Notes under the pieces: generated by a model
What the model saw: only the letters and a program-made list of their open reading frames with translations
The model's database searches: none
Told to the model about the DNA's origin: nothing
Part shown: positions 1-44,775 of the stretch, in pieces
How the letters are laid out: each line of letters begins with the position of its first letter
How positions within the stretch are numbered: position 1 is the first letter of the stretch
Translations under genes and position numbers: made by a program
Source: a virus
Taxonomy: Duplodnaviria > Heunggongvirae > Uroviricota > Caudoviricetes
Direction: 5' to 3' (one strand)
Length of the DNA: 44,775 bases
Virus record (IMG/VR): IMGVR_UViG_3300034279_001376
Coordinates: 1-44,775 of that record

Positions 1-869
1 GAATTAAATCCATTCAAAGAAGCAGCACCACCTCCGCCACCTCCACCTCTAAGAGCATCACCACCTCTGCCAGCAGTTGTGGCAGAAGAACTTCCACCAC
101 CAGCACCAGCACCAGCGTAGTAAGCACCTGTGCTTGGAGAAACTCCACCATCTGCACCTGCTCCTGCTGTTGCACTAGCCCCACCTGCTTGCTGACCTGC
201 ATTAGCAGACCCACCTGCTCCTGATGCACTAAAAGCATTTGTGGATGTGATACCACTCCCTGCACCACCTCCACCGCCAGCACCAGTTCCAGCAGTTGCA
301 CCAGAAGAACCAATTGCACCTGTTGTGCTTGCTGCTCCACCAGCAGACCCTATAAACTGACCCAAAGGACTAGCAGTTCCAGCAGTTCCATTTGTAGCAG
401 TTCCACCATTACCTCCAAACCCACCATTTGCATTTATAAATAAGTTTAAAGAATTTGGTGTTGTTCCAACTGATGAAGCACCACCATTTCCGCCAGCAGT
501 ACCATTTGTAGAAGGTGTTGCTTGCGCTGCTCCACCAGTACCACCTGTTCCAACATTAACGTATAAGAACCCGGGGTTTCCTAAATTAGAAAGGGTGAAT
601 GTTCCAGTAGAAAGGTTTCCACCTGCACCACCTCCACCGCCACAACGAACAGTAGAAGTTAAACCTTGTCTTCCAGAACCTCCACCTCCTCCTGCACCTA
701 CTACATAAATAGTGACTTCTTTTGCCCAAGAAGGGACTGTTACTGAAAAATTAGCAACAGGAGAAGTAAATTGTTGTTCTTCATAAGTTGTCTCAGGTAC
801 TCCCGGAGCAACTGATTGCCCTAATAAATTTGTAGTTATTAAACTAAGTATTAAAATTAAGTATTTCAT
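1..869 (-). CDS. Glycine-rich protein with N-terminal signal-peptide-like segment, probably tail-associated; 3' end runs off the window
   Basis: Not in the ORF track because no stop lies in the window. Manual translation from the ATG at 869 gives MKYLILILSLITTNLLGQSVAPGVPETTYEEQQFTSPVANFSVTVPSWAKEVTIYVVGAGGGGGSGRQG...GGGGAGG..., open to base 1. The 'FTVPxxxxxhxhxhhGAGGGG' pattern is typical of Gly-rich domains in phage tail proteins. The start is 6 nt after the upstream TAA. Confidence 0.85.
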   Translation of the reverse strand, partial: MKYLILILSLITTNLLGQSVAPGVPETTYEEQQFTSPVANFSVTVPSWAKEVTIYVVGAGGGGGSGRQGLTSTVRCGGGGGAGGNLSTGTFTLSNLGNPGFLYVNVGTGGTGGAAQATPSTNGTAGGNGGASSVGTTPNSLNLFINANGGFGGNGGTATNGTAGTASPLGQFIGSAGGAASTTGAIGSSGATAGTGAGGGGGAGSGITSTNAFSASGAGGSANAGQQAGGASATAGAGADGGVSPSTGAYYAGAGAGGGSSSATTAGRGGDALRGGGGGGGAASLNGFN

Positions 870-875
870 ATTATG

Positions 876-3800
876 TTATTTTATTGACCAAAGGTTATCT
901 TCTAAAGCAATTAACTCTAAAATTGCAACAGTATTGGCAGAGATTGGAAATGAAGTGTATGATCCAGTAGCAGCATGCTGAATAAAAGTATCGGCACCTG
1001 CTCTGTTAATTATTACAGCATTTGGAGACTTGACTACTAAAGTAAGTATAAAACCCGGTGTAACTTGATTAAAACTCGGCGCACTTGCAACAATCTCTGG
1101 GAGATTTATTGTTGTAAGGTCTATACCTGTTGTAAGTTTAATTAAACTTTCTAATCCAGTAACTTGATATGTTGTAATGCCCGTTACGGTTGTTATGTCT
1201 TTATAGATAGCGTCTTTTACCAAAGTGTTTGTAGTTTCAACTAGATTACCTCTTAAAATCAATGGTACAGTATTCCCCGCTGATTCTTGAAAGTATAAAA
1301 ATCCACTATTATCTTGTAACATATACCAAGTGATTCCCGTGATTGGAGTAGTATTAGTAACCCAAACTCCAGAGTTTAATCCAGTGCCTTCTATTTTGAG
1401 CGATCCTATTGATTTAGTTGTTCCGTAAATCGTAAGTTCATCAGATGCTGCTGCTCCACCTATACCAACAGTAGTATCTGCTTGAATTTGACTTGTAGCA
1501 ACTATGGTATTAGTTGCGTCATATCTTAAAGTCTGAGTGCTTGTACCAGTTGGTAATGAACCGCCACCCCCGCCACCAGAAGGTGTTGCTGGTGTCCAAC
1601 CTATACCTGCTCCTGCATAAGTTAAAACTTGTCCAACTGTTGCAGACTGCGCAGCAAGGTCTAATGCTCCAACACTACCGTTTATAATCTCAGAACTACC
1701 TACTGCTGAGTTAGCAATTTGAGCAGAGCCAACAGCGTCATTTGCTATCTTATCCTGTGTAATAGCATCATCTGCAATATTAATAGTTTCAACAACAGCA
1801 GTATCTAATTGCAAATTATCATAAGTGCCAAACACATCACCTCCGTAAGCAGAGCCAATAACTAATACGTGGGCTGGATCTATTGAGGTTTCGTTTGCAA
1901 CACCCGTTGAGTTTGCGAATAAAAGCCTGTTACCTGCTGATACCCATGAATCAGACTTAACATCACCAATGACATCTAATGCTGCCGTAGGGTCAATTAC
2001 TCCAATACCAAACCATCCATTTTGCCCATTCATCGTGAATTTATTTTGTAGGGTTCCAGACGAGTTGTTGACCCAAAACCGCAAAGAGGTGTAGTTGACT
2101 CCAGAATTGAATCTAAAGTCTGTCTCAATCCTTGCTCCATCGAATGTACCTGCCTTGAATTTAAGAGCGGGTAATCCCGGAGAGGCAATGGTACCAAAAC
2201 CATCGAACTCTATTATAGCATTTGGGTTGGATGAAGATTTTATATGAATAGGGGCTAAGGGGGCCAATATACCATGACCTACATTCCCTATAAAATTCCA
2301 ACCTGTGGACGTATTTAAAAGCTCTCTCGTTTTGGCCTGATTAGATAAAGAGAAAGCACCGCCAACGGTTCCGTATAAAACACCATTATTCCCAGTGGTT
2401 CCGTCTGAGGTTATAATAATATTTTCACCCATATTATTAGCTGTAATGCCAGATTGCGTGGTCAGGCGCACATTTGTTTTAAGGCTGCCAGAAGTATTTT
2501 CCAATTGATTGTTAGCAATAATTCGATTACTTGCATCATAACTAAGAGTTTGGCCTGAGACCCCAGTTGGTAAAAAGTTCTCGCTTGTCCCAGAGCCTAC
2601 TATTCGCCATAGAGTATTAGAAAACCTTTTTGCCGTAACTGTTGCATTTGAAGGCAAAAAAAAATTATTCGATCCTGACGCGAAGACTTCTGAACCACTC
2701 AGTGCTATTACAATCGGAACAGTGTTGCTATTTGTAATACGATAAGTCGTTCCGATTGGCATTTCAATAGGAATATCGTAAATGCTAATAGATGTTGTAA
2801 CTTCAAATAAATTTTCGTCATTCCCTGTTTGCAATACAGGGAAATTTACACTACCGCGCAAAAAGGTTTTTTTAGGGACATCTGTACTGTTGTGCGAATA
2901 AGTACTTGCTTTTATTATTGTAGAAGAACTGGCACTACCAGAATAGATGCCAATGGGCGTGTTAAATACTACATTTGATACTAAAAAAGTGTCTCTTGCA
3001 CCAAAGTCATTTATTGCCTGATTAGCGTTGAAAAATCTTGTATTTGAAATCCCGTAACGATTATCTTTTCCCTTTAGTAACAACGCCGCATTGTCGGAAG
3101 TACCATTAGTCCTAAAAACGCAATTGTCAATAAGGAAAGAACAGGTGTCATTCTCTATTGTAAATGCTGATTTATTTGTAGCATTAACTGTTATGTTACA
3201 ATCAGAAAATGAGATGTTCTTTATATTTACGGAATCGGCAATATACAAACCGTTTGTTGTTGTCTCTGCTACGTAATTAGATATGTTTATATTATCCAGA
3301 TACCCGTCATTTATGATTATACCTGCGGAAGGACGGCTATTTTTAAACAAAACATTAGAAATGTTTACATTCTTTATCGTGTCTATACCCATTTCGATTA
3401 TAGCCGCTGCGCCGACACCAGCAGTAATATTAGATATATTCATCCCATTTACTACGCCTCCTGTTAATGTTTCAGTAAGAGGGTCACCAACTACCCCATA
3501 CTGAGCAACTTTTATTGTAGGGTTATTAGTTCTGCTACTAGATACATTCGTTATATTGACATTGCTAATGGTATAAGGCACTCCCCCGTTGTTACCAGCA
3601 CCTATTACAATTGTATTTGAAGTAGTGTTATCGTCTGGATAAATATTGCTTATGGAAACATTATTAATATTCCCCATCGTACCAATAATATTTGTTGTCC
3701 ATGCCGTAGCGAAAATCCCAACAAAATCGTCGTGTGTTCTCCCTGTAACTCCATCAATTACAATGTCTTCGCTTTTGCCGATAAAATCAATACCGTCAGA

Positions 3801-6800
3801 GTAACTATCCAAGTAAATGTTATGAATATACGGTTTTACTTGTTCATTGAGACTCATAGCGTATTTTGAACAATTTAAAACAGACAAGTTCTCTACCCGC
3901 AAGTTCTTGCAGTTTGTAAAACAAAAGCCATAATCGACAAGTGCTCCACTATAAGAAGATGGATTAAATGTACCAAAAGTGTAAGTTTCTCCCGGAGGTG
4001 ATTGTTTATCCCATATTCCACCCAATATTACAATATTTGAGTCTGGGGCTCGACTGTTATTCTCTCCGTCATTCCACAACATCAAGGCAGCCCAATCGTT
4101 ATTCTTTTCAATTGTTGTGGATCTACCTAGTTGTATTTTTGTATTACTTTTTAATTCAAGCGGTTTAGAAAAGATAAACTTTGCAGTGTTGTCAAAGCAA
4201 TATATATTGTTAAACACATCTATCCCTTTTTGCAATCTTTCGTCGTCTGCAATTGCGTCGTTTTTGATGCAACCCAATTGGAAGAAATTAACGCCCCCAT
4301 CGGTATTTGGTAGCAACCTTGCCCTCCGTGAGCCAACAGCAAATATAACGATATTATCAACTGTTCCACTTGCTTCTATAATGTAATTTGCTCCGCCATT
4401 ATCTCCAGAAGTATAGAATCCGTCTGTTGAAACGACTCGACCTGTTTCCCATTTACTGTAAATTGCTGAATTAGAAAAACTTGAAACAGTGCTAACTTTA
4501 TATAAAGAATCTGTTGGCAAGGAAGTTGGAATCCAAGTGGCACCATTCCATTTCATAACCTGATCTGATGCTGCTCCCATACTAGATAGATCACCAGCAC
4601 CAATAAGATTAGCAGTAAGTGCTTGACCAGAAAGACTAAGATAACTTGCTCCTGTTTTTGTTACTGGTGAGTGACTACTTAATTCAATAGCATCTAAATC
4701 TACTGCTTGTGTAACAGTAATAAAATCTGATTTTGCTTTATCTGCACTTATCATCAAACCTGCTAAGAGATTAGTAGCGGCAGGAATTGTAGCGTCTGTG
4801 CCTGTGTTGGATAAAACATCTAAAGTGGTTGTAGTTCTATTGGCAACTGAAAGGTCAGTAATACCAGAACTAGGTGTTGTTGGAACCCAGTTAGTTCCGT
4901 TAAAAGCCAGAACCTGATTAGTAGTGGCTCCTGATGCTGCTAAATCTGTGTTAGTTATAGAACCTGATAAAATCGTGGCGGTTAAGTTTTGTCCCGTGAG
5001 AGTAAAATCAATTATAGTTCCGTCTGTGACAGTCAAAGGTGCATGGTTGTTAGCACCTAACTGCTGGAGAGCAGCATTGATATTATCTATGGTAAAATAA
5101 CCTCCTGTATCTGTAATGAGAATACTTGAAGAATTTAATCCTGATTCTATAACATCAATAGTAACAGGGGAAGCACCTAGAATTGCTCCTGTACCATTTA
5201 CTACATCTATTCGATCTGTCCCTAATAAATTATTAGTAGTAACAGAACCTACATTATCGTTTTGAGGAATCCATGCAGTTCCATTCCATTTAAGAACTTG
5301 ACCAGTAGTTGCTGATTGTTGTTGTAACTCAGCCGTAATATCATTACCAGTCTTCGTTAGATTAATGGTGGTTCCATCTGTTACAGTAGTAGATTCTGGT
5401 GCAGAGTTATTTACCACGTAAGGACTTGCTATTGTACCAGCACCTGTTACTGAGATATTGGTTCCAGAATTTACTTTCGTTTCAGAGCCGTCAACAGTTG
5501 GTAAAGTAAAGTTAGGATAAGTACCTGTTGCACCTGTAATAGTCACAGTTTGGTCAGGGGCATTATTAGTTACTGTGTAGTCTTGTCCTACTTTAACCAC
5601 TCCAATTCCTGTTCCTGCTAGTACTCTTTGATTATTAAGGGTGTCAAGTTTACTCCACAAAGCAGCAGTTAATACACCTGCTCTGCTTGCATTTGCTGCT
5701 AGAATTACAGGGCCACTTGCTGCACCAGCATTAAAATCTAAACCAACATTTACTGTACTTGGGGTTGCAGTTAAACTTGTTACAGTGGTGTAATTAACCC
5801 ATGCAGATCCATTCCATCTAAATGATTGATTATTTGTTGCTCCGTTCTGGTTTATATCAGCATAAAGAATAGTTCCGTTTGCTATATTAGTTGAGTTGAT
5901 CTGGTTAGCAGTTAGAACTTGACCTGCTAGAGTTATGTAAGTTTCCCCTGTGATTGTGACTGGAACGTGACTATTTGTAGCCAGCGTGTTTAAGTTAACT
6001 GGGCTTGTTACTGTGATATTGTCTAGTTTAGTTTTATCATCTGCTACCAACAATCCCGCTAGTAAATTAGTGGCAAAAGGAAGTGTAGCATCAGCACCAG
6101 TGTTTGAAAGTACATCAAGTGTAGTGGTAGTCCTGTTACTTACAGATAAATCAGTCACTCCAGAACTGGGAGTACTGGGAGACCAATTTGAACCATCCCA
6201 ACTTAATACTTGTCCACTTGTGGCTCCCTGTTGTTTAATCTCGGCTGTTATTTGTCCTCCTGTCTGGGTAAGATCAATAGTAGTTCCGTCTAAAATAGTG
6301 GTATTTTCTGGAAGAGTATTTACTATTTGAATGGATGAACTAGTCCCAACCAATCCTACACCTGCTCCTCCTGATATAGTCACATCTGTGCCATCACTAC
6401 TATTTAGAGTGAGTGGAGAAGCAGTGCCTGTTACACTAAGATTGGCAGGTTGATTAGTCACTAAACCACTGTATAAAGAGTTGGGAGAATTATCTCCTGT
6501 GTTAGTTCCGCTTAAATTAGAACCTGCTATTGTCCCAGAAGCATTTACAGAAGTAGGAGTAATAGCCCCTAAGCCTATGACTAATTCAGGAGTAGTCCCC
6601 GGATTGTTAATTGTTGTAGTTATCCCATTGGAAGGAGTTGCAGAAACATTTGTAACTGTGCCTTGAGGAATATTAAAAGACCCACCACCATTACTTAAAG
6701 TAATAGTAGGTGCACTGTAAGAAATTGTTTGCAATTCATTAGTATTGGAAAGATCTCCTGTGTTTGTTACTTGGTAATTTTGTCCAGTCCTTAACACACT

Positions 6801-8219
6801 AATTCCTGTTCCAGCACTTATTGACTGATTATTAAGAGTATCAAGTTTTGCCTTATCTCCTCCAGTGAGTAAACCTGCAAGTAAATTGGTAGCAAATGGC
6901 AAAGTAGCATCTGTTCCCGTAGAAGATACTACATCTAAGTTATTTGCTGTTCTGTTTGCTATTGAAAGGTCAGTAAGTCCTCCTGCACTTGGAGTAGTTG
7001 GAACCCATCTACTTAGAGTACTGTTCCAAGCGTAAACTTGTCCATCAGTAGGTGCTGTACTTACTAAATCTCTTCCGTAAAAACCTGTGACAACAGGAGC
7101 ATTTGCTGGTAAATCTAAGTCACCAGCAAGTCTAATAACCCCTTTGTATATGTCATCAGCAGGTGCTAAGTATAAAGTATCGTTACTAATCAATCCACCA
7201 TTAGGACCAGAAGGGGCAATTGTAGGGCCTAATTTAGTCACACCCGGTTGAGAAGCAGCACCTAAAACTTGTAAAGCAGCGTTCACATTGTCATTGGGAA
7301 AATAATTACCTATGTCTATAATAGGAATCAATCCAGAGTTAAGGTTGGCTTCGTTTACATCTAATACTACATTAGACGCACCCAAAACTGCACCTACTCC
7401 ATTAGTTACAGTAACTTTGGAAGTTCCTGTTAAATTAGCAGTCACTACTGAGCCTACATTGTCATTGGCTGGGGTCCACTTAGTACCATCCCATTTAAGG
7501 GTTTGTCCAGTAGTAGCGGATTGTTGAGCCAATTTTAAAGGGGTTGCTAATGTTCCGTTTCCTGCAAATTCCGTGCTTGTGTTGAGTGTGTAACCATCAT
7601 TGATCCAAGATACCCCATTAGACCTATATAACTGTCCTACTGAGTTTTTCCACAATTGGCCTGTGTATAAAGTAGGATCAGTTGCAGGAGCCACATTAGT
7701 AATACCTACGTAATCTACAATTTCATTTACAGGGTTATAAGTAGTAAGTAACGCTTTTTGGTAGTGGTTAAGCATACAAGTGTACAAATCAGAAGAAATC
7801 CCTGATATAGTACCACTGTTACCATCACCAGTTTGAGGAAGAAAAGGTAAACCGGATTCCTCGGATACTATTGCTACTCTTTGATTTATAGATGGTCCAG
7901 AAATTCCTAATGCCCAATCTACTCCGGGTGCATTTACAGTAATAACCATGCTGGAAGCGGAAGTTACTCCTACAAAAGTAATAGGTAGTCTTGTGCAGTT
8001 AACCCACAAAACATCACCAGTAGTTACATCTGATGCAAAATATTGTCCATTAGGCTCAAACCTAGGATTGCCTACAAATGAACTTATAGTCAAATCAAAA
8101 CTAGGCCCAGTCCCTGTTATGTTAGTTACTGTGCCATACCCTGCAAAACTTGAATAAACTGTTTGTGCTTTTAAAGAAAGTCCCAAAAACACAAACAAGA
8201 CTATAATTAAATTTTTCAT
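876..8219 (-). CDS. 2447-aa tail fibre/tailspike-like adhesin with internal repeats and a central pectate-lyase-like beta-helix (putative depolymerase)
   Basis: Thr/Gly/Asn-rich, with about 8 copies of a 'GQVLxW(N/D)GxxWxP' fibre motif. A tailspike-type segment 'STDGFYTSGDNGGANY...GVNFFQLGC...DDERLQKGID' is followed by Asn/Ile-rich beta-helix rungs (~4510 to ~2890). 'AITQDKIANDAVGSAQIANSAVGSSEI' repeats lie near the C-terminus. The N-terminus looks like a signal peptide. Confidence 0.75.
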   Translation of the reverse strand: MKNLIIVLFVFLGLSLKAQTVYSSFAGYGTVTNITGTGPSFDLTISSFVGNPRFEPNGQYFASDVTTGDVLWVNCTRLPITFVGVTSASSMVITVNAPGVDWALGISGPSINQRVAIVSEESGLPFLPQTGDGNSGTISGISSDLYTCMLNHYQKALLTTYNPVNEIVDYVGITNVAPATDPTLYTGQLWKNSVGQLYRSNGVSWINDGYTLNTSTEFAGNGTLATPLKLAQQSATTGQTLKWDGTKWTPANDNVGSVVTANLTGTSKVTVTNGVGAVLGASNVVLDVNEANLNSGLIPIIDIGNYFPNDNVNAALQVLGAASQPGVTKLGPTIAPSGPNGGLISNDTLYLAPADDIYKGVIRLAGDLDLPANAPVVTGFYGRDLVSTAPTDGQVYAWNSTLSRWVPTTPSAGGLTDLSIANRTANNLDVVSSTGTDATLPFATNLLAGLLTGGDKAKLDTLNNQSISAGTGISVLRTGQNYQVTNTGDLSNTNELQTISYSAPTITLSNGGGSFNIPQGTVTNVSATPSNGITTTINNPGTTPELVIGLGAITPTSVNASGTIAGSNLSGTNTGDNSPNSLYSGLVTNQPANLSVTGTASPLTLNSSDGTDVTISGGAGVGLVGTSSSIQIVNTLPENTTILDGTTIDLTQTGGQITAEIKQQGATSGQVLSWDGSNWSPSTPSSGVTDLSVSNRTTTTLDVLSNTGADATLPFATNLLAGLLVADDKTKLDNITVTSPVNLNTLATNSHVPVTITGETYITLAGQVLTANQINSTNIANGTILYADINQNGATNNQSFRWNGSAWVNYTTVTSLTATPSTVNVGLDFNAGAASGPVILAANASRAGVLTAALWSKLDTLNNQRVLAGTGIGVVKVGQDYTVTNNAPDQTVTITGATGTYPNFTLPTVDGSETKVNSGTNISVTGAGTIASPYVVNNSAPESTTVTDGTTINLTKTGNDITAELQQQSATTGQVLKWNGTAWIPQNDNVGSVTTNNLLGTDRIDVVNGTGAILGASPVTIDVIESGLNSSSILITDTGGYFTIDNINAALQQLGANNHAPLTVTDGTIIDFTLTGQNLTATILSGSITNTDLAASGATTNQVLAFNGTNWVPTTPSSGITDLSVANRTTTTLDVLSNTGTDATIPAATNLLAGLMISADKAKSDFITVTQAVDLDAIELSSHSPVTKTGASYLSLSGQALTANLIGAGDLSSMGAASDQVMKWNGATWIPTSLPTDSLYKVSTVSSFSNSAIYSKWETGRVVSTDGFYTSGDNGGANYIIEASGTVDNIVIFAVGSRRARLLPNTDGGVNFFQLGCIKNDAIADDERLQKGIDVFNNIYCFDNTAKFIFSKPLELKSNTKIQLGRSTTIEKNNDWAALMLWNDGENNSRAPDSNIVILGGIWDKQSPPGETYTFGTFNPSSYSGALVDYGFCFTNCKNLRVENLSVLNCSKYAMSLNEQVKPYIHNIYLDSYSDGIDFIGKSEDIVIDGVTGRTHDDFVGIFATAWTTNIIGTMGNINNVSISNIYPDDNTTSNTIVIGAGNNGGVPYTISNVNITNVSSSRTNNPTIKVAQYGVVGDPLTETLTGGVVNGMNISNITAGVGAAAIIEMGIDTIKNVNISNVLFKNSRPSAGIIINDGYLDNINISNYVAETTTNGLYIADSVNIKNISFSDCNITVNATNKSAFTIENDTCSFLIDNCVFRTNGTSDNAALLLKGKDNRYGISNTRFFNANQAINDFGARDTFLVSNVVFNTPIGIYSGSASSSTIIKASTYSHNSTDVPKKTFLRGSVNFPVLQTGNDENLFEVTTSISIYDIPIEMPIGTTYRITNSNTVPIVIALSGSEVFASGSNNFFLPSNATVTAKRFSNTLWRIVGSGTSENFLPTGVSGQTLSYDASNRIIANNQLENTSGSLKTNVRLTTQSGITANNMGENIIITSDGTTGNNGVLYGTVGGAFSLSNQAKTRELLNTSTGWNFIGNVGHGILAPLAPIHIKSSSNPNAIIEFDGFGTIASPGLPALKFKAGTFDGARIETDFRFNSGVNYTSLRFWVNNSSGTLQNKFTMNGQNGWFGIGVIDPTAALDVIGDVKSDSWVSAGNRLLFANSTGVANETSIDPAHVLVIGSAYGGDVFGTYDNLQLDTAVVETINIADDAITQDKIANDAVGSAQIANSAVGSSEIINGSVGALDLAAQSATVGQVLTYAGAGIGWTPATPSGGGGGGSLPTGTSTQTLRYDATNTIVATSQIQADTTVGIGGAAASDELTIYGTTKSIGSLKIEGTGLNSGVWVTNTTPITGITWYMLQDNSGFLYFQESAGNTVPLILRGNLVETTNTLVKDAIYKDITTVTGITTYQVTGLESLIKLTTGIDLTTINLPEIVASAPSFNQVTPGFILTLVVKSPNAVIINRAGADTFIQHAATGSYTSFPISANTVAILELIALEDNLWSIK
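4727..7055 (-). repeat. Three-copy ~70-aa internal repeat B (~6840-7055, ~6020-6228, ~4727-4931)
   Basis: Consensus W(V/S)P(T/S)TPS(S/A)G..TDLS(V/I)(A/S)NRT...LDV(L/V)S(N/S)TG(T/A)DAT(L/I)P(F/A)ATNLLAGL...DK.K.D occurs three times in the translation. Confidence 0.9.
5052..7526 (-). repeat. Two-copy ~90-aa internal repeat A (~7258-7526 and ~5052-5320)
   Basis: QQSATTGQTLKWDGTKWTPANDNVGSV...GAVLGAS...GNYFPNDNVNAALQVLGA versus QQSATTGQVLKWNGTAWIPQNDNVGSV...GAILGAS...GGYFTIDNINAALQQLGA. Confidence 0.9.
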
Positions 8220-9905
8220 TTAAAAAGTAAGTTTTAAAATGCTGTCACCTGATCCTAAACCAGCAGCCGTATTATAATTGTTGATTAAAAACTGTATGTC
8301 TCCGTTTGCAGGAGGTACAGATATACTAGGTTGAAGATTGGGTGTACCTGTGGTCAAAGCATAAGAACCTGTACCGCCTGATAAAGCCACCCCACTAAAA
8401 ATTGGAATTAAGACTGTTGAAATGTCCTGATTGTATACAGTAGAAGCAGTGTTAATATTTAAAGTCACATTGCTTCCGGGATTAGCCGCAGCAGGTGAGT
8501 ATATATCAGCAGCCAATAATTCAGTACCAGCAGGAACATTAATAGTCCATACTGAGGCTGTGTTTCTAGTAAAAGTGGGTGCTGTGGCTCCTGTGTAAGT
8601 GAAAGTACATTTACCAGTACCAGAAATCGGAATTACTGATACTCTTGTAACACTACCTGCATTGGTTTGATATTCTATTGTACCGTCTGATTGAAGAGTA
8701 GGTACTTGTCCTGTAATTGCTGTACCAAGGGCAACATTTGGTGTTCTTAGCCTTAACTTAGAATTGACAGTAGAAGGATTTGCATCTATTACAAAACCTA
8801 CTTCTTGACCAGTGTTAACTTGATAAGTCAAACCCATAGGTAATGTGTGTGCCAGAGAAAGTTGGGCAAACTTATTTGAGTCTAACTTACTGGTGGATTT
8901 TAAATAAGCACTAGTACCACCATCTGCATTTACTACTATTTCTGATCTTACTGGACTACCAGCAGTGTCACTTTCAAACTGTACTATACCAGCATCAACT
9001 ATTACGAAGTCATTCCCGGAAGCATTAATACCAGTGGGAGCATTTAAAGTTCCTCCCAGTTTAAAAGGAGTCAAAACAGATCCATTCCCACTTATCCCAT
9101 TTTCTGCATTTCCAGCAGCCGCAGGTGTAGCATTTAAAGTGTTTCCTGACATAGAAAGGTTAGTACCCAGATTAATAGGAGTAACATTTCCGCTTGAACC
9201 TCTTCCTAATAATTGGTTCAGATTGAGCACTAAGTCAATAGGCACCCCAGCAGTTGCTAAGTTTCTAACTTTGACTGTGTTTGCTGGCATATTTTCCATC
9301 TTGGCATTACTAATGGAAGCCGTGTCTATGGTCCATGTAGTTCCACTTGCACTCACTACTATGTCTCCTTTATCCCCATCTGTTAAACCTGACCCTCCAG
9401 AAACTCCTGAGATGTTATAAGTGACTACATTTCCTGACCTACTTCCTGTAACACCAGCACCAGTCAGGTTAATAGTTGTTACATCAGTTCCACCTAAGTT
9501 AGCACCTTGGGATTGAAATTGAATCTTGTCTTGTTTGAGGGGAACATTCACCCTTATAAAGTCAAGGTCAGTAGCAGCAGTTACCGTGAGATAACCTGTC
9601 TTGATGAAACTAGCAGGAGATTCTAAACCTGCTTCTGTTCCACTTGCGAGTTGAAGAGTAAACCCAGATCCATTTGAATTACTAATCACATTGGTAGTTC
9701 CAGTTCTGGTTACTCCCAAGTTAGTGAGAACTGCACCACCCCCACCCACGGGTATAAGTGTCATGCAGTCCCCACTAGGATTTGTTGCCAAGTTTTTCTC
9801 TATTACAAAGTCAAAGAGTGCTTCTTCTAAGTAAAGACCGGGTTTTCTTTTTGATGTTGCAACCTGATGTGAACTTGGTGCAAACACTACTTTATACTTG
9901 TTCAT
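8220..9905 (-). CDS. 561-aa tail fibre-like protein
   Basis: Gly/Thr/Ser-rich. Contains 'LTDGDKGDIVVSASGTTWTIDTASISNAKM', a segment type common in phage fibres. Its stop directly abuts the next ATG (TAAATG). Its N-terminal ~50 aa resemble the upstream small ORF. Confidence 0.65.
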   Translation of the reverse strand: MNKYKVVFAPSSHQVATSKRKPGLYLEEALFDFVIEKNLATNPSGDCMTLIPVGGGGAVLTNLGVTRTGTTNVISNSNGSGFTLQLASGTEAGLESPASFIKTGYLTVTAATDLDFIRVNVPLKQDKIQFQSQGANLGGTDVTTINLTGAGVTGSRSGNVVTYNISGVSGGSGLTDGDKGDIVVSASGTTWTIDTASISNAKMENMPANTVKVRNLATAGVPIDLVLNLNQLLGRGSSGNVTPINLGTNLSMSGNTLNATPAAAGNAENGISGNGSVLTPFKLGGTLNAPTGINASGNDFVIVDAGIVQFESDTAGSPVRSEIVVNADGGTSAYLKSTSKLDSNKFAQLSLAHTLPMGLTYQVNTGQEVGFVIDANPSTVNSKLRLRTPNVALGTAITGQVPTLQSDGTIEYQTNAGSVTRVSVIPISGTGKCTFTYTGATAPTFTRNTASVWTINVPAGTELLAADIYSPAAANPGSNVTLNINTASTVYNQDISTVLIPIFSGVALSGGTGSYALTTGTPNLQPSISVPPANGDIQFLINNYNTAAGLGSGDSILKLTF

Positions 9906-9914
9906 AGTTTATTC

Positions 9915-10286
9915 TTAACTGATTGTGATTATAGCACCCGTAAGAGTACCAGCATTAATAGTTACGGTGTTGGCAGTTTCAAGAGTAACAGTGGTTAATA
10001 CTTGAAGACCTGCTGATGTCCTTACTTCCACATTCGTAATAAAAGGACTTGGAAGATTCAGGTTATGTGTGATTAACACTGAACCTGTTAAATTCTGGGT
10101 CACTCTGAATTTACGATTTGCTGAAAGTAAAGTACAACAATCTTTACTTGGGTTTGTTGCCAAACCTTTAGCAAGAACAAAATCTACTAATGCTCTTTCT
10201 AAGTCTAAGCCCGGAAGATTTAATCCGGGTTGTTTGAATGCGTAATTACCTTGCTTAATTACGACTTTATAGCCTGCATTTGCCAT
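9915..10286 (-). CDS. ~123-aa small tail-associated protein
   Basis: The ORF track starts at a TTG (10322) lying inside a hairpin; the ATG at 10286 (MANAGYKVV) aligns with the N-terminus of the 561-aa protein. The C-terminal 'ITHNLN...VEV...G' beta-rich segment resembles small phage fibre domains. Confidence 0.65.
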   Translation of the reverse strand: MANAGYKVVIKQGNYAFKQPGLNLPGLDLERALVDFVLAKGLATNPSKDCCTLLSANRKFRVTQNLTGSVLITHNLNLPSPFITNVEVRTSAGLQVLTTVTLETANTVTINAGTLTGAIITIS

Positions 10287-10311
10287 AACTGTGTGTTGTT
10301 TGTTTGTACAA

Positions 10312-10347
10312 CTTCTACGCAAATATACTAAGATACTTACGTAGAAG
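10312..10347 (-). promoter_or_regulatory. 15-bp hairpin containing a Bacteroidota sigma70-type -7 box (TATATTTG, 10320-10327) upstream of the tail-fibre module
   Basis: The minus strand reads CTTCTACGTAAGTAT-CTTAGT-ATATTTGCGTAGAAG: 15 pairs including two G-U wobbles and a 6-nt loop. TATATTTG matches TAnnTTTG. No clear TTTG -33 box at the expected spacing. Confidence 0.45.
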
Positions 10348-10403
10348 AAGTTTGGTTTAACTAATAAAATTAGTTATTATTTATTTTTTATTGTTAATTA
10401 CTA

Positions 10404-13400
10404 TTACTTAGCAAAAGATTGTGTGCTTTGTATTTTATATTCTGGACTTCCTAAATATAAAATGGCATCATAGTGCATGAGTTTTTTTAGTCTGTGTCCT
10501 AATTTGGAGTCTCCCTCTTCTATAAAATAAGCCTTCATGTCTGCGTCATAATAAGCATCTTCATTGTTAAAGACGTGTGTAAATGAGGCATCTATTAATT
10601 TCTTTCCTTGTTCAAATAATCCAAATCCCATAAAAGGCTCTTTTACGAAATTATAAGTCTCGTTAAAAAGAGGGGGAATCATGGATTCCTGAGTGTTAAG
10701 TAAAGGTATGATAGAAGCAGCATCTGTTTCTTTCTTTGCAGCAAGCATGGTCATAAGAGAAAAATTAGTTGCCCAACTGTTTTCTTTTAACTTGTCATTT
10801 TTTTCTTCATCGTCATCATCATACCCAAATAAGAAAGTGATTAAAAGATAAGTGCTTAACATAGTAATTAACTCGCGTGTCATTTTTCTTCTTGCCACTA
10901 TCTCAAGTGGAGACATTGCTACACCTGAAAATCTACCATTATCAAGATAACTCAAGACTTCTAAGAGAAACCGTTTGAAAGTAGTAACATAAAACCCTTC
11001 TATATCATTCCCCATTACTAGGTTTTTCCGTTTTCCCACGAATCTTTCCCGCAGTTTGGGAATGAAATATTTTTTAAAAAACTCAAAATTTCTCCATATA
11101 GTGAATCTTTGAGCCACAGTGGAGTTGAATTGTTTTCCTTGCACATGCTCTGTGATTACTTTGGTTTTCAAGACCAACTCATTGATGTAGTCTTGATTTA
11201 CTACTTTGTCCCCGTCTTTAGCCTCCTTAATTTTTAACACTCCATTGTCTAAATAAAAAACATCATATAATGGTTTTTCTACTCCATCTATCATTACTTT
11301 TTTGTGGAACAAATGAGCGTAAAGTAAAGTGGTAGTGACTGAAAATTCAGCAGCCTCAGAACTTATGTACTTGAATTTTCCAAATGGATCAAGTTGTCTT
11401 TTTAAGGCAGTCTTACTAAACAAGTCAGTTACATTTTGTGACATAGACAAGTTGAATAGTGTAACAATTTGAAAGTCAAGGCTTTTCTTTTGGTTTCCTA
11501 ATTCACTTATAAACGGAATGAAAGAAGTCTTTGCAGATTTCATGGCTTTCATTATACTCCTAGAGTCTGCCCAATCTGCATCCACAGAAATAATGTTGGT
11601 GAGCATGCCTTGAATGTAGTTCTTTAGGGAGTTGGCCGGGTTAATAATAGATTGAGAAAACAGTGAAGTCCAGTTTCTCATCATTAAGGTAGCCTTGTCC
11701 AAACCTCTTCCTAGTTCGTAATCCTTGACATCTCCATACAATTTGGTTTTCTTGATGTTTTGGATTACTTCTAATCTCCGATTCTTGCCTGTTTTGACCC
11801 TTCTACCACCAGTACCTAAAAGGTCTTTTTCAAAAGGATTAAACTGCTCTAATAGTTGTTCTAAAAGATTAAGTTCTGGAACATTACCTATTAATGCTTT
11901 GGTTCTTTCTAGTCCTTCTGAATAGTTAAGCACCGATGTTAACACATCTCTGGTCACATCCTTCTCTTCTATGTAATTTTTATAAGGAGTGTGAATACTA
12001 GAAATCTTGTTCCCTAAAAGATCAGTCTGGACTTCTCTTTGAGCCTTAGTCTCTAATCCCACAAATGCTCTTAATCTGTCTGCAAACTTACTCCTTAAAG
12101 GCGTGGCATTTTCTTCACCACTTTCTACCGGGTTTATGTTTTCAGTAAATGACTTCCATAAAGAGGCTAGCCCACCACCATCAGTAAATGTCTTGTGCAT
12201 AAACGGGGCTTTATAACCCATACGTGTGTTTTTAGGGGCATCTTTTTGAACCTTACGGTAAAAATCTACCAACTTTTTGTGGTATGCTCTGTCCGAAGCA
12301 TTCATGCTATAATATGCTTCGTTCCTAAACTCGTCAGATTTTGGCAACCATTGCTCGGTTACATCATCCCAAGTATTTTCATTCTTCTCTGTCTTGATCT
12401 GAAAAAATTCTACCCTGTCCTCAAACTCTACTACTACGTTATCTTTTATCTTTCGGTTGGAGTATTTCTGGTTAGGGATCAAAAGAATATCCTCGGTGTT
12501 GTTTGGGGTTATTTTCATCCAAATATAAGTAGGTTTATAATCCACTACGACTTCACCATCCTCCTCGTATTCCTTCATAAAATGGTTCGTGTTAAACCAG
12601 TCTAAGAAATCTTGAGGAGCAGTTTGCAAAAAGGTCTGAAATTTAGAACTTCTTACCAAGGCTAGAAAGTCTTCATTTTCAAATACTCTTCCTAATTCTT
12701 TTGGGTAGATCTTTTCTAATTTAGCAAACATTACTTCATTATAATAGTCAGTGGGCTGCTTGCTTTGAAGATCACTCAACTCTTCAATAACCTTTATAAT
12801 TTTTTTTCTCAAGGCTTTAGCAACATCACTGTCTAAACTTGAACTCTGCTCCTTTATTAGAGCCTTTAGGATATTAATTTCGGTTTCTGCTTGCTTTATT
12901 AACTCTTGATGTTCGAGTGAGGAGTCAGAAGCATCAAATACTCCATTCTCGTCTCGAAGGGAAGATGAAATGTTGAATAGTTCCTCCCAAGAACTTTGCA
13001 AAGCCTTGTTGGATTCTTCTAGTGCTTCTTGTTGATCCTTAGAGAGTAAGGCTCCTAGTTGACTGATTGCTCCTTTTAAGTCGTCTATAATCTTTTTCCT
13101 ATTCTCATAAAATGATTCCGAGTAAGTAAATTTCGTGTTCAATTCTACCCAGTCTATAAAAGTTTGTGGAGCACGGGCTTCTGCTAATGCTTTTAACTCA
13201 TTCAACCATAACGGGTTGTTAGTGTCTAAAAGATCAGACAAGTCCCTTTGAAGGTCTAAGTCTGCCAATTGACTAATCCTTTCATTGAGATCCTTTAAAA
13301 ACCGTTTATTGTCTATTTTATAATCATACAATTGGCGGTCTATAATATGTTTTCTTTTTAAGACATCAGAAATTCTTTTGTCTTTTTCTGGGTCATTATT

Positions 13401-16256
13401 GACTTCTTTATTCCGGTTTGTCTCTACATCAAAAGGATTTCTTAGATTCTTGATCCTGTTTTCTATATTTGTGATCTTAGCCTGTAATATAATTTGTTCT
13501 TCTTTTTCTATGTGGGGTTGTTTCAACTCGGCAACTAAAGATTTCTTTTCATCCCATAATCTTTCTTGTGCTTCTAATGCTCTGTCAAAATCTTCACCTA
13601 CCAGCCCGAATTTCTCGTATATTTCCCAAGTTTCTGTTTGGAACTCACGATTCCAGTTTGCTTTTTCCCAAGCCTTAAATTCCTTAAATGCTTCTTCGTA
13701 AACTCTATGAGCCTCTAGTGTTTCAGGAGTGTCCTCCCCCAAAGCCTTGGCCTCATAGAATTTCTTTCTTAACTGTTCTACCTCAAATTCTTTGGCTCTT
13801 CTTACCCATACGTTTTTATGTGGACTATGAAACATCAAGACATCTCTTTGGTCCATAGTGCCATCCTCTTTAATGTAATTTTCTTTGTCTATGCCTGTGA
13901 TTCTGGCTCCTACTGCTTCATTGTTTTCCTTAGTTCCTAAGTCATTGATTAACTCAACACTGTTGGCTAGGGAAACTTGGTTGGCTCCTATAATAGACCT
14001 TTCTACTACTGTGGAAACAGTCTGAATTAAATCATCCCCGATAAATAAAGAGTTTTCAAAGTAAGCACTCATTGCCACATCACCCTCTAAACCAAAGATA
14101 ATATTGGCTAATTTTTGAGGTGTTATAATTGCCTCATCATATTCTTCTTGAGTAATTTGTCCTGCCCTTAAAGCAGCCATTTTACCCACGTTGTAATCTT
14201 TGCCCACATCTGCCAATTGAGTGGTGAGTAAATCCACGGAAAGTTTGTTAATTCTTTCCTTGGAGATTCTAAGAGCAGTTCCTAAAGCAGCAAACCTTTC
14301 CTTGAGAACCTTGGTTTCTTGAAAGTCAGGATGAGAAAGGATAGGTTGAATGCTTTTTAACCAGTCTTCCCATTGAAGAATCATTCTCATTAAAACAGCA
14401 GCATCTTTGATTCCTTTATTCACGTCTTCTTTACTCCCTTCTAAGAGAGTTCTCAAATATTGAAAGTCGGCCTTGTTTGCATTCTCCCAAAAAAGAGTAG
14501 TAGAGCCTATTGAATTTACAAAGTTTAAAAGCCCTTGTGAAAACTCTACTGAATTTTCCTCAAGTTGGCGTATGATTTGTCTGGCTCTGTCAATAGGAAT
14601 GGTGAGGTTTCCAAATTTGTCTTTAAATAAGTCTGAGAGTCCATCTGCTCCTTCCTCATTTGCATCTTCGTTCTCTATTCGATTTACTATCCGAGAAATT
14701 AACTTTAAAGCAGGTTTAGCCAAGTTCACTATATTGTCAGGGGATAATTTTTTAAACTCTTCTAGGACAACCTCACTGAACTCTTTTGCTTCTGCCTCGA
14801 TTGCTCTTCTTTTCATCATCTCCCCGTAATCAGTGTACTTTACTTTTCCATTGTTATAGTAAACAAAGTCAGTGTCAGTGCCTGAGAAGTCCTTGGTGTT
14901 ATCCACTACTAAAGTATTTCCTTTCTTTTCTTGTTCTACTATGTCAAGTTTGGAAACAGGGTCCATTATGAAAGTACCATCTTCTGACTCTAGCATGTCT
15001 TCTTGACGAGTAGAAACTAACTTGACAGGTCCAAATTCATTTTCTAATCTGTCCCTTAATTCTTGGGTGATTTCACCACTCGTAAAGAATACAAATTTAC
15101 TGGATCCTACTATTTTGATTTTGTCCTTGAGTTCCCTGCCTAGTTTTGTTAAACGGGAATTAGTGTAATATTTTTTGAGGTCTTCACTGTTAGGTATTGA
15201 CCACATTCTACCCTTGATTGCTTTTCCGGGGATAATCTTTTCAGGGTCTCTTCGAGACGGTCTGTCTGGAATAGTATAGTTCTTTAAGTCAAGGAGTGAA
15301 TCATTCACATTGATTAAGACAGTATCGTAATCTCCCAAATCTTTGTTTAAAGTTTGGAATTGTCTGAAATCACTCAAGTCGTGAATTTGATACATAGTAT
15401 CCGATAACATAGCATTCGAGTAGAGTAACTCGGTTGTTTCAAGACTTAAAATTCTCATTGCTGCTTGATTAAAAGGATTCTTTAAACCCTTAACCCGTAG
15501 TATGATGTTTTGAATTATAGACCTCATTTTATTCCACAGATCAGGGGAACCAGAATAATACGCAGCCAAGGCTTTATTGTGGGTGTAAAGCGAGACTAAC
15601 TTGGCCATAGCCTCTCTTTTTAATTTTTCGTAGTTTCCCTTGTACTCAGGATGACTCCCATATTCCTTGAGGACATGTTGGTACATCTTGGTCATGGTAA
15701 TGCTGGATTCCATTTCTTTGTACAATTTGCTCCCTTTGTCTAACATTTCTACAAACACGTGAGCAACCTCTTCTGGAATTGCAGACTCATTGCCTCGTTT
15801 AATCTGAATCAGAAATTCATTCAACTTAGTGACAGCACCTACACTAATACCTTGGTTGTCATTCAATTCATCCAAAGTTTCTAACCTGAAATCTGGGTTC
15901 ACTCGCAGTAAAAAATTTCTTAACGTGTCAAGTATAGGTTCTGGTACAGTACTAAATGGTTCCGGGTTTAACTGGTAGTTCGAGGAATTAACTATTTTCT
16001 GCTCCTCCAAGTTATCAGGGTAATTTATTCCCTTGTGAGCATCTATTAATCTGAATGCACTTTCATTAAAAATAACTTTACCGTTTTCCTCAAACATAAG
16101 TTTAGGAGTGCCAAACCTGCTGGTAGCATTTTCGGAGTATAACCTGTTCACTTTTCTGAACTCATTTAGGTTCAGAATGTTGTTCCATTTATCTATAACA
16201 CCATTTGTAACTAGGTGTGCTTTAGTTTTTGCTCTTGTTGTTGTTACGTTACACAT
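10404..16256 (-). CDS. 1950-aa giant virion cargo/ejection protein with a degenerate zincin-like motif
   Basis: Long, helical and charged. Immediately follows the RNAP gene, as in the giant-gene cluster of crAss-like phages. 'IPEEVAH' at 15759-15773; hydrophobic 'LITMLSTYLLITFLFGY' near the C-terminus. Ends in three consecutive in-frame stops (TAA TAG TAA). Confidence 0.65.
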   Translation of the reverse strand: MCNVTTTRAKTKAHLVTNGVIDKWNNILNLNEFRKVNRLYSENATSRFGTPKLMFEENGKVIFNESAFRLIDAHKGINYPDNLEEQKIVNSSNYQLNPEPFSTVPEPILDTLRNFLLRVNPDFRLETLDELNDNQGISVGAVTKLNEFLIQIKRGNESAIPEEVAHVFVEMLDKGSKLYKEMESSITMTKMYQHVLKEYGSHPEYKGNYEKLKREAMAKLVSLYTHNKALAAYYSGSPDLWNKMRSIIQNIILRVKGLKNPFNQAAMRILSLETTELLYSNAMLSDTMYQIHDLSDFRQFQTLNKDLGDYDTVLINVNDSLLDLKNYTIPDRPSRRDPEKIIPGKAIKGRMWSIPNSEDLKKYYTNSRLTKLGRELKDKIKIVGSSKFVFFTSGEITQELRDRLENEFGPVKLVSTRQEDMLESEDGTFIMDPVSKLDIVEQEKKGNTLVVDNTKDFSGTDTDFVYYNNGKVKYTDYGEMMKRRAIEAEAKEFSEVVLEEFKKLSPDNIVNLAKPALKLISRIVNRIENEDANEEGADGLSDLFKDKFGNLTIPIDRARQIIRQLEENSVEFSQGLLNFVNSIGSTTLFWENANKADFQYLRTLLEGSKEDVNKGIKDAAVLMRMILQWEDWLKSIQPILSHPDFQETKVLKERFAALGTALRISKERINKLSVDLLTTQLADVGKDYNVGKMAALRAGQITQEEYDEAIITPQKLANIIFGLEGDVAMSAYFENSLFIGDDLIQTVSTVVERSIIGANQVSLANSVELINDLGTKENNEAVGARITGIDKENYIKEDGTMDQRDVLMFHSPHKNVWVRRAKEFEVEQLRKKFYEAKALGEDTPETLEAHRVYEEAFKEFKAWEKANWNREFQTETWEIYEKFGLVGEDFDRALEAQERLWDEKKSLVAELKQPHIEKEEQIILQAKITNIENRIKNLRNPFDVETNRNKEVNNDPEKDKRISDVLKRKHIIDRQLYDYKIDNKRFLKDLNERISQLADLDLQRDLSDLLDTNNPLWLNELKALAEARAPQTFIDWVELNTKFTYSESFYENRKKIIDDLKGAISQLGALLSKDQQEALEESNKALQSSWEELFNISSSLRDENGVFDASDSSLEHQELIKQAETEINILKALIKEQSSSLDSDVAKALRKKIIKVIEELSDLQSKQPTDYYNEVMFAKLEKIYPKELGRVFENEDFLALVRSSKFQTFLQTAPQDFLDWFNTNHFMKEYEEDGEVVVDYKPTYIWMKITPNNTEDILLIPNQKYSNRKIKDNVVVEFEDRVEFFQIKTEKNENTWDDVTEQWLPKSDEFRNEAYYSMNASDRAYHKKLVDFYRKVQKDAPKNTRMGYKAPFMHKTFTDGGGLASLWKSFTENINPVESGEENATPLRSKFADRLRAFVGLETKAQREVQTDLLGNKISSIHTPYKNYIEEKDVTRDVLTSVLNYSEGLERTKALIGNVPELNLLEQLLEQFNPFEKDLLGTGGRRVKTGKNRRLEVIQNIKKTKLYGDVKDYELGRGLDKATLMMRNWTSLFSQSIINPANSLKNYIQGMLTNIISVDADWADSRSIMKAMKSAKTSFIPFISELGNQKKSLDFQIVTLFNLSMSQNVTDLFSKTALKRQLDPFGKFKYISSEAAEFSVTTTLLYAHLFHKKVMIDGVEKPLYDVFYLDNGVLKIKEAKDGDKVVNQDYINELVLKTKVITEHVQGKQFNSTVAQRFTIWRNFEFFKKYFIPKLRERFVGKRKNLVMGNDIEGFYVTTFKRFLLEVLSYLDNGRFSGVAMSPLEIVARRKMTRELITMLSTYLLITFLFGYDDDDEEKNDKLKENSWATNFSLMTMLAAKKETDAASIIPLLNTQESMIPPLFNETYNFVKEPFMGFGLFEQGKKLIDASFTHVFNNEDAYYDADMKAYFIEEGDSKLGHRLKKLMHYDAILYLGSPEYKIQSTQSFAK

Positions 16257-16258
16257 AT

Positions 16259-19200
16259 TTAAAATGGTATGTTATTGTTAGGTTTGCCTTTAATTGCGCA
16301 CAAATCTACGACTTTATCATCTAATAAAGGAGAACTAATTTCAGACCTTAAAGCAGTCTCTATTCTTTTCTGTTCTGAAATCCAATATGCACTTGGAGAC
16401 TTATTCTCAGAAATAAAATCTATTACGTCATCTACTGTAAATCCTAACTTATAAGTGTCATTCAAGTCCTCAAGATAGAGATCAAGTGATTGACCTTTGT
16501 TGGATACGTAATTAATTCCTCTTTCTTGTAACCAGTTTTTATCAAAGTTACGTTTAAAAGTTTCTGCTGTTAACCTTACTCCTTTTTTCCCTCCAAAATC
16601 AGAAGCAAGAATATCAGTTTTACTTTGAGGAAACCTTTGTCTTTCTTCTATTTGTTCAAATGAAATTTTAGATATTTCTTTTTCTGTTAAAGGGGAATTT
16701 TCAAAAGAAGGTTTAATCCCCAAGGTTTGCTTTACTGCATTCCAAGAAAACACATTTTGATTTGTCACAGATACTGGTTCAACACTAGGAGTGTTTACAG
16801 AATTATTAAATATTTCTTTGATTGCTTGCTTACCTGCTTCATTAATTTCACGAGTACCAATACCTGCAAATTTTTTAGTCAATACTGGTGTAGGTACTGA
16901 AACAAATTTTTCAGTGCTGTAATCCCACTTGTACCAACCAACACTTGCTTTGTTGTCAGAATTAGTACCTTGGTGAAACACATAAACAGGTTTTCCTAAA
17001 TTAATAGCCATTTGTACTGCATAACCTGTACCACCATCAACTATTTCTTTACTAGATTTGCTGGTGTATCTGGTACCTTTGGATGCTTTACCTTTTTCTC
17101 CAACTCCAATTATATCACTTATTGCAAAAATAGCATCTGCTGCTTTTGCCTGTAAATAATCCCTTCTTACTAAACCACCCACATAATCTTCTCTTTGAGG
17201 ACTAACCCAGTTGTAAGACAGAGTTTTTCTACCCAAATCATCTTTTGCTTTCAAATAAGCAGACTCCACTTCTTCTTGTTGAGGCTTAGTTAATGAGTTT
17301 AAAGTTTCAACTTTATAATTGACTGTTTTACCTACTCCAAATTCTTTACTTTGTGCAGCCCACAGTTTATCAGCACCGATTGCATCACCTGAGTATAAAG
17401 TATGCTCGGTGTAATTAGTTGATTTAGGTGTAATTTCAATGGTAACAGGTATGCTTTGGACTTGCTCGTTAAAATCAAACTGGTATTTCATAAATCTGAA
17501 ATTCCTTTTGTCAAACATTGCTTTAACCGCATTAACACCAGCAGGATTATACTCTTTGACAAAAGAACTACCAAATTCTAATACTCGGTTTTGTAAAAAC
17601 TTCTGCCAGAATTTATTGATGAACTCTTGTTTCTGTTTCTCACCTAGTCTAGTGAACTTTGTGTAAGCCTCGGAAGTGATTGCAGTAATCATACTTGGAG
17701 GAATACCCTTTAACATATACAACTTACTCTGGTTGAAACCACTCTGAAAGAAGGCAACCCTAACCAGATCTTTAGCAAATTGTGCTTGATCTGGTGTTCC
17801 GTTTAGTAAATTTTGGATGTCTTGAGCGAGTGTGTCATAAGTATCCGTGTCATTGTCTAAGCCTACAAAATACATAGGATTTACAAAATCTTCGTACCTG
17901 TCTGCAATTAACTTAGAACCTAATACTGTGTCTTTTAATTCCGGGTACTTTTCTTTTAAATTCGCCCAAGTATCCATTAGTGGGCCAGTCATTAGATTCT
18001 GAACCTCTACCAGATCTTCATTTCCTAAATTCTGAATAATGGCCATTAAGAAGTCATTGTCAATAACCCTTACGAATTTCTCTTTATCACTTTTAACTCC
18101 TAGCCCTTTTTGGGTCACAAAATCTACAAATACTTTATCGTTTTTGATTCCAAAAGCAGCCTCGGATATTAACTTAAACTCTTCGTGGACATTCAAGTGG
18201 GAAATTACAGAATCATTGTGAATTTTATCAGAGGATTCAAGGCTGAAAAGTCCATCAACTTCTACATCAGGATTTTCTTCTTGGATGTTACTCATTTTGT
18301 AAGAAGGGTTAGTACTGGTGTCAAAGTTATTTTTGCTTTGGACTTTACGCAGTGCATCTGCTTGTGCTAAGCCCACAAGATAATACACTAGGACTTCTTT
18401 GTTGAAAGTTGACCTAGAACCAAGAGGTTGTATTTCCCTCAAGTTCAAAGGATTAGAGTAACCTATGCGTTTAATGTCTTCCCATATTTTTTTGTTGGAC
18501 TTGGGAAATGTTCCGTCTTGAGTGACTATTACAGGGTCTATTTCTAACAGTTCAAGCATGGCTTCTTTTTTAGCCTCTCCTCTTGAATAACCCTTTCCTA
18601 CCAATACGTTTATTTTTTGGTGGTACGTGTAAATCTCAGGCTGGTGAAGAAGTTTAAGAACTTTTGGTAAAGGAGTTCCAAGCATAGTCTGAAACATCAC
18701 AAATCCTGTATTGTCTGAGATAAGATTCGTGTAACCTGCAATGTCATTAGAAGCAGCATCCACTGTGATATTGATGAACTGGTTAATGATCTCTAACTTA
18801 TCTAACGTAGTTCTCTCTTTGTCAATGATAAAAGGGTCTGAAATTTTTACCAATTTTTGTTCTTCCTCGGTCAACAAAGGTACATTAAACTCAAAGCCTA
18901 CTTCATTGATAGTCAAAAAACTATTGAGTTTAAAATCTACTGTTTGCATTAACGTGTAGAAAGTGTTTGCAACAGCACCTATCCCTAAGAGGTCTTTAAT
19001 CTTAACTGCTTTCCATTTCTTTAAGTGAGTAGTGTAACTGAACACTCTACTCAATTGAGGCTCTGCATTTACCTTACCTACACCCGGATACAATTTAGCA
19101 GTCACTTCTTCTACTGCACCCTTGATAAGAGCATCAGTATTGGGGGTGATTAACCTGTGGAAATTGACAGGATTCAAAACTATGTCTTTGCTTGCTTCTA

Positions 19201-22200
19201 AGACTTTGTTGTGTTTTACTTGTTTGAACACGCTATCTTTGGCAGCCTGAATAAATGCTTCTTTTGTTATAACCTCACCTTTTTTAACAAGACGAGATTT
19301 TACTATATCAATTATATCTTCATTTACATTAAATCCAGACTTGTCAGAAATAATCCCTAAAATCTGAGAAAGAGGGGAAGACTTAATAATGTCTATTTGA
19401 CTCATTAACTCCTCGTACAATTGCTCATATTTTTCTGACAAATAGTTTTCATTGGGAGCAGTTATGTACCTACCGTTCTTACCAATAGAAGGTAAAATTA
19501 CACTTTCCTTATCATAGTCATAATCCGTACCTGATTTGGTAACAATTTGTGGGGGTGGTACAATAGTATTACCCATCCATTGAGGCAAGAATCTCTTGAC
19601 CATAAATATGTCCATAGAGTTCAGACCTTGTGTTGGAATACGATAAGCAGAAAGAGTTAATTCTTTTTTATATTTTTTGCGGAAAGCCTTGTCTTTTAAT
19701 AACTCGTTGAGTTCTTCGAGAGTGTTATTAGTTACTTCTGGGAGGTTCAAAAGATTCAAAAAATCCCCTGAAAGTGTGACCATACAATCAGCAGGTAACA
19801 CTTCTCCATTTTCATAACGATAAAACTCTAATTCTTCTGCACCAAATAATGCAGGAGCCACTTGAACCAATTGCCCACCCGGAAACTTGGCTTTCACAAT
19901 ACGATTTTTTAAAAGCGAATATATTAAGGTTTCAACACTTTGAGGACTTAAAGATTCTTCGAGGTTTTGACCTGAGTAATTGTCGAATAATTCAGTATAA
20001 GCCAAAGGTAAATCTCTGCTTTCTAACTCTTCCTTGATTAATTCTACAACTTTATAAACATCTACTTGTCCATCCTCTGCTCCTAAGTCTTTCATCAAAG
20101 TTTCCCTAGCATTTTCTGCAAGTTCTCTTTGGCCCTCTATCCAGTTACCTACCGCAGACTTGAGTGAGTTCATAAACTCCCCATTTAAGGAGATGTTAGA
20201 AAGAACCAACTTTCTTTTCTGAGAACCCATCAAATTTTCTGTCTTGATGTAATCAGGAGTTTTTACTTGCTCCTTTAAATAAACAGTGTCTATTTCGTGC
20301 ACAGATTCGTACTCTTTAACCACTTGCCAATCATCAGCATTAAATGTTCCTAACTTGGTTCCTGATTGAAATTTACCGTATGCTATGCCTTGTTTTGACA
20401 TTTGCTCAAAATGCTGTTCTGCTAATGTTCCTTTGATAAAGTCAGGAAACAAAGGAGTAAGAGCAAACTTGTCCAATAACTCTACTGCTACATTAGTTTT
20501 ACTAGCAGGTCTTGCAGAACCTCTGTATTGGAATTTCAACTTAGGAAACTGAAAGTACCAACCTTTTTCTTTGATGTTTAATTCGACTTGCTCAAACAGC
20601 ACTTGTTCTTGTTCTGAGATTATGAATCCTTTTTCTTTCTTAAATTTAGTTGCTAAGTATTGAAAACCTTCTTCTTTTTCAGGTCCCCAAGAATTTACTG
20701 CTTGACACATAATTCTATAAGCATCAGGATGTACCCAACCTTCACCATCTCCTATGTCAGAACTTGGACCATCTTCTTTAGTAGAGTTTCCATAAGGAGC
20801 CACAACTTCGGATGCTCTTTCTTCCAAGTTCTCAGGAGTTCTACCAAAAAACTCATCAGTTAATTTTAATGAGTTTTTAGCACCTTCTGTTAAGTTCTTA
20901 ATCTGTTCTGGAGAAGCCTTCATTTTAGCCTCTTTCAGAACTATGGATTTCATTTTAGTGGTGTCATTGTAATATTCTGGTCTAACCCCAAAAGCCTCTG
21001 AGAAAGTGCCTCCTTGGAGCCTTTCTTTAAATACGGTCTGTGCAGCCTGTGACATTACAAAAGGAGTACCGTTTGAAATGTTAGACTTTAACCTTTTGTA
21101 TATTTTGTCAAATTGCCCCAGTTCTCCATGAAACAAAATAATTTCTTCGATGGACATTACCAAGGAATTGAGAAGAAACTTATCTAATAATCCCTCTAAG
21201 TCCTCAGATGCTTCTTTCTGTAATTGAGAAAGGAATATAGGATGGCTTTCATCTACTGGTTGACCAGTCTCTTGAAGAATCCAATTTTTAAAGTCTTGTT
21301 TTTGAGCCTCAAAGTATGCCTCGAATTGCTCGTAAAATTCCTCTTTTCTGTCCTCTACAAATTGAGACACCTGCTCCAAAGACACGAGATCAAGATCAGT
21401 CAAAAAAGTGTCATCTAAAAAACTAAAAAATGTTAAACCTTGTTTTTTGTTTTCGTAGAATTTAGAGCCATATTTAGTAGGTTCATTTCTCTCTAGCCAA
21501 ACTCTTTCTAGTTCTCCTTTTAAGTATTGTTTGAATTGAACCTTGGCATTTTCTATTACATTTTTAGTGCCCAATGGAAGGTAAGTTCCTGCAACAGTGC
21601 TTGATTTACCATAAGCCACTCTAAACCCAAATGAAGAAGATGCTGTTTCTGCTCGAAGGTTCTCTTTGAAGCCACCCTCCAACACAGTGACCAATTCTTG
21701 TCTTACATACTCAATCGTAGGCAAGGAGATAGTATTGGTTCCATTCTCTAAGAATTGTGTTCCTGATACATTAAGAGGGGTTATTTTAGCACCACCTTTA
21801 ACCGCATTTAATGCCAATGAGTACTTGGCGATAGGATTTCTTAACCTTTCTACCCGTTCAAAATTACCTTCGTTTATAAACTTAATATTAAGCAGATAAG
21901 AAGAAAAATTATGCAGATTGCTCTGATTCTTCCCCTCTGGGTTTTTAGTCATATTACTCGTAGAATATGGCAAATACTTTGACATGGTGTTTTGGAAGTC
22001 AAGAACAACTCCTTTGTATCCTATAAACTTCTTACCGTCTATTTCTTGAGCATTTTCTAAAAAGTCAAATATATCAAAAGTAATTTCTAGTTCTGTGTTC
22101 TTTACGTATTCTAACTTATTTACCAATTTTGTCAAGAAATTTCCACTAACGGAGTAAACCTCGTTACGTACAGTAGGATATGATTCCATCTGAGAAGTGA

Positions 22201-25200
22201 TATTTACCCCGAAGTTTTTCATTACTTTTTTTATGCTGTCCTCAGTGTATCCACCTCTGATTGTTTTTAACTCCTTGTTTAAGTAATCTAAGAGAGAGTT
22301 AGGTGTCAACTCATCAAACTCCTTGTCTGCAAAAGCCTTAAAACTGTCCAACATTGCAGACTTAATATTTTGTGCATCTAGTCTTCCTGATTCAAAAATA
22401 TCATAAGAAAATTTCCGGTCAGGTCTTTCTTTAGAGTATTGGGTATTAAGACCTGCAAATTCTTGCTCAAACATTTCCTCTTCATACACTGGCTCTCCAT
22501 ACTCCTCTTGCTCATACCAATTATCTTTAGAGTTTATTTCTTTCTGCTTGACTATAATAGTAGGCACTAAAACCTTTGAAAAAGATTGCTCTATTCCTTT
22601 CAAAATAAACATTTCTTCATAAGCACTATCTCCTGTGCCAGTTAATTGCTCTAGGCGTTCTAGCACTATGTTCATTTCAGGCAATTTTTTGTAGCCTTTT
22701 AATTTTTCCTTAATTTCCTCGATGTCAAGTGAGCCATGCACTGCATCAGCAATACTGTTCCATAAGGTAGTATAATCACTAGGAATTAAATTACCGTTTT
22801 TATCCTTGGCATAAACATACTGTCCATTATCCATTACTGGTTCCCCATCTTCTAGGAGGATCTTAGGAATCATTTTAATAAACACTCTCGCATATTTAGT
22901 ACCAGCATCTACTGAACTGATAGAACTTTCTGTTCTGTCTTGAAATTTAGTCTCGGTATCAGACTGAGTTTTGTCTTTTACTTCAAGTTCCGCTAGTTTT
23001 GAGGATTTTAACCAAGTCTCAAAAGTAGCATCAAAGTCTTTCAAGAAAGGTTTAAGATACTCAGCCCTTAAAGGGTCTTTAGATTCTAATTCTAACTCTT
23101 CTAATAGCACTTCTTTAACCAATTCAGCATCCAAATCTCCATTTAAAAGATCAGCAAACTGCCCTATATCCCATGCCAGATTCGAGAGTAACATGTCTAA
23201 ATGAGCAACAGGTATTTCTGGTACACGGTCAAATGAACCTAGTATTTTTTTCTTGCTTACTAAAGTTCTTTTCTTAGGTCCTATCTCCGAGGGTACATTT
23301 TCTACAAATTGTTGAACTTTTGAAGTCCTGTTAAATATCAATTTGAGAAGATCAAAAGTAACTTGCTCTTGTATGCTTGGATTCTCGTAGAATAAACTGG
23401 CTATTTTAGACATTAACTCATTTAAAAGACCAAGAATGTATTCGTAAATTCCTTGGTTGCTTGTTGTCTCATAAGTAAAACCTGATTCTTTAATCAAGTC
23501 CTGCATAAAAGGCATAGTCAAGGAAGTTACAAACTCTTCCATGCTTTCTGTATAATACTGCATTCTGTCAATACTATACATACTTCTAAGATGGTTTCTT
23601 AGTCTGTCTAATTCTTGGTATTCTACTGTGTCTTTTTGGGAGCCTAAATTATCTGCTGTGTAAGCATGGATCAATTCTTCAAGTACGTATCCTTTTACAT
23701 TTCCCTTGGTAATTTGGGAAGCCCTTAAATAAATTTGACCATTAGTATAGGCTGCTATTAAGTCAGTGCCTAATTTGTCCATTTCAGCATCAGACAGGAA
23801 ATTGACTGACTTACCCTCTTTCAAAAGAGAATAAACCAATTCACCTTGCTCGCTTAGTGGTTCCCCTTTGATTGAATTGATAGGAACTGTTCCTACTGGG
23901 AAATCTTGAACCTCTTGAATATCAGAAACTTCAAGTCTGTCCCTATCGTAAGTAAATACATAGTTTTCTGCATAACCCAACCTACCGTTTACTTGGGTTA
24001 ATCTAGTGCTTAGTTTTCCTAGTAAATATTCTTCCTGTTCAGGTTTGGGCCATAAGGTGTCTTTAATACCATTGTCATAAGTTAACCTTTTGGTGTAACT
24101 ACCTACACTGTTTCCCTCGAATGTTTTGGGTACACGTATTCTCTGACCTAATAGAGCCAATCTAACCTTGGGTGTTATTTCACGCACTGGTTTTTGATTG
24201 GTTTCAGTCACATAACTTCCCTCACTTTTATACCTTTCGACTGAATATTCTATCTTGAAATTGTCACCTTCCTTGTAAGGGTAAAAAGCAATTCCTCTGC
24301 TTGTAACTTTAATTCCTTTGGTTAAAGCCTCTTCGTATGTTTGAACATCTTTGGGAGTGGTGAATTCACCTAGCATTAATATTTCGTTCAGGTAATTAAT
24401 AACTTTAGAAACTTCTGCAAAAGATTTGTAATCGCCTGCCATTAACCCTAAAACCTCTTTGTGCAATTCCTCTCCATCAGTAAGGGTTCCAATGGAAATT
24501 AATTCAACACCTTTAGGCCCTCTTAATCTAGGTACACCTCTGTCCCCAAATGGTGCTTCTTTATCAGGAATGAATATTTGGTCAAGAGTTACTCCTCTCT
24601 CTTTAAAACTTTTATACTCGCTGTCCACAGAGGTTGCTTCTACCCTGTAAGTTATTTCTTTTCCTTCACTCAACAACTGCTCAAATTCTGCACGTTTCTG
24701 AGAAGGCACGGATAGGTAAAGTTGAGAACCTCTTTTTCTTTCTTCTTCTATCTTGTAATCAAATATATACGCCTTTGACTTATCAGTAGTCAATTCACCA
24801 GCCTCAAATTGTTTAGGTTTAGAGGTTAAATATAATGGCTTCCATACACCGTTTTCTTTCCTTTCTAAAATAGCAACTACTCCTTTCCCAGAATTAACTT
24901 GAGCCCTTGTTAAAGGAACTCCATTGGCTAAAGGTTGCACAAAATCTTCACTGGCTCTCACCACTTTAACTCTAGTTTCTCCTTCTAGCCCTAAGATCAG
25001 GGCTTGTCTGGCCAAATCCAATTCATCAGTACTTGTGCTGAAAGTCTTGAAAATCAACCCTTTAGAGGCAGTTGTTTTGGTGATAGGTTCTGGAGCCACC
25101 ACCTCTTTCTCCTCGTAGTCCTTAAAGTTATCAAGTGTAACAGGCTCAAATCCCATCACTAGATTGGCACGTTTTTCTGCTATTGACTTAGATATTGAGT

Positions 25201-25756
25201 CATCTATTTCTACGCCAAAATCCTTGGCTATCTCTAAATAATAGTCAATAATCCCGTTGTCTCCTATTACTGAGTTTAAGAATTTGCTGCTTTGTTTGTC
25301 AGTTTTTTCAAGTATTTTAGGGACTTGGTTTTCTAGGACATTCTTTACATTAGAAGCATCAGGTAAAAAGTAGTTTCCTAAGAAAAGTGTGGCTAGAGTG
25401 TCTAAGTCAGAAGCCTTTCCTAATTCCGTATTAATGTCAGGGATAGTGATGCTGTACTTATTCACGGTAGCCCCCTTAACTAAACCTTTTAAGTTCTTAC
25501 CCAGTTCGAGGTTGGGCAAAGAAACTTGCACCTCAAGACCATTTGCTGTGTCTATAACTTGTAAAAACTTGAGTTTTTTAGCAACCCCTTTTTGTCCTTG
25601 GAAATCCAAAGAAACTGGAATTGCTTTTTTGTCCACCAATAAAGCCTTTTTGAGTGCTTTCTTGAAGTCCTCTATGTTGTCGAATTTATTCCCAAGTTGT
25701 TTTGAGAGTAAAGGGTCTTTTATAATTAATTTACAATTCAATAAACTTAGGTTCAT
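16259..25756 (-). CDS. Single-chain crAss-type virion RNA polymerase (~3165 aa) with N-terminal zincin-like and C-terminal SLOG-like accessory domains
   Basis: 'SAYRIPTQG' (RIPTQ at 19628-19642) is followed ~40 aa later by 'KSGTDYDYDK' (DYDYD at 19511-19525). This matches the RIP...DxDxD arrangement of double-psi-barrel RNAPs such as phi14:2 gp66 (DFDID). 'DGEGW' lies at ~20740. The start was moved from 25789 to the ATG at 25756, which forms an ATGA overlap with the upstream stop. Confidence 0.88.
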   Translation of the reverse strand: MNLSLLNCKLIIKDPLLSKQLGNKFDNIEDFKKALKKALLVDKKAIPVSLDFQGQKGVAKKLKFLQVIDTANGLEVQVSLPNLELGKNLKGLVKGATVNKYSITIPDINTELGKASDLDTLATLFLGNYFLPDASNVKNVLENQVPKILEKTDKQSSKFLNSVIGDNGIIDYYLEIAKDFGVEIDDSISKSIAEKRANLVMGFEPVTLDNFKDYEEKEVVAPEPITKTTASKGLIFKTFSTSTDELDLARQALILGLEGETRVKVVRASEDFVQPLANGVPLTRAQVNSGKGVVAILERKENGVWKPLYLTSKPKQFEAGELTTDKSKAYIFDYKIEEERKRGSQLYLSVPSQKRAEFEQLLSEGKEITYRVEATSVDSEYKSFKERGVTLDQIFIPDKEAPFGDRGVPRLRGPKGVELISIGTLTDGEELHKEVLGLMAGDYKSFAEVSKVINYLNEILMLGEFTTPKDVQTYEEALTKGIKVTSRGIAFYPYKEGDNFKIEYSVERYKSEGSYVTETNQKPVREITPKVRLALLGQRIRVPKTFEGNSVGSYTKRLTYDNGIKDTLWPKPEQEEYLLGKLSTRLTQVNGRLGYAENYVFTYDRDRLEVSDIQEVQDFPVGTVPINSIKGEPLSEQGELVYSLLKEGKSVNFLSDAEMDKLGTDLIAAYTNGQIYLRASQITKGNVKGYVLEELIHAYTADNLGSQKDTVEYQELDRLRNHLRSMYSIDRMQYYTESMEEFVTSLTMPFMQDLIKESGFTYETTSNQGIYEYILGLLNELMSKIASLFYENPSIQEQVTFDLLKLIFNRTSKVQQFVENVPSEIGPKKRTLVSKKKILGSFDRVPEIPVAHLDMLLSNLAWDIGQFADLLNGDLDAELVKEVLLEELELESKDPLRAEYLKPFLKDFDATFETWLKSSKLAELEVKDKTQSDTETKFQDRTESSISSVDAGTKYARVFIKMIPKILLEDGEPVMDNGQYVYAKDKNGNLIPSDYTTLWNSIADAVHGSLDIEEIKEKLKGYKKLPEMNIVLERLEQLTGTGDSAYEEMFILKGIEQSFSKVLVPTIIVKQKEINSKDNWYEQEEYGEPVYEEEMFEQEFAGLNTQYSKERPDRKFSYDIFESGRLDAQNIKSAMLDSFKAFADKEFDELTPNSLLDYLNKELKTIRGGYTEDSIKKVMKNFGVNITSQMESYPTVRNEVYSVSGNFLTKLVNKLEYVKNTELEITFDIFDFLENAQEIDGKKFIGYKGVVLDFQNTMSKYLPYSTSNMTKNPEGKNQSNLHNFSSYLLNIKFINEGNFERVERLRNPIAKYSLALNAVKGGAKITPLNVSGTQFLENGTNTISLPTIEYVRQELVTVLEGGFKENLRAETASSSFGFRVAYGKSSTVAGTYLPLGTKNVIENAKVQFKQYLKGELERVWLERNEPTKYGSKFYENKKQGLTFFSFLDDTFLTDLDLVSLEQVSQFVEDRKEEFYEQFEAYFEAQKQDFKNWILQETGQPVDESHPIFLSQLQKEASEDLEGLLDKFLLNSLVMSIEEIILFHGELGQFDKIYKRLKSNISNGTPFVMSQAAQTVFKERLQGGTFSEAFGVRPEYYNDTTKMKSIVLKEAKMKASPEQIKNLTEGAKNSLKLTDEFFGRTPENLEERASEVVAPYGNSTKEDGPSSDIGDGEGWVHPDAYRIMCQAVNSWGPEKEEGFQYLATKFKKEKGFIISEQEQVLFEQVELNIKEKGWYFQFPKLKFQYRGSARPASKTNVAVELLDKFALTPLFPDFIKGTLAEQHFEQMSKQGIAYGKFQSGTKLGTFNADDWQVVKEYESVHEIDTVYLKEQVKTPDYIKTENLMGSQKRKLVLSNISLNGEFMNSLKSAVGNWIEGQRELAENARETLMKDLGAEDGQVDVYKVVELIKEELESRDLPLAYTELFDNYSGQNLEESLSPQSVETLIYSLLKNRIVKAKFPGGQLVQVAPALFGAEELEFYRYENGEVLPADCMVTLSGDFLNLLNLPEVTNNTLEELNELLKDKAFRKKYKKELTLSAYRIPTQGLNSMDIFMVKRFLPQWMGNTIVPPPQIVTKSGTDYDYDKESVILPSIGKNGRYITAPNENYLSEKYEQLYEELMSQIDIIKSSPLSQILGIISDKSGFNVNEDIIDIVKSRLVKKGEVITKEAFIQAAKDSVFKQVKHNKVLEASKDIVLNPVNFHRLITPNTDALIKGAVEEVTAKLYPGVGKVNAEPQLSRVFSYTTHLKKWKAVKIKDLLGIGAVANTFYTLMQTVDFKLNSFLTINEVGFEFNVPLLTEEEQKLVKISDPFIIDKERTTLDKLEIINQFINITVDAASNDIAGYTNLISDNTGFVMFQTMLGTPLPKVLKLLHQPEIYTYHQKINVLVGKGYSRGEAKKEAMLELLEIDPVIVTQDGTFPKSNKKIWEDIKRIGYSNPLNLREIQPLGSRSTFNKEVLVYYLVGLAQADALRKVQSKNNFDTSTNPSYKMSNIQEENPDVEVDGLFSLESSDKIHNDSVISHLNVHEEFKLISEAAFGIKNDKVFVDFVTQKGLGVKSDKEKFVRVIDNDFLMAIIQNLGNEDLVEVQNLMTGPLMDTWANLKEKYPELKDTVLGSKLIADRYEDFVNPMYFVGLDNDTDTYDTLAQDIQNLLNGTPDQAQFAKDLVRVAFFQSGFNQSKLYMLKGIPPSMITAITSEAYTKFTRLGEKQKQEFINKFWQKFLQNRVLEFGSSFVKEYNPAGVNAVKAMFDKRNFRFMKYQFDFNEQVQSIPVTIEITPKSTNYTEHTLYSGDAIGADKLWAAQSKEFGVGKTVNYKVETLNSLTKPQQEEVESAYLKAKDDLGRKTLSYNWVSPQREDYVGGLVRRDYLQAKAADAIFAISDIIGVGEKGKASKGTRYTSKSSKEIVDGGTGYAVQMAINLGKPVYVFHQGTNSDNKASVGWYKWDYSTEKFVSVPTPVLTKKFAGIGTREINEAGKQAIKEIFNNSVNTPSVEPVSVTNQNVFSWNAVKQTLGIKPSFENSPLTEKEISKISFEQIEERQRFPQSKTDILASDFGGKKGVRLTAETFKRNFDKNWLQERGINYVSNKGQSLDLYLEDLNDTYKLGFTVDDVIDFISENKSPSAYWISEQKRIETALRSEISSPLLDDKVVDLCAIKGKPNNNIPF

Positions 25757-26190
25757 AAAATAAAATATTCTGTTTTGTTTGAAATACAAGGACTCGCTAA
25801 AGTAGGAAAGTTAAAACTGTACAAAGTTCCTTCCCAATTTATTTTTTCTTGTGAAACTATTTTGTGGTCTGTGAGGTGAGTTTTAAAGTGCTTACAACCT
25901 TTTGTAAAAAATGTAGATGTAGGTTCTAACCGGATTACTTCGTCAAATTCTACATAATTTTCCCACTGCTCTAGTAAGGATAACTCAGTGGCAAGTTCTG
26001 TTTTTTTAATCTTGGTTTTGTCCAACACTCCTGAATAATGAAATTTTGTAAAAACAGTTTGCTTTTGCCATACTATCTTATTTTCAGAAAGCGTTAGAAA
26101 TACAGTGTCTAAAGTTATACTAGACAGTAACTCCCATCCGTTGTCAGTAAATACAAAATGAAAATCTGGTATAGCCAGTAATTTATTCAT
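25753..26190 (-). CDS. 145-aa stand-alone Hint/intein-fold-like protein lacking splicing residues
   Basis: Coupled on both sides (TAATG at 26190, ATGA at 25753). 'FVFTDNGWELLSSITLDTVFLTLSENKIVWQK...YSG' and 'EKINWEGTLYSFNFP' resemble the N- and C-terminal blocks of Hint domains by eye. Confidence 0.5.
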   Translation of the reverse strand: MNKLLAIPDFHFVFTDNGWELLSSITLDTVFLTLSENKIVWQKQTVFTKFHYSGVLDKTKIKKTELATELSLLEQWENYVEFDEVIRLEPTSTFFTKGCKHFKTHLTDHKIVSQEKINWEGTLYSFNFPTLASPCISNKTEYFIL

Positions 26191-29100
26191 TAACAATCTA
26201 AATTTATTAGGTTATTTTGCACTGACTGCAAAAGTACTTGTTTTAATTCATTACTAGCATCTTTTGAAAAGAAATCTATTTTTTCTTCCAAAGTGGCCTC
26301 TTGCTTTCCATAAAGTTCTGCTATTTTAGAGTCAATTTCAGCATTGATTTTATCTATAAGTTCTTGTTTAGTTTTTGCACTACGTGCTCCTATTGTCATA
26401 AAACTATTATATTCGGAATCAAACTCTATATTTCTCAAGTATCTTGCTTTGTCATCTTCGAGTTCCTTTACTTTCCTTTGTATTTCTTTTTCTTGCTTTT
26501 CTTTTTTCCTAGCCTCTACTCCATCTTTTCCGTATCTAATTGTGTCTGCAAACTCTGCTATGTTAGAAACATCCTGATACCCTAATAAAAACTTGTGTGC
26601 CATTTCAAAAGTGTCAAAAGTGTATACGCTTGTATTAGTAAAAGTACCAATGTTTGCATAGTATGCTGGACCATTGTTTTGTATAAACCCATCATTAAAA
26701 CTTGTTCTTCCTGTTTCAAATAATTCCTGCCTTCTTGTATTAACAATACCTGCTTTTTCTTCCAAAGTAGATTCTTGTTCAGATTGTGTATTAAAAATAG
26801 TACTAATATCTATTCCAGTAAAATCTTTGGTGCTTAGAATTATATACTTTTCTAAATAGTCTTTTGTTTTGTAATTACTGTTACCAATTAGTTTTCTTTT
26901 AACACTGAGTACTTGTTCAACCTTTTCACTGGGTATAAATTTACTGTTTACTATTTCTAATATTCTTGAAATCCCTGCATCCACACTGTCTTTGTTTCCA
27001 AAGTCAATAGAATCCAAAACAGCAAAAGCATCTTTACTTATGGTAAGACCGTTAAAATCGGGCAAGTCTCTCAAATTAATTTCTTTATTTTTTTCATCTT
27101 TCTTTTCAAGTTCACTTCCCCAAGTAAGTACTATTTTCTTATCCAAGTAAATTTTACCATCTTTTACTTTTACAGTACCTTTAGTAATTTGTACTTGTCC
27201 TTTCTTGGGCCTTCCTGTTCCCCTTAATTCCGCTACATTTTGATGGCTGTCTATGAAACTAAATACTTCTGTTTCGGAATTGGGGTCAAAATAAAATTCA
27301 CCAGTAACTCCGTTGTGTTTTACTATAATATTACCGTTTGATAAACCATCAAATTGCCCGTTGAACAATTTTGCAGAGTCTGTTACAAAAGTCATAGGAA
27401 AATTTGTAACAGATTCCGCTCTGGTTGAATCCGGTAAACTTTCTGGTATTAACAAGTCTGTAACTGGTTCCTTCTCTATAACTGGTTCTCCATCCAATGA
27501 ATAATACTCGTGTCTTTCTGGTCTGTTTAACTTGATCTTATCTTGTAACAAATTCCCGTTTGTTAAAGTCCATATTGAAATACCATCAGCAGTAGCCAGA
27601 GTTCCTTTGATTATGTATCTTCCTCCGTCTTTTTTAGGCTCTTTGACCAGTTCTTTACCTTTGATTAATTCGTCAAGTTCCGCTTGGTTTTCTTTCCTCA
27701 TCTTCTCTTTTTGTGCTTTGTCTCTAACCATAGCATCATACGCATCCACCTCTATCTCTTCATCTGTCATTACTCTTACTCCCTCATTTACAGGTTCTTG
27801 TACAATTGGAGGTGTGGGTGCAGCAGGTGTTGGTGCATCAACTTTTGTAATTTCCCACTGATAAATTGAAGTTATTCCATTGTTAGTGTAATTATCTGGA
27901 CCAAACACAATAGTATTGGTCTCATTTCCAACTTCTCTGCCTCCTATAAAAGTCCCCCTAGTGTCTCCCAGAATGTATAGTTTACCCCCAAAATTTACTA
28001 TGTCCCCAGAATTAAGAGTTCTGAGAAAATAATACTGGTGAGGTCCAAAATCAATAGGTTCTGTGTCGGGGTTATTGGCTTGTTCTGCTTCATCCAAACC
28101 TGCGAGTGTTTCCACCATGTCAGTAGCAGATTGCTCTGGATTGTCAGCATTTTTTATCAACTCCTCTTGGGTTGCCTTAATCATTTCTTCTTGTAACCTA
28201 GCCTCTTCAAGTTGTCTCATTTTTTCTTCAAGTGACCTACCACTGGCAGTTCCTGCATACTCGTGTTCTAGGATTAACTGTTGAAGAGTTTCAGGGTTGT
28301 CTAGGTTTTGACTGATTCTTTCGTAAAGAACCTCTAAATCTAGTAACTGCCTACTTGTTGCTTTTTCTCTTAACGTATCTCCCAAGTCCGAGTAATAGTC
28401 TTTTTGGTTCTTTAATGCCTCAATTTGGCGATTCTTAAATCCTAAATAACTGCCTATGGTGTCCCTGTCACCCAAGGCCACAAGAGTAGCATAAGTAATG
28501 TCAGAATCTTGAGGATTGTTGTTTCCTAGTTTAATCTCTTCTTGGAGGGAAAATACATCACTTTGAGTATTTCTAAGTCTCCCTAGAAGATAACTCTGAT
28601 TTTCTTTCCAATCCTCAAACAATTTCTGTTGAACTGTTGAAACTTTGCTTTGGTCAACTTTGAATTTCTTAACTAAAAGATCCTTCACCTTACTGTTAGA
28701 GAAAGGGTTACTTTTAAAAGACTTTTCTACGGCTATTTTCTCGTCTTGAATTTGTTCTACTTCGGTAATTAATTTATTTATTACCTTAGATTTATCTAGG
28801 TCAGATTTTAAACCTTGAGTTGGGTCTTGATAAAATGCTTTGTTGTATTCTTCAAGAGAAAGGTCATTTAAGTCCTCAAGAGAACTCTTTAAGTCTTCTA
28901 CCTTACCAAATTTTGCAGCATTACTCACCGTTCTGTAAAGAGACTTGTAAGCATTTTGAAACTGGTCTGTTCTGCTTTGATTCGTAAGAGAGTCTTCAAG
29001 GCTTGACAATTCACCAACACTAGCCCTAAAAAGATCTAGGTCTTTGTTCATAGTGTCAGTGATTCCTTGCTGTCTGTCTGACCCAAATATGTTATTTTTA

Positions 29101-30593
29101 ATACTGTTTTGGATTTCACCACCGGGCATTACTGCCCCACTAATAGATCCTGTTAAACCACCTATCAATACTTCTTTCCAGAAATCCCCTTCTTGAAGAG
29201 TCTTAGGTACTGCATTAGCAAGGTATTCAGCCATACCTTTGGTAGTCTTTTTGTCAAACTTGTCCAAGTAATAATCGTGAAGTGAGTTTCCTACAAAATA
29301 CTGAGAACCCTCTTCTAGTCCCTCAGATACTATTCCTTTAAAAAACACATCTTTTGCCAGTGCTTTATACGCTGCCTTTTTTGACCATTCATTTGTGGCT
29401 TTTAACCCTGCTATTTTTACGTAATCAGCACTTGCTTTTTCTAGCACATCTGCACCTTTTGCCCAACCCAATAATTTAGGAAACTGGACTAAGTTACTCG
29501 CAGATGTAATGGCTAGGTTTAAAAACATAGTATTTTTACCAGCAGCAGAAGCAGTGTCATCTATTCCTTTTAAAAATTCACTGGTGAATGGTTTTCCTTC
29601 CTGATAAGCCTTTTCTAATAAGTCAGTTTTAGTATCTACATAAGTTTGATACCCTTCTATCATAGATTCTCCCTGTGAAGAAAAGTAAGTAGTAGCAGTT
29701 AACTGTGCTGCTTTTTTGATTCCAAATGCTTTATTGGTGGTGTTTAGGCTTCCAAGGATTCCTTGAGAAGTAGCAAGCCCTACTACATCATCTATCTTAC
29801 CTAGAACTGCTCCTTTTGCCAATCCTCTGTAAGCAGCCTTCATTCCCTTCACTGCGTTGGATAATTGTTTTCCTGCTGCTATGAGAGCCACAGGAGTTGC
29901 TGTTCCTGCTGTTAACAAGGAAATTCCAGCATCCACTACCACTGCGTTTGCAAGTGCTCCCACAGTGAACCCCATGTTCTTTAAAACAGTATCTCCCCAA
30001 AAATTTGCAGCACCAGTAGGTGTAAAAGCATTTACCACCCATGATCGGTCAGTCTCTACTTGAGTAAGATAATTGGGGTATTTGTCTTCAAGATCCTTGA
30101 GCCATTCTTGAGTTTGGGAGAATGCACTGTCCGTAAATAATTCGTTTGAACCGTTTCTGATTGCATCAATCTGCTTGGGAAGACTGGTAAATCCTGAGAT
30201 AAAACTGGCTCCTGCTGTTGCTCCTGTTTTTACAATCGAGTTATAAAGTTGTTCACCTGCTCCTTGTTTTTTACCATAAGCATCCTCAGTGCTAAAAGAA
30301 CCTTGAACATTTGGGGTAAACTGCATAAAAGGATTACTGTACCTTTCTTCTTGTTTAGTCTTATAGTCGTAAAGTGGTGCACCTTTTTTTGCTTCTCCTA
30401 AATCTTTTTTTAGGAAAGTGTCTAAGAGGTTACTACTGTCCACAACTGGTGCTACTTTCCCCGCAGGTGTAGGAGTGTAATTAACTACACTCGCTGGTAC
30501 AGTAGGCAACAAGAATGAAGGTTGAATCTCTTGAGGTTCAACAAACTCCGAGGATTGAGGCACTATAAATTCACTAAGGCTTTCTGGTGGCAT
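26190..30593 (-). CDS. 1467-aa giant virion cargo/ejection protein with Gly/Ala-rich hydrophobic segments
   Basis: Hydrophobic 'GFTVGALANAVVVDAGISLLTAGTATPVALIAAG' (~29870-29972) and 'VLIGGLTGSISGAV', followed by coiled-coil-like regions. Lies directly upstream of the RNAP cluster, as for crAss-like membrane-spanning cargo proteins. Confidence 0.65.
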   Translation of the reverse strand: MPPESLSEFIVPQSSEFVEPQEIQPSFLLPTVPASVVNYTPTPAGKVAPVVDSSNLLDTFLKKDLGEAKKGAPLYDYKTKQEERYSNPFMQFTPNVQGSFSTEDAYGKKQGAGEQLYNSIVKTGATAGASFISGFTSLPKQIDAIRNGSNELFTDSAFSQTQEWLKDLEDKYPNYLTQVETDRSWVVNAFTPTGAANFWGDTVLKNMGFTVGALANAVVVDAGISLLTAGTATPVALIAAGKQLSNAVKGMKAAYRGLAKGAVLGKIDDVVGLATSQGILGSLNTTNKAFGIKKAAQLTATTYFSSQGESMIEGYQTYVDTKTDLLEKAYQEGKPFTSEFLKGIDDTASAAGKNTMFLNLAITSASNLVQFPKLLGWAKGADVLEKASADYVKIAGLKATNEWSKKAAYKALAKDVFFKGIVSEGLEEGSQYFVGNSLHDYYLDKFDKKTTKGMAEYLANAVPKTLQEGDFWKEVLIGGLTGSISGAVMPGGEIQNSIKNNIFGSDRQQGITDTMNKDLDLFRASVGELSSLEDSLTNQSRTDQFQNAYKSLYRTVSNAAKFGKVEDLKSSLEDLNDLSLEEYNKAFYQDPTQGLKSDLDKSKVINKLITEVEQIQDEKIAVEKSFKSNPFSNSKVKDLLVKKFKVDQSKVSTVQQKLFEDWKENQSYLLGRLRNTQSDVFSLQEEIKLGNNNPQDSDITYATLVALGDRDTIGSYLGFKNRQIEALKNQKDYYSDLGDTLREKATSRQLLDLEVLYERISQNLDNPETLQQLILEHEYAGTASGRSLEEKMRQLEEARLQEEMIKATQEELIKNADNPEQSATDMVETLAGLDEAEQANNPDTEPIDFGPHQYYFLRTLNSGDIVNFGGKLYILGDTRGTFIGGREVGNETNTIVFGPDNYTNNGITSIYQWEITKVDAPTPAAPTPPIVQEPVNEGVRVMTDEEIEVDAYDAMVRDKAQKEKMRKENQAELDELIKGKELVKEPKKDGGRYIIKGTLATADGISIWTLTNGNLLQDKIKLNRPERHEYYSLDGEPVIEKEPVTDLLIPESLPDSTRAESVTNFPMTFVTDSAKLFNGQFDGLSNGNIIVKHNGVTGEFYFDPNSETEVFSFIDSHQNVAELRGTGRPKKGQVQITKGTVKVKDGKIYLDKKIVLTWGSELEKKDEKNKEINLRDLPDFNGLTISKDAFAVLDSIDFGNKDSVDAGISRILEIVNSKFIPSEKVEQVLSVKRKLIGNSNYKTKDYLEKYIILSTKDFTGIDISTIFNTQSEQESTLEEKAGIVNTRRQELFETGRTSFNDGFIQNNGPAYYANIGTFTNTSVYTFDTFEMAHKFLLGYQDVSNIAEFADTIRYGKDGVEARKKEKQEKEIQRKVKELEDDKARYLRNIEFDSEYNSFMTIGARSAKTKQELIDKINAEIDSKIAELYGKQEATLEEKIDFFSKDASNELKQVLLQSVQNNLINLDC

Positions 30594-33162
30594 TGTAATC
30601 TGTTTTTATGAATGATTGAATGCTGTTAATTAACACATTAATGTCCGTTGAATTGTCTCCACCAAATTTGTCAGGAATTACAGTGCCATCAGGTTTAGTT
30701 ACCCTGATGACTTTAGTGCCACTAGCAGATGGGGTTATTTCAAACATATACCCTAAATAGTTAGATTTGTAAGGTTTGTATTTAGCAGCAGTATTCATCA
30801 TAACATTTCTACCATCCTTGGGTTGAGTCTCAAACAAATATGCTTTACCCGGTACTACTTTTTCCATCACATTACCATCTCTTGTTGGCATCATTATGTT
30901 TGCATCATCCAGTTGTTTTGCGTACTCATTCTTGAACTTTACAACACCTTTATCACCAGAACCAGAAGGAATAGCTATTGACTCAATGGCACTAACTCCA
31001 AACAGAGTCCTAAATTGGTCCGATCCTAACTTAGTAGCAGCACTAATCTGCCCCTGATAAGGGATTATTTCATCAGGAGAACTTGTTTGCACATAACCAA
31101 ACTGCTGATACTGTGGGAGTTTGTCTGCAAGCATAGACTTTAATACTGGGTCTTCTTGAGAATCAGCATAAGTTTTTAGGACTTGTTTTAAGCCAGCATC
31201 ATTGTCTAAGTAAGTTTTTGCAGTGACTTTACTACGAGGAGTAACACCATACATAGCACCAGCAGCAGGGCTTTCAATACTTTCTGTTTGTCTTTCTTTC
31301 TTTAAATCAAACAATAATTCACTCAGTTTTTTCTTCTGGTAATTTCCAGTGTAAGGTTGGCCATTAATCTTAGGACTAGTTGGTACGTTAATGTATACTT
31401 CTCTACCTGAGAGAAAATCTGCTTCACTTAATTGGTCACCATTTTCAGTTCTTGCGTATGGGAGTATGTTTTTAGTCTCAGTCTTTGCAGATCTGAGTGC
31501 CCCATTAATCTTTCCTAACTCTTCTGTTAAGTATTCAGAGGTGTAATCATTGTCTGATTTGTTTTTAATCAAAGCCTCTGTTAGAGAGTTAGGGTTGTTT
31601 CTTTGTTCTATTTCCCAAACTCTGAATGCTTCTTTATTAGGGTTTCCGTTTACATCATAAGCCAAATTCTTGTTAGTCTGGAATATGTCCCACATATCCG
31701 CATAATAATTCCCTTTGTGTTTTTCGTAAAAATTCCTCCAATTTTCAGCCTTAATAGTGTTATTGTCAAGAGTAGGAGCAGCAATTATATTGTCTGATTT
31801 CTTTGCATATTCTTCTTGTAAAGTTACCAAGCGATTAAACCCACTCAGCAATTCTTGTTCATTCTTAGAAATGTCTGCTACATCTGACCACAATGAAGGG
31901 TCTTCTTTCCCTTCTTTTTCTTTTAATGCTTTAGTTGCTGCTACTTCTTGATCTAACTTATGTTTGATGTACATTCTATTAGTCTGGCTGTCTTCTCTGA
32001 ATTTAGTTTGAGCCATCATAGCATCTATCTTTTTTTGGGCAAGATAATTAGCATCCGGGTTTATCTCGTTTACTTCTTTTTTCCACGAGAAAGCATTCAC
32101 AGCATCTTTAACTTTTTCAGCCTTTTTTACCTGATACACATAACCTAACATTTCGTTGTTGGATAGTTTCAAGAAATCTTCTTTAGTTTTTTCCGCGTTT
32201 GCTCTTCCTGCAACATTTGACTCTAGGATTTGGAGGTTGTTTTTGTACAATTCGTTCTCTTTAATTAATTGTGCCTCTTCCTCTGGTTTGAGAACAGTTT
32301 TTAATTTTTCGTTGTTGAACAGAATCCGTTGAGAAATTTCTGAAATTCTTGCAGTTTCTACACGGTTTTCAGCATCTGCTACTGACTTATATTGGTCATA
32401 AAGATAACCTTTGTCACCAGCCTTTAGAATCTCGTATTTACTCAAAACCTCCAACTGTGAGATGTCATCAGCACCAAATTGTTCATCATACAATGCCTTA
32501 ACCCTCTCCGGTGAGACTCCTTCATAGATGTGTTTAGTTAAGTATCCAGTAGGACTGTTTTTTTCATCCACAGACTGTCTATCATTGCTTACGTAGTCTG
32601 CGTGTAATAATTTACTCAGGTTTGCAAGAGGAACCTTTAAATCTTTGTAAGGAGTGTAACTAGATTTCCTAAAGTTAGGATCAGTCACCTGAGACAAGCC
32701 TTTTTGCATAAAATCGTAATAACCTCCATCCCAGTTCATCCACACAAACTCATTTATGTCATTGTACCCATTGTCTTTTCTTCCAGAATTTTTAAGGGTC
32801 TGAACATCATTGTATTCTTTCTGGTATTGTTTAGAGAGTTGGCTTGCTTTAATTAACTCAGTGTCAGTGCTTATCTTTTGGAACAATTCAGCCACCTTGT
32901 TTTGATTTTCCATAATGGTCAAATCCCCTAAATCCCCTGAAAGATCAGCAGATAATTGCTTATTGTACTCAGCAAGTCTTTCTGCTCCCTCAAGATTAAG
33001 CATAGAAATGTTAAGACTCCTGTTTTGGAGTTGATTAACCGTGTTTAAAGCATTGGCTTGTTCTTGATTCTTCTTTGAGAGTATGGCCATCTCAAGATTC
33101 AAGTCATAATTTGACTTCTGGTATTGAGGCAGTACTCCTTGGCTATATTCGTTTATATACAT
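30574..33162 (-). CDS. 862-aa probable virion cargo protein
   Basis: Long ORF overlapping both neighbours; helical, charged and Cys-free. Lies between the muzzle and the giant genes. No catalytic motif recognised. Confidence 0.55.
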   Translation of the reverse strand: MYINEYSQGVLPQYQKSNYDLNLEMAILSKKNQEQANALNTVNQLQNRSLNISMLNLEGAERLAEYNKQLSADLSGDLGDLTIMENQNKVAELFQKISTDTELIKASQLSKQYQKEYNDVQTLKNSGRKDNGYNDINEFVWMNWDGGYYDFMQKGLSQVTDPNFRKSSYTPYKDLKVPLANLSKLLHADYVSNDRQSVDEKNSPTGYLTKHIYEGVSPERVKALYDEQFGADDISQLEVLSKYEILKAGDKGYLYDQYKSVADAENRVETARISEISQRILFNNEKLKTVLKPEEEAQLIKENELYKNNLQILESNVAGRANAEKTKEDFLKLSNNEMLGYVYQVKKAEKVKDAVNAFSWKKEVNEINPDANYLAQKKIDAMMAQTKFREDSQTNRMYIKHKLDQEVAATKALKEKEGKEDPSLWSDVADISKNEQELLSGFNRLVTLQEEYAKKSDNIIAAPTLDNNTIKAENWRNFYEKHKGNYYADMWDIFQTNKNLAYDVNGNPNKEAFRVWEIEQRNNPNSLTEALIKNKSDNDYTSEYLTEELGKINGALRSAKTETKNILPYARTENGDQLSEADFLSGREVYINVPTSPKINGQPYTGNYQKKKLSELLFDLKKERQTESIESPAAGAMYGVTPRSKVTAKTYLDNDAGLKQVLKTYADSQEDPVLKSMLADKLPQYQQFGYVQTSSPDEIIPYQGQISAATKLGSDQFRTLFGVSAIESIAIPSGSGDKGVVKFKNEYAKQLDDANIMMPTRDGNVMEKVVPGKAYLFETQPKDGRNVMMNTAAKYKPYKSNYLGYMFEITPSASGTKVIRVTKPDGTVIPDKFGGDNSTDINVLINSIQSFIKTDYNATRKP

Positions 33163-36100
33163 TATTTTATGTCTATTTGTTTTGCAGAACCATCTGCACT
33201 TACTAGAATAACCATGTTGCCCTGTTTTACTAAACTGGCCCCATTGGGGAGATTTTGTGTGGTTTGGTCCGATTGAGCAAACTGGTCTAAAACATTACTC
33301 TTTAAATTAGAGGTGCTTTGAGGCTTATATTTAGTTCTACCAGTAATAGCACTTGTTTCAAAATAAGGACTCAATTCATTTGCTACTCTAAGTTCATCAG
33401 CGTATCCTAAATAGTTCTTAACAGACCCTACTATGGCTTCTTTTTGGTTATTCTTAAATCGTGCTTTAAGGTCTTCGACACGTGCTTTTCTTTGTCTGTA
33501 ATTGTCTATGTCATTTATACGAGCATCTATGTTTGAATCTTGATACCCTTGTAATTTGTTCAAATCAGCACTCTGTTTCTGGTCATACCTTTGAGCATTG
33601 TTAAAATCAACCTGTGATTGATTACTTTGAGACTGTGCAGTAACTTCTGCTATGCGAGCCTGTTTAACACTCTCAGGTAAATTGGAGTTCATAATCCCAT
33701 TAATTTGAGTCTGAGCCACTCTTTGAGTTTCCTTGTTATCATAATCATAAAACCGATTAAACAAAGGCTGCTTTTGGTGGTCATACAATATCGGATTGTC
33801 TATTTGTAAGTTATCAGAAAGTACTACTCCTATGTCTAATATAGTTCCTGCAAGTTTGGAGTTGATTCCAAATTTGTCTTTGTTTCGTGCAAACCAACTT
33901 TGTCTAGCCTCTATTTTTGGGTCACTAGAAGTAGGTTCATTGAATGTAACAGTCCTTTCATCTACTCCATTAGGGTTAGGTAGATAGGGCATTTTTTCCT
34001 GAAATGTATCAGAGCCTAATTCTGCAAGTTCAGCAGGTGTGGGCATCTGTTCAGAATAAGTAGGCTTAAACCCTGTTCTTGGTGTAATAACTGGAGCATT
34101 GGGCTGAGTTACTGGTTTTATTGAATTACCTGACAATTTTCTTGCTGTCCTTGCTTTTTGAACAGGCGTAGTAGGTTGAGCAATTGGCTGAACAGGTTCA
34201 ACAACTGATTGAGTTGGTTGAGAGACTTGAGTAGGCCCAGCAATAGGAAATTGAGGACCTCTGTAACCATTGTCCCAGTTTTCCGTAACAGGCTGAGTTC
34301 TCATGCTTGGAAATTTATCCTTGGTTCCTAATTGATAACCAGTTTTAGTTTCAGGCGTATTCCCAACTAGAGGGAATTCTGGACCTCTATAAGAAGATTC
34401 TTGTACAGGCGCAGAATAAACTTTAGTATAGTTACCATCACTTTCTCTTTTGTAGAAGTTCTTAGTAACAGGGTCATACAATTTACCATCAGGCAAAGTC
34501 TCAAATCTGTCTGAAATTCCTGAATGGTTAAAGTATTTACCCTCTTGGTATTTACCACCTTTTTGATAAGATGTTTGAAGTTTTCTGCCTACTTGTTTTT
34601 GGTCTTTCAAACTTTCTTGACCTTGAAATACAGTCTCTAACATGGCTAGTTTATTGTTTAAAGAAAACTTTGCCGTCTCCCTAGCATAAGGGTCTTTAGA
34701 ATCTTCCAATACTTTGAACTCCTTTTTAGTGTCGTACTTTTTAGAAGCCTGTGCAAAGGTAGTTTTCTTTTTTACACCCAGTATTTTTTGGAGTTCTTCT
34801 GGGACAACCAGATAATCAGAGAATACTTTTTCTCCGTTTTCAAGGATAACAGGAGTACCACCAGAACTGTGTCTTTTACCATCTACGTGTTTTAAAGCAC
34901 CATCTAGCCCAAGCACAGTTTCTCCTTTTTCTAATTCTGCATTGGATATTGAAACAGGCACTTGCAGTTGACCACCATCTTGAAATACTTGTTCGTACTG
35001 GTCTAAAAAAGCATCTTGTTCTTCTGGACTTAACCCACTTAAATAAGTTTGCATTTCACCACCTTCTTGTTTTTCTCTAAACCTGTCTTTTGATTTAGAT
35101 TTTCCAGAAGGGTTACGGGGTATATCACCAAAGAATAACATATCTGCTACGTGAGGCACTTTACCTGCTTCCATGTCCAAATAATATTGGTTACTCCCTA
35201 CATAACCAGTAGTGTCAGATGGAAAATTACCGTCTTCAACTCTTTGTCTTTGGCTTCTTTTGTCCATAAAGTTTAAAAGGTTTGCACCCGGATCTACACC
35301 ACCAGATTGTAGTTTATATTCTCTTACTTTATTTCCTTTGAATTTGTGCATACCTGTGTTTGGTTGTAATATTTTTGCATCTCCTTGGTCACTTACTGCA
35401 AGTATTGGAAATGCCATATCTTTGGTTGTGATTAATGGGAAGTTTATATCAAGAAACTTTCTATCCTTATAAGGAGAGTTTTTCTTGTAACCCAGTTTTG
35501 AAATTCCTCCTTCTTTCCCGTACTGGCCCATAGAGTTTTTTTGAGTGCTGGAAAAAAAATTCAGAGCGTCTATAACACTATTTTCATCTTTTGTATTTTG
35601 CAGCAACCTATCAAAAAGAAAATCTCCTTTTAGTTTTTCTTTTGCTTTTTCAAGATGTTCTTTTGTAAAGTCTTCTGTATTAGCATCATAAATACCATTT
35701 CTGTACAACAAAAATCTTACTGCATCCACATCTGCTTTGTACTCAGTTGGAGTGTCATCGTGACTAGCATCGTGCATTCCTTTTGGATTAGATTTTAGTT
35801 TCTGAAAAATAGCCTGATCCCTCTTGCTCATTTCTCTTTTACCTTTGTTTAATAAATGGCTTATTTCATGCGCTACTGTACCTGCACTGTCTTCTTTTGT
35901 GTTAATAAGAATTTGGTCTTCTATTACATTGTAAGAAGTCCCATTTTCTATCCAATCTTTTCTTAATTTATCTTTCCAGTCAAGTTCTGCTACATCTTTG
36001 ATTTTATAGTCTGAGTAATTAGCACTTTTAAAATTAGGAGATGTTAATGCTTGATCTACTTCATCTATTAGAACTTTAGGAAAAGATTTTTCGTGTCTTT

Positions 36101-36350
36101 CTTTTGCTTTTGGGGAATCGTAGTAATTGGTTAAAAAATTAGATGCTGCTTTTATCGGGTTTTTGTCCAAAGCAGGATCTTGATACCAATCGTAAGTACC
36201 ATCTTTTTTTCTAACAACACCAAAGTCTTTACCAGTAATTTCATCTTTTACAATAAATTGTCCTGCATTGCCTTTTCTTGCTTTGTTAGAATCAAATTTA
36301 ATATTCCCCAGCATTTGAATATTCGAGCCTCCTGCTTGGTATTTTTTCAT
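33162..36350 (-). CDS. 1062-aa probable cargo protein with an HExxH metallopeptidase-like motif and repeated Q-x-G-G motifs
   Basis: 'TVAHEISH' at 35856-35870 with a downstream Glu (TEYKAD). Six (Q/K)xGG motifs. Contains 'AELEKGE...GKRHSSGG', a Pro/Gln-rich linker and a Gln/Asn-rich coiled C-terminus. Confidence 0.6.
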   Translation of the reverse strand: MKKYQAGGSNIQMLGNIKFDSNKARKGNAGQFIVKDEITGKDFGVVRKKDGTYDWYQDPALDKNPIKAASNFLTNYYDSPKAKERHEKSFPKVLIDEVDQALTSPNFKSANYSDYKIKDVAELDWKDKLRKDWIENGTSYNVIEDQILINTKEDSAGTVAHEISHLLNKGKREMSKRDQAIFQKLKSNPKGMHDASHDDTPTEYKADVDAVRFLLYRNGIYDANTEDFTKEHLEKAKEKLKGDFLFDRLLQNTKDENSVIDALNFFSSTQKNSMGQYGKEGGISKLGYKKNSPYKDRKFLDINFPLITTKDMAFPILAVSDQGDAKILQPNTGMHKFKGNKVREYKLQSGGVDPGANLLNFMDKRSQRQRVEDGNFPSDTTGYVGSNQYYLDMEAGKVPHVADMLFFGDIPRNPSGKSKSKDRFREKQEGGEMQTYLSGLSPEEQDAFLDQYEQVFQDGGQLQVPVSISNAELEKGETVLGLDGALKHVDGKRHSSGGTPVILENGEKVFSDYLVVPEELQKILGVKKKTTFAQASKKYDTKKEFKVLEDSKDPYARETAKFSLNNKLAMLETVFQGQESLKDQKQVGRKLQTSYQKGGKYQEGKYFNHSGISDRFETLPDGKLYDPVTKNFYKRESDGNYTKVYSAPVQESSYRGPEFPLVGNTPETKTGYQLGTKDKFPSMRTQPVTENWDNGYRGPQFPIAGPTQVSQPTQSVVEPVQPIAQPTTPVQKARTARKLSGNSIKPVTQPNAPVITPRTGFKPTYSEQMPTPAELAELGSDTFQEKMPYLPNPNGVDERTVTFNEPTSSDPKIEARQSWFARNKDKFGINSKLAGTILDIGVVLSDNLQIDNPILYDHQKQPLFNRFYDYDNKETQRVAQTQINGIMNSNLPESVKQARIAEVTAQSQSNQSQVDFNNAQRYDQKQSADLNKLQGYQDSNIDARINDIDNYRQRKARVEDLKARFKNNQKEAIVGSVKNYLGYADELRVANELSPYFETSAITGRTKYKPQSTSNLKSNVLDQFAQSDQTTQNLPNGASLVKQGNMVILVSADGSAKQIDIK

Positions 36351-36769
36351 TATGACAAGAATTTAAGTTTGTATTTAGTCAATGCTAGTTTTTCTGTCAA
36401 GTTATCAATCATGTTTTGTTGAAAACTGTGAGGGAAAACATAACGATTAGAATCCACAAAAGTACACATTTCTGTGATTATATCTTTGTTTATTTCTGAG
36501 GATACTATTTTTTCGTGCGTAAGATTCAAAATCTCCTCTGTCTGAGCAGTTTCAGTAAGACTGTCACACAACTCTGATAGAGTGTCATAGAGGTCTCCTA
36601 TGGCAAGATGTGCAGCAAATGAACCTGTTCCTGTAACTTTAAGATGAAGGAATTTGGTGGCTGTCTGAAAGTAAAATAATTTAGAAAGGAAAGAGGAAAT
36701 GGTTACAGGTTGTAACTCCTTCTCTTCTTGACTATATGGTACTTCGTTTGATACTTTTAATTTAAACAT
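36350..36769 (-). CDS. Ferritin/Dps-like four-helix-bundle protein
   Basis: 'FLHLKVTGTGSFAAHLAIGDLYDTLSELCDSLTETAQ' matches the Dps-type pattern H-W-x-V-x-G...H...Y......D...E. The C-terminal helix 'QNMIDNLTEKLALTKYKLKFL' also fits. Confidence 0.7.
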   Translation of the reverse strand: MFKLKVSNEVPYSQEEKELQPVTISSFLSKLFYFQTATKFLHLKVTGTGSFAAHLAIGDLYDTLSELCDSLTETAQTEEILNLTHEKIVSSEINKDIITEMCTFVDSNRYVFPHSFQQNMIDNLTEKLALTKYKLKFLS

Positions 36770-36777
36770 ATTATTTT

Positions 36778-38052
36778 TTATCTTTTTATGTAATCTAATA
36801 TATTCGGGTTTCCGTACTTCTCTTTCTCAGATTGAGACACTTCAAAATTACCAGTTACTAACCTTTTTTTAGTGTCTGCTAATCCCCTGTAATGCAAAAA
36901 TCTTATCATTTCTTCTTCTGTAAATCCGTACTTATCTGCGTATGGTTTTAACTTTTTAATCTCTGGCTTGTAAATATCATTCACTACGTAGTTCATAAAA
37001 CTTTCTTGTGTTTTGGGGGAGTTTTTGAACTCGTTCATTATCTCTTCATTGGTTCCATCTATGCCCATGTACTCACCTATTTGTTTGGCCCAATACTTAG
37101 GATGGAATTGGTACTTACCTGTGGTTCCAGTTGTAGGGTTAATCACAGAATAATCACCTCCTGATTCGCTCTGCCCTATTCCTGCAATTACTCCGTCTGC
37201 ACTCATGCCCGAATCTGATGAGTAATTTTCATACTCGTCTTGAATTGGGGAATACTCATTTTCGTCTTCAAACACCCATTTTAACAGTTCTTGGTTTTGA
37301 TTTACTTTCATTTCTTGTTCTGAGTTTTCAGTACCAAGAAAAGCATTAGGATCAAAATCAGTGGAGTAAATGTCTGTTTGGTTTGTAATTTGAGAAGCAT
37401 CCCCACCTTCTTGAGCCATTCCAGAAGCCATAGTTTTAGCAAGTCCTACATATTGAGAGGCTGCTTGTCCTACTGATGATATTCCTTGTTGTTGGGTCTG
37501 CTTGTAACGGTTGATGTTTTGTTGATTCAACCCTTGATAGTATTCTTCCCACTGTCTTTGGATGTCTTGATTGGTGTCTTGAAGATTTAGATTAAACCCG
37601 CCTTCTTGAAAAGAATAAGGAGTATTTACATACTCGTTATTCCTTATATCCTGTTTTCTTTCCTCAAGATCAGCCTTATAAGCATTGTCTAATCTTTTTT
37701 GCTTTCTTTTTTCTTTGAAAGATTTACCTATTTGATAACCACCATAACCTGCTTGTGCAAACATCCCCAGAATAGGAATAGAACCAGCAGTTTGCCCTAT
37801 TATGTCAAGCGTAGATTGAGATTGAGATTGGGATTGGGATTGAGTAGGAGGTGTTTGAAAACTTTGTCCTTGAGGTATTTGAGAAAGCATATTTGGAATT
37901 CGAGCATTTTGTAATGCTTGAGCCTGCTGTGCCTGCTGGATTGCAGGAGCAGTCATGCTTTGTACTTGACCCAAAGGTAACTGTGGTAATTGCTGGATAA
38001 CTCCACCACTTTGATATTTTTTTAAAAACTTTTTACTTCTTTCTGTTAACAT
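36778..38052 (-). CDS. 424-aa probable cargo protein with a C-terminal lysozyme-like/lytic transglycosylase domain
   Basis: 'IAGIGQSESGGDYSVINPTTGTTGKYQFHPKYW' fits the E-S..GxYQF signature of lysozyme-like transglycosylases. The N-terminal half is Gln-rich and low-complexity, with three QxGG motifs. Confidence 0.7.
   Translation of the reverse strand: MLTERSKKFLKKYQSGGVIQQLPQLPLGQVQSMTAPAIQQAQQAQALQNARIPNMLSQIPQGQSFQTPPTQSQSQSQSQSTLDIIGQTAGSIPILGMFAQAGYGGYQIGKSFKEKRKQKRLDNAYKADLEERKQDIRNNEYVNTPYSFQEGGFNLNLQDTNQDIQRQWEEYYQGLNQQNINRYKQTQQQGISSVGQAASQYVGLAKTMASGMAQEGGDASQITNQTDIYSTDFDPNAFLGTENSEQEMKVNQNQELLKWVFEDENEYSPIQDEYENYSSDSGMSADGVIAGIGQSESGGDYSVINPTTGTTGKYQFHPKYWAKQIGEYMGIDGTNEEIMNEFKNSPKTQESFMNYVVNDIYKPEIKKLKPYADKYGFTEEEMIRFLHYRGLADTKKRLVTGNFEVSQSEKEKYGNPNILDYIKR
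37813..37842. repeat. Hexamer microsatellite (RGATTG)x5 encoding (QS)5
   Basis: agattg agattg agattg ggattg ggattg on the + strand. Confidence 0.9.
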
Positions 38053-41000
38053 TACTTTTGATTTATAGCATCTGTGAGAGGCTCGTTTAATTGAAGTATA
38101 ATCTTGTCGGACTGTGCTGCTCTAAGATGAATTACATTCCACTTTCCTTTAATGGTTTCACGAACCGTAGGTGGTTTGTCCACTATATTGAGAGGAAAAT
38201 AATACATTCCGTTGGATTGGTATTCTAAGATGGCTCCTTGACTGTGGTTATTTTCTAACTTGTTAATGTTAAAAGTATTTCCCTTAATTCTAGTGACCTC
38301 TGCTTGACCTTCTCTATTTTGGGAAAGACTTTGAGTTCTGTCATTTCTATCCTTGAGTAAGAGGGTAAGAATACCAGTAGAACTGTTATTGTTATAAACA
38401 AATACTTGGTCAAAAAATTTCTTAGAATAAGCAAACTTTTTGTAACCTTCCACCTTTATAAAATCTACTATAACCGAAATACTTTGCAATTCAGAATCTT
38501 CTTGTTGCACTTCTACGAATCCTACATCAAATAATTCTACTGAACCATAATACCTTTGATAATCGTATTTTTTATTGTGTTTCCATATTCCGTTGTTTTT
38601 GACTGAACAGAAATTATTAGGCATAGTAAGATACCAGTCAGGAACAAATGAGTGGAATGAAATAAACCCGTCAGTGTAAGGAGAATAAGAAATAGTCCAA
38701 CCAGTCAGTTTGTCCGTGAAAAACAGCATTCCTGTAAAATTGTCATACACTGTTACCAAGGAATTTTTATATCCGGGATTAGTATTCGAGAGATAAGTCT
38801 CAAGGAATGAACTTACACCTACCAATTCCTTGAGTTGACCAGTCCATTGAAAAAGTTTTTTTCTGTATCTATCTAGGTAGAAAGTTCCAAATCGAGTATT
38901 AATAAAGGAATTAGGATCTACTGATCCTGAGTATCCTGTAAACTCATTGGCTACTTTTCTCAACCTTTTGGAAAAAATGTCTCCTTGGGCCAAAAAGATA
39001 GTGTTACCTTCGTTTGTTTGAAAAGTATAATCTTCTTGGGAATATAAAATCATATTTTCAAAAAGAAAAAATATAGAGTATTGATCTATATAATGCAGCC
39101 CTGTAAATTCTCCGTAAATCTGTGGAAGAATTGTGTAGTTAAGTGGTAAGAATTTTAACCAGTTATCTCCTGCACTTTGTAAATCGTTTTTAAGTGAGTA
39201 AGTAACAGTGAAATTTGCATCACTTTTAGTGTAACCGCTTAACTTAATTTCTTCGACTGTTTTATTGAGTAATGAAAAGTCATAAAGATAAGTAGGTTGT
39301 AAACGAATATTATCAGCCTTTGACAATTCAAAGTAAGTAGTTTCTGGAAAAAACCTAGAGTTAGGTGTCATGTCTTGCTCCCTAAAGTTTCCTATAAATT
39401 CACTCTCACACCAATAATAAGGACAACCTGTTACCCAAAGATAAAAATACCCAAAATCTGCTCCAGATTCTAACGAGTTATTAATAAAACAACTCAACCT
39501 AGCCTTGTCTCCTGCGCTAGTAAGGTTGTCATACCAGTAAGTAGGATACCACACATTACGTTTGTCTCGGTAATTATACTCAGTGTTGTAAGGCACATCG
39601 TATAAATATTCATCAAACATAGGCATCTTTCTAAAATCAGAGTGACGACTTATGTAAGTGTCACCCCCAAAAAAGTCTGCTTGTAAGTTATAATTCTTAA
39701 AACAAGACTCAACCGGAATATAAGTAGGTTGATTTACATTCCCATATTGGTTTTTCTGAGGAGTACGTACTCCCACGTAATAAGAAACTGCTTGTATAGG
39801 ATACTCTACGCCTCCTATGGTTATGTTGTCACAAGGCTGCGTGCTGTCTCTGCAATCTATATCTCCCCTAGTAAATCTGGAAGTGTCTTCATTAATAGGG
39901 TTAGGTACGTCTTTTTCAACCTCTAAGTAGTAAGAAGTCTCTCTTTCTTTATTATTAAACCTTTCTCCGTTAGAAACAAATTGTTTAATAGGATACAACC
40001 ATTGAGATTGTTCTATTTTTCTCCTTTCGTCAAGAGGTTCTTGGAATACTTGAAATGACTCAAACTGTGCGTAAGAGTCAAACTGTTGTGCGTAAGGGTG
40101 ACTTGTTTTTACATCAGGCACAGTTGCTCCTATGCCTACTTTGGGGTGTCTGTAAACCTCGTTAAATTTGGAAGTAATTTTCCCTATCTCCTCAGTGTAC
40201 ATTTTTAACTCTGTGCCAAACTCATTCCTAGTTTCTCTGTAATGAATATCAGGAGAATGATAAGTAAACCGATTTTTATAATATAAGTCAGCATGAAGAT
40301 GGTTGGGAAAACCAGTGGATTCATTTGTCTGAGTTTTAGAAAGATAAACATCTTTCTTTAAGTCATTATAAGGGTAATTGGGATACATTATTTCAGTACC
40401 TTTGTCAACTTCTTTGTTGACATTATAAAGTAAACCTTTGTGAAGAATAGACTTGTTACCTGTTCTGTCAGAGTATAAAAGTCTATATTTCCAACCAGTC
40501 ATGGACTGCCCATTAACTACTGGAGGAGACACGTTCTTTAACCTTACTCCGAGTATGTTTACACAATTATCCGGTACAAACTTGGTTACATCATAAGAGG
40601 ACAACACAGGTTGATTATCTTCATCAAACCCTAATATTTCCGTAATAGTCTCCGTAAAGCAAGTTCCATTATTATGTATGTGCGTAAGATCACTAGAAGG
40701 AAATCTATGCCTACGTATAGGTTGACAACGGAGGTTTCCCCACCTGTTTTCATCAGGATATTTTAAATCCTTGCATTCATAGTAGCCCATTTTACCAACC
40801 TTGGTTACAGTAGGAACTTCTAAACACGCTATACAATCACCTGCTACCACACTCGTTATATAAGCAGTGTTTTTGACTTCCCACACTTTAGTAGGTACAT
40901 CTGCACAAGGTTCTAAATTTTCATACGTGTACAAGGATTCAGGAATGTCTGCATTCTCAGTTACTACACCTGTGGGTGTGGTCAACATGTAATTAGGACC

Positions 41001-42134
41001 TAATGCTCTTCCGGGAATATGATACACACCTCTTCTTCTTCCAAGTTCATCCAGCCACTCTATTGCAAAGTCATAAGTTTCGTCTCTAAGAAACCCTTTA
41101 AACAAATGTGCCTCTTTTGCTGGTACTTTCTTTTCTAGCCATTCTACTTGAATGTTGTTGGCCAGAAGTTGATATTCTAAAGGTTCAACTGCTTGATGTT
41201 TCCCCAATAACAACGTTTCATCATTGGTGACTATGTGACTAGAAGTGTCATATACTACCCGTTTAGAAAGGGCTGTGTTGATGTCTAAGACGGTTGCATT
41301 CGAGAAATTAGAAAGGTTAATAGAAGTAGTTCCCTGAGAATACTCTCCAAAATTGTAAACTACTTGTCCGTTTCTGGTCTGGGTTACTAGGATTACTGTA
41401 AAATATTGAAAAGGCGAATATACGCATTCTACACTGAGATCAAACCCTATGTCTTGTTTGTAACTTTGGTTTTTAACCACGTCACTGAAATAAAAATCAG
41501 AAAAAGTAATTCCATCCTCAGAATAAGCAATTCCAACTTGATAGGTTCCTGTGGAAAAACTTCCTTGTTTGTTTGTCTTGAGTTTAAGACAAGGAGGTTT
41601 GTGAGTTTTATTCAATCTGATTTTATTACAATCCAAAGCATCAGTTGTGATAATCCCACACGTCAAACAATCACTAGCATTAGTAACTTTGGGGTAATTT
41701 CCTAATAAAGTTTGATCTATGTTTAAATACCTGTTAGGATTCTTTCCGTCTATCCAGTAAATTATTCTTTCGTTTGTTTCATTGAGTCTCTTAGACACAC
41801 CACGAATAGGAAACAAAGGGTCAAAGTTCAAACAAGGATCATTTATTAATTCTGTTTGAGTGCAGTTTTCCAAGTTTACTAAAACTAGTTTAGAACTAGA
41901 ACCTTTAAGACCTACTATGTATTGAAACTTATCTAATGAAATGGCTCCTACAAATGTGTCTGTAAATTTTACACACAACTCATTGGAGAGCATGTTTTGA
42001 ATAAACACCTCTGAATTACCTTCGTGCCCTTTTACAGTCCCGTTCAACATATAAACCAAATCTCTCTGCTCTAAGGCTGAGAAATGTGAGTCCAAGTTTA
42101 ATTTAGGAAATGCAAGATTTTTTACAGTCTTCAT
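38052..42134 (-). CDS. 1360-aa tail muzzle / tail stabilisation-like protein (crAss-like)
   Basis: Size and position directly after two ring-like genes. Beta-rich. N-terminal 'KLNLD...YMLNG', internal 'YPNYPYNDL' and C-terminal 'WTISYS...FISFHSFVP' are of the kind seen in crAss-like muzzle proteins. About 22 Cys. Confidence 0.7.
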   Translation of the reverse strand: MKTVKNLAFPKLNLDSHFSALEQRDLVYMLNGTVKGHEGNSEVFIQNMLSNELCVKFTDTFVGAISLDKFQYIVGLKGSSSKLVLVNLENCTQTELINDPCLNFDPLFPIRGVSKRLNETNERIIYWIDGKNPNRYLNIDQTLLGNYPKVTNASDCLTCGIITTDALDCNKIRLNKTHKPPCLKLKTNKQGSFSTGTYQVGIAYSEDGITFSDFYFSDVVKNQSYKQDIGFDLSVECVYSPFQYFTVILVTQTRNGQVVYNFGEYSQGTTSINLSNFSNATVLDINTALSKRVVYDTSSHIVTNDETLLLGKHQAVEPLEYQLLANNIQVEWLEKKVPAKEAHLFKGFLRDETYDFAIEWLDELGRRRGVYHIPGRALGPNYMLTTPTGVVTENADIPESLYTYENLEPCADVPTKVWEVKNTAYITSVVAGDCIACLEVPTVTKVGKMGYYECKDLKYPDENRWGNLRCQPIRRHRFPSSDLTHIHNNGTCFTETITEILGFDEDNQPVLSSYDVTKFVPDNCVNILGVRLKNVSPPVVNGQSMTGWKYRLLYSDRTGNKSILHKGLLYNVNKEVDKGTEIMYPNYPYNDLKKDVYLSKTQTNESTGFPNHLHADLYYKNRFTYHSPDIHYRETRNEFGTELKMYTEEIGKITSKFNEVYRHPKVGIGATVPDVKTSHPYAQQFDSYAQFESFQVFQEPLDERRKIEQSQWLYPIKQFVSNGERFNNKERETSYYLEVEKDVPNPINEDTSRFTRGDIDCRDSTQPCDNITIGGVEYPIQAVSYYVGVRTPQKNQYGNVNQPTYIPVESCFKNYNLQADFFGGDTYISRHSDFRKMPMFDEYLYDVPYNTEYNYRDKRNVWYPTYWYDNLTSAGDKARLSCFINNSLESGADFGYFYLWVTGCPYYWCESEFIGNFREQDMTPNSRFFPETTYFELSKADNIRLQPTYLYDFSLLNKTVEEIKLSGYTKSDANFTVTYSLKNDLQSAGDNWLKFLPLNYTILPQIYGEFTGLHYIDQYSIFFLFENMILYSQEDYTFQTNEGNTIFLAQGDIFSKRLRKVANEFTGYSGSVDPNSFINTRFGTFYLDRYRKKLFQWTGQLKELVGVSSFLETYLSNTNPGYKNSLVTVYDNFTGMLFFTDKLTGWTISYSPYTDGFISFHSFVPDWYLTMPNNFCSVKNNGIWKHNKKYDYQRYYGSVELFDVGFVEVQQEDSELQSISVIVDFIKVEGYKKFAYSKKFFDQVFVYNNNSSTGILTLLLKDRNDRTQSLSQNREGQAEVTRIKGNTFNINKLENNHSQGAILEYQSNGMYYFPLNIVDKPPTVRETIKGKWNVIHLRAAQSDKIILQLNEPLTDAINQK

Positions 42135-42931
42135 AAATAATGTGTGTTTCTAGGTCTGATGAAATTCTTATAGGCTGAATATCTTTTGTTTAAGACTGCT
42201 CTTAAATTGTAAAAGTCTTTAACTTCATTCATTTTATAAAACGAACGTGCTATTGCTTGTTTTTCCACCAATTTATTTTGGAGGTATTGGAGCCTCTGGA
42301 TAGCGTCAGATACCTGATTAAGATAGAGCACCTCAAGACACTCAACCTCCATTGCTGTTTCTATCCAATCTGTAATCTGGGTATGGTCAGGCACTAAAAA
42401 CTCTTCTCCATCCCAATTGTCAGATAGGTAAGTAAGAATAATATTCCCGCTAAAATTTGCATAAATCTTACCGTTCTGAATAGTAATAGAATCGCCTACT
42501 CTGCTGTCTAAATGGACCGGAAACAAAGAAGTGTATTTGATTTTTTCAAGATTAAACTCCTGTATAATCTCTATAAGATTTCCGCAAGTATCTTGGCAAT
42601 AATCAAATTTAGTTTTGCATACTGGAATACTTACTACTTCCCTTTCCGAGATTCTCATAATTCCTTGTTCTCTTTCATTCAAATCGTAATACTCGACTTG
42701 TTCATAGCCCATAATACTTTCTACTTTGAAAAAATCACAAGGCAGATCACATTGTTTGTCTTGAATATTGAGAGTTACCACTTTTAATTGATGAGCCTTA
42801 AATCCTATTCTGTCAAGGCAAGATTTAATTGCTTTGTACAAATGAGACTCATCTACTGTACCTTGGGCAAAGTAAGTGGAGAGTCTGTTTTTTACGTTGT
42901 TTACGAGTACTTCACTGCTTATAAAATTCAT
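42131..42931 (-). CDS. 266-aa probable tail ring/adaptor protein
   Basis: Helical N-terminus, 'CDLPCDF' beta-region and 'LVPDH..ITDWIE' helical C-terminus, consistent with P22 gp4-like/crAss ring proteins. Supported by synteny; ATGA overlaps at both ends. Confidence 0.55.
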   Translation of the reverse strand: MNFISSEVLVNNVKNRLSTYFAQGTVDESHLYKAIKSCLDRIGFKAHQLKVVTLNIQDKQCDLPCDFFKVESIMGYEQVEYYDLNEREQGIMRISEREVVSIPVCKTKFDYCQDTCGNLIEIIQEFNLEKIKYTSLFPVHLDSRVGDSITIQNGKIYANFSGNIILTYLSDNWDGEEFLVPDHTQITDWIETAMEVECLEVLYLNQVSDAIQRLQYLQNKLVEKQAIARSFYKMNEVKDFYNLRAVLNKRYSAYKNFIRPRNTHYL

Positions 42932-43599
42932 ATTGAGTTCTCTCTTTGTGACTCTGACATGTTAACCACGTTGTCAGTTGGTCTGTTTAAAGTAGGTAAC
43001 AATTTTTGGAGAGTGCTGGTTACAGCAGGAGCCACCAAATAACTAGGAACTCCACAAGGTTTGTCTAACATACTGGAACAAGGCTTAATTATGGGGTTAC
43101 ATTCACAGTCAACTTTAGTCTCAAAAAATACCCCACTTAACACCAAATTAGAATAAGATAGATTGGTCCACAAATACCCATCATAAATAAATGCAAACCT
43201 TCCCTTAGAATATCGCAGATTAGTTTTAATCTGAAACTCTAAAGGCGTAACCAAGGTTATATTGACAGAATTATCAGGTGTGGAAATAAACTGAACCAAA
43301 GGACCTGTTGATGTTTCAAACAAGTCAGGTATTTTAAAAAGTGACTTATAAATCGAATAAGTTAAAGGTATGCTCAGATTACACAAAAGAGGTGAACTCT
43401 TTTCCATTTTCAAGCAGACTTTCTGCCAAGCCTCTGTGGTTTTATAAATTTTTCTCTCGTTGTCCGCGTCTCTTTTAATAAAAACCTTGGCCTCTGAAAC
43501 GAACTCATTCCACAAACCTCTGTTGGAGTACATGCTGTCTGATGTAGTCTCCTTGAGTGCTGACCTTAACCTTGCTACTATTGTTCCTATTGTGTCCAT
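42928..43599 (-). CDS. 223-aa probable tail ring/adaptor protein
   Basis: 'TIGTIVARLR...DSMYSNR...' N-terminus and 'RFAFIYDGYLW...LVLSGVFFE' core. Lies between the IHF-like gene and the muzzle, as in crAss-like phages. Confidence 0.6.
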   Translation of the reverse strand: MDTIGTIVARLRSALKETTSDSMYSNRGLWNEFVSEAKVFIKRDADNERKIYKTTEAWQKVCLKMEKSSPLLCNLSIPLTYSIYKSLFKIPDLFETSTGPLVQFISTPDNSVNITLVTPLEFQIKTNLRYSKGRFAFIYDGYLWTNLSYSNLVLSGVFFETKVDCECNPIIKPCSSMLDKPCGVPSYLVAPAVTSTLQKLLPTLNRPTDNVVNMSESQRENSI

Positions 43600-43603
43600 T
43601 TAA

Positions 43604-44086
43604 TTACCTGTGTGGATTATTGACTGATTTTAGATTCGGAAACACCAAAAAGTGCATATAACCTTTCTTGATTCTTTCCTTTAATGACATTCGGAGAGAG
43701 TAAGAACTTTTAAAATATCTTACACCACTCCATTTTGAAGGAATTAACAACAAGTGTGCTCTAAATACTAATCCTCCTGTTTGTACATTCCTAAGGTACA
43801 CTTTTTTGTTGGCTATTTTTGAAGATTTGTGGTCTATTGTTTTGCGTAAATTACCACTTACCCTCAATGTTCCCAAACCCTCGAAATAAACCCCGTCTGT
43901 ATTGTTTACTACCTCAGAGGCTATTAAATAACCAAGTTGCCTCAAACAATTTTCGGATACTCCTTTAGTCCCTATCACGTTATTTTTTAGGTAGGTACTA
44001 ATTGTGTCCTCACTGTAAAAGTTGTAATCACCTTGATTCTTTGTGGACCTGTATTCATTGTGAGGTGCTATGCAGTTATTGACCAT
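43604..44086 (-). CDS. HU/IHF-like DNA-binding protein
   Basis: Helix followed by 'GVYFEGLGTLRV' resembles the HU/IHF 'V.l.gfGtF.v' signature, then a basic arm. An IHF-like gene precedes tail genes in crAss-like phages. Confidence 0.55.
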   Translation of the reverse strand: MVNNCIAPHNEYRSTKNQGDYNFYSEDTISTYLKNNVIGTKGVSENCLRQLGYLIASEVVNNTDGVYFEGLGTLRVSGNLRKTIDHKSSKIANKKVYLRNVQTGGLVFRAHLLLIPSKWSGVRYFKSSYSLRMSLKERIKKGYMHFLVFPNLKSVNNPHR

Positions 44087-44133
44087 AAGATATGGAATTT
44101 ATTTTAAATTGGGGCAAATTTTGTTTAATTTTT

Positions 44134-44775
44134 TTAGATAAAAAAGTAATGCTCTGTTATCTTGTTTTCAGAGAGGCTTAATATGTCCATGCAAACTCCT
44201 CTAGTGTTGGACATAAAGTTGGTTTGGACCCATTTTGAAGAACCAAATAAAGAGAGAACATTTTTGTACCTAAAGAATTTGTTGTATTGGGTGTTGGCTT
44301 GATGAAGGTCACCCTTAATAAAATGAATGTATTTAGAACTTAACCCTACTTGGTCTATGTAAGACTTGATGTAAAGTTCTGTCTTCTGGTCAAGATTTAA
44401 TGGTAAACCGTGTTTCATGTCTTTCCAATCTTTTCCGTGGCATATTAAAAATGTGTGATCTTCTATCTCAAAATGCTCAATAAACTTATTTCCTACTACG
44501 CAATAAATTCCTTTCAATTCTAAGAGAGAAGCAAGGTTATTGTTAAGAACCCACTCTAATTCCCCTCCGTGGTTTGAATCTCCTACTGACCTAAACTCTA
44601 TGGCTCCAGAATAATGGTTTTGAAGTGTGGTAAAAAAGTCAAGATGACTTTGCATAAACACTCTGTAAACTTCTTTTGTGTCCAAGTTCTGGGGGAGCCT
44701 GTGACTCCTAGAACCTGTATAACCTTCTTGCCCGTCAATTGCATCCCCTAGATCACATACTATTATTTTTGAGAA
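44134..44775 (-). CDS. Calcineurin-like metallophosphoesterase, 5' end outside the window
   Basis: The frame stays open from base 44775 (FSKIIVCDLGDAIDGQEG...), so the track's TTG start at 44685 is internal. Motifs DLGDAIDG, GDSNHG, CHG and KGDLHQ occur in the order expected for this family. Confidence 0.75.
   Translation of the reverse strand, partial: FSKIIVCDLGDAIDGQEGYTGSRSHRLPQNLDTKEVYRVFMQSHLDFFTTLQNHYSGAIEFRSVGDSNHGGELEWVLNNNLASLLELKGIYCVVGNKFIEHFEIEDHTFLICHGKDWKDMKHGLPLNLDQKTELYIKSYIDQVGLSSKYIHFIKGDLHQANTQYNKFFRYKNVLSLFGSSKWVQTNFMSNTRGVCMDILSLSENKITEHYFFI

Follow-up and report, generated by a model that had tools for sequence, protein, structure and literature searches.

Paired cysteines at the facing ends of giant ejected proteins suggest a disulfide-linked cargo chain in crAss-like phages

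The 44,775-nt stretch of DNA analyzed in this report (the window) contains a block of genes for injected proteins, from a divergent crAss-like phage that has a 131-kb genome. Its features are collected in Table 1; the three giant proteins are called A, B, and C. By blastp, A matches crAss001 gp47 (E=8e-14) and IAS gp058 (E=8e-16), while B matches crAss001 gp50 (E=4e-15) and also DAC17 gene 58, Carjivirus gp44, and the giant proteins of Suoliviridae. The matches of C are to crAss001 gp49 (E=1.7e-5), IAS gp057 (E=1.3e-7), and cr116_1 gp048. Among the upstream cargo genes, the product of 1062 aa matches cr116_1 gp045 (E=5e-8, blastp), and its hit to PF25725 crAss_CARG1 (25.6 bits, E=1.5e-5) falls below the curated cut-off of 27. 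No family was assigned to A, B, or C from PHROGs or Pfam. Further, neither a megablast of the region against a phage collection nor a related-locus search with the whole polymerase as the query returned a match.

Table 1. Genes and terminal cysteine codons of the injected-protein block, in window coordinates.
Feature	Position	Strand	Description
Upstream cargo genes, 862, 1062 (C1-like), and 424 aa	30574-38052	-	Without Cys; outside the proposed chain
A	26190-30593	-	1467 aa; crAss001 gp47 homologue; without Cys save the final residue
A Cys1467 codon (TGT)	26193-26195	-	Followed by TAA; closes a hydrophobic-x-hydrophobic-x-C strand motif (..INLDC)
Hint-fold (intein-like) stand-alone ORF	25753-26190	-	145 aa; between A and B
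B, virion RNA polymerase (RNAP)	16259-25756 (ATG at 25756)	-	3165 aa; crAss001 gp50 homologue
B Cys8 codon	25733-25735	-	First residue of a C-x-hydrophobic-x-hydrophobic-x-D-P strand motif
B Cys3153 codon	16298-16300	-	13th residue from the end, 12 residues beyond; lineage tail motif C-x(2-13)-[IVL]PF
C	10404-16256	-	1950 aa; crAss001 gp49 homologue; sole Cys is residue 2
C Cys2 codon	16251-16253	-	ATG TGT, 2 nt past the B stop codon

Genes A and B do not adjoin: the 145-aa ORF intervenes and overlaps both of them (TAATG and ATGA). An alternative start for B, a TTG at codon 6, would yield M-N-C as in its relatives, and the N-terminal Cys is accordingly residue 8 or residue 3. In C, the next in-frame Met occurs only at residue 54. 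An additional ORF of 139 aa, with 2 Cys, lies among the upstream cargo genes.

An earlier note on this DNA had claimed that the giant proteins have Cys at their termini, that each C-terminal Cys is matched by an N-terminal Cys in the next giant in gene order, and that the other three cargo proteins have none. Translation of the minus-strand ORFs reproduced every one of these positions, with the addition that the 145-aa ORF lies between A and B. Together, A, B, and C contain 6 Cys in 6582 residues, and the other three cargo proteins contain 0 in 2348. Four of the six belong to B (Cys8, Cys1684, Cys1991, and Cys3153 in the translation). The ORFs in the rest of the genome have about 1-4% Cys, and Cys occurs at residues 2-8 in 9 of 138 of them and in the last 13 residues in 13 of 138. 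When each protein’s own Cys are placed uniformly, the joint probability of the four terminal Cys is approximately 4.6e-9, a figure for which the terminal windows were picked after inspection of the data. The tail Cys of B, being 12 residues short of the end, is less terminal in the window than elsewhere; relatives of B have the same Cys, with shorter spacers ahead of IPF.

This pattern is conserved among crAss-like phages. In 14 genomes that span Steigviridae (including the marine phage phi14:2), Intestiviridae, Crevaviridae, Suoliviridae, and the window’s lineage, Cys occupies 35 of the 36 facing termini versus 2 of the 76 other cargo termini (Fisher p=1.8e-25, phylogeny ignored). IAS virus and cr116_1, in which B is split by ambiguous bases or an intron, were excluded from this table. 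Homologues from the window’s lineage were drawn from databases whose clustering threshold was 50% or 90% identity. There, Cys is found in the last four residues of 50 of 51 A homologues (E<=1e-10), which have 2 internal Cys in 60,469 residues, and inside the last 16 residues of 63 of 69 B homologues. All 23 C homologues begin with M-x(0-3)-C, placing Cys at residue 2-5; 19 of them have no further Cys, and a C-terminal Cys is present in 0 of 23. The enrichment of terminal Cys in homologous trios over a null, which the earlier note had suggested examining, is thus strongly positive across five deep lineages and 143 database homologues, with the proviso that such homologue and genome counts overstate independence, the sequences being related.

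The conservation resides in the Cys itself. It is the sole invariant column both when the final 160 residues of A are aligned (44 homologues) and when the first 350 residues of B are (31 homologues), and the residues beside the terminal Cys are not conserved from one lineage to another. The cleanest case is phi14:2, whose trio has 4 Cys in 5398 residues, every one at the facing ends; its record annotates these three as virion proteins (MS/MS proteomics). The rule is likewise obeyed by crAss001 gp47, gp50, and gp49, cargo proteins detected by MS (PMC10172136): Cys2339 stands in the tail of gp47, Cys5 and Cys2404 in the head and tail of gp50, and Cys5 in the head of gp49. The gut Steigviridae carry gene A on the strand opposite to B and far from it, and A still keeps its tail Cys. 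The signal therefore sits in the protein and not in the junction DNA, and this arrangement rules out a DNA-level signal at the gene junctions.

The Cys pairs covary with gene fusion. Where A and B are fused, the N-terminal Cys is absent in all five proteins compared (four of them in Suoliviridae), and another 13 database proteins in which an A domain is detectable all lack it as well. Fusions of B and C (Intestiviridae, Crevaviridae) have no C-terminal Cys. The joint that is left unfused in these genomes retains its Cys pair, and head Cys and tail Cys are equal in number within each gene architecture. Counting against the chain, at new joints the pair is missing: B is newly split into 2749+195 aa in the relative L001 and into 4670+399 aa in L021, neither with a Cys pair at the split.

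Four of the apparent exceptions have been resolved. Five of the 69 B homologues are misfits (P0082, P0083, P0086, P0116, and P0133); for P0116, the last B domain proved to be a separate 399-aa protein with a Cys-Lys end. In cr116_1, a group I intron carrying an ORF splits B, and the B split of IAS virus coincides with ambiguous bases. The annotated start of crAss002 gp33 appears to be too early, as suggested by an internal M-S-C at residues 33-35. Carjivirus gp47 and the cr8_1 gene ‘20’ have Cys at non-facing cargo termini, with no evident partner.

The earlier note had also proposed modeling the terminal pairs as complexes, and at the A-B joint, the only one modeled, the tail of A is predicted to sit on the head of B with the Cys in register. 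The complex of the last 160 residues of A and the first 350 of B scored 0.77, versus 0.01 for the best control; the mark was attained by 58 of the 80 complexes with a solved structure and by 2 of the 110 pairs that were mismatched, which are rough counts (own alignments used). Contact agreement between runs was at least 51%, and the pLDDT of the partners was at least 72. B residues 7-14 contact A residues 1460-1467 in the model, with B 9-14 running antiparallel to A 1466-1462, a register that sets B Cys8 beside A Cys1467. The model yields contacts and not an S-S distance. It supports a physical contact between the A tail and the B head.

The ORF between A and B has a predicted Hint fold. A VIA-align search with its model (pLDDT 61, built from 5 sequences) gave as the best match the class 3 split intein 6zgq_B (Z 9.1, rmsd 3.2 A over 103 residues). 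All 29 rows with Z above 5 are Hint folds, as are rows 1-32, and the first unrelated row has Z 2.7. Foldseek against the PDB returned weak Hint rows alone (best E=0.075), and no Pfam family was found at E<=10. The protein is without the catalytic end residues of inteins, has no terminal His-Asn, and is not embedded in a host protein; the positions of its Cys vary among relatives. The order A, small ORF, B is common to L001, L018, L019, and L020. A conserved Hint-fold protein at the A-B joint of the window’s lineage is counted against a simple chain. The notion that the terminal Cys of A is the first residue of a former intein was rejected, given that the Hint protein of L018 has its own Cys there and A is still Cys-ended.

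From these observations, we consider it rather likely that two disulfides, one between the A tail and the B head and one between the B tail and the C head, chain the giants in the particle. The pattern, its conservation, and its covariation with gene fusion are direct observations, joined by a model-supported contact between A and B, and they support the chain interpretation given in the earlier note; what we infer is that an S-S bond exists, that the proteins thread in order, and that reduction releases them. The giants are purged of Cys, as other ejected phage proteins are, with one Cys left at every facing end. Under this scheme, the two bonds would close inside the finished particle, and at every joint two short strands would run antiparallel as a ribbon sealed by S-S. 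Some 6,600 residues would thereby become one nearly linear chain, which could thread N-to-C along the tail as though it were a single polypeptide, until the host cytoplasm reduces the bonds and frees the proteins. Because conditions are reducing in the host cytoplasm and in the anaerobic gut alike, the bonds would need to form after assembly or release. A search for thioredoxin (PF00085) found none in the phage genome.

For each giant, the partner of the terminal Cys could instead be cargo protein 1, a further copy of the giant itself, or a different component of the particle, for instance the portal or the capsid interior. The tail and portal vertex of crAss001 virions are indeed rich in inter-subunit disulfides (PMC10172136), and certain C1-like cargo proteins, namely the aforementioned Carjivirus gp47 and cr8_1 gene ‘20’, have a terminal Cys. 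But fusion removes both Cys of a joint together, the head and tail Cys agree in number, and the complex model seats the A tail on the B head with null controls. We thus regard another partner as unlikely.

It is rather improbable that the termini dock with their Cys sharing a metal ion, an option listed in the earlier note, or serving a non-covalent fit only, and form no disulfide. Such docking would be expected to give the Cys pairing, the covariation with fusion, and the modeled strand pairing equally well. Each terminus, however, has one Cys, and neither a further Cys nor a His or Asp is conserved in its vicinity; a lone invariant Cys per terminus means that the ligands are too few for a usual Zn site. 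Further, the same signature in phage A4 was found to be a disulfide by cryo-EM.

A role for the terminal Cys after injection only, as a redox switch for the polymerase or as a site of host modification, with no linkage in the particle, strikes us as quite improbable. The activation of the phi14:2 polymerase is an open question in the literature, and thiols on free, flexible ends would be accessible. Nevertheless, this role fails to explain the single B-facing Cys in A and C or its loss upon fusion, and it is compatible with a disulfide chain and not exclusive of it. Chance, base composition, or miscalled starts are already refuted as the source of the pattern: N-termini do rest on gene calling, and the starts of crAss002 gp33 and of B in the window are uncertain, yet the C-termini, where the rule holds in all but a few A and B homologues, are fixed by stop codons, the window by itself stands at ~5e-9, and the other ORFs of the genome, with approximately ten-fold or more Cys, have a terminal Cys in just 6-9% of cases.

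If the disulfide chain is real, a conserved end-to-end covalent link would be a simple physical answer, providing a single thread and a single order, with the proteins freed by reduction. It would also account for the variation among lineages in whether the giants are fused or encoded separately. The terminal Cys would furnish a sequence rule by which ejected proteins could be spotted, and their order read, in the genomes of uncultured phages, and the hypothesis is testable on phages that are already in culture. More tentatively, and with some skepticism of our own, we suggest that all crAss-like phages may deliver their RNA-polymerase module as one disulfide-stitched thread. In that case, the order A, B, C would be the ejection order, cytoplasmic reduction would both free and activate the polymerase, and fusion and stitching would be interchangeable in evolution; the catalytically dead protein of intein fold may act as a template for the first joint in the window’s lineage.

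The author of the earlier note was not aware of any description of such a chain. Our search of the literature on crAss phages likewise found no description of a terminal-Cys chain, and the structural and polymerase papers covered by the search leave the cargo cysteines unmentioned. A disulfide between consecutive ejection proteins is already known from phage A4.

Cultured crAss-like phages are among the nearest systems. The trio g067-g066-g065 of phi14:2 (Drobysheva 2020/2021) has the gene order and terminal-Cys rule of the window, and its middle gene, g066, matches the same Carjivirus gp44 polymerase core as does B. The crAss001 proteins gp47, gp50, and gp49 (Bayfield 2023) are homologous to A, B, and C, respectively, and follow the same rule. 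Both of these trios are packed in virions according to MS. Identity between the window proteins and those of the two phages is just 21-28%, over partial length. Moreover, the window’s B is about 750-1000 residues longer than either polymerase, and a Hint-fold gene lies between A and B.

The precedent outside this group is the cyanopodophage A4, in which cryo-EM demonstrated a disulfide between gp27 Cys1715 and gp26 Cys5 in the pre-ejectosome, the C-terminal segment of gp27 being inserted into gp26 (PNAS 2025, PMC12002296). In the A-4L record, gp27 ends in ..NPCQF and gp26 starts with MSKHC, and each Cys is the only one of its protein. The two proteins are encoded by consecutive, co-directional ejection genes, with the sole Cys two residues from the end of the upstream protein and at residue 5 of the downstream one. 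The same signature, a tail Cys upstream and a head Cys downstream, is present in the window and conserved in its homologues. There are differences: A4 has a single link and no RNA polymerase, whereas two links are proposed for the crAss chain, and in A4 the tail forms a helix that lies in a cleft, while the A-B model is a two-strand ribbon. The authors of the A4 study did not put the disulfide forward as a general rule. Comparison of gp27 and gp26 with the crAss giants by phmmer gave no match at E<=1. The likeness to A4 would therefore be one of mechanism and not of family membership.

In N4-like phages (Schitoviridae), the ejection operon, with its giant polymerase and partner proteins, is Cys-suppressed, which has been ascribed to passage through the oxidizing periplasm (PMC11445570). 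As in the ejection proteins of Schitoviridae, Cys is far scarcer in the window’s cargo than in the proteome at large. The Schitoviridae proteins have essentially zero Cys and hence no terminal pairs, whereas the window’s trio retains conserved terminal Cys. The N4-like polymerase is one polypeptide, and so there is nothing to join. A final parallel is afforded by the AB toxins, in which an interchain S-S bond joins the parts while they are extracellular; after membrane translocation, reduction of this bond in the target cytoplasm frees the active part. The resemblance of these toxins to the proposed crAss chain is an analogy in principle, without homology.

Three giant proteins of the window, A (1467 aa, gp47-like), B (the 3165-aa RNA polymerase, gp50-like) and C (1950 aa, gp49-like), carry cysteines at their facing termini, i.e., the A tail and B head and the B tail and C head. 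This observation is confirmed and is general among crAss-like phages. The earlier note had read it as a head-to-tail chain, in which the terminal cysteines would pair through disulfides or shared metal sites, the proteins would be threaded in order, and the chain would be released by reduction. The cysteine pattern stood and was generalised; the chain is, with somewhat better than even confidence, the best-supported reading, and disulfide formation, threading in order and release by reduction are still proposals.

Translation reproduced every cysteine previously named in A, B and C, and the absence of any from the 862-, 1062- and 424-aa proteins. Every gene of the region is on the minus strand, and the window makes up the opening 44.8 kb of a virus record that is 131 kb long and bears direct terminal repeats. 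Elsewhere in the genome, cysteine content is about 1-4%, and a cysteine occurs at residues 2-8 in 9 of 138 other ORFs and within the last 13 residues in 13 of them. With each protein's own cysteines placed randomly, the joint probability of the four terminal hits is ~4.6e-9, for windows set post hoc.

Positions and cysteines of the features discussed; window genes are numbered in transcription order
Feature	Sequence	Position	Strand	Cysteines or remark
Gene 1, 424-aa protein	window	36778-38052	-	Cys-free
Gene 2, 139-aa ORF	window		-	
Gene 3, 1062-aa protein	window		-	Cys-free; borderline crAss cargo-protein-1 domain PF25725 (25.6 bits, below the cut-off of 27)
Gene 4, 862-aa protein	window		-	Cys-free
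Gene 5, A, 1467 aa	window	26190-30593	-	single Cys, the final residue
Gene 6, 145-aa ORF	window	25753-26190	-	
Gene 7, B, 3165 aa	window	16259-25756	-	Cys8, Cys1684, Cys1991, Cys3153 (13th from end)
Gene 8, C, 1950 aa	window	10404-16256	-	single Cys, residue 2
~210-aa domain of B, residues about 2774-2983	window	about 16800-17440	-	
B Cys1991	window	19784-19786	-	internal
B start region, TTG at codon 6	window	25739-25756	-	
crAss002 gp33 start region, internal M-S-C	L009 (NC_055828)	6223-6330		residues 33-35
cr116_1 polymerase gene, split region	L010 (NC_055882)	15187-16029		annotation splits it into gp051 and gp049
Carjivirus gp47	L003	4694-7267		sole Cys penultimate
cr8_1 gene '20', 1182 aa	L015	3933-7481		begins MTKKC
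C-like protein, 2073 aa	L021	23304-29525		Cys3 and final residue, no others

Neither PHROGs nor Pfam recognised A, B or C. Using blastp against giant proteins from annotated crAss genomes, we found that A resembles crAss001 gp47 (E=8e-14); B resembles crAss001 gp50, the polymerase cores of DAC17, Carjivirus and crAss002, and giants of the Suoliviridae; and C resembles crAss001 gp49, IAS gp057 and cr116_1 gp048. By mass spectrometry, gp45, gp46, gp47, gp49 and gp50 are virion cargo of crAss001, and these proteins are thought to be partly unfolded during tail passage (PMC10172136). The 424-aa protein weakly resembles transglycosylases (PF06737, E=1.3e-4, short of the cut-off) and may be an ejected wall-lytic enzyme.

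To compare termini, the polymerase block was fetched from 16 annotated crAss-like phages, and 14 genomes were tabulated, a terminal cysteine being counted at residues 2-8 or within the last 13. Cysteines occupy 35 of 36 facing termini vs 2 of 76 other cargo termini (Fisher p=1.8e-25, uncorrected for relatedness), an enrichment over the null that answers a check the earlier note had proposed. The cleanest example is phi14:2, where the sole cysteine of g067 (1797 aa) is its final residue, the polymerase g066 (2180 aa) has two, at residue 3 and the penultimate position, and that of g065 (1421 aa) is residue 3, with zero others in 5398 residues. crAss001 obeys as well: gp47 has its sole cysteine 2 from the end, gp50 has Cys5 and another 8 from the end, and that of gp49 is Cys5. 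The one miss is crAss002 gp33, whose internal M-S-C matches the start of Carjivirus gp44; the annotated start is therefore probably 32 codons too early. The residues flanking the cysteines vary between lineages. In gut Steigviridae genes A and B lie on opposite strands, and thus the signal is a feature of the proteins.

Where two of the proteins are fused, the corresponding pair is gone. Homology mapping identifies the Suoliviridae giants (4300-4900 aa) as A+B fusions, in which ~residues 1600-1800 match the C-terminal region of gp47 and ~2600-3800 the gp50 core, and those of Intestiviridae and Crevaviridae (4000-4400 aa) as B+C fusions. The former lack an N-terminal cysteine and keep only the B-tail/C-head pair; the latter lack a C-terminal cysteine and keep only the A-tail/B-head pair. 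Drobysheva et al. noted fusion of the three proteins in some phages, with the cysteines unmentioned.

The window's own lineage, a further and very divergent one, behaves similarly. Searched by phmmer against 1.84 billion cluster representatives, residues 268-1467 of A had 77 matches. At E<=1e-10, 50 of 51 have a cysteine within the last four residues; among the 46 homologues of at least 900 aa, 43 have exactly one cysteine and none has an N-terminal one; internal cysteines number two in 60,469 residues. For B, 63 of 69 homologues have a cysteine in the last 16 residues and 37 of 69 at residues 2-10, the latter being absent from all 13 with a detectable front A domain. The lineage's B tail motif, C-x(2-13)-[IVL]PF, implies that Cys3153 corresponds to the tail cysteine of the homologues, set off by a long spacer. 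All 23 C homologues have a cysteine at residue 2-5, 19 have no second one, and none has one at the C-terminus. Cysteine is the sole invariant column in alignments of the last 160 residues of A (44 sequences; mean column identity 13%) and the first 350 of B (31 sequences; 18%), for which entry required the cysteine, excluding few A but several B matches. Three distant contigs keep the order A, small ORF, and a B beginning M-x-C.

Several features of B deserve mention. Cys1991 is kept in 41 of 68 homologues and so probably belongs to the polymerase core; Cys1684 is conserved in just 3 of 68. The TTG aligns with most relatives' start Met, and a start there would give M-N-C; the upstream ATG overlaps the stop codon of the 145-aa ORF (ATGA). 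The ~210-aa domain shares 35-39% identity with a segment found in the virion polymerase of the N4-like Klebsiella phage Pylas and in Suoliviridae giants, where the annotation reads DprA-like or DUF1768 protein. B continues for 410 residues past a shared MKYQFDF point, vs 195 in L001, a close relative that may therefore lack this domain.

Some exceptions are explained. In cr116_1, the 215-aa ORF gp050 lies between gp051 and gp049 and has group I intron halves on either side (Rfam RF00028; E-values of 6e-7 and 3e-6, short of the gathering score); as judged from these matches, an ORF-carrying intron interrupts B. The IAS virus split falls on ambiguous bases, and for the B homologue P0116 the final domain is encoded apart, as a 399-aa protein ending Cys-Lys. 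L001, whose B is split (2749+195 aa) at a new joint without cysteine, does not fit, nor do four B homologues (P0082, P0083, P0086, P0133). Two terminal cysteines are unpaired, in Carjivirus gp47 (a cargo-protein-1 homologue) and in the product of cr8_1 gene '20', which belongs to the upstream cargo block; these termini may join something too. The C-like protein of the relative L021, with a cysteine at both ends, hints that the chain reaches a fourth protein there.

The A tail reads hydrophobic-x-hydrophobic-x-C (hydrophobic fraction 0.93 at -4, 0.91 at -2) and the B head C-x-hydrophobic-x-hydrophobic-x-D-P; both look like amphipathic strands. Modelling of terminal peptide pairs, also proposed earlier, succeeded for A-B: the complex prediction scored 0.77 vs 0.01 for the best control. 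Among solved complexes, 58 of 80 attained the scoring mark, and mismatched pairs did so in 2 of 110 cases, a rough calibration since own alignments were used. Runs agreed in at least 51% of contacts, with partner pLDDT of at least 72. The tightest contacts are antiparallel, B residues 9-14 against A residues 1466-1462, a register that, if extended, sets B Cys8 beside A Cys1467. The model supports contact of the A tail with the B head; the bond itself is beyond it.

The free-standing 145-aa gene sits exactly between the two cysteines of this joint, overlapping both A and B, and its position is conserved in four relatives (L001, L018, L019, L020). Its model (mean pLDDT 61, from 5 sequences) retrieved only inteins and other Hint folds in rows 1-32 of an exhaustive structural search, led by a class 3 split intein (Z 9.1, rmsd 3.2 A over 103 residues); the first unrelated structure followed at Z 2.7. 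By this model, it is a Hint (intein-like) fold protein. Alignment of its relatives revealed no conserved first-residue Cys, terminal Asn or catalytic residues. The protein may be the relic of an intein from a once-fused A-B gene or may help to form the A-B joint.

Our literature search found no paper describing terminal cysteines or disulfides of crAss cargo, and a 2026 paper still lists the ejection proteins as unresolved; structural disulfides are present in the crAss001 tail (PMC10172136). Ejected proteins of N4-like phages show cysteine suppression without terminal cysteines (PMC11445570), whereas the window's giants retain theirs. In cyanopodophage A4, cryo-EM revealed a disulfide between gp27 Cys1715 and gp26 Cys5, with the gp27 C-terminal segment inserted into gp26 (PMC12002296). 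In the A-4L record, these residues are the only cysteines of gp27 (1717 aa) and gp26 (1114 aa). By phmmer, the two have no similarity to the crAss proteins; the likeness is that of consecutive ejection-protein genes whose only cysteines sit at facing ends.

Follow-up and report, generated by a model that had tools for sequence, protein, structure and literature searches.

Paired cysteines on the facing termini of separately encoded giant proteins in a putative crAss-like virion RNA polymerase module

A cysteine-poor cargo module

The window, meaning the whole stretch of DNA analysed (44,775 nucleotides, IMG/VR virus record IMGVR_UViG_3300034279_001376), carries a run of tail and cargo-type genes, all on the minus strand, in the order ring-MUZ-424-1062-862-A-B-D, where A, B and D are three giant proteins. 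The features referred to below are as follows.

38052-42931, minus strand: muzzle protein and ring protein 1, crAss-type tail context genes
36778-38052, minus strand: Cys-free cargo-type protein, 424 aa, with a weak transglycosylase-like match
36350-36769, minus strand: small DUF5856 ORF within the 30574-38052 cargo block
33162-36350, minus strand: Cys-free cargo-type protein, 1062 aa, with a weak crAss cargo-1 domain (crAss_CARG1, just under the cut-off)
30574-33162, minus strand: Cys-free cargo-type protein, 862 aa
26190-30593, minus strand: giant A, 1467 aa, with one Cys as its last residue; first member of the proposed chain
26193-26327, minus strand: C-terminal module of A, conserved, about 45 aa with the consensus NIxxFLG...L...I...hxhxC, the last residue being the invariant Cys
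25753-26190, minus strand: orfX, 145 aa, a degenerate free-standing gene with a predicted Hint (intein-like) fold, exactly between A and B
16259-25756, minus strand: giant B, 3165 aa, virion RNA polymerase homologue; middle member of the proposed chain
19511-19525, minus strand: DYDYD motif, B residues 2078-2082, aligning with the catalytic DFDID and DFDVD of crAss-like virion RNAPs
16772-17431, minus strand: most conserved segment of B, residues 2776-2995, with 50–57% identity in otherwise very distant giants
10404-16256, minus strand: giant D, 1950 aa, with one Cys at residue 2; last member of the proposed chain

The muzzle protein (1360 aa, 22 Cys; PF25731 at 2.3e-21) and ring protein 1 (266 aa, 7 Cys; PF24228, CrAss_Ring_1, just under the cut-off) have a normal Cys content. 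The six consecutive cargo-type proteins together hold 6 Cys in 8,930 aa (0.067%), compared with 273 in 22,148 aa (1.23%) for the other ORFs of at least 150 aa in the same 131-kb genome, a rate at which approximately 110 would be expected in the module (Poisson P(≤6) ~4e-39).

The initial annotation had described the 862, 1062 and 424 aa proteins as lacking Cys and had placed the Cys of the giants largely at their ends, and the translations confirm the former just as the translations and DNA confirm every position of the latter. The sole Cys codon of A is TGT at 26193-26195, followed directly by TAA. B, whose ATG is at 25756, has Cys8 (25733-25735), two internal Cys (1684 and 1991) and Cys3153 (16298-16300), which is followed by 12 residues, and D, whose ATG lies 2 nt past the B stop codon, has its Cys codon at 16251-16253. 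Hence four of the six module Cys are on the facing termini of A, B and D and, as had been claimed, each C-terminal Cys is matched by an N-terminal Cys of the next giant in gene order; with the Cys numbers given, random placement would put all four junction Cys in terminal windows with P ~6e-10. An in-frame TTG is present in B at 25739-25741, and could be the true start, in which case the Cys would become residue 3, like that of B relatives.

B resembles the virion RNA polymerases (vRNAPs) of crAss-like phages in sequence and in gene position. Residues 1519-2113 match phi14:2 gp66 855-1404 (BLASTP, E 1e-13) and residues 1784-2097 match crAss001 gp50 (BLASTP, E 1e-16), the similarity extending over the catalytic core, in which TDYDYDK of B is aligned with SDFDIDK and SDFDVDK around the DxDxD metal-binding motif. 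Its gene belongs to the structural block, where it comes downstream of the genes for ring, muzzle and cargo, with a further giant gene on either side. The vRNAPs of phi14:2 and crAss001 are known from mass spectrometry to be packaged in the virion, and by homology B would likewise be packaged and delivered to the host. Language-model features offer a lead that the conserved segment 2776-2995 may be SLOG-like. A has relatives among the crAss ‘RNAP subunit’ proteins of crAss001 gp47 type, with tblastn matches to its homologues in cr128_1, IAS virus and phi17:2. D gave no detectable match to annotated phage homologues and has no HExxH zincin motif.

Terminal cysteines in homologues and independent loci

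Conservation of the terminal Cys in homologous trios, which the initial annotation had named beforehand as a point on which its reading would stand or fall, held decisively. Among A homologues, 46 of 48 end in Cys or Cys-X, nearly always as the sole Cys, and the two exceptions are both on contigs of ~3.5 kb; all 18 D homologues (21–100% identity) have a Cys at residue 2-4. The B family (57 homologues, corresponding to 30 clusters at 40% identity) has an N-terminal Cys in 46 members and a C-terminal Cys in 53, typically with exactly two Cys per protein, the first at residue 3-6 and the second 0-15 residues before the end, and internal Cys are absent from 38 of the 57 despite lengths of 2,900–5,250 aa. 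Cys frequency in the three families is 0.06–0.10%, and proteins with a terminal Cys were observed against expected numbers of 46 vs 0.6 for the A C-terminus, 46 vs 0.4 and 53 vs 0.9 for the B N- and C-termini, and 18 vs 0.07 for the D N-terminus. At the outer termini there is no Cys, neither at the N-terminus of any of the 48 A homologues nor at the C-terminus of any of the 18 D homologues.

An alignment of the A C-terminus (A1, 33 sequences, mean column identity 17%) has just two invariant columns, Phe134 and Cys160, and the Cys is the sole invariant column in an alignment of the B N-terminus (A2), mean column identity being 17–19% over the two. The position of the junction Cys varies among relatives, from residue 2 to 7 at the N-terminus and from 0 to 15 residues from the C-terminal end. 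Three B homologues carry 26–35 Cys, and IAS virus and p-crAssphage also have many internal Cys; since such lineages tolerate them, avoidance of mispairing is not absolute.

Named phages show the same layout. In phi14:2, gp67 has Cys as its last residue, the vRNAP gp66 has Cys3 and Cys2179 (of 2180 residues) and gp65 has Cys3; crAss001 gp47/gp50/gp49 are arranged alike, with gp47 on the other strand, and the layout also holds in cr128_1, DAC17, IAS virus and p-crAssphage. It recurs in Cellulophaga phi17:2 and in the cyanophage Lbo-JY46 (Leptolyngbya phage), neither of whose records is classified in Crassvirales, and the facing-terminus pattern is general beyond this order. An independent sample of 31 IMG/VR loci, picked solely by the conserved internal domain of B with residues 2776-2995 as the probe, provided 14 non-redundant loci with more than one giant each; all 21 of their junctions have Cys on both facing termini, while the last protein had a C-terminal Cys in 0 of 14. 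Approximately 45 junctions were examined in total with no exceptions, the apparent ones all being truncated gene calls, scaffold gaps or fusions.

Such a pattern might be a by-product of nucleotide constraints at gene junctions (translational coupling, TG-rich start/stop contexts) or an artefact of gene calling, and the B/D and A/orfX/B genes are tightly coupled (2-nt spacer, TAATG, ATGA). However, A is on the strand opposite B in crAss001, cr128_1, DAC17 and IAS virus and its C-terminal Cys is kept, the Cys shifts position among relatives, and the pattern is present in raw ORFs, leaving this explanation with next to no chance of being right. The genes that are not adjacent effectively refute it.

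Probable joining of the facing termini

Gene fusions offer a natural experiment on the junctions. Two A+B fusions (P0123, P0117) lack the junction Cys and possess the C-terminal Cys, and the next gene begins MAC, whilst the B+D fusion p-crAssphage gp44 has Cys3 and no C-terminal Cys, with gp45 ending in Cys. Single-gene giants either have no terminal Cys (L005, 4928 aa; L040, 5796 aa) or no Cys at all (L038, >5722 aa; L046, 3064 aa), two-protein modules (L010, L011) have one Cys pair, and short middle proteins of 307, 473 and 517 aa have one Cys per end. Junction Cys are thus confined to facing termini, equal the gene junctions in number and are gone in pairs upon fusion. This paired loss, and the absence of Cys from outer termini, support the pairing of each C-terminal Cys with the N-terminal Cys of the next giant. 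The absence from outer termini is the stronger argument, as loss in pairs upon fusion is also expected if each Cys simply needs a free terminus.

The initial annotation had proposed that disulfides or shared metal sites could link the giants into one ordered chain. Conservation, restriction to facing termini and paired loss upon fusion support its pairing of the Cys; the disulfide chemistry, the time of formation, the threading order and the reductive release are what we infer. We consider it probable, on balance, that A, B and D are joined head-to-tail via their facing terminal Cys, most likely by a disulfide that would form inside the virion once this is assembled or released. The lone C-terminal Cys of one giant would bond the lone N-terminal Cys of the giant after it, restoring the continuity that related phages get from one fused polyprotein, and the cargo would become a single, almost linear thread of ~6,600 residues. 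As the Cys are 1-7 residues from the N-termini and 0-15 from the C-termini, the side stubs would be short and a narrow portal/tail channel would be passable. The link would give 1:1:1 co-packaging and ordered, processive delivery, until reduction in the host cytoplasm breaks it, and the remaining Cys have been purged, as they are from other ejected phage proteins, by which mispairing would also be prevented. Against a disulfide, the cytoplasm in which virions are assembled is reducing, anoxic guts are the habitat of many crassviruses, and no thioredoxin or glutaredoxin was found in the complete 131-kb genome.

Modelling of the terminal peptides, as suggested by the initial annotation, was carried out for the A/B pair using the C-terminal 71 aa of A and the N-terminal 160 aa of B, and gave a complex score of 0.59 (0.58, 0.59 and 0.67 in three runs), compared with 0.00 for the best of three controls; at least 85% of contacts agree between runs and partner pLDDT is at least 61. 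Of 80 solved complexes, 58 reach the mark that this score passes, as do 2 of 110 mismatched pairs, but the pass is a weak one, with only 7 of the 80 solved complexes, and both passing mismatches, reaching it at scores of no more than 0.60; the prediction used alignments made for this analysis, so that these calibration counts hold only roughly. The model gives weak support to a terminal contact and says nothing on bond chemistry.

The facing termini could instead be joined by a shared metal ion (e.g. Zn or Cu), or by a purely non-covalent handshake with Cys as the contact residue. The pairing logic fits these just as well, and no oxidation in a reducing cytoplasm would be needed. However, a terminus has only one Cys to offer, A1 and A2 show no further conserved ligand (Cys, His or Asp) close to it, Zn is not usually held by two thiolates alone, and the CxxC of zinc hooks, with their multiple ligands, is absent; we regard this alternative as unlikely. 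A shade less likely again is that the terminal Cys bind other partners, as homotypic dimers (A-A, D-D), as an anchor to portal, capsid or muzzle, or on a host target after delivery. Lone terminal Cys with no obvious partner, at the penultimate residue of p-crAssphage gp47 (857 aa) and at Cys5 of Lbo-JY46 protein ‘85’ (674 aa), would fit, as would the Cys-rich, disulfide-forming structural proteins of crassviruses, but other partners would leave unexplained why outer termini, including the C-termini of the last proteins in the 14 independent loci, are free of Cys, why C- and N-terminal Cys are equal in number at every junction, and why a fused giant needs none though it is still packaged and ejected.

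A Hint-fold ORF between A and B

At the A/B junction of the window the two Cys-bearing termini are separated by orfX, whose ATG overlaps the TAA of A and whose TGA overlaps the ATG of B (TAATG and ATGA overlaps). In an AF2 model (pLDDT 81.7) the Hint fold spans its whole length, the top Foldseek matches are all BIL domains or inteins, and VIA-align places it on a split intein at Z 12.2 (rmsd 2.0 Å over 111 residues), with 78 chains at Z ≥8. An orfX is in the same position in four further loci (L012, L014, L015, L016), and its family is clade-restricted, with 7 representatives among 1.8 billion. The likeness to inteins, BIL and Hedgehog Hint domains is this fold between two Cys-bearing termini; the difference is that orfX is free-standing, neither inserted in frame in a host polypeptide nor fused to one, and that its catalytic residues are not conserved. 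In the structural alignment, position 1 of inteins coincides with residue 6 of orfX, an Ala in the window, and not with the terminal Cys of A, and across the family this position is Ala, Gly or Tyr, with Cys in one lineage only. No TxxH block is conserved in the family (there is no His at T+3), and a C-terminal Asn is found in some members only. orfX has its own start and stop codons, and the frame in which it lies with respect to A is not the same across L014, L015, L016 and the window, hence its translation is separate and action in cis is excluded.

The presence of orfX hints that other thiol chemistry is possible in the clade of the window, an observation that counts against a disulfide. 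The Cys pairs could, for example, be gene-fission scars of decayed inteins, or substrates of a Hint-type thio(ester) ligation giving a peptide or thioester link, since Cys is used on either side of intein splice junctions and the Hint-fold ORF exactly fills the interval from A, which ends in Cys, to B, which starts M-x-Cys. We judge this improbable, as most other Cys-pair junctions examined, including B/D of the window, have no intervening ORF, the family is small, its residues and separate translation speak against splicing, and functionless scars would not stay invariant at 20–30% identity.

Returning to the disulfide-linked chain, a broader version is tempting, though we would put its chances at somewhat below even. 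The ejected giants of Crassvirales and related podophages would always be one thread, with a terminal Cys-Cys staple at every gene split, the rejoined pieces including dedicated 300–500 aa ‘linker’ proteins that bear Cys at both ends; cytoplasmic reduction would free the active RNA polymerase and its partners, and in the clade of the window a domesticated, catalytically dead Hint domain would template or chaperone the A-B joint.

Relation to known systems

Crassviruses are the most abundant human gut phages and must pass several megadaltons of protein through a narrow tail, including an RNA polymerase of 250–350 kDa, for which the published model of cargo ejection says only that partial unfolding is required. 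A Cys staple, if true, would supply a concrete mechanism for stoichiometric packaging and ordered, processive ejection, would explain how evolution can interchange fused and split forms of the module, and would suggest a redox switch by which the virion RNAP is kept inactive before its arrival in the cytoplasm. It would also provide a sequence signature with which ejected-protein modules, and the order of their members, could be recognised in metagenomes.

A proposed analogy is with AB-type translocated proteins, in which an interchain disulfide passes through a membrane channel and is cut by cytosolic reductants, a single disulfide thereby holding chains together through translocation. There a single precursor is cleaved into the two chains, which are not bonded end to end, whereas the giants of the window are separately translated and would be joined terminus-to-terminus, with no sequence relationship to AB-type proteins. 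Closer to hand, disulfides link subunits of the crAss001 virion in the tail hub, ring and portal-vertex proteins (PMC10172136), which makes a staple feasible in crassvirus particles; these are in ordered subunits seen in density, whereas the cargo giants are unresolved and no cargo disulfide is reported (PMC10172136).

The ejection proteins of Schitoviridae (N4 gp50, DEV gp71/72/73) are also Cys-suppressed, for which passage outside the cytoplasm is the rationale given, and their vRNAP is a single polypeptide with no Cys, the few Cys found having been dismissed as errors (PMC11445570). The giants of the window are similarly near Cys-free, as the module frequency above shows, but differ in that their few terminal Cys are strictly conserved and follow gene boundaries.

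The closest relative is the three-protein vRNAP module of crAss-like phages (phi14:2 gp67/gp66/gp65; crAss001 gp47/gp50/gp49), which is sometimes one fused polyprotein (bioRxiv 10.1101/2020.03.07.982082; PMC10172136). B of the window is a homologue of gp66 and gp50, including the DxDxD motif, A is homologous to proteins of the gp47 type, the genes likewise come after those for ring, muzzle and cargo proteins, and the module is known in fused as well as split form. We found no mention of cysteines in these module proteins (bioRxiv 10.1101/2020.03.07.982082; PMC10172136), nor any description of the pattern in the literature searched, in keeping with the belief of the initial annotation that it was undescribed. 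What the present analysis adds to the published module is the rule that a Cys pair flanks every gene split and is missing from every fusion.

Layout and cysteine content of the giant module

The 44.8 kb open a virus record that is complete at 131,429 bp and bounded by direct terminal repeats, and all of their large genes lie on the minus strand, in the following 5'–3' order:

ring protein 1, 266 aa, minus strand, first in order
crassvirus muzzle protein, 1360 aa, minus strand, second (PF25731, 2.3e-21)
424-aa protein, minus strand, after the muzzle gene, weak transglycosylase-like match
36350–36769, minus strand, 139-aa ORF with a DUF5856 match (4e-9), between the 424-aa and 1062-aa genes
1062-aa protein, minus strand, weak crAss cargo-1 domain
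862-aa protein, minus strand, between the 1062-aa protein and A
A, giant virion protein, 1467 aa, minus strand
25753–26190, minus strand, orfX, 145 aa, predicted catalytically degenerate Hint (intein-like) domain
B, giant virion protein, 3165 aa, minus strand
D, giant virion protein, 1950 aa, minus strand
fibre-like proteins, minus strand, downstream of D, at the end of the order

The DUF5856 ORF also matched a PHROG annotated as a starvation-inducible regulator (3e-13) and is kept at the equivalent place in a related contig (L014). The core of B aligned with gp66 of phi14:2 (E 1e-13) and gp50 of crAss001 (E 1e-16), with its DYDYD motif placed on their catalytic DFDID and DFDVD, which places B, by sequence, firmly among the homologues of crAss-like virion RNA polymerase (vRNAP). 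A matched the gp47-type "RNAP subunit" of cr128_1, IAS virus and others. No match was found for the region by megablast against INPHARED phages, where this phage has no close relative, for D by tblastn against annotated phages, or for A, B and D in PHROGs, in Pfam or among PDB sequences (phmmer), and the B C-terminus retrieved no relatives as probe in a first search for related loci. A HExxH zincin motif was absent from the D family except in one distant homologue.

No other part of the giant RNAP proteins is as conserved as B residues 2776–2995 (window 16772–17431), which are 50–57% identical between giants that are otherwise unalignable. Language-model features give a lead to a SLOG/DprA-like domain here (score 0.93, 201 shared). 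The segment also turns up outside the giants, in small proteins encoded by large, unrelated viral contigs, and phi17:2 gp037 is a free-standing SLOG gene within the giant module (PF10686, 2.4e-15).

Every cysteine position in the initial annotation agreed with the translations and the DNA. The single cysteine of A is its last residue, that of D is residue 2, and B has four, at 8, 1684, 1991 and 3153 (13th from the C-terminus); the 862-, 1062- and 424-aa cargo-type proteins were confirmed to be cysteine-free. An in-frame TTG at 25739–25741, five codons downstream of the B ATG, may be the true start, as the resulting MNCKLIIKD agrees with the MNC, MAC and MSC starts of relatives; this would place the cysteine at residue 3 rather than 8, as in those relatives. 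Together the six cargo-type proteins contain 6 cysteines in 8,930 residues (0.067%). Cysteine makes up 1.23% of the residues in the genome's 64 remaining ORFs of at least 150 aa, hence approximately 110 would be expected (P ~4e-39). The probability that random placement would put the four junction cysteines at the observed sites is ~6e-10.

Terminal cysteines across families, fusions and named phages

Homologues of A, B and D were gathered by searches of a 5.8-billion-protein collection, and the terminal cysteines proved conserved at the facing termini only (A C-terminus/B N-terminus and B C-terminus/D N-terminus). Of 48 A homologues (30–89% identity), 46 end in Cys or Cys-X, in 43 of which this is the only cysteine; the remaining two both come from contigs of ~3.5 kb. 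All 18 D homologues (21–100% identity) have a cysteine at residue 2–4, their only one in 15. The B family is larger (57 homologues of 2,273–5,254 aa, 30 clusters at 40% identity), and its typical member has exactly two cysteines, at residue 3–6 and 0–15 residues from the end, with no internal cysteine in 38 of 57. Terminal cysteines were thus counted in 46 proteins at the A C-terminus, 46 at the B N-terminus, 53 at the B C-terminus and 18 at the D N-terminus, against 0.07–0.9 expected by chance per terminus, and in none at the outer termini (A N-terminus 0/48, D C-terminus 0/18). Aligned over 160 terminal residues, the A and B homologues had a mean column identity of 17–19%; for B the cysteine was the sole invariant column, and for A one other column was invariant as well.

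The cysteine-free outer ends have conserved motifs of their own (P0001–P0066): the N-terminus of A carries M-x(1-4)-DP[FL] and the C-terminus of D carries PEYKIQ...Q..NR. Judged by sequence, the two may act as leader and trailer. The tail beyond the C-terminal cysteine ends, in one B subfamily, in a conserved (D)IPF-COOH (window 16259–16300; examples are CAIKGKPNNNIPF, CDSDIPF and CPVPF), and IPFFKQ is the terminal sequence of D in both crAss001 and cr128_1.

Each B homologue that seemed to depart from the pattern could be accounted for: some gene calls are truncated, one is cut by a scaffold gap, and others are fusions or stand at the start or end of a two-protein chain. P0110 lacks 38 N-terminal residues that its relatives have, P0104 and P0071 lack the C-terminal end and P0113 the N-terminal end, P0073 is interrupted by a 200-N scaffold gap, and P0115 and P0093 are, respectively, the last and first members of two-protein chains. 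P0085 and P0105, with ~900–1000 extra N-terminal residues, are probably divergent A+B fusions. Many internal cysteines are tolerated in some lineages.

Every named phage examined keeps the arrangement:

phi14:2: gp67, 1797 aa, one Cys, last residue; gp66 (vRNAP), 2180 aa, Cys3 and Cys2179 only; gp65 (last member), 1421 aa, Cys3 only
crAss001: gp47, one Cys, third from end; gp50, Cys5 and Cys2404 of 2412; gp49, Cys5 only
phi17:2: gp039, 1957 aa, Cys last residue; gp038, 517 aa, Cys4 and Cys516; gp036, 1914 aa, Cys3
Lbo-JY46: first member, 1552 aa, Cys last residue; no middle member; last member, 2748 aa, Cys4

The three-member pattern was also found in cr128_1, DAC17 and IAS virus, and it is kept in crAss001 even with gp47 on the opposite strand to gp50 and gp49; the masses of these three add up to about 694 kDa. 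Records place neither Cellulophaga phi17:2 nor the cyanophage Lbo-JY46 in Crassvirales. The B gene of IAS virus (L007 31212–40194, gp055/gp056) is annotated as two overlapping ORFs in a sequence with ambiguous bases, and is probably one gene broken by sequence errors.

The giant module is known to occur split or fused (10.1101/2020.03.07.982082), and the existence of both forms provides a direct test of cysteine pairing. Two A+B fusions identified with an A-family HMM (P0123 and P0117) lack both an N-terminal cysteine and any cysteine near the internal junction but keep the C-terminal one, and the gene downstream of P0123 starts MAC. In the B+D fusion of p-crAssphage, gp44, Cys3 is kept and there is no C-terminal cysteine; the preceding gp45 ends in Cys-Met. 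Terminal cysteines are missing altogether from modules with a single giant gene (L005, 4928 aa, whose C-terminal end has D-like regions; L040, 5796 aa; L038, >5722 aa, and L046, 3064 aa, the last two with zero cysteines), and two-protein modules (L010, L011) have one pair each. Short middle proteins of 307–517 aa carry one cysteine per end. Three such "linkers" lie between two giants, with cysteines near both ends (e.g. MSC...KAIC-stop) and little else in common:

L019 11620–12543, linker protein, 307 aa
L041 9894–11315, linker protein, 473 aa
L004 25564–27117, linker protein, 517 aa

A less biased sample came from probing IMG/VR with the most conserved internal B segment, which gave 31 loci, reduced to 14 non-redundant multi-giant loci with 21 junctions. 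Both facing termini had a cysteine at 21 of 21 junctions, and no last protein had one at its C-terminus. Across the ~45 junctions inspected overall there was no exception: n giant proteins carry n-1 cysteine pairs, always at facing termini. The match noted in the initial annotation, between each C-terminal cysteine and an N-terminal one in the next giant, holds at these junctions, and natural fusions lose only the pair at the fused boundary. The pattern is very clean and covers crassvirus families and related phages. Two terminal cysteines had no visible partner, and these proteins may form homodimers or have another partner:

L002 4694–7267, p-crAssphage gp47, 857 aa, single Cys at the penultimate residue
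L008 13658–15682, Lbo-JY46 protein "85", 674 aa, single Cys (Cys5)

A Hint-domain ORF at the A/B junction

The 400 nt between A and B, regarded as a gap in the initial annotation, are coding and contain orfX. Its start overlaps the A stop (TAATG) and its stop overlaps the B start (ATGA), an arrangement indicative of translational coupling to both neighbours. Seven relatives were detectable among 1.8 billion representatives, and in the four related contigs inspected the homologue sits between an A ending in Cys and a B starting M-x-Cys; by sequence, the position is exactly conserved in a small clade. An AF2 model (pLDDT 81.7) has a Hint fold over its full length. The top Foldseek matches were all BIL domains and inteins, and VIA-align superposed 111 residues on a split intein (Z 12.2, rmsd 2.0 Å), with 78 chains at Z of at least 8. 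Intein position 1 corresponds to orfX residue 6, an Ala in this phage and a Cys in a single lineage, and neither the TxxH block nor the terminal Asn is conserved in the family. The frame of orfX relative to A differs between related phages, which led to the rejection of a programmed frameshift or readthrough as a means of joining A, orfX and B. Model and sequence identify orfX as a Hint domain that is catalytically degenerate and translated on its own.

Three readings of its presence are an intein relic, a junction chaperone, or a mobile insertion like the homing endonuclease gene found at another junction:

L041 11362–12087, GIY-YIG homing-endonuclease-like ORF, inserted between the linker protein and the last giant

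The latter shows that intergenic junctions of giant genes attract mobile elements. Most other junctions, including B/D of the window, have no intervening ORF, hence orfX cannot explain the general cysteine pattern.

A proposed head-to-tail link between giant proteins

The pattern in these sequences suggests that facing cysteines, C-terminal in one giant and N-terminal in the one after it, work jointly, and that a peptide bond can take their place. A requirement of each cysteine merely for a free protein end, with no pairing, would equally lead to their joint loss on fusion. A different pairing, in which B would close on itself end to end and A would bond to D, is ruled out, as A+B fusions keep the B C-terminal/D N-terminal pair and B+D fusions keep the A/B pair. 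Under joint action of facing cysteines, a disulfide is favoured over a metal site, there being one invariant thiol per terminus and no other conserved ligand. Head-to-tail disulfide staples would join the giants into a polyprotein-like thread, serving co-packaging and ordered delivery, and would be broken by reduction in the cytoplasm. We consider such a stapled delivery thread somewhat probable, and infer its chemistry, oxidation timing, threading order and release. The stubs beyond the terminal cysteines are 1–7 residues long on the N side and 0–15 on the C side; such an extreme position is what the joint requires if the linked chain is to stay almost linear for the portal and tail channel.

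Modelling of the A/B junction lent weak support to contact between A and B in the chain raised as a possibility in the initial annotation. The A C-terminal module and the B N-terminal domain gave a complex-prediction score of 0.59 (runs 0.58, 0.59 and 0.67), compared with 0.00 for the best of three controls; runs shared at least 85% of contacts and partner pLDDT was at least 61. Of 80 solved complexes, 58 reached the mark for this prediction, as did 2 of 110 mismatched pairs; at a score of 0.60 or less it was reached by only 7 of the 80 and by both passing mismatches, counts which are approximate here as the alignments were our own (window sequence plus six rows). Particles of crAss001 do contain disulfides (PMC10172136), and that paper describes MS data taken with and without reduction. 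Weaknesses of the proposal are the two partnerless terminal cysteines and the lineages with many internal cysteines. On the same side, no thioredoxin or glutaredoxin was found in the phage genome, and no thiol oxidase (Erv1) was recognisable there in a search whose control also matched nowhere.

Cysteine depletion and fused or split modules are covered by the crAss001 atlas, the DEV paper and the phi14:2 preprint (PMC10172136; PMC11445570; 10.1101/2020.03.07.982082). A full-text literature search, with subscription papers mostly outside its scope, found no description of terminal cysteine pairs or a linked cargo chain, in line with the initial annotation, which knew of none; an earlier mention is possible. 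With phi14:2 and crAss001 both in culture, the pattern opens protein ejection to direct testing. Near-total loss of cysteine is known in the ejected proteins of N4-like phages, where the single-chain vRNAP has none (PMC11445570), whereas here the few surviving cysteines are those at gene boundaries. The module is of a known kind, a virion RNA polymerase with ejection proteins, and the cysteine pairs at its gene boundaries are the apparently new part.
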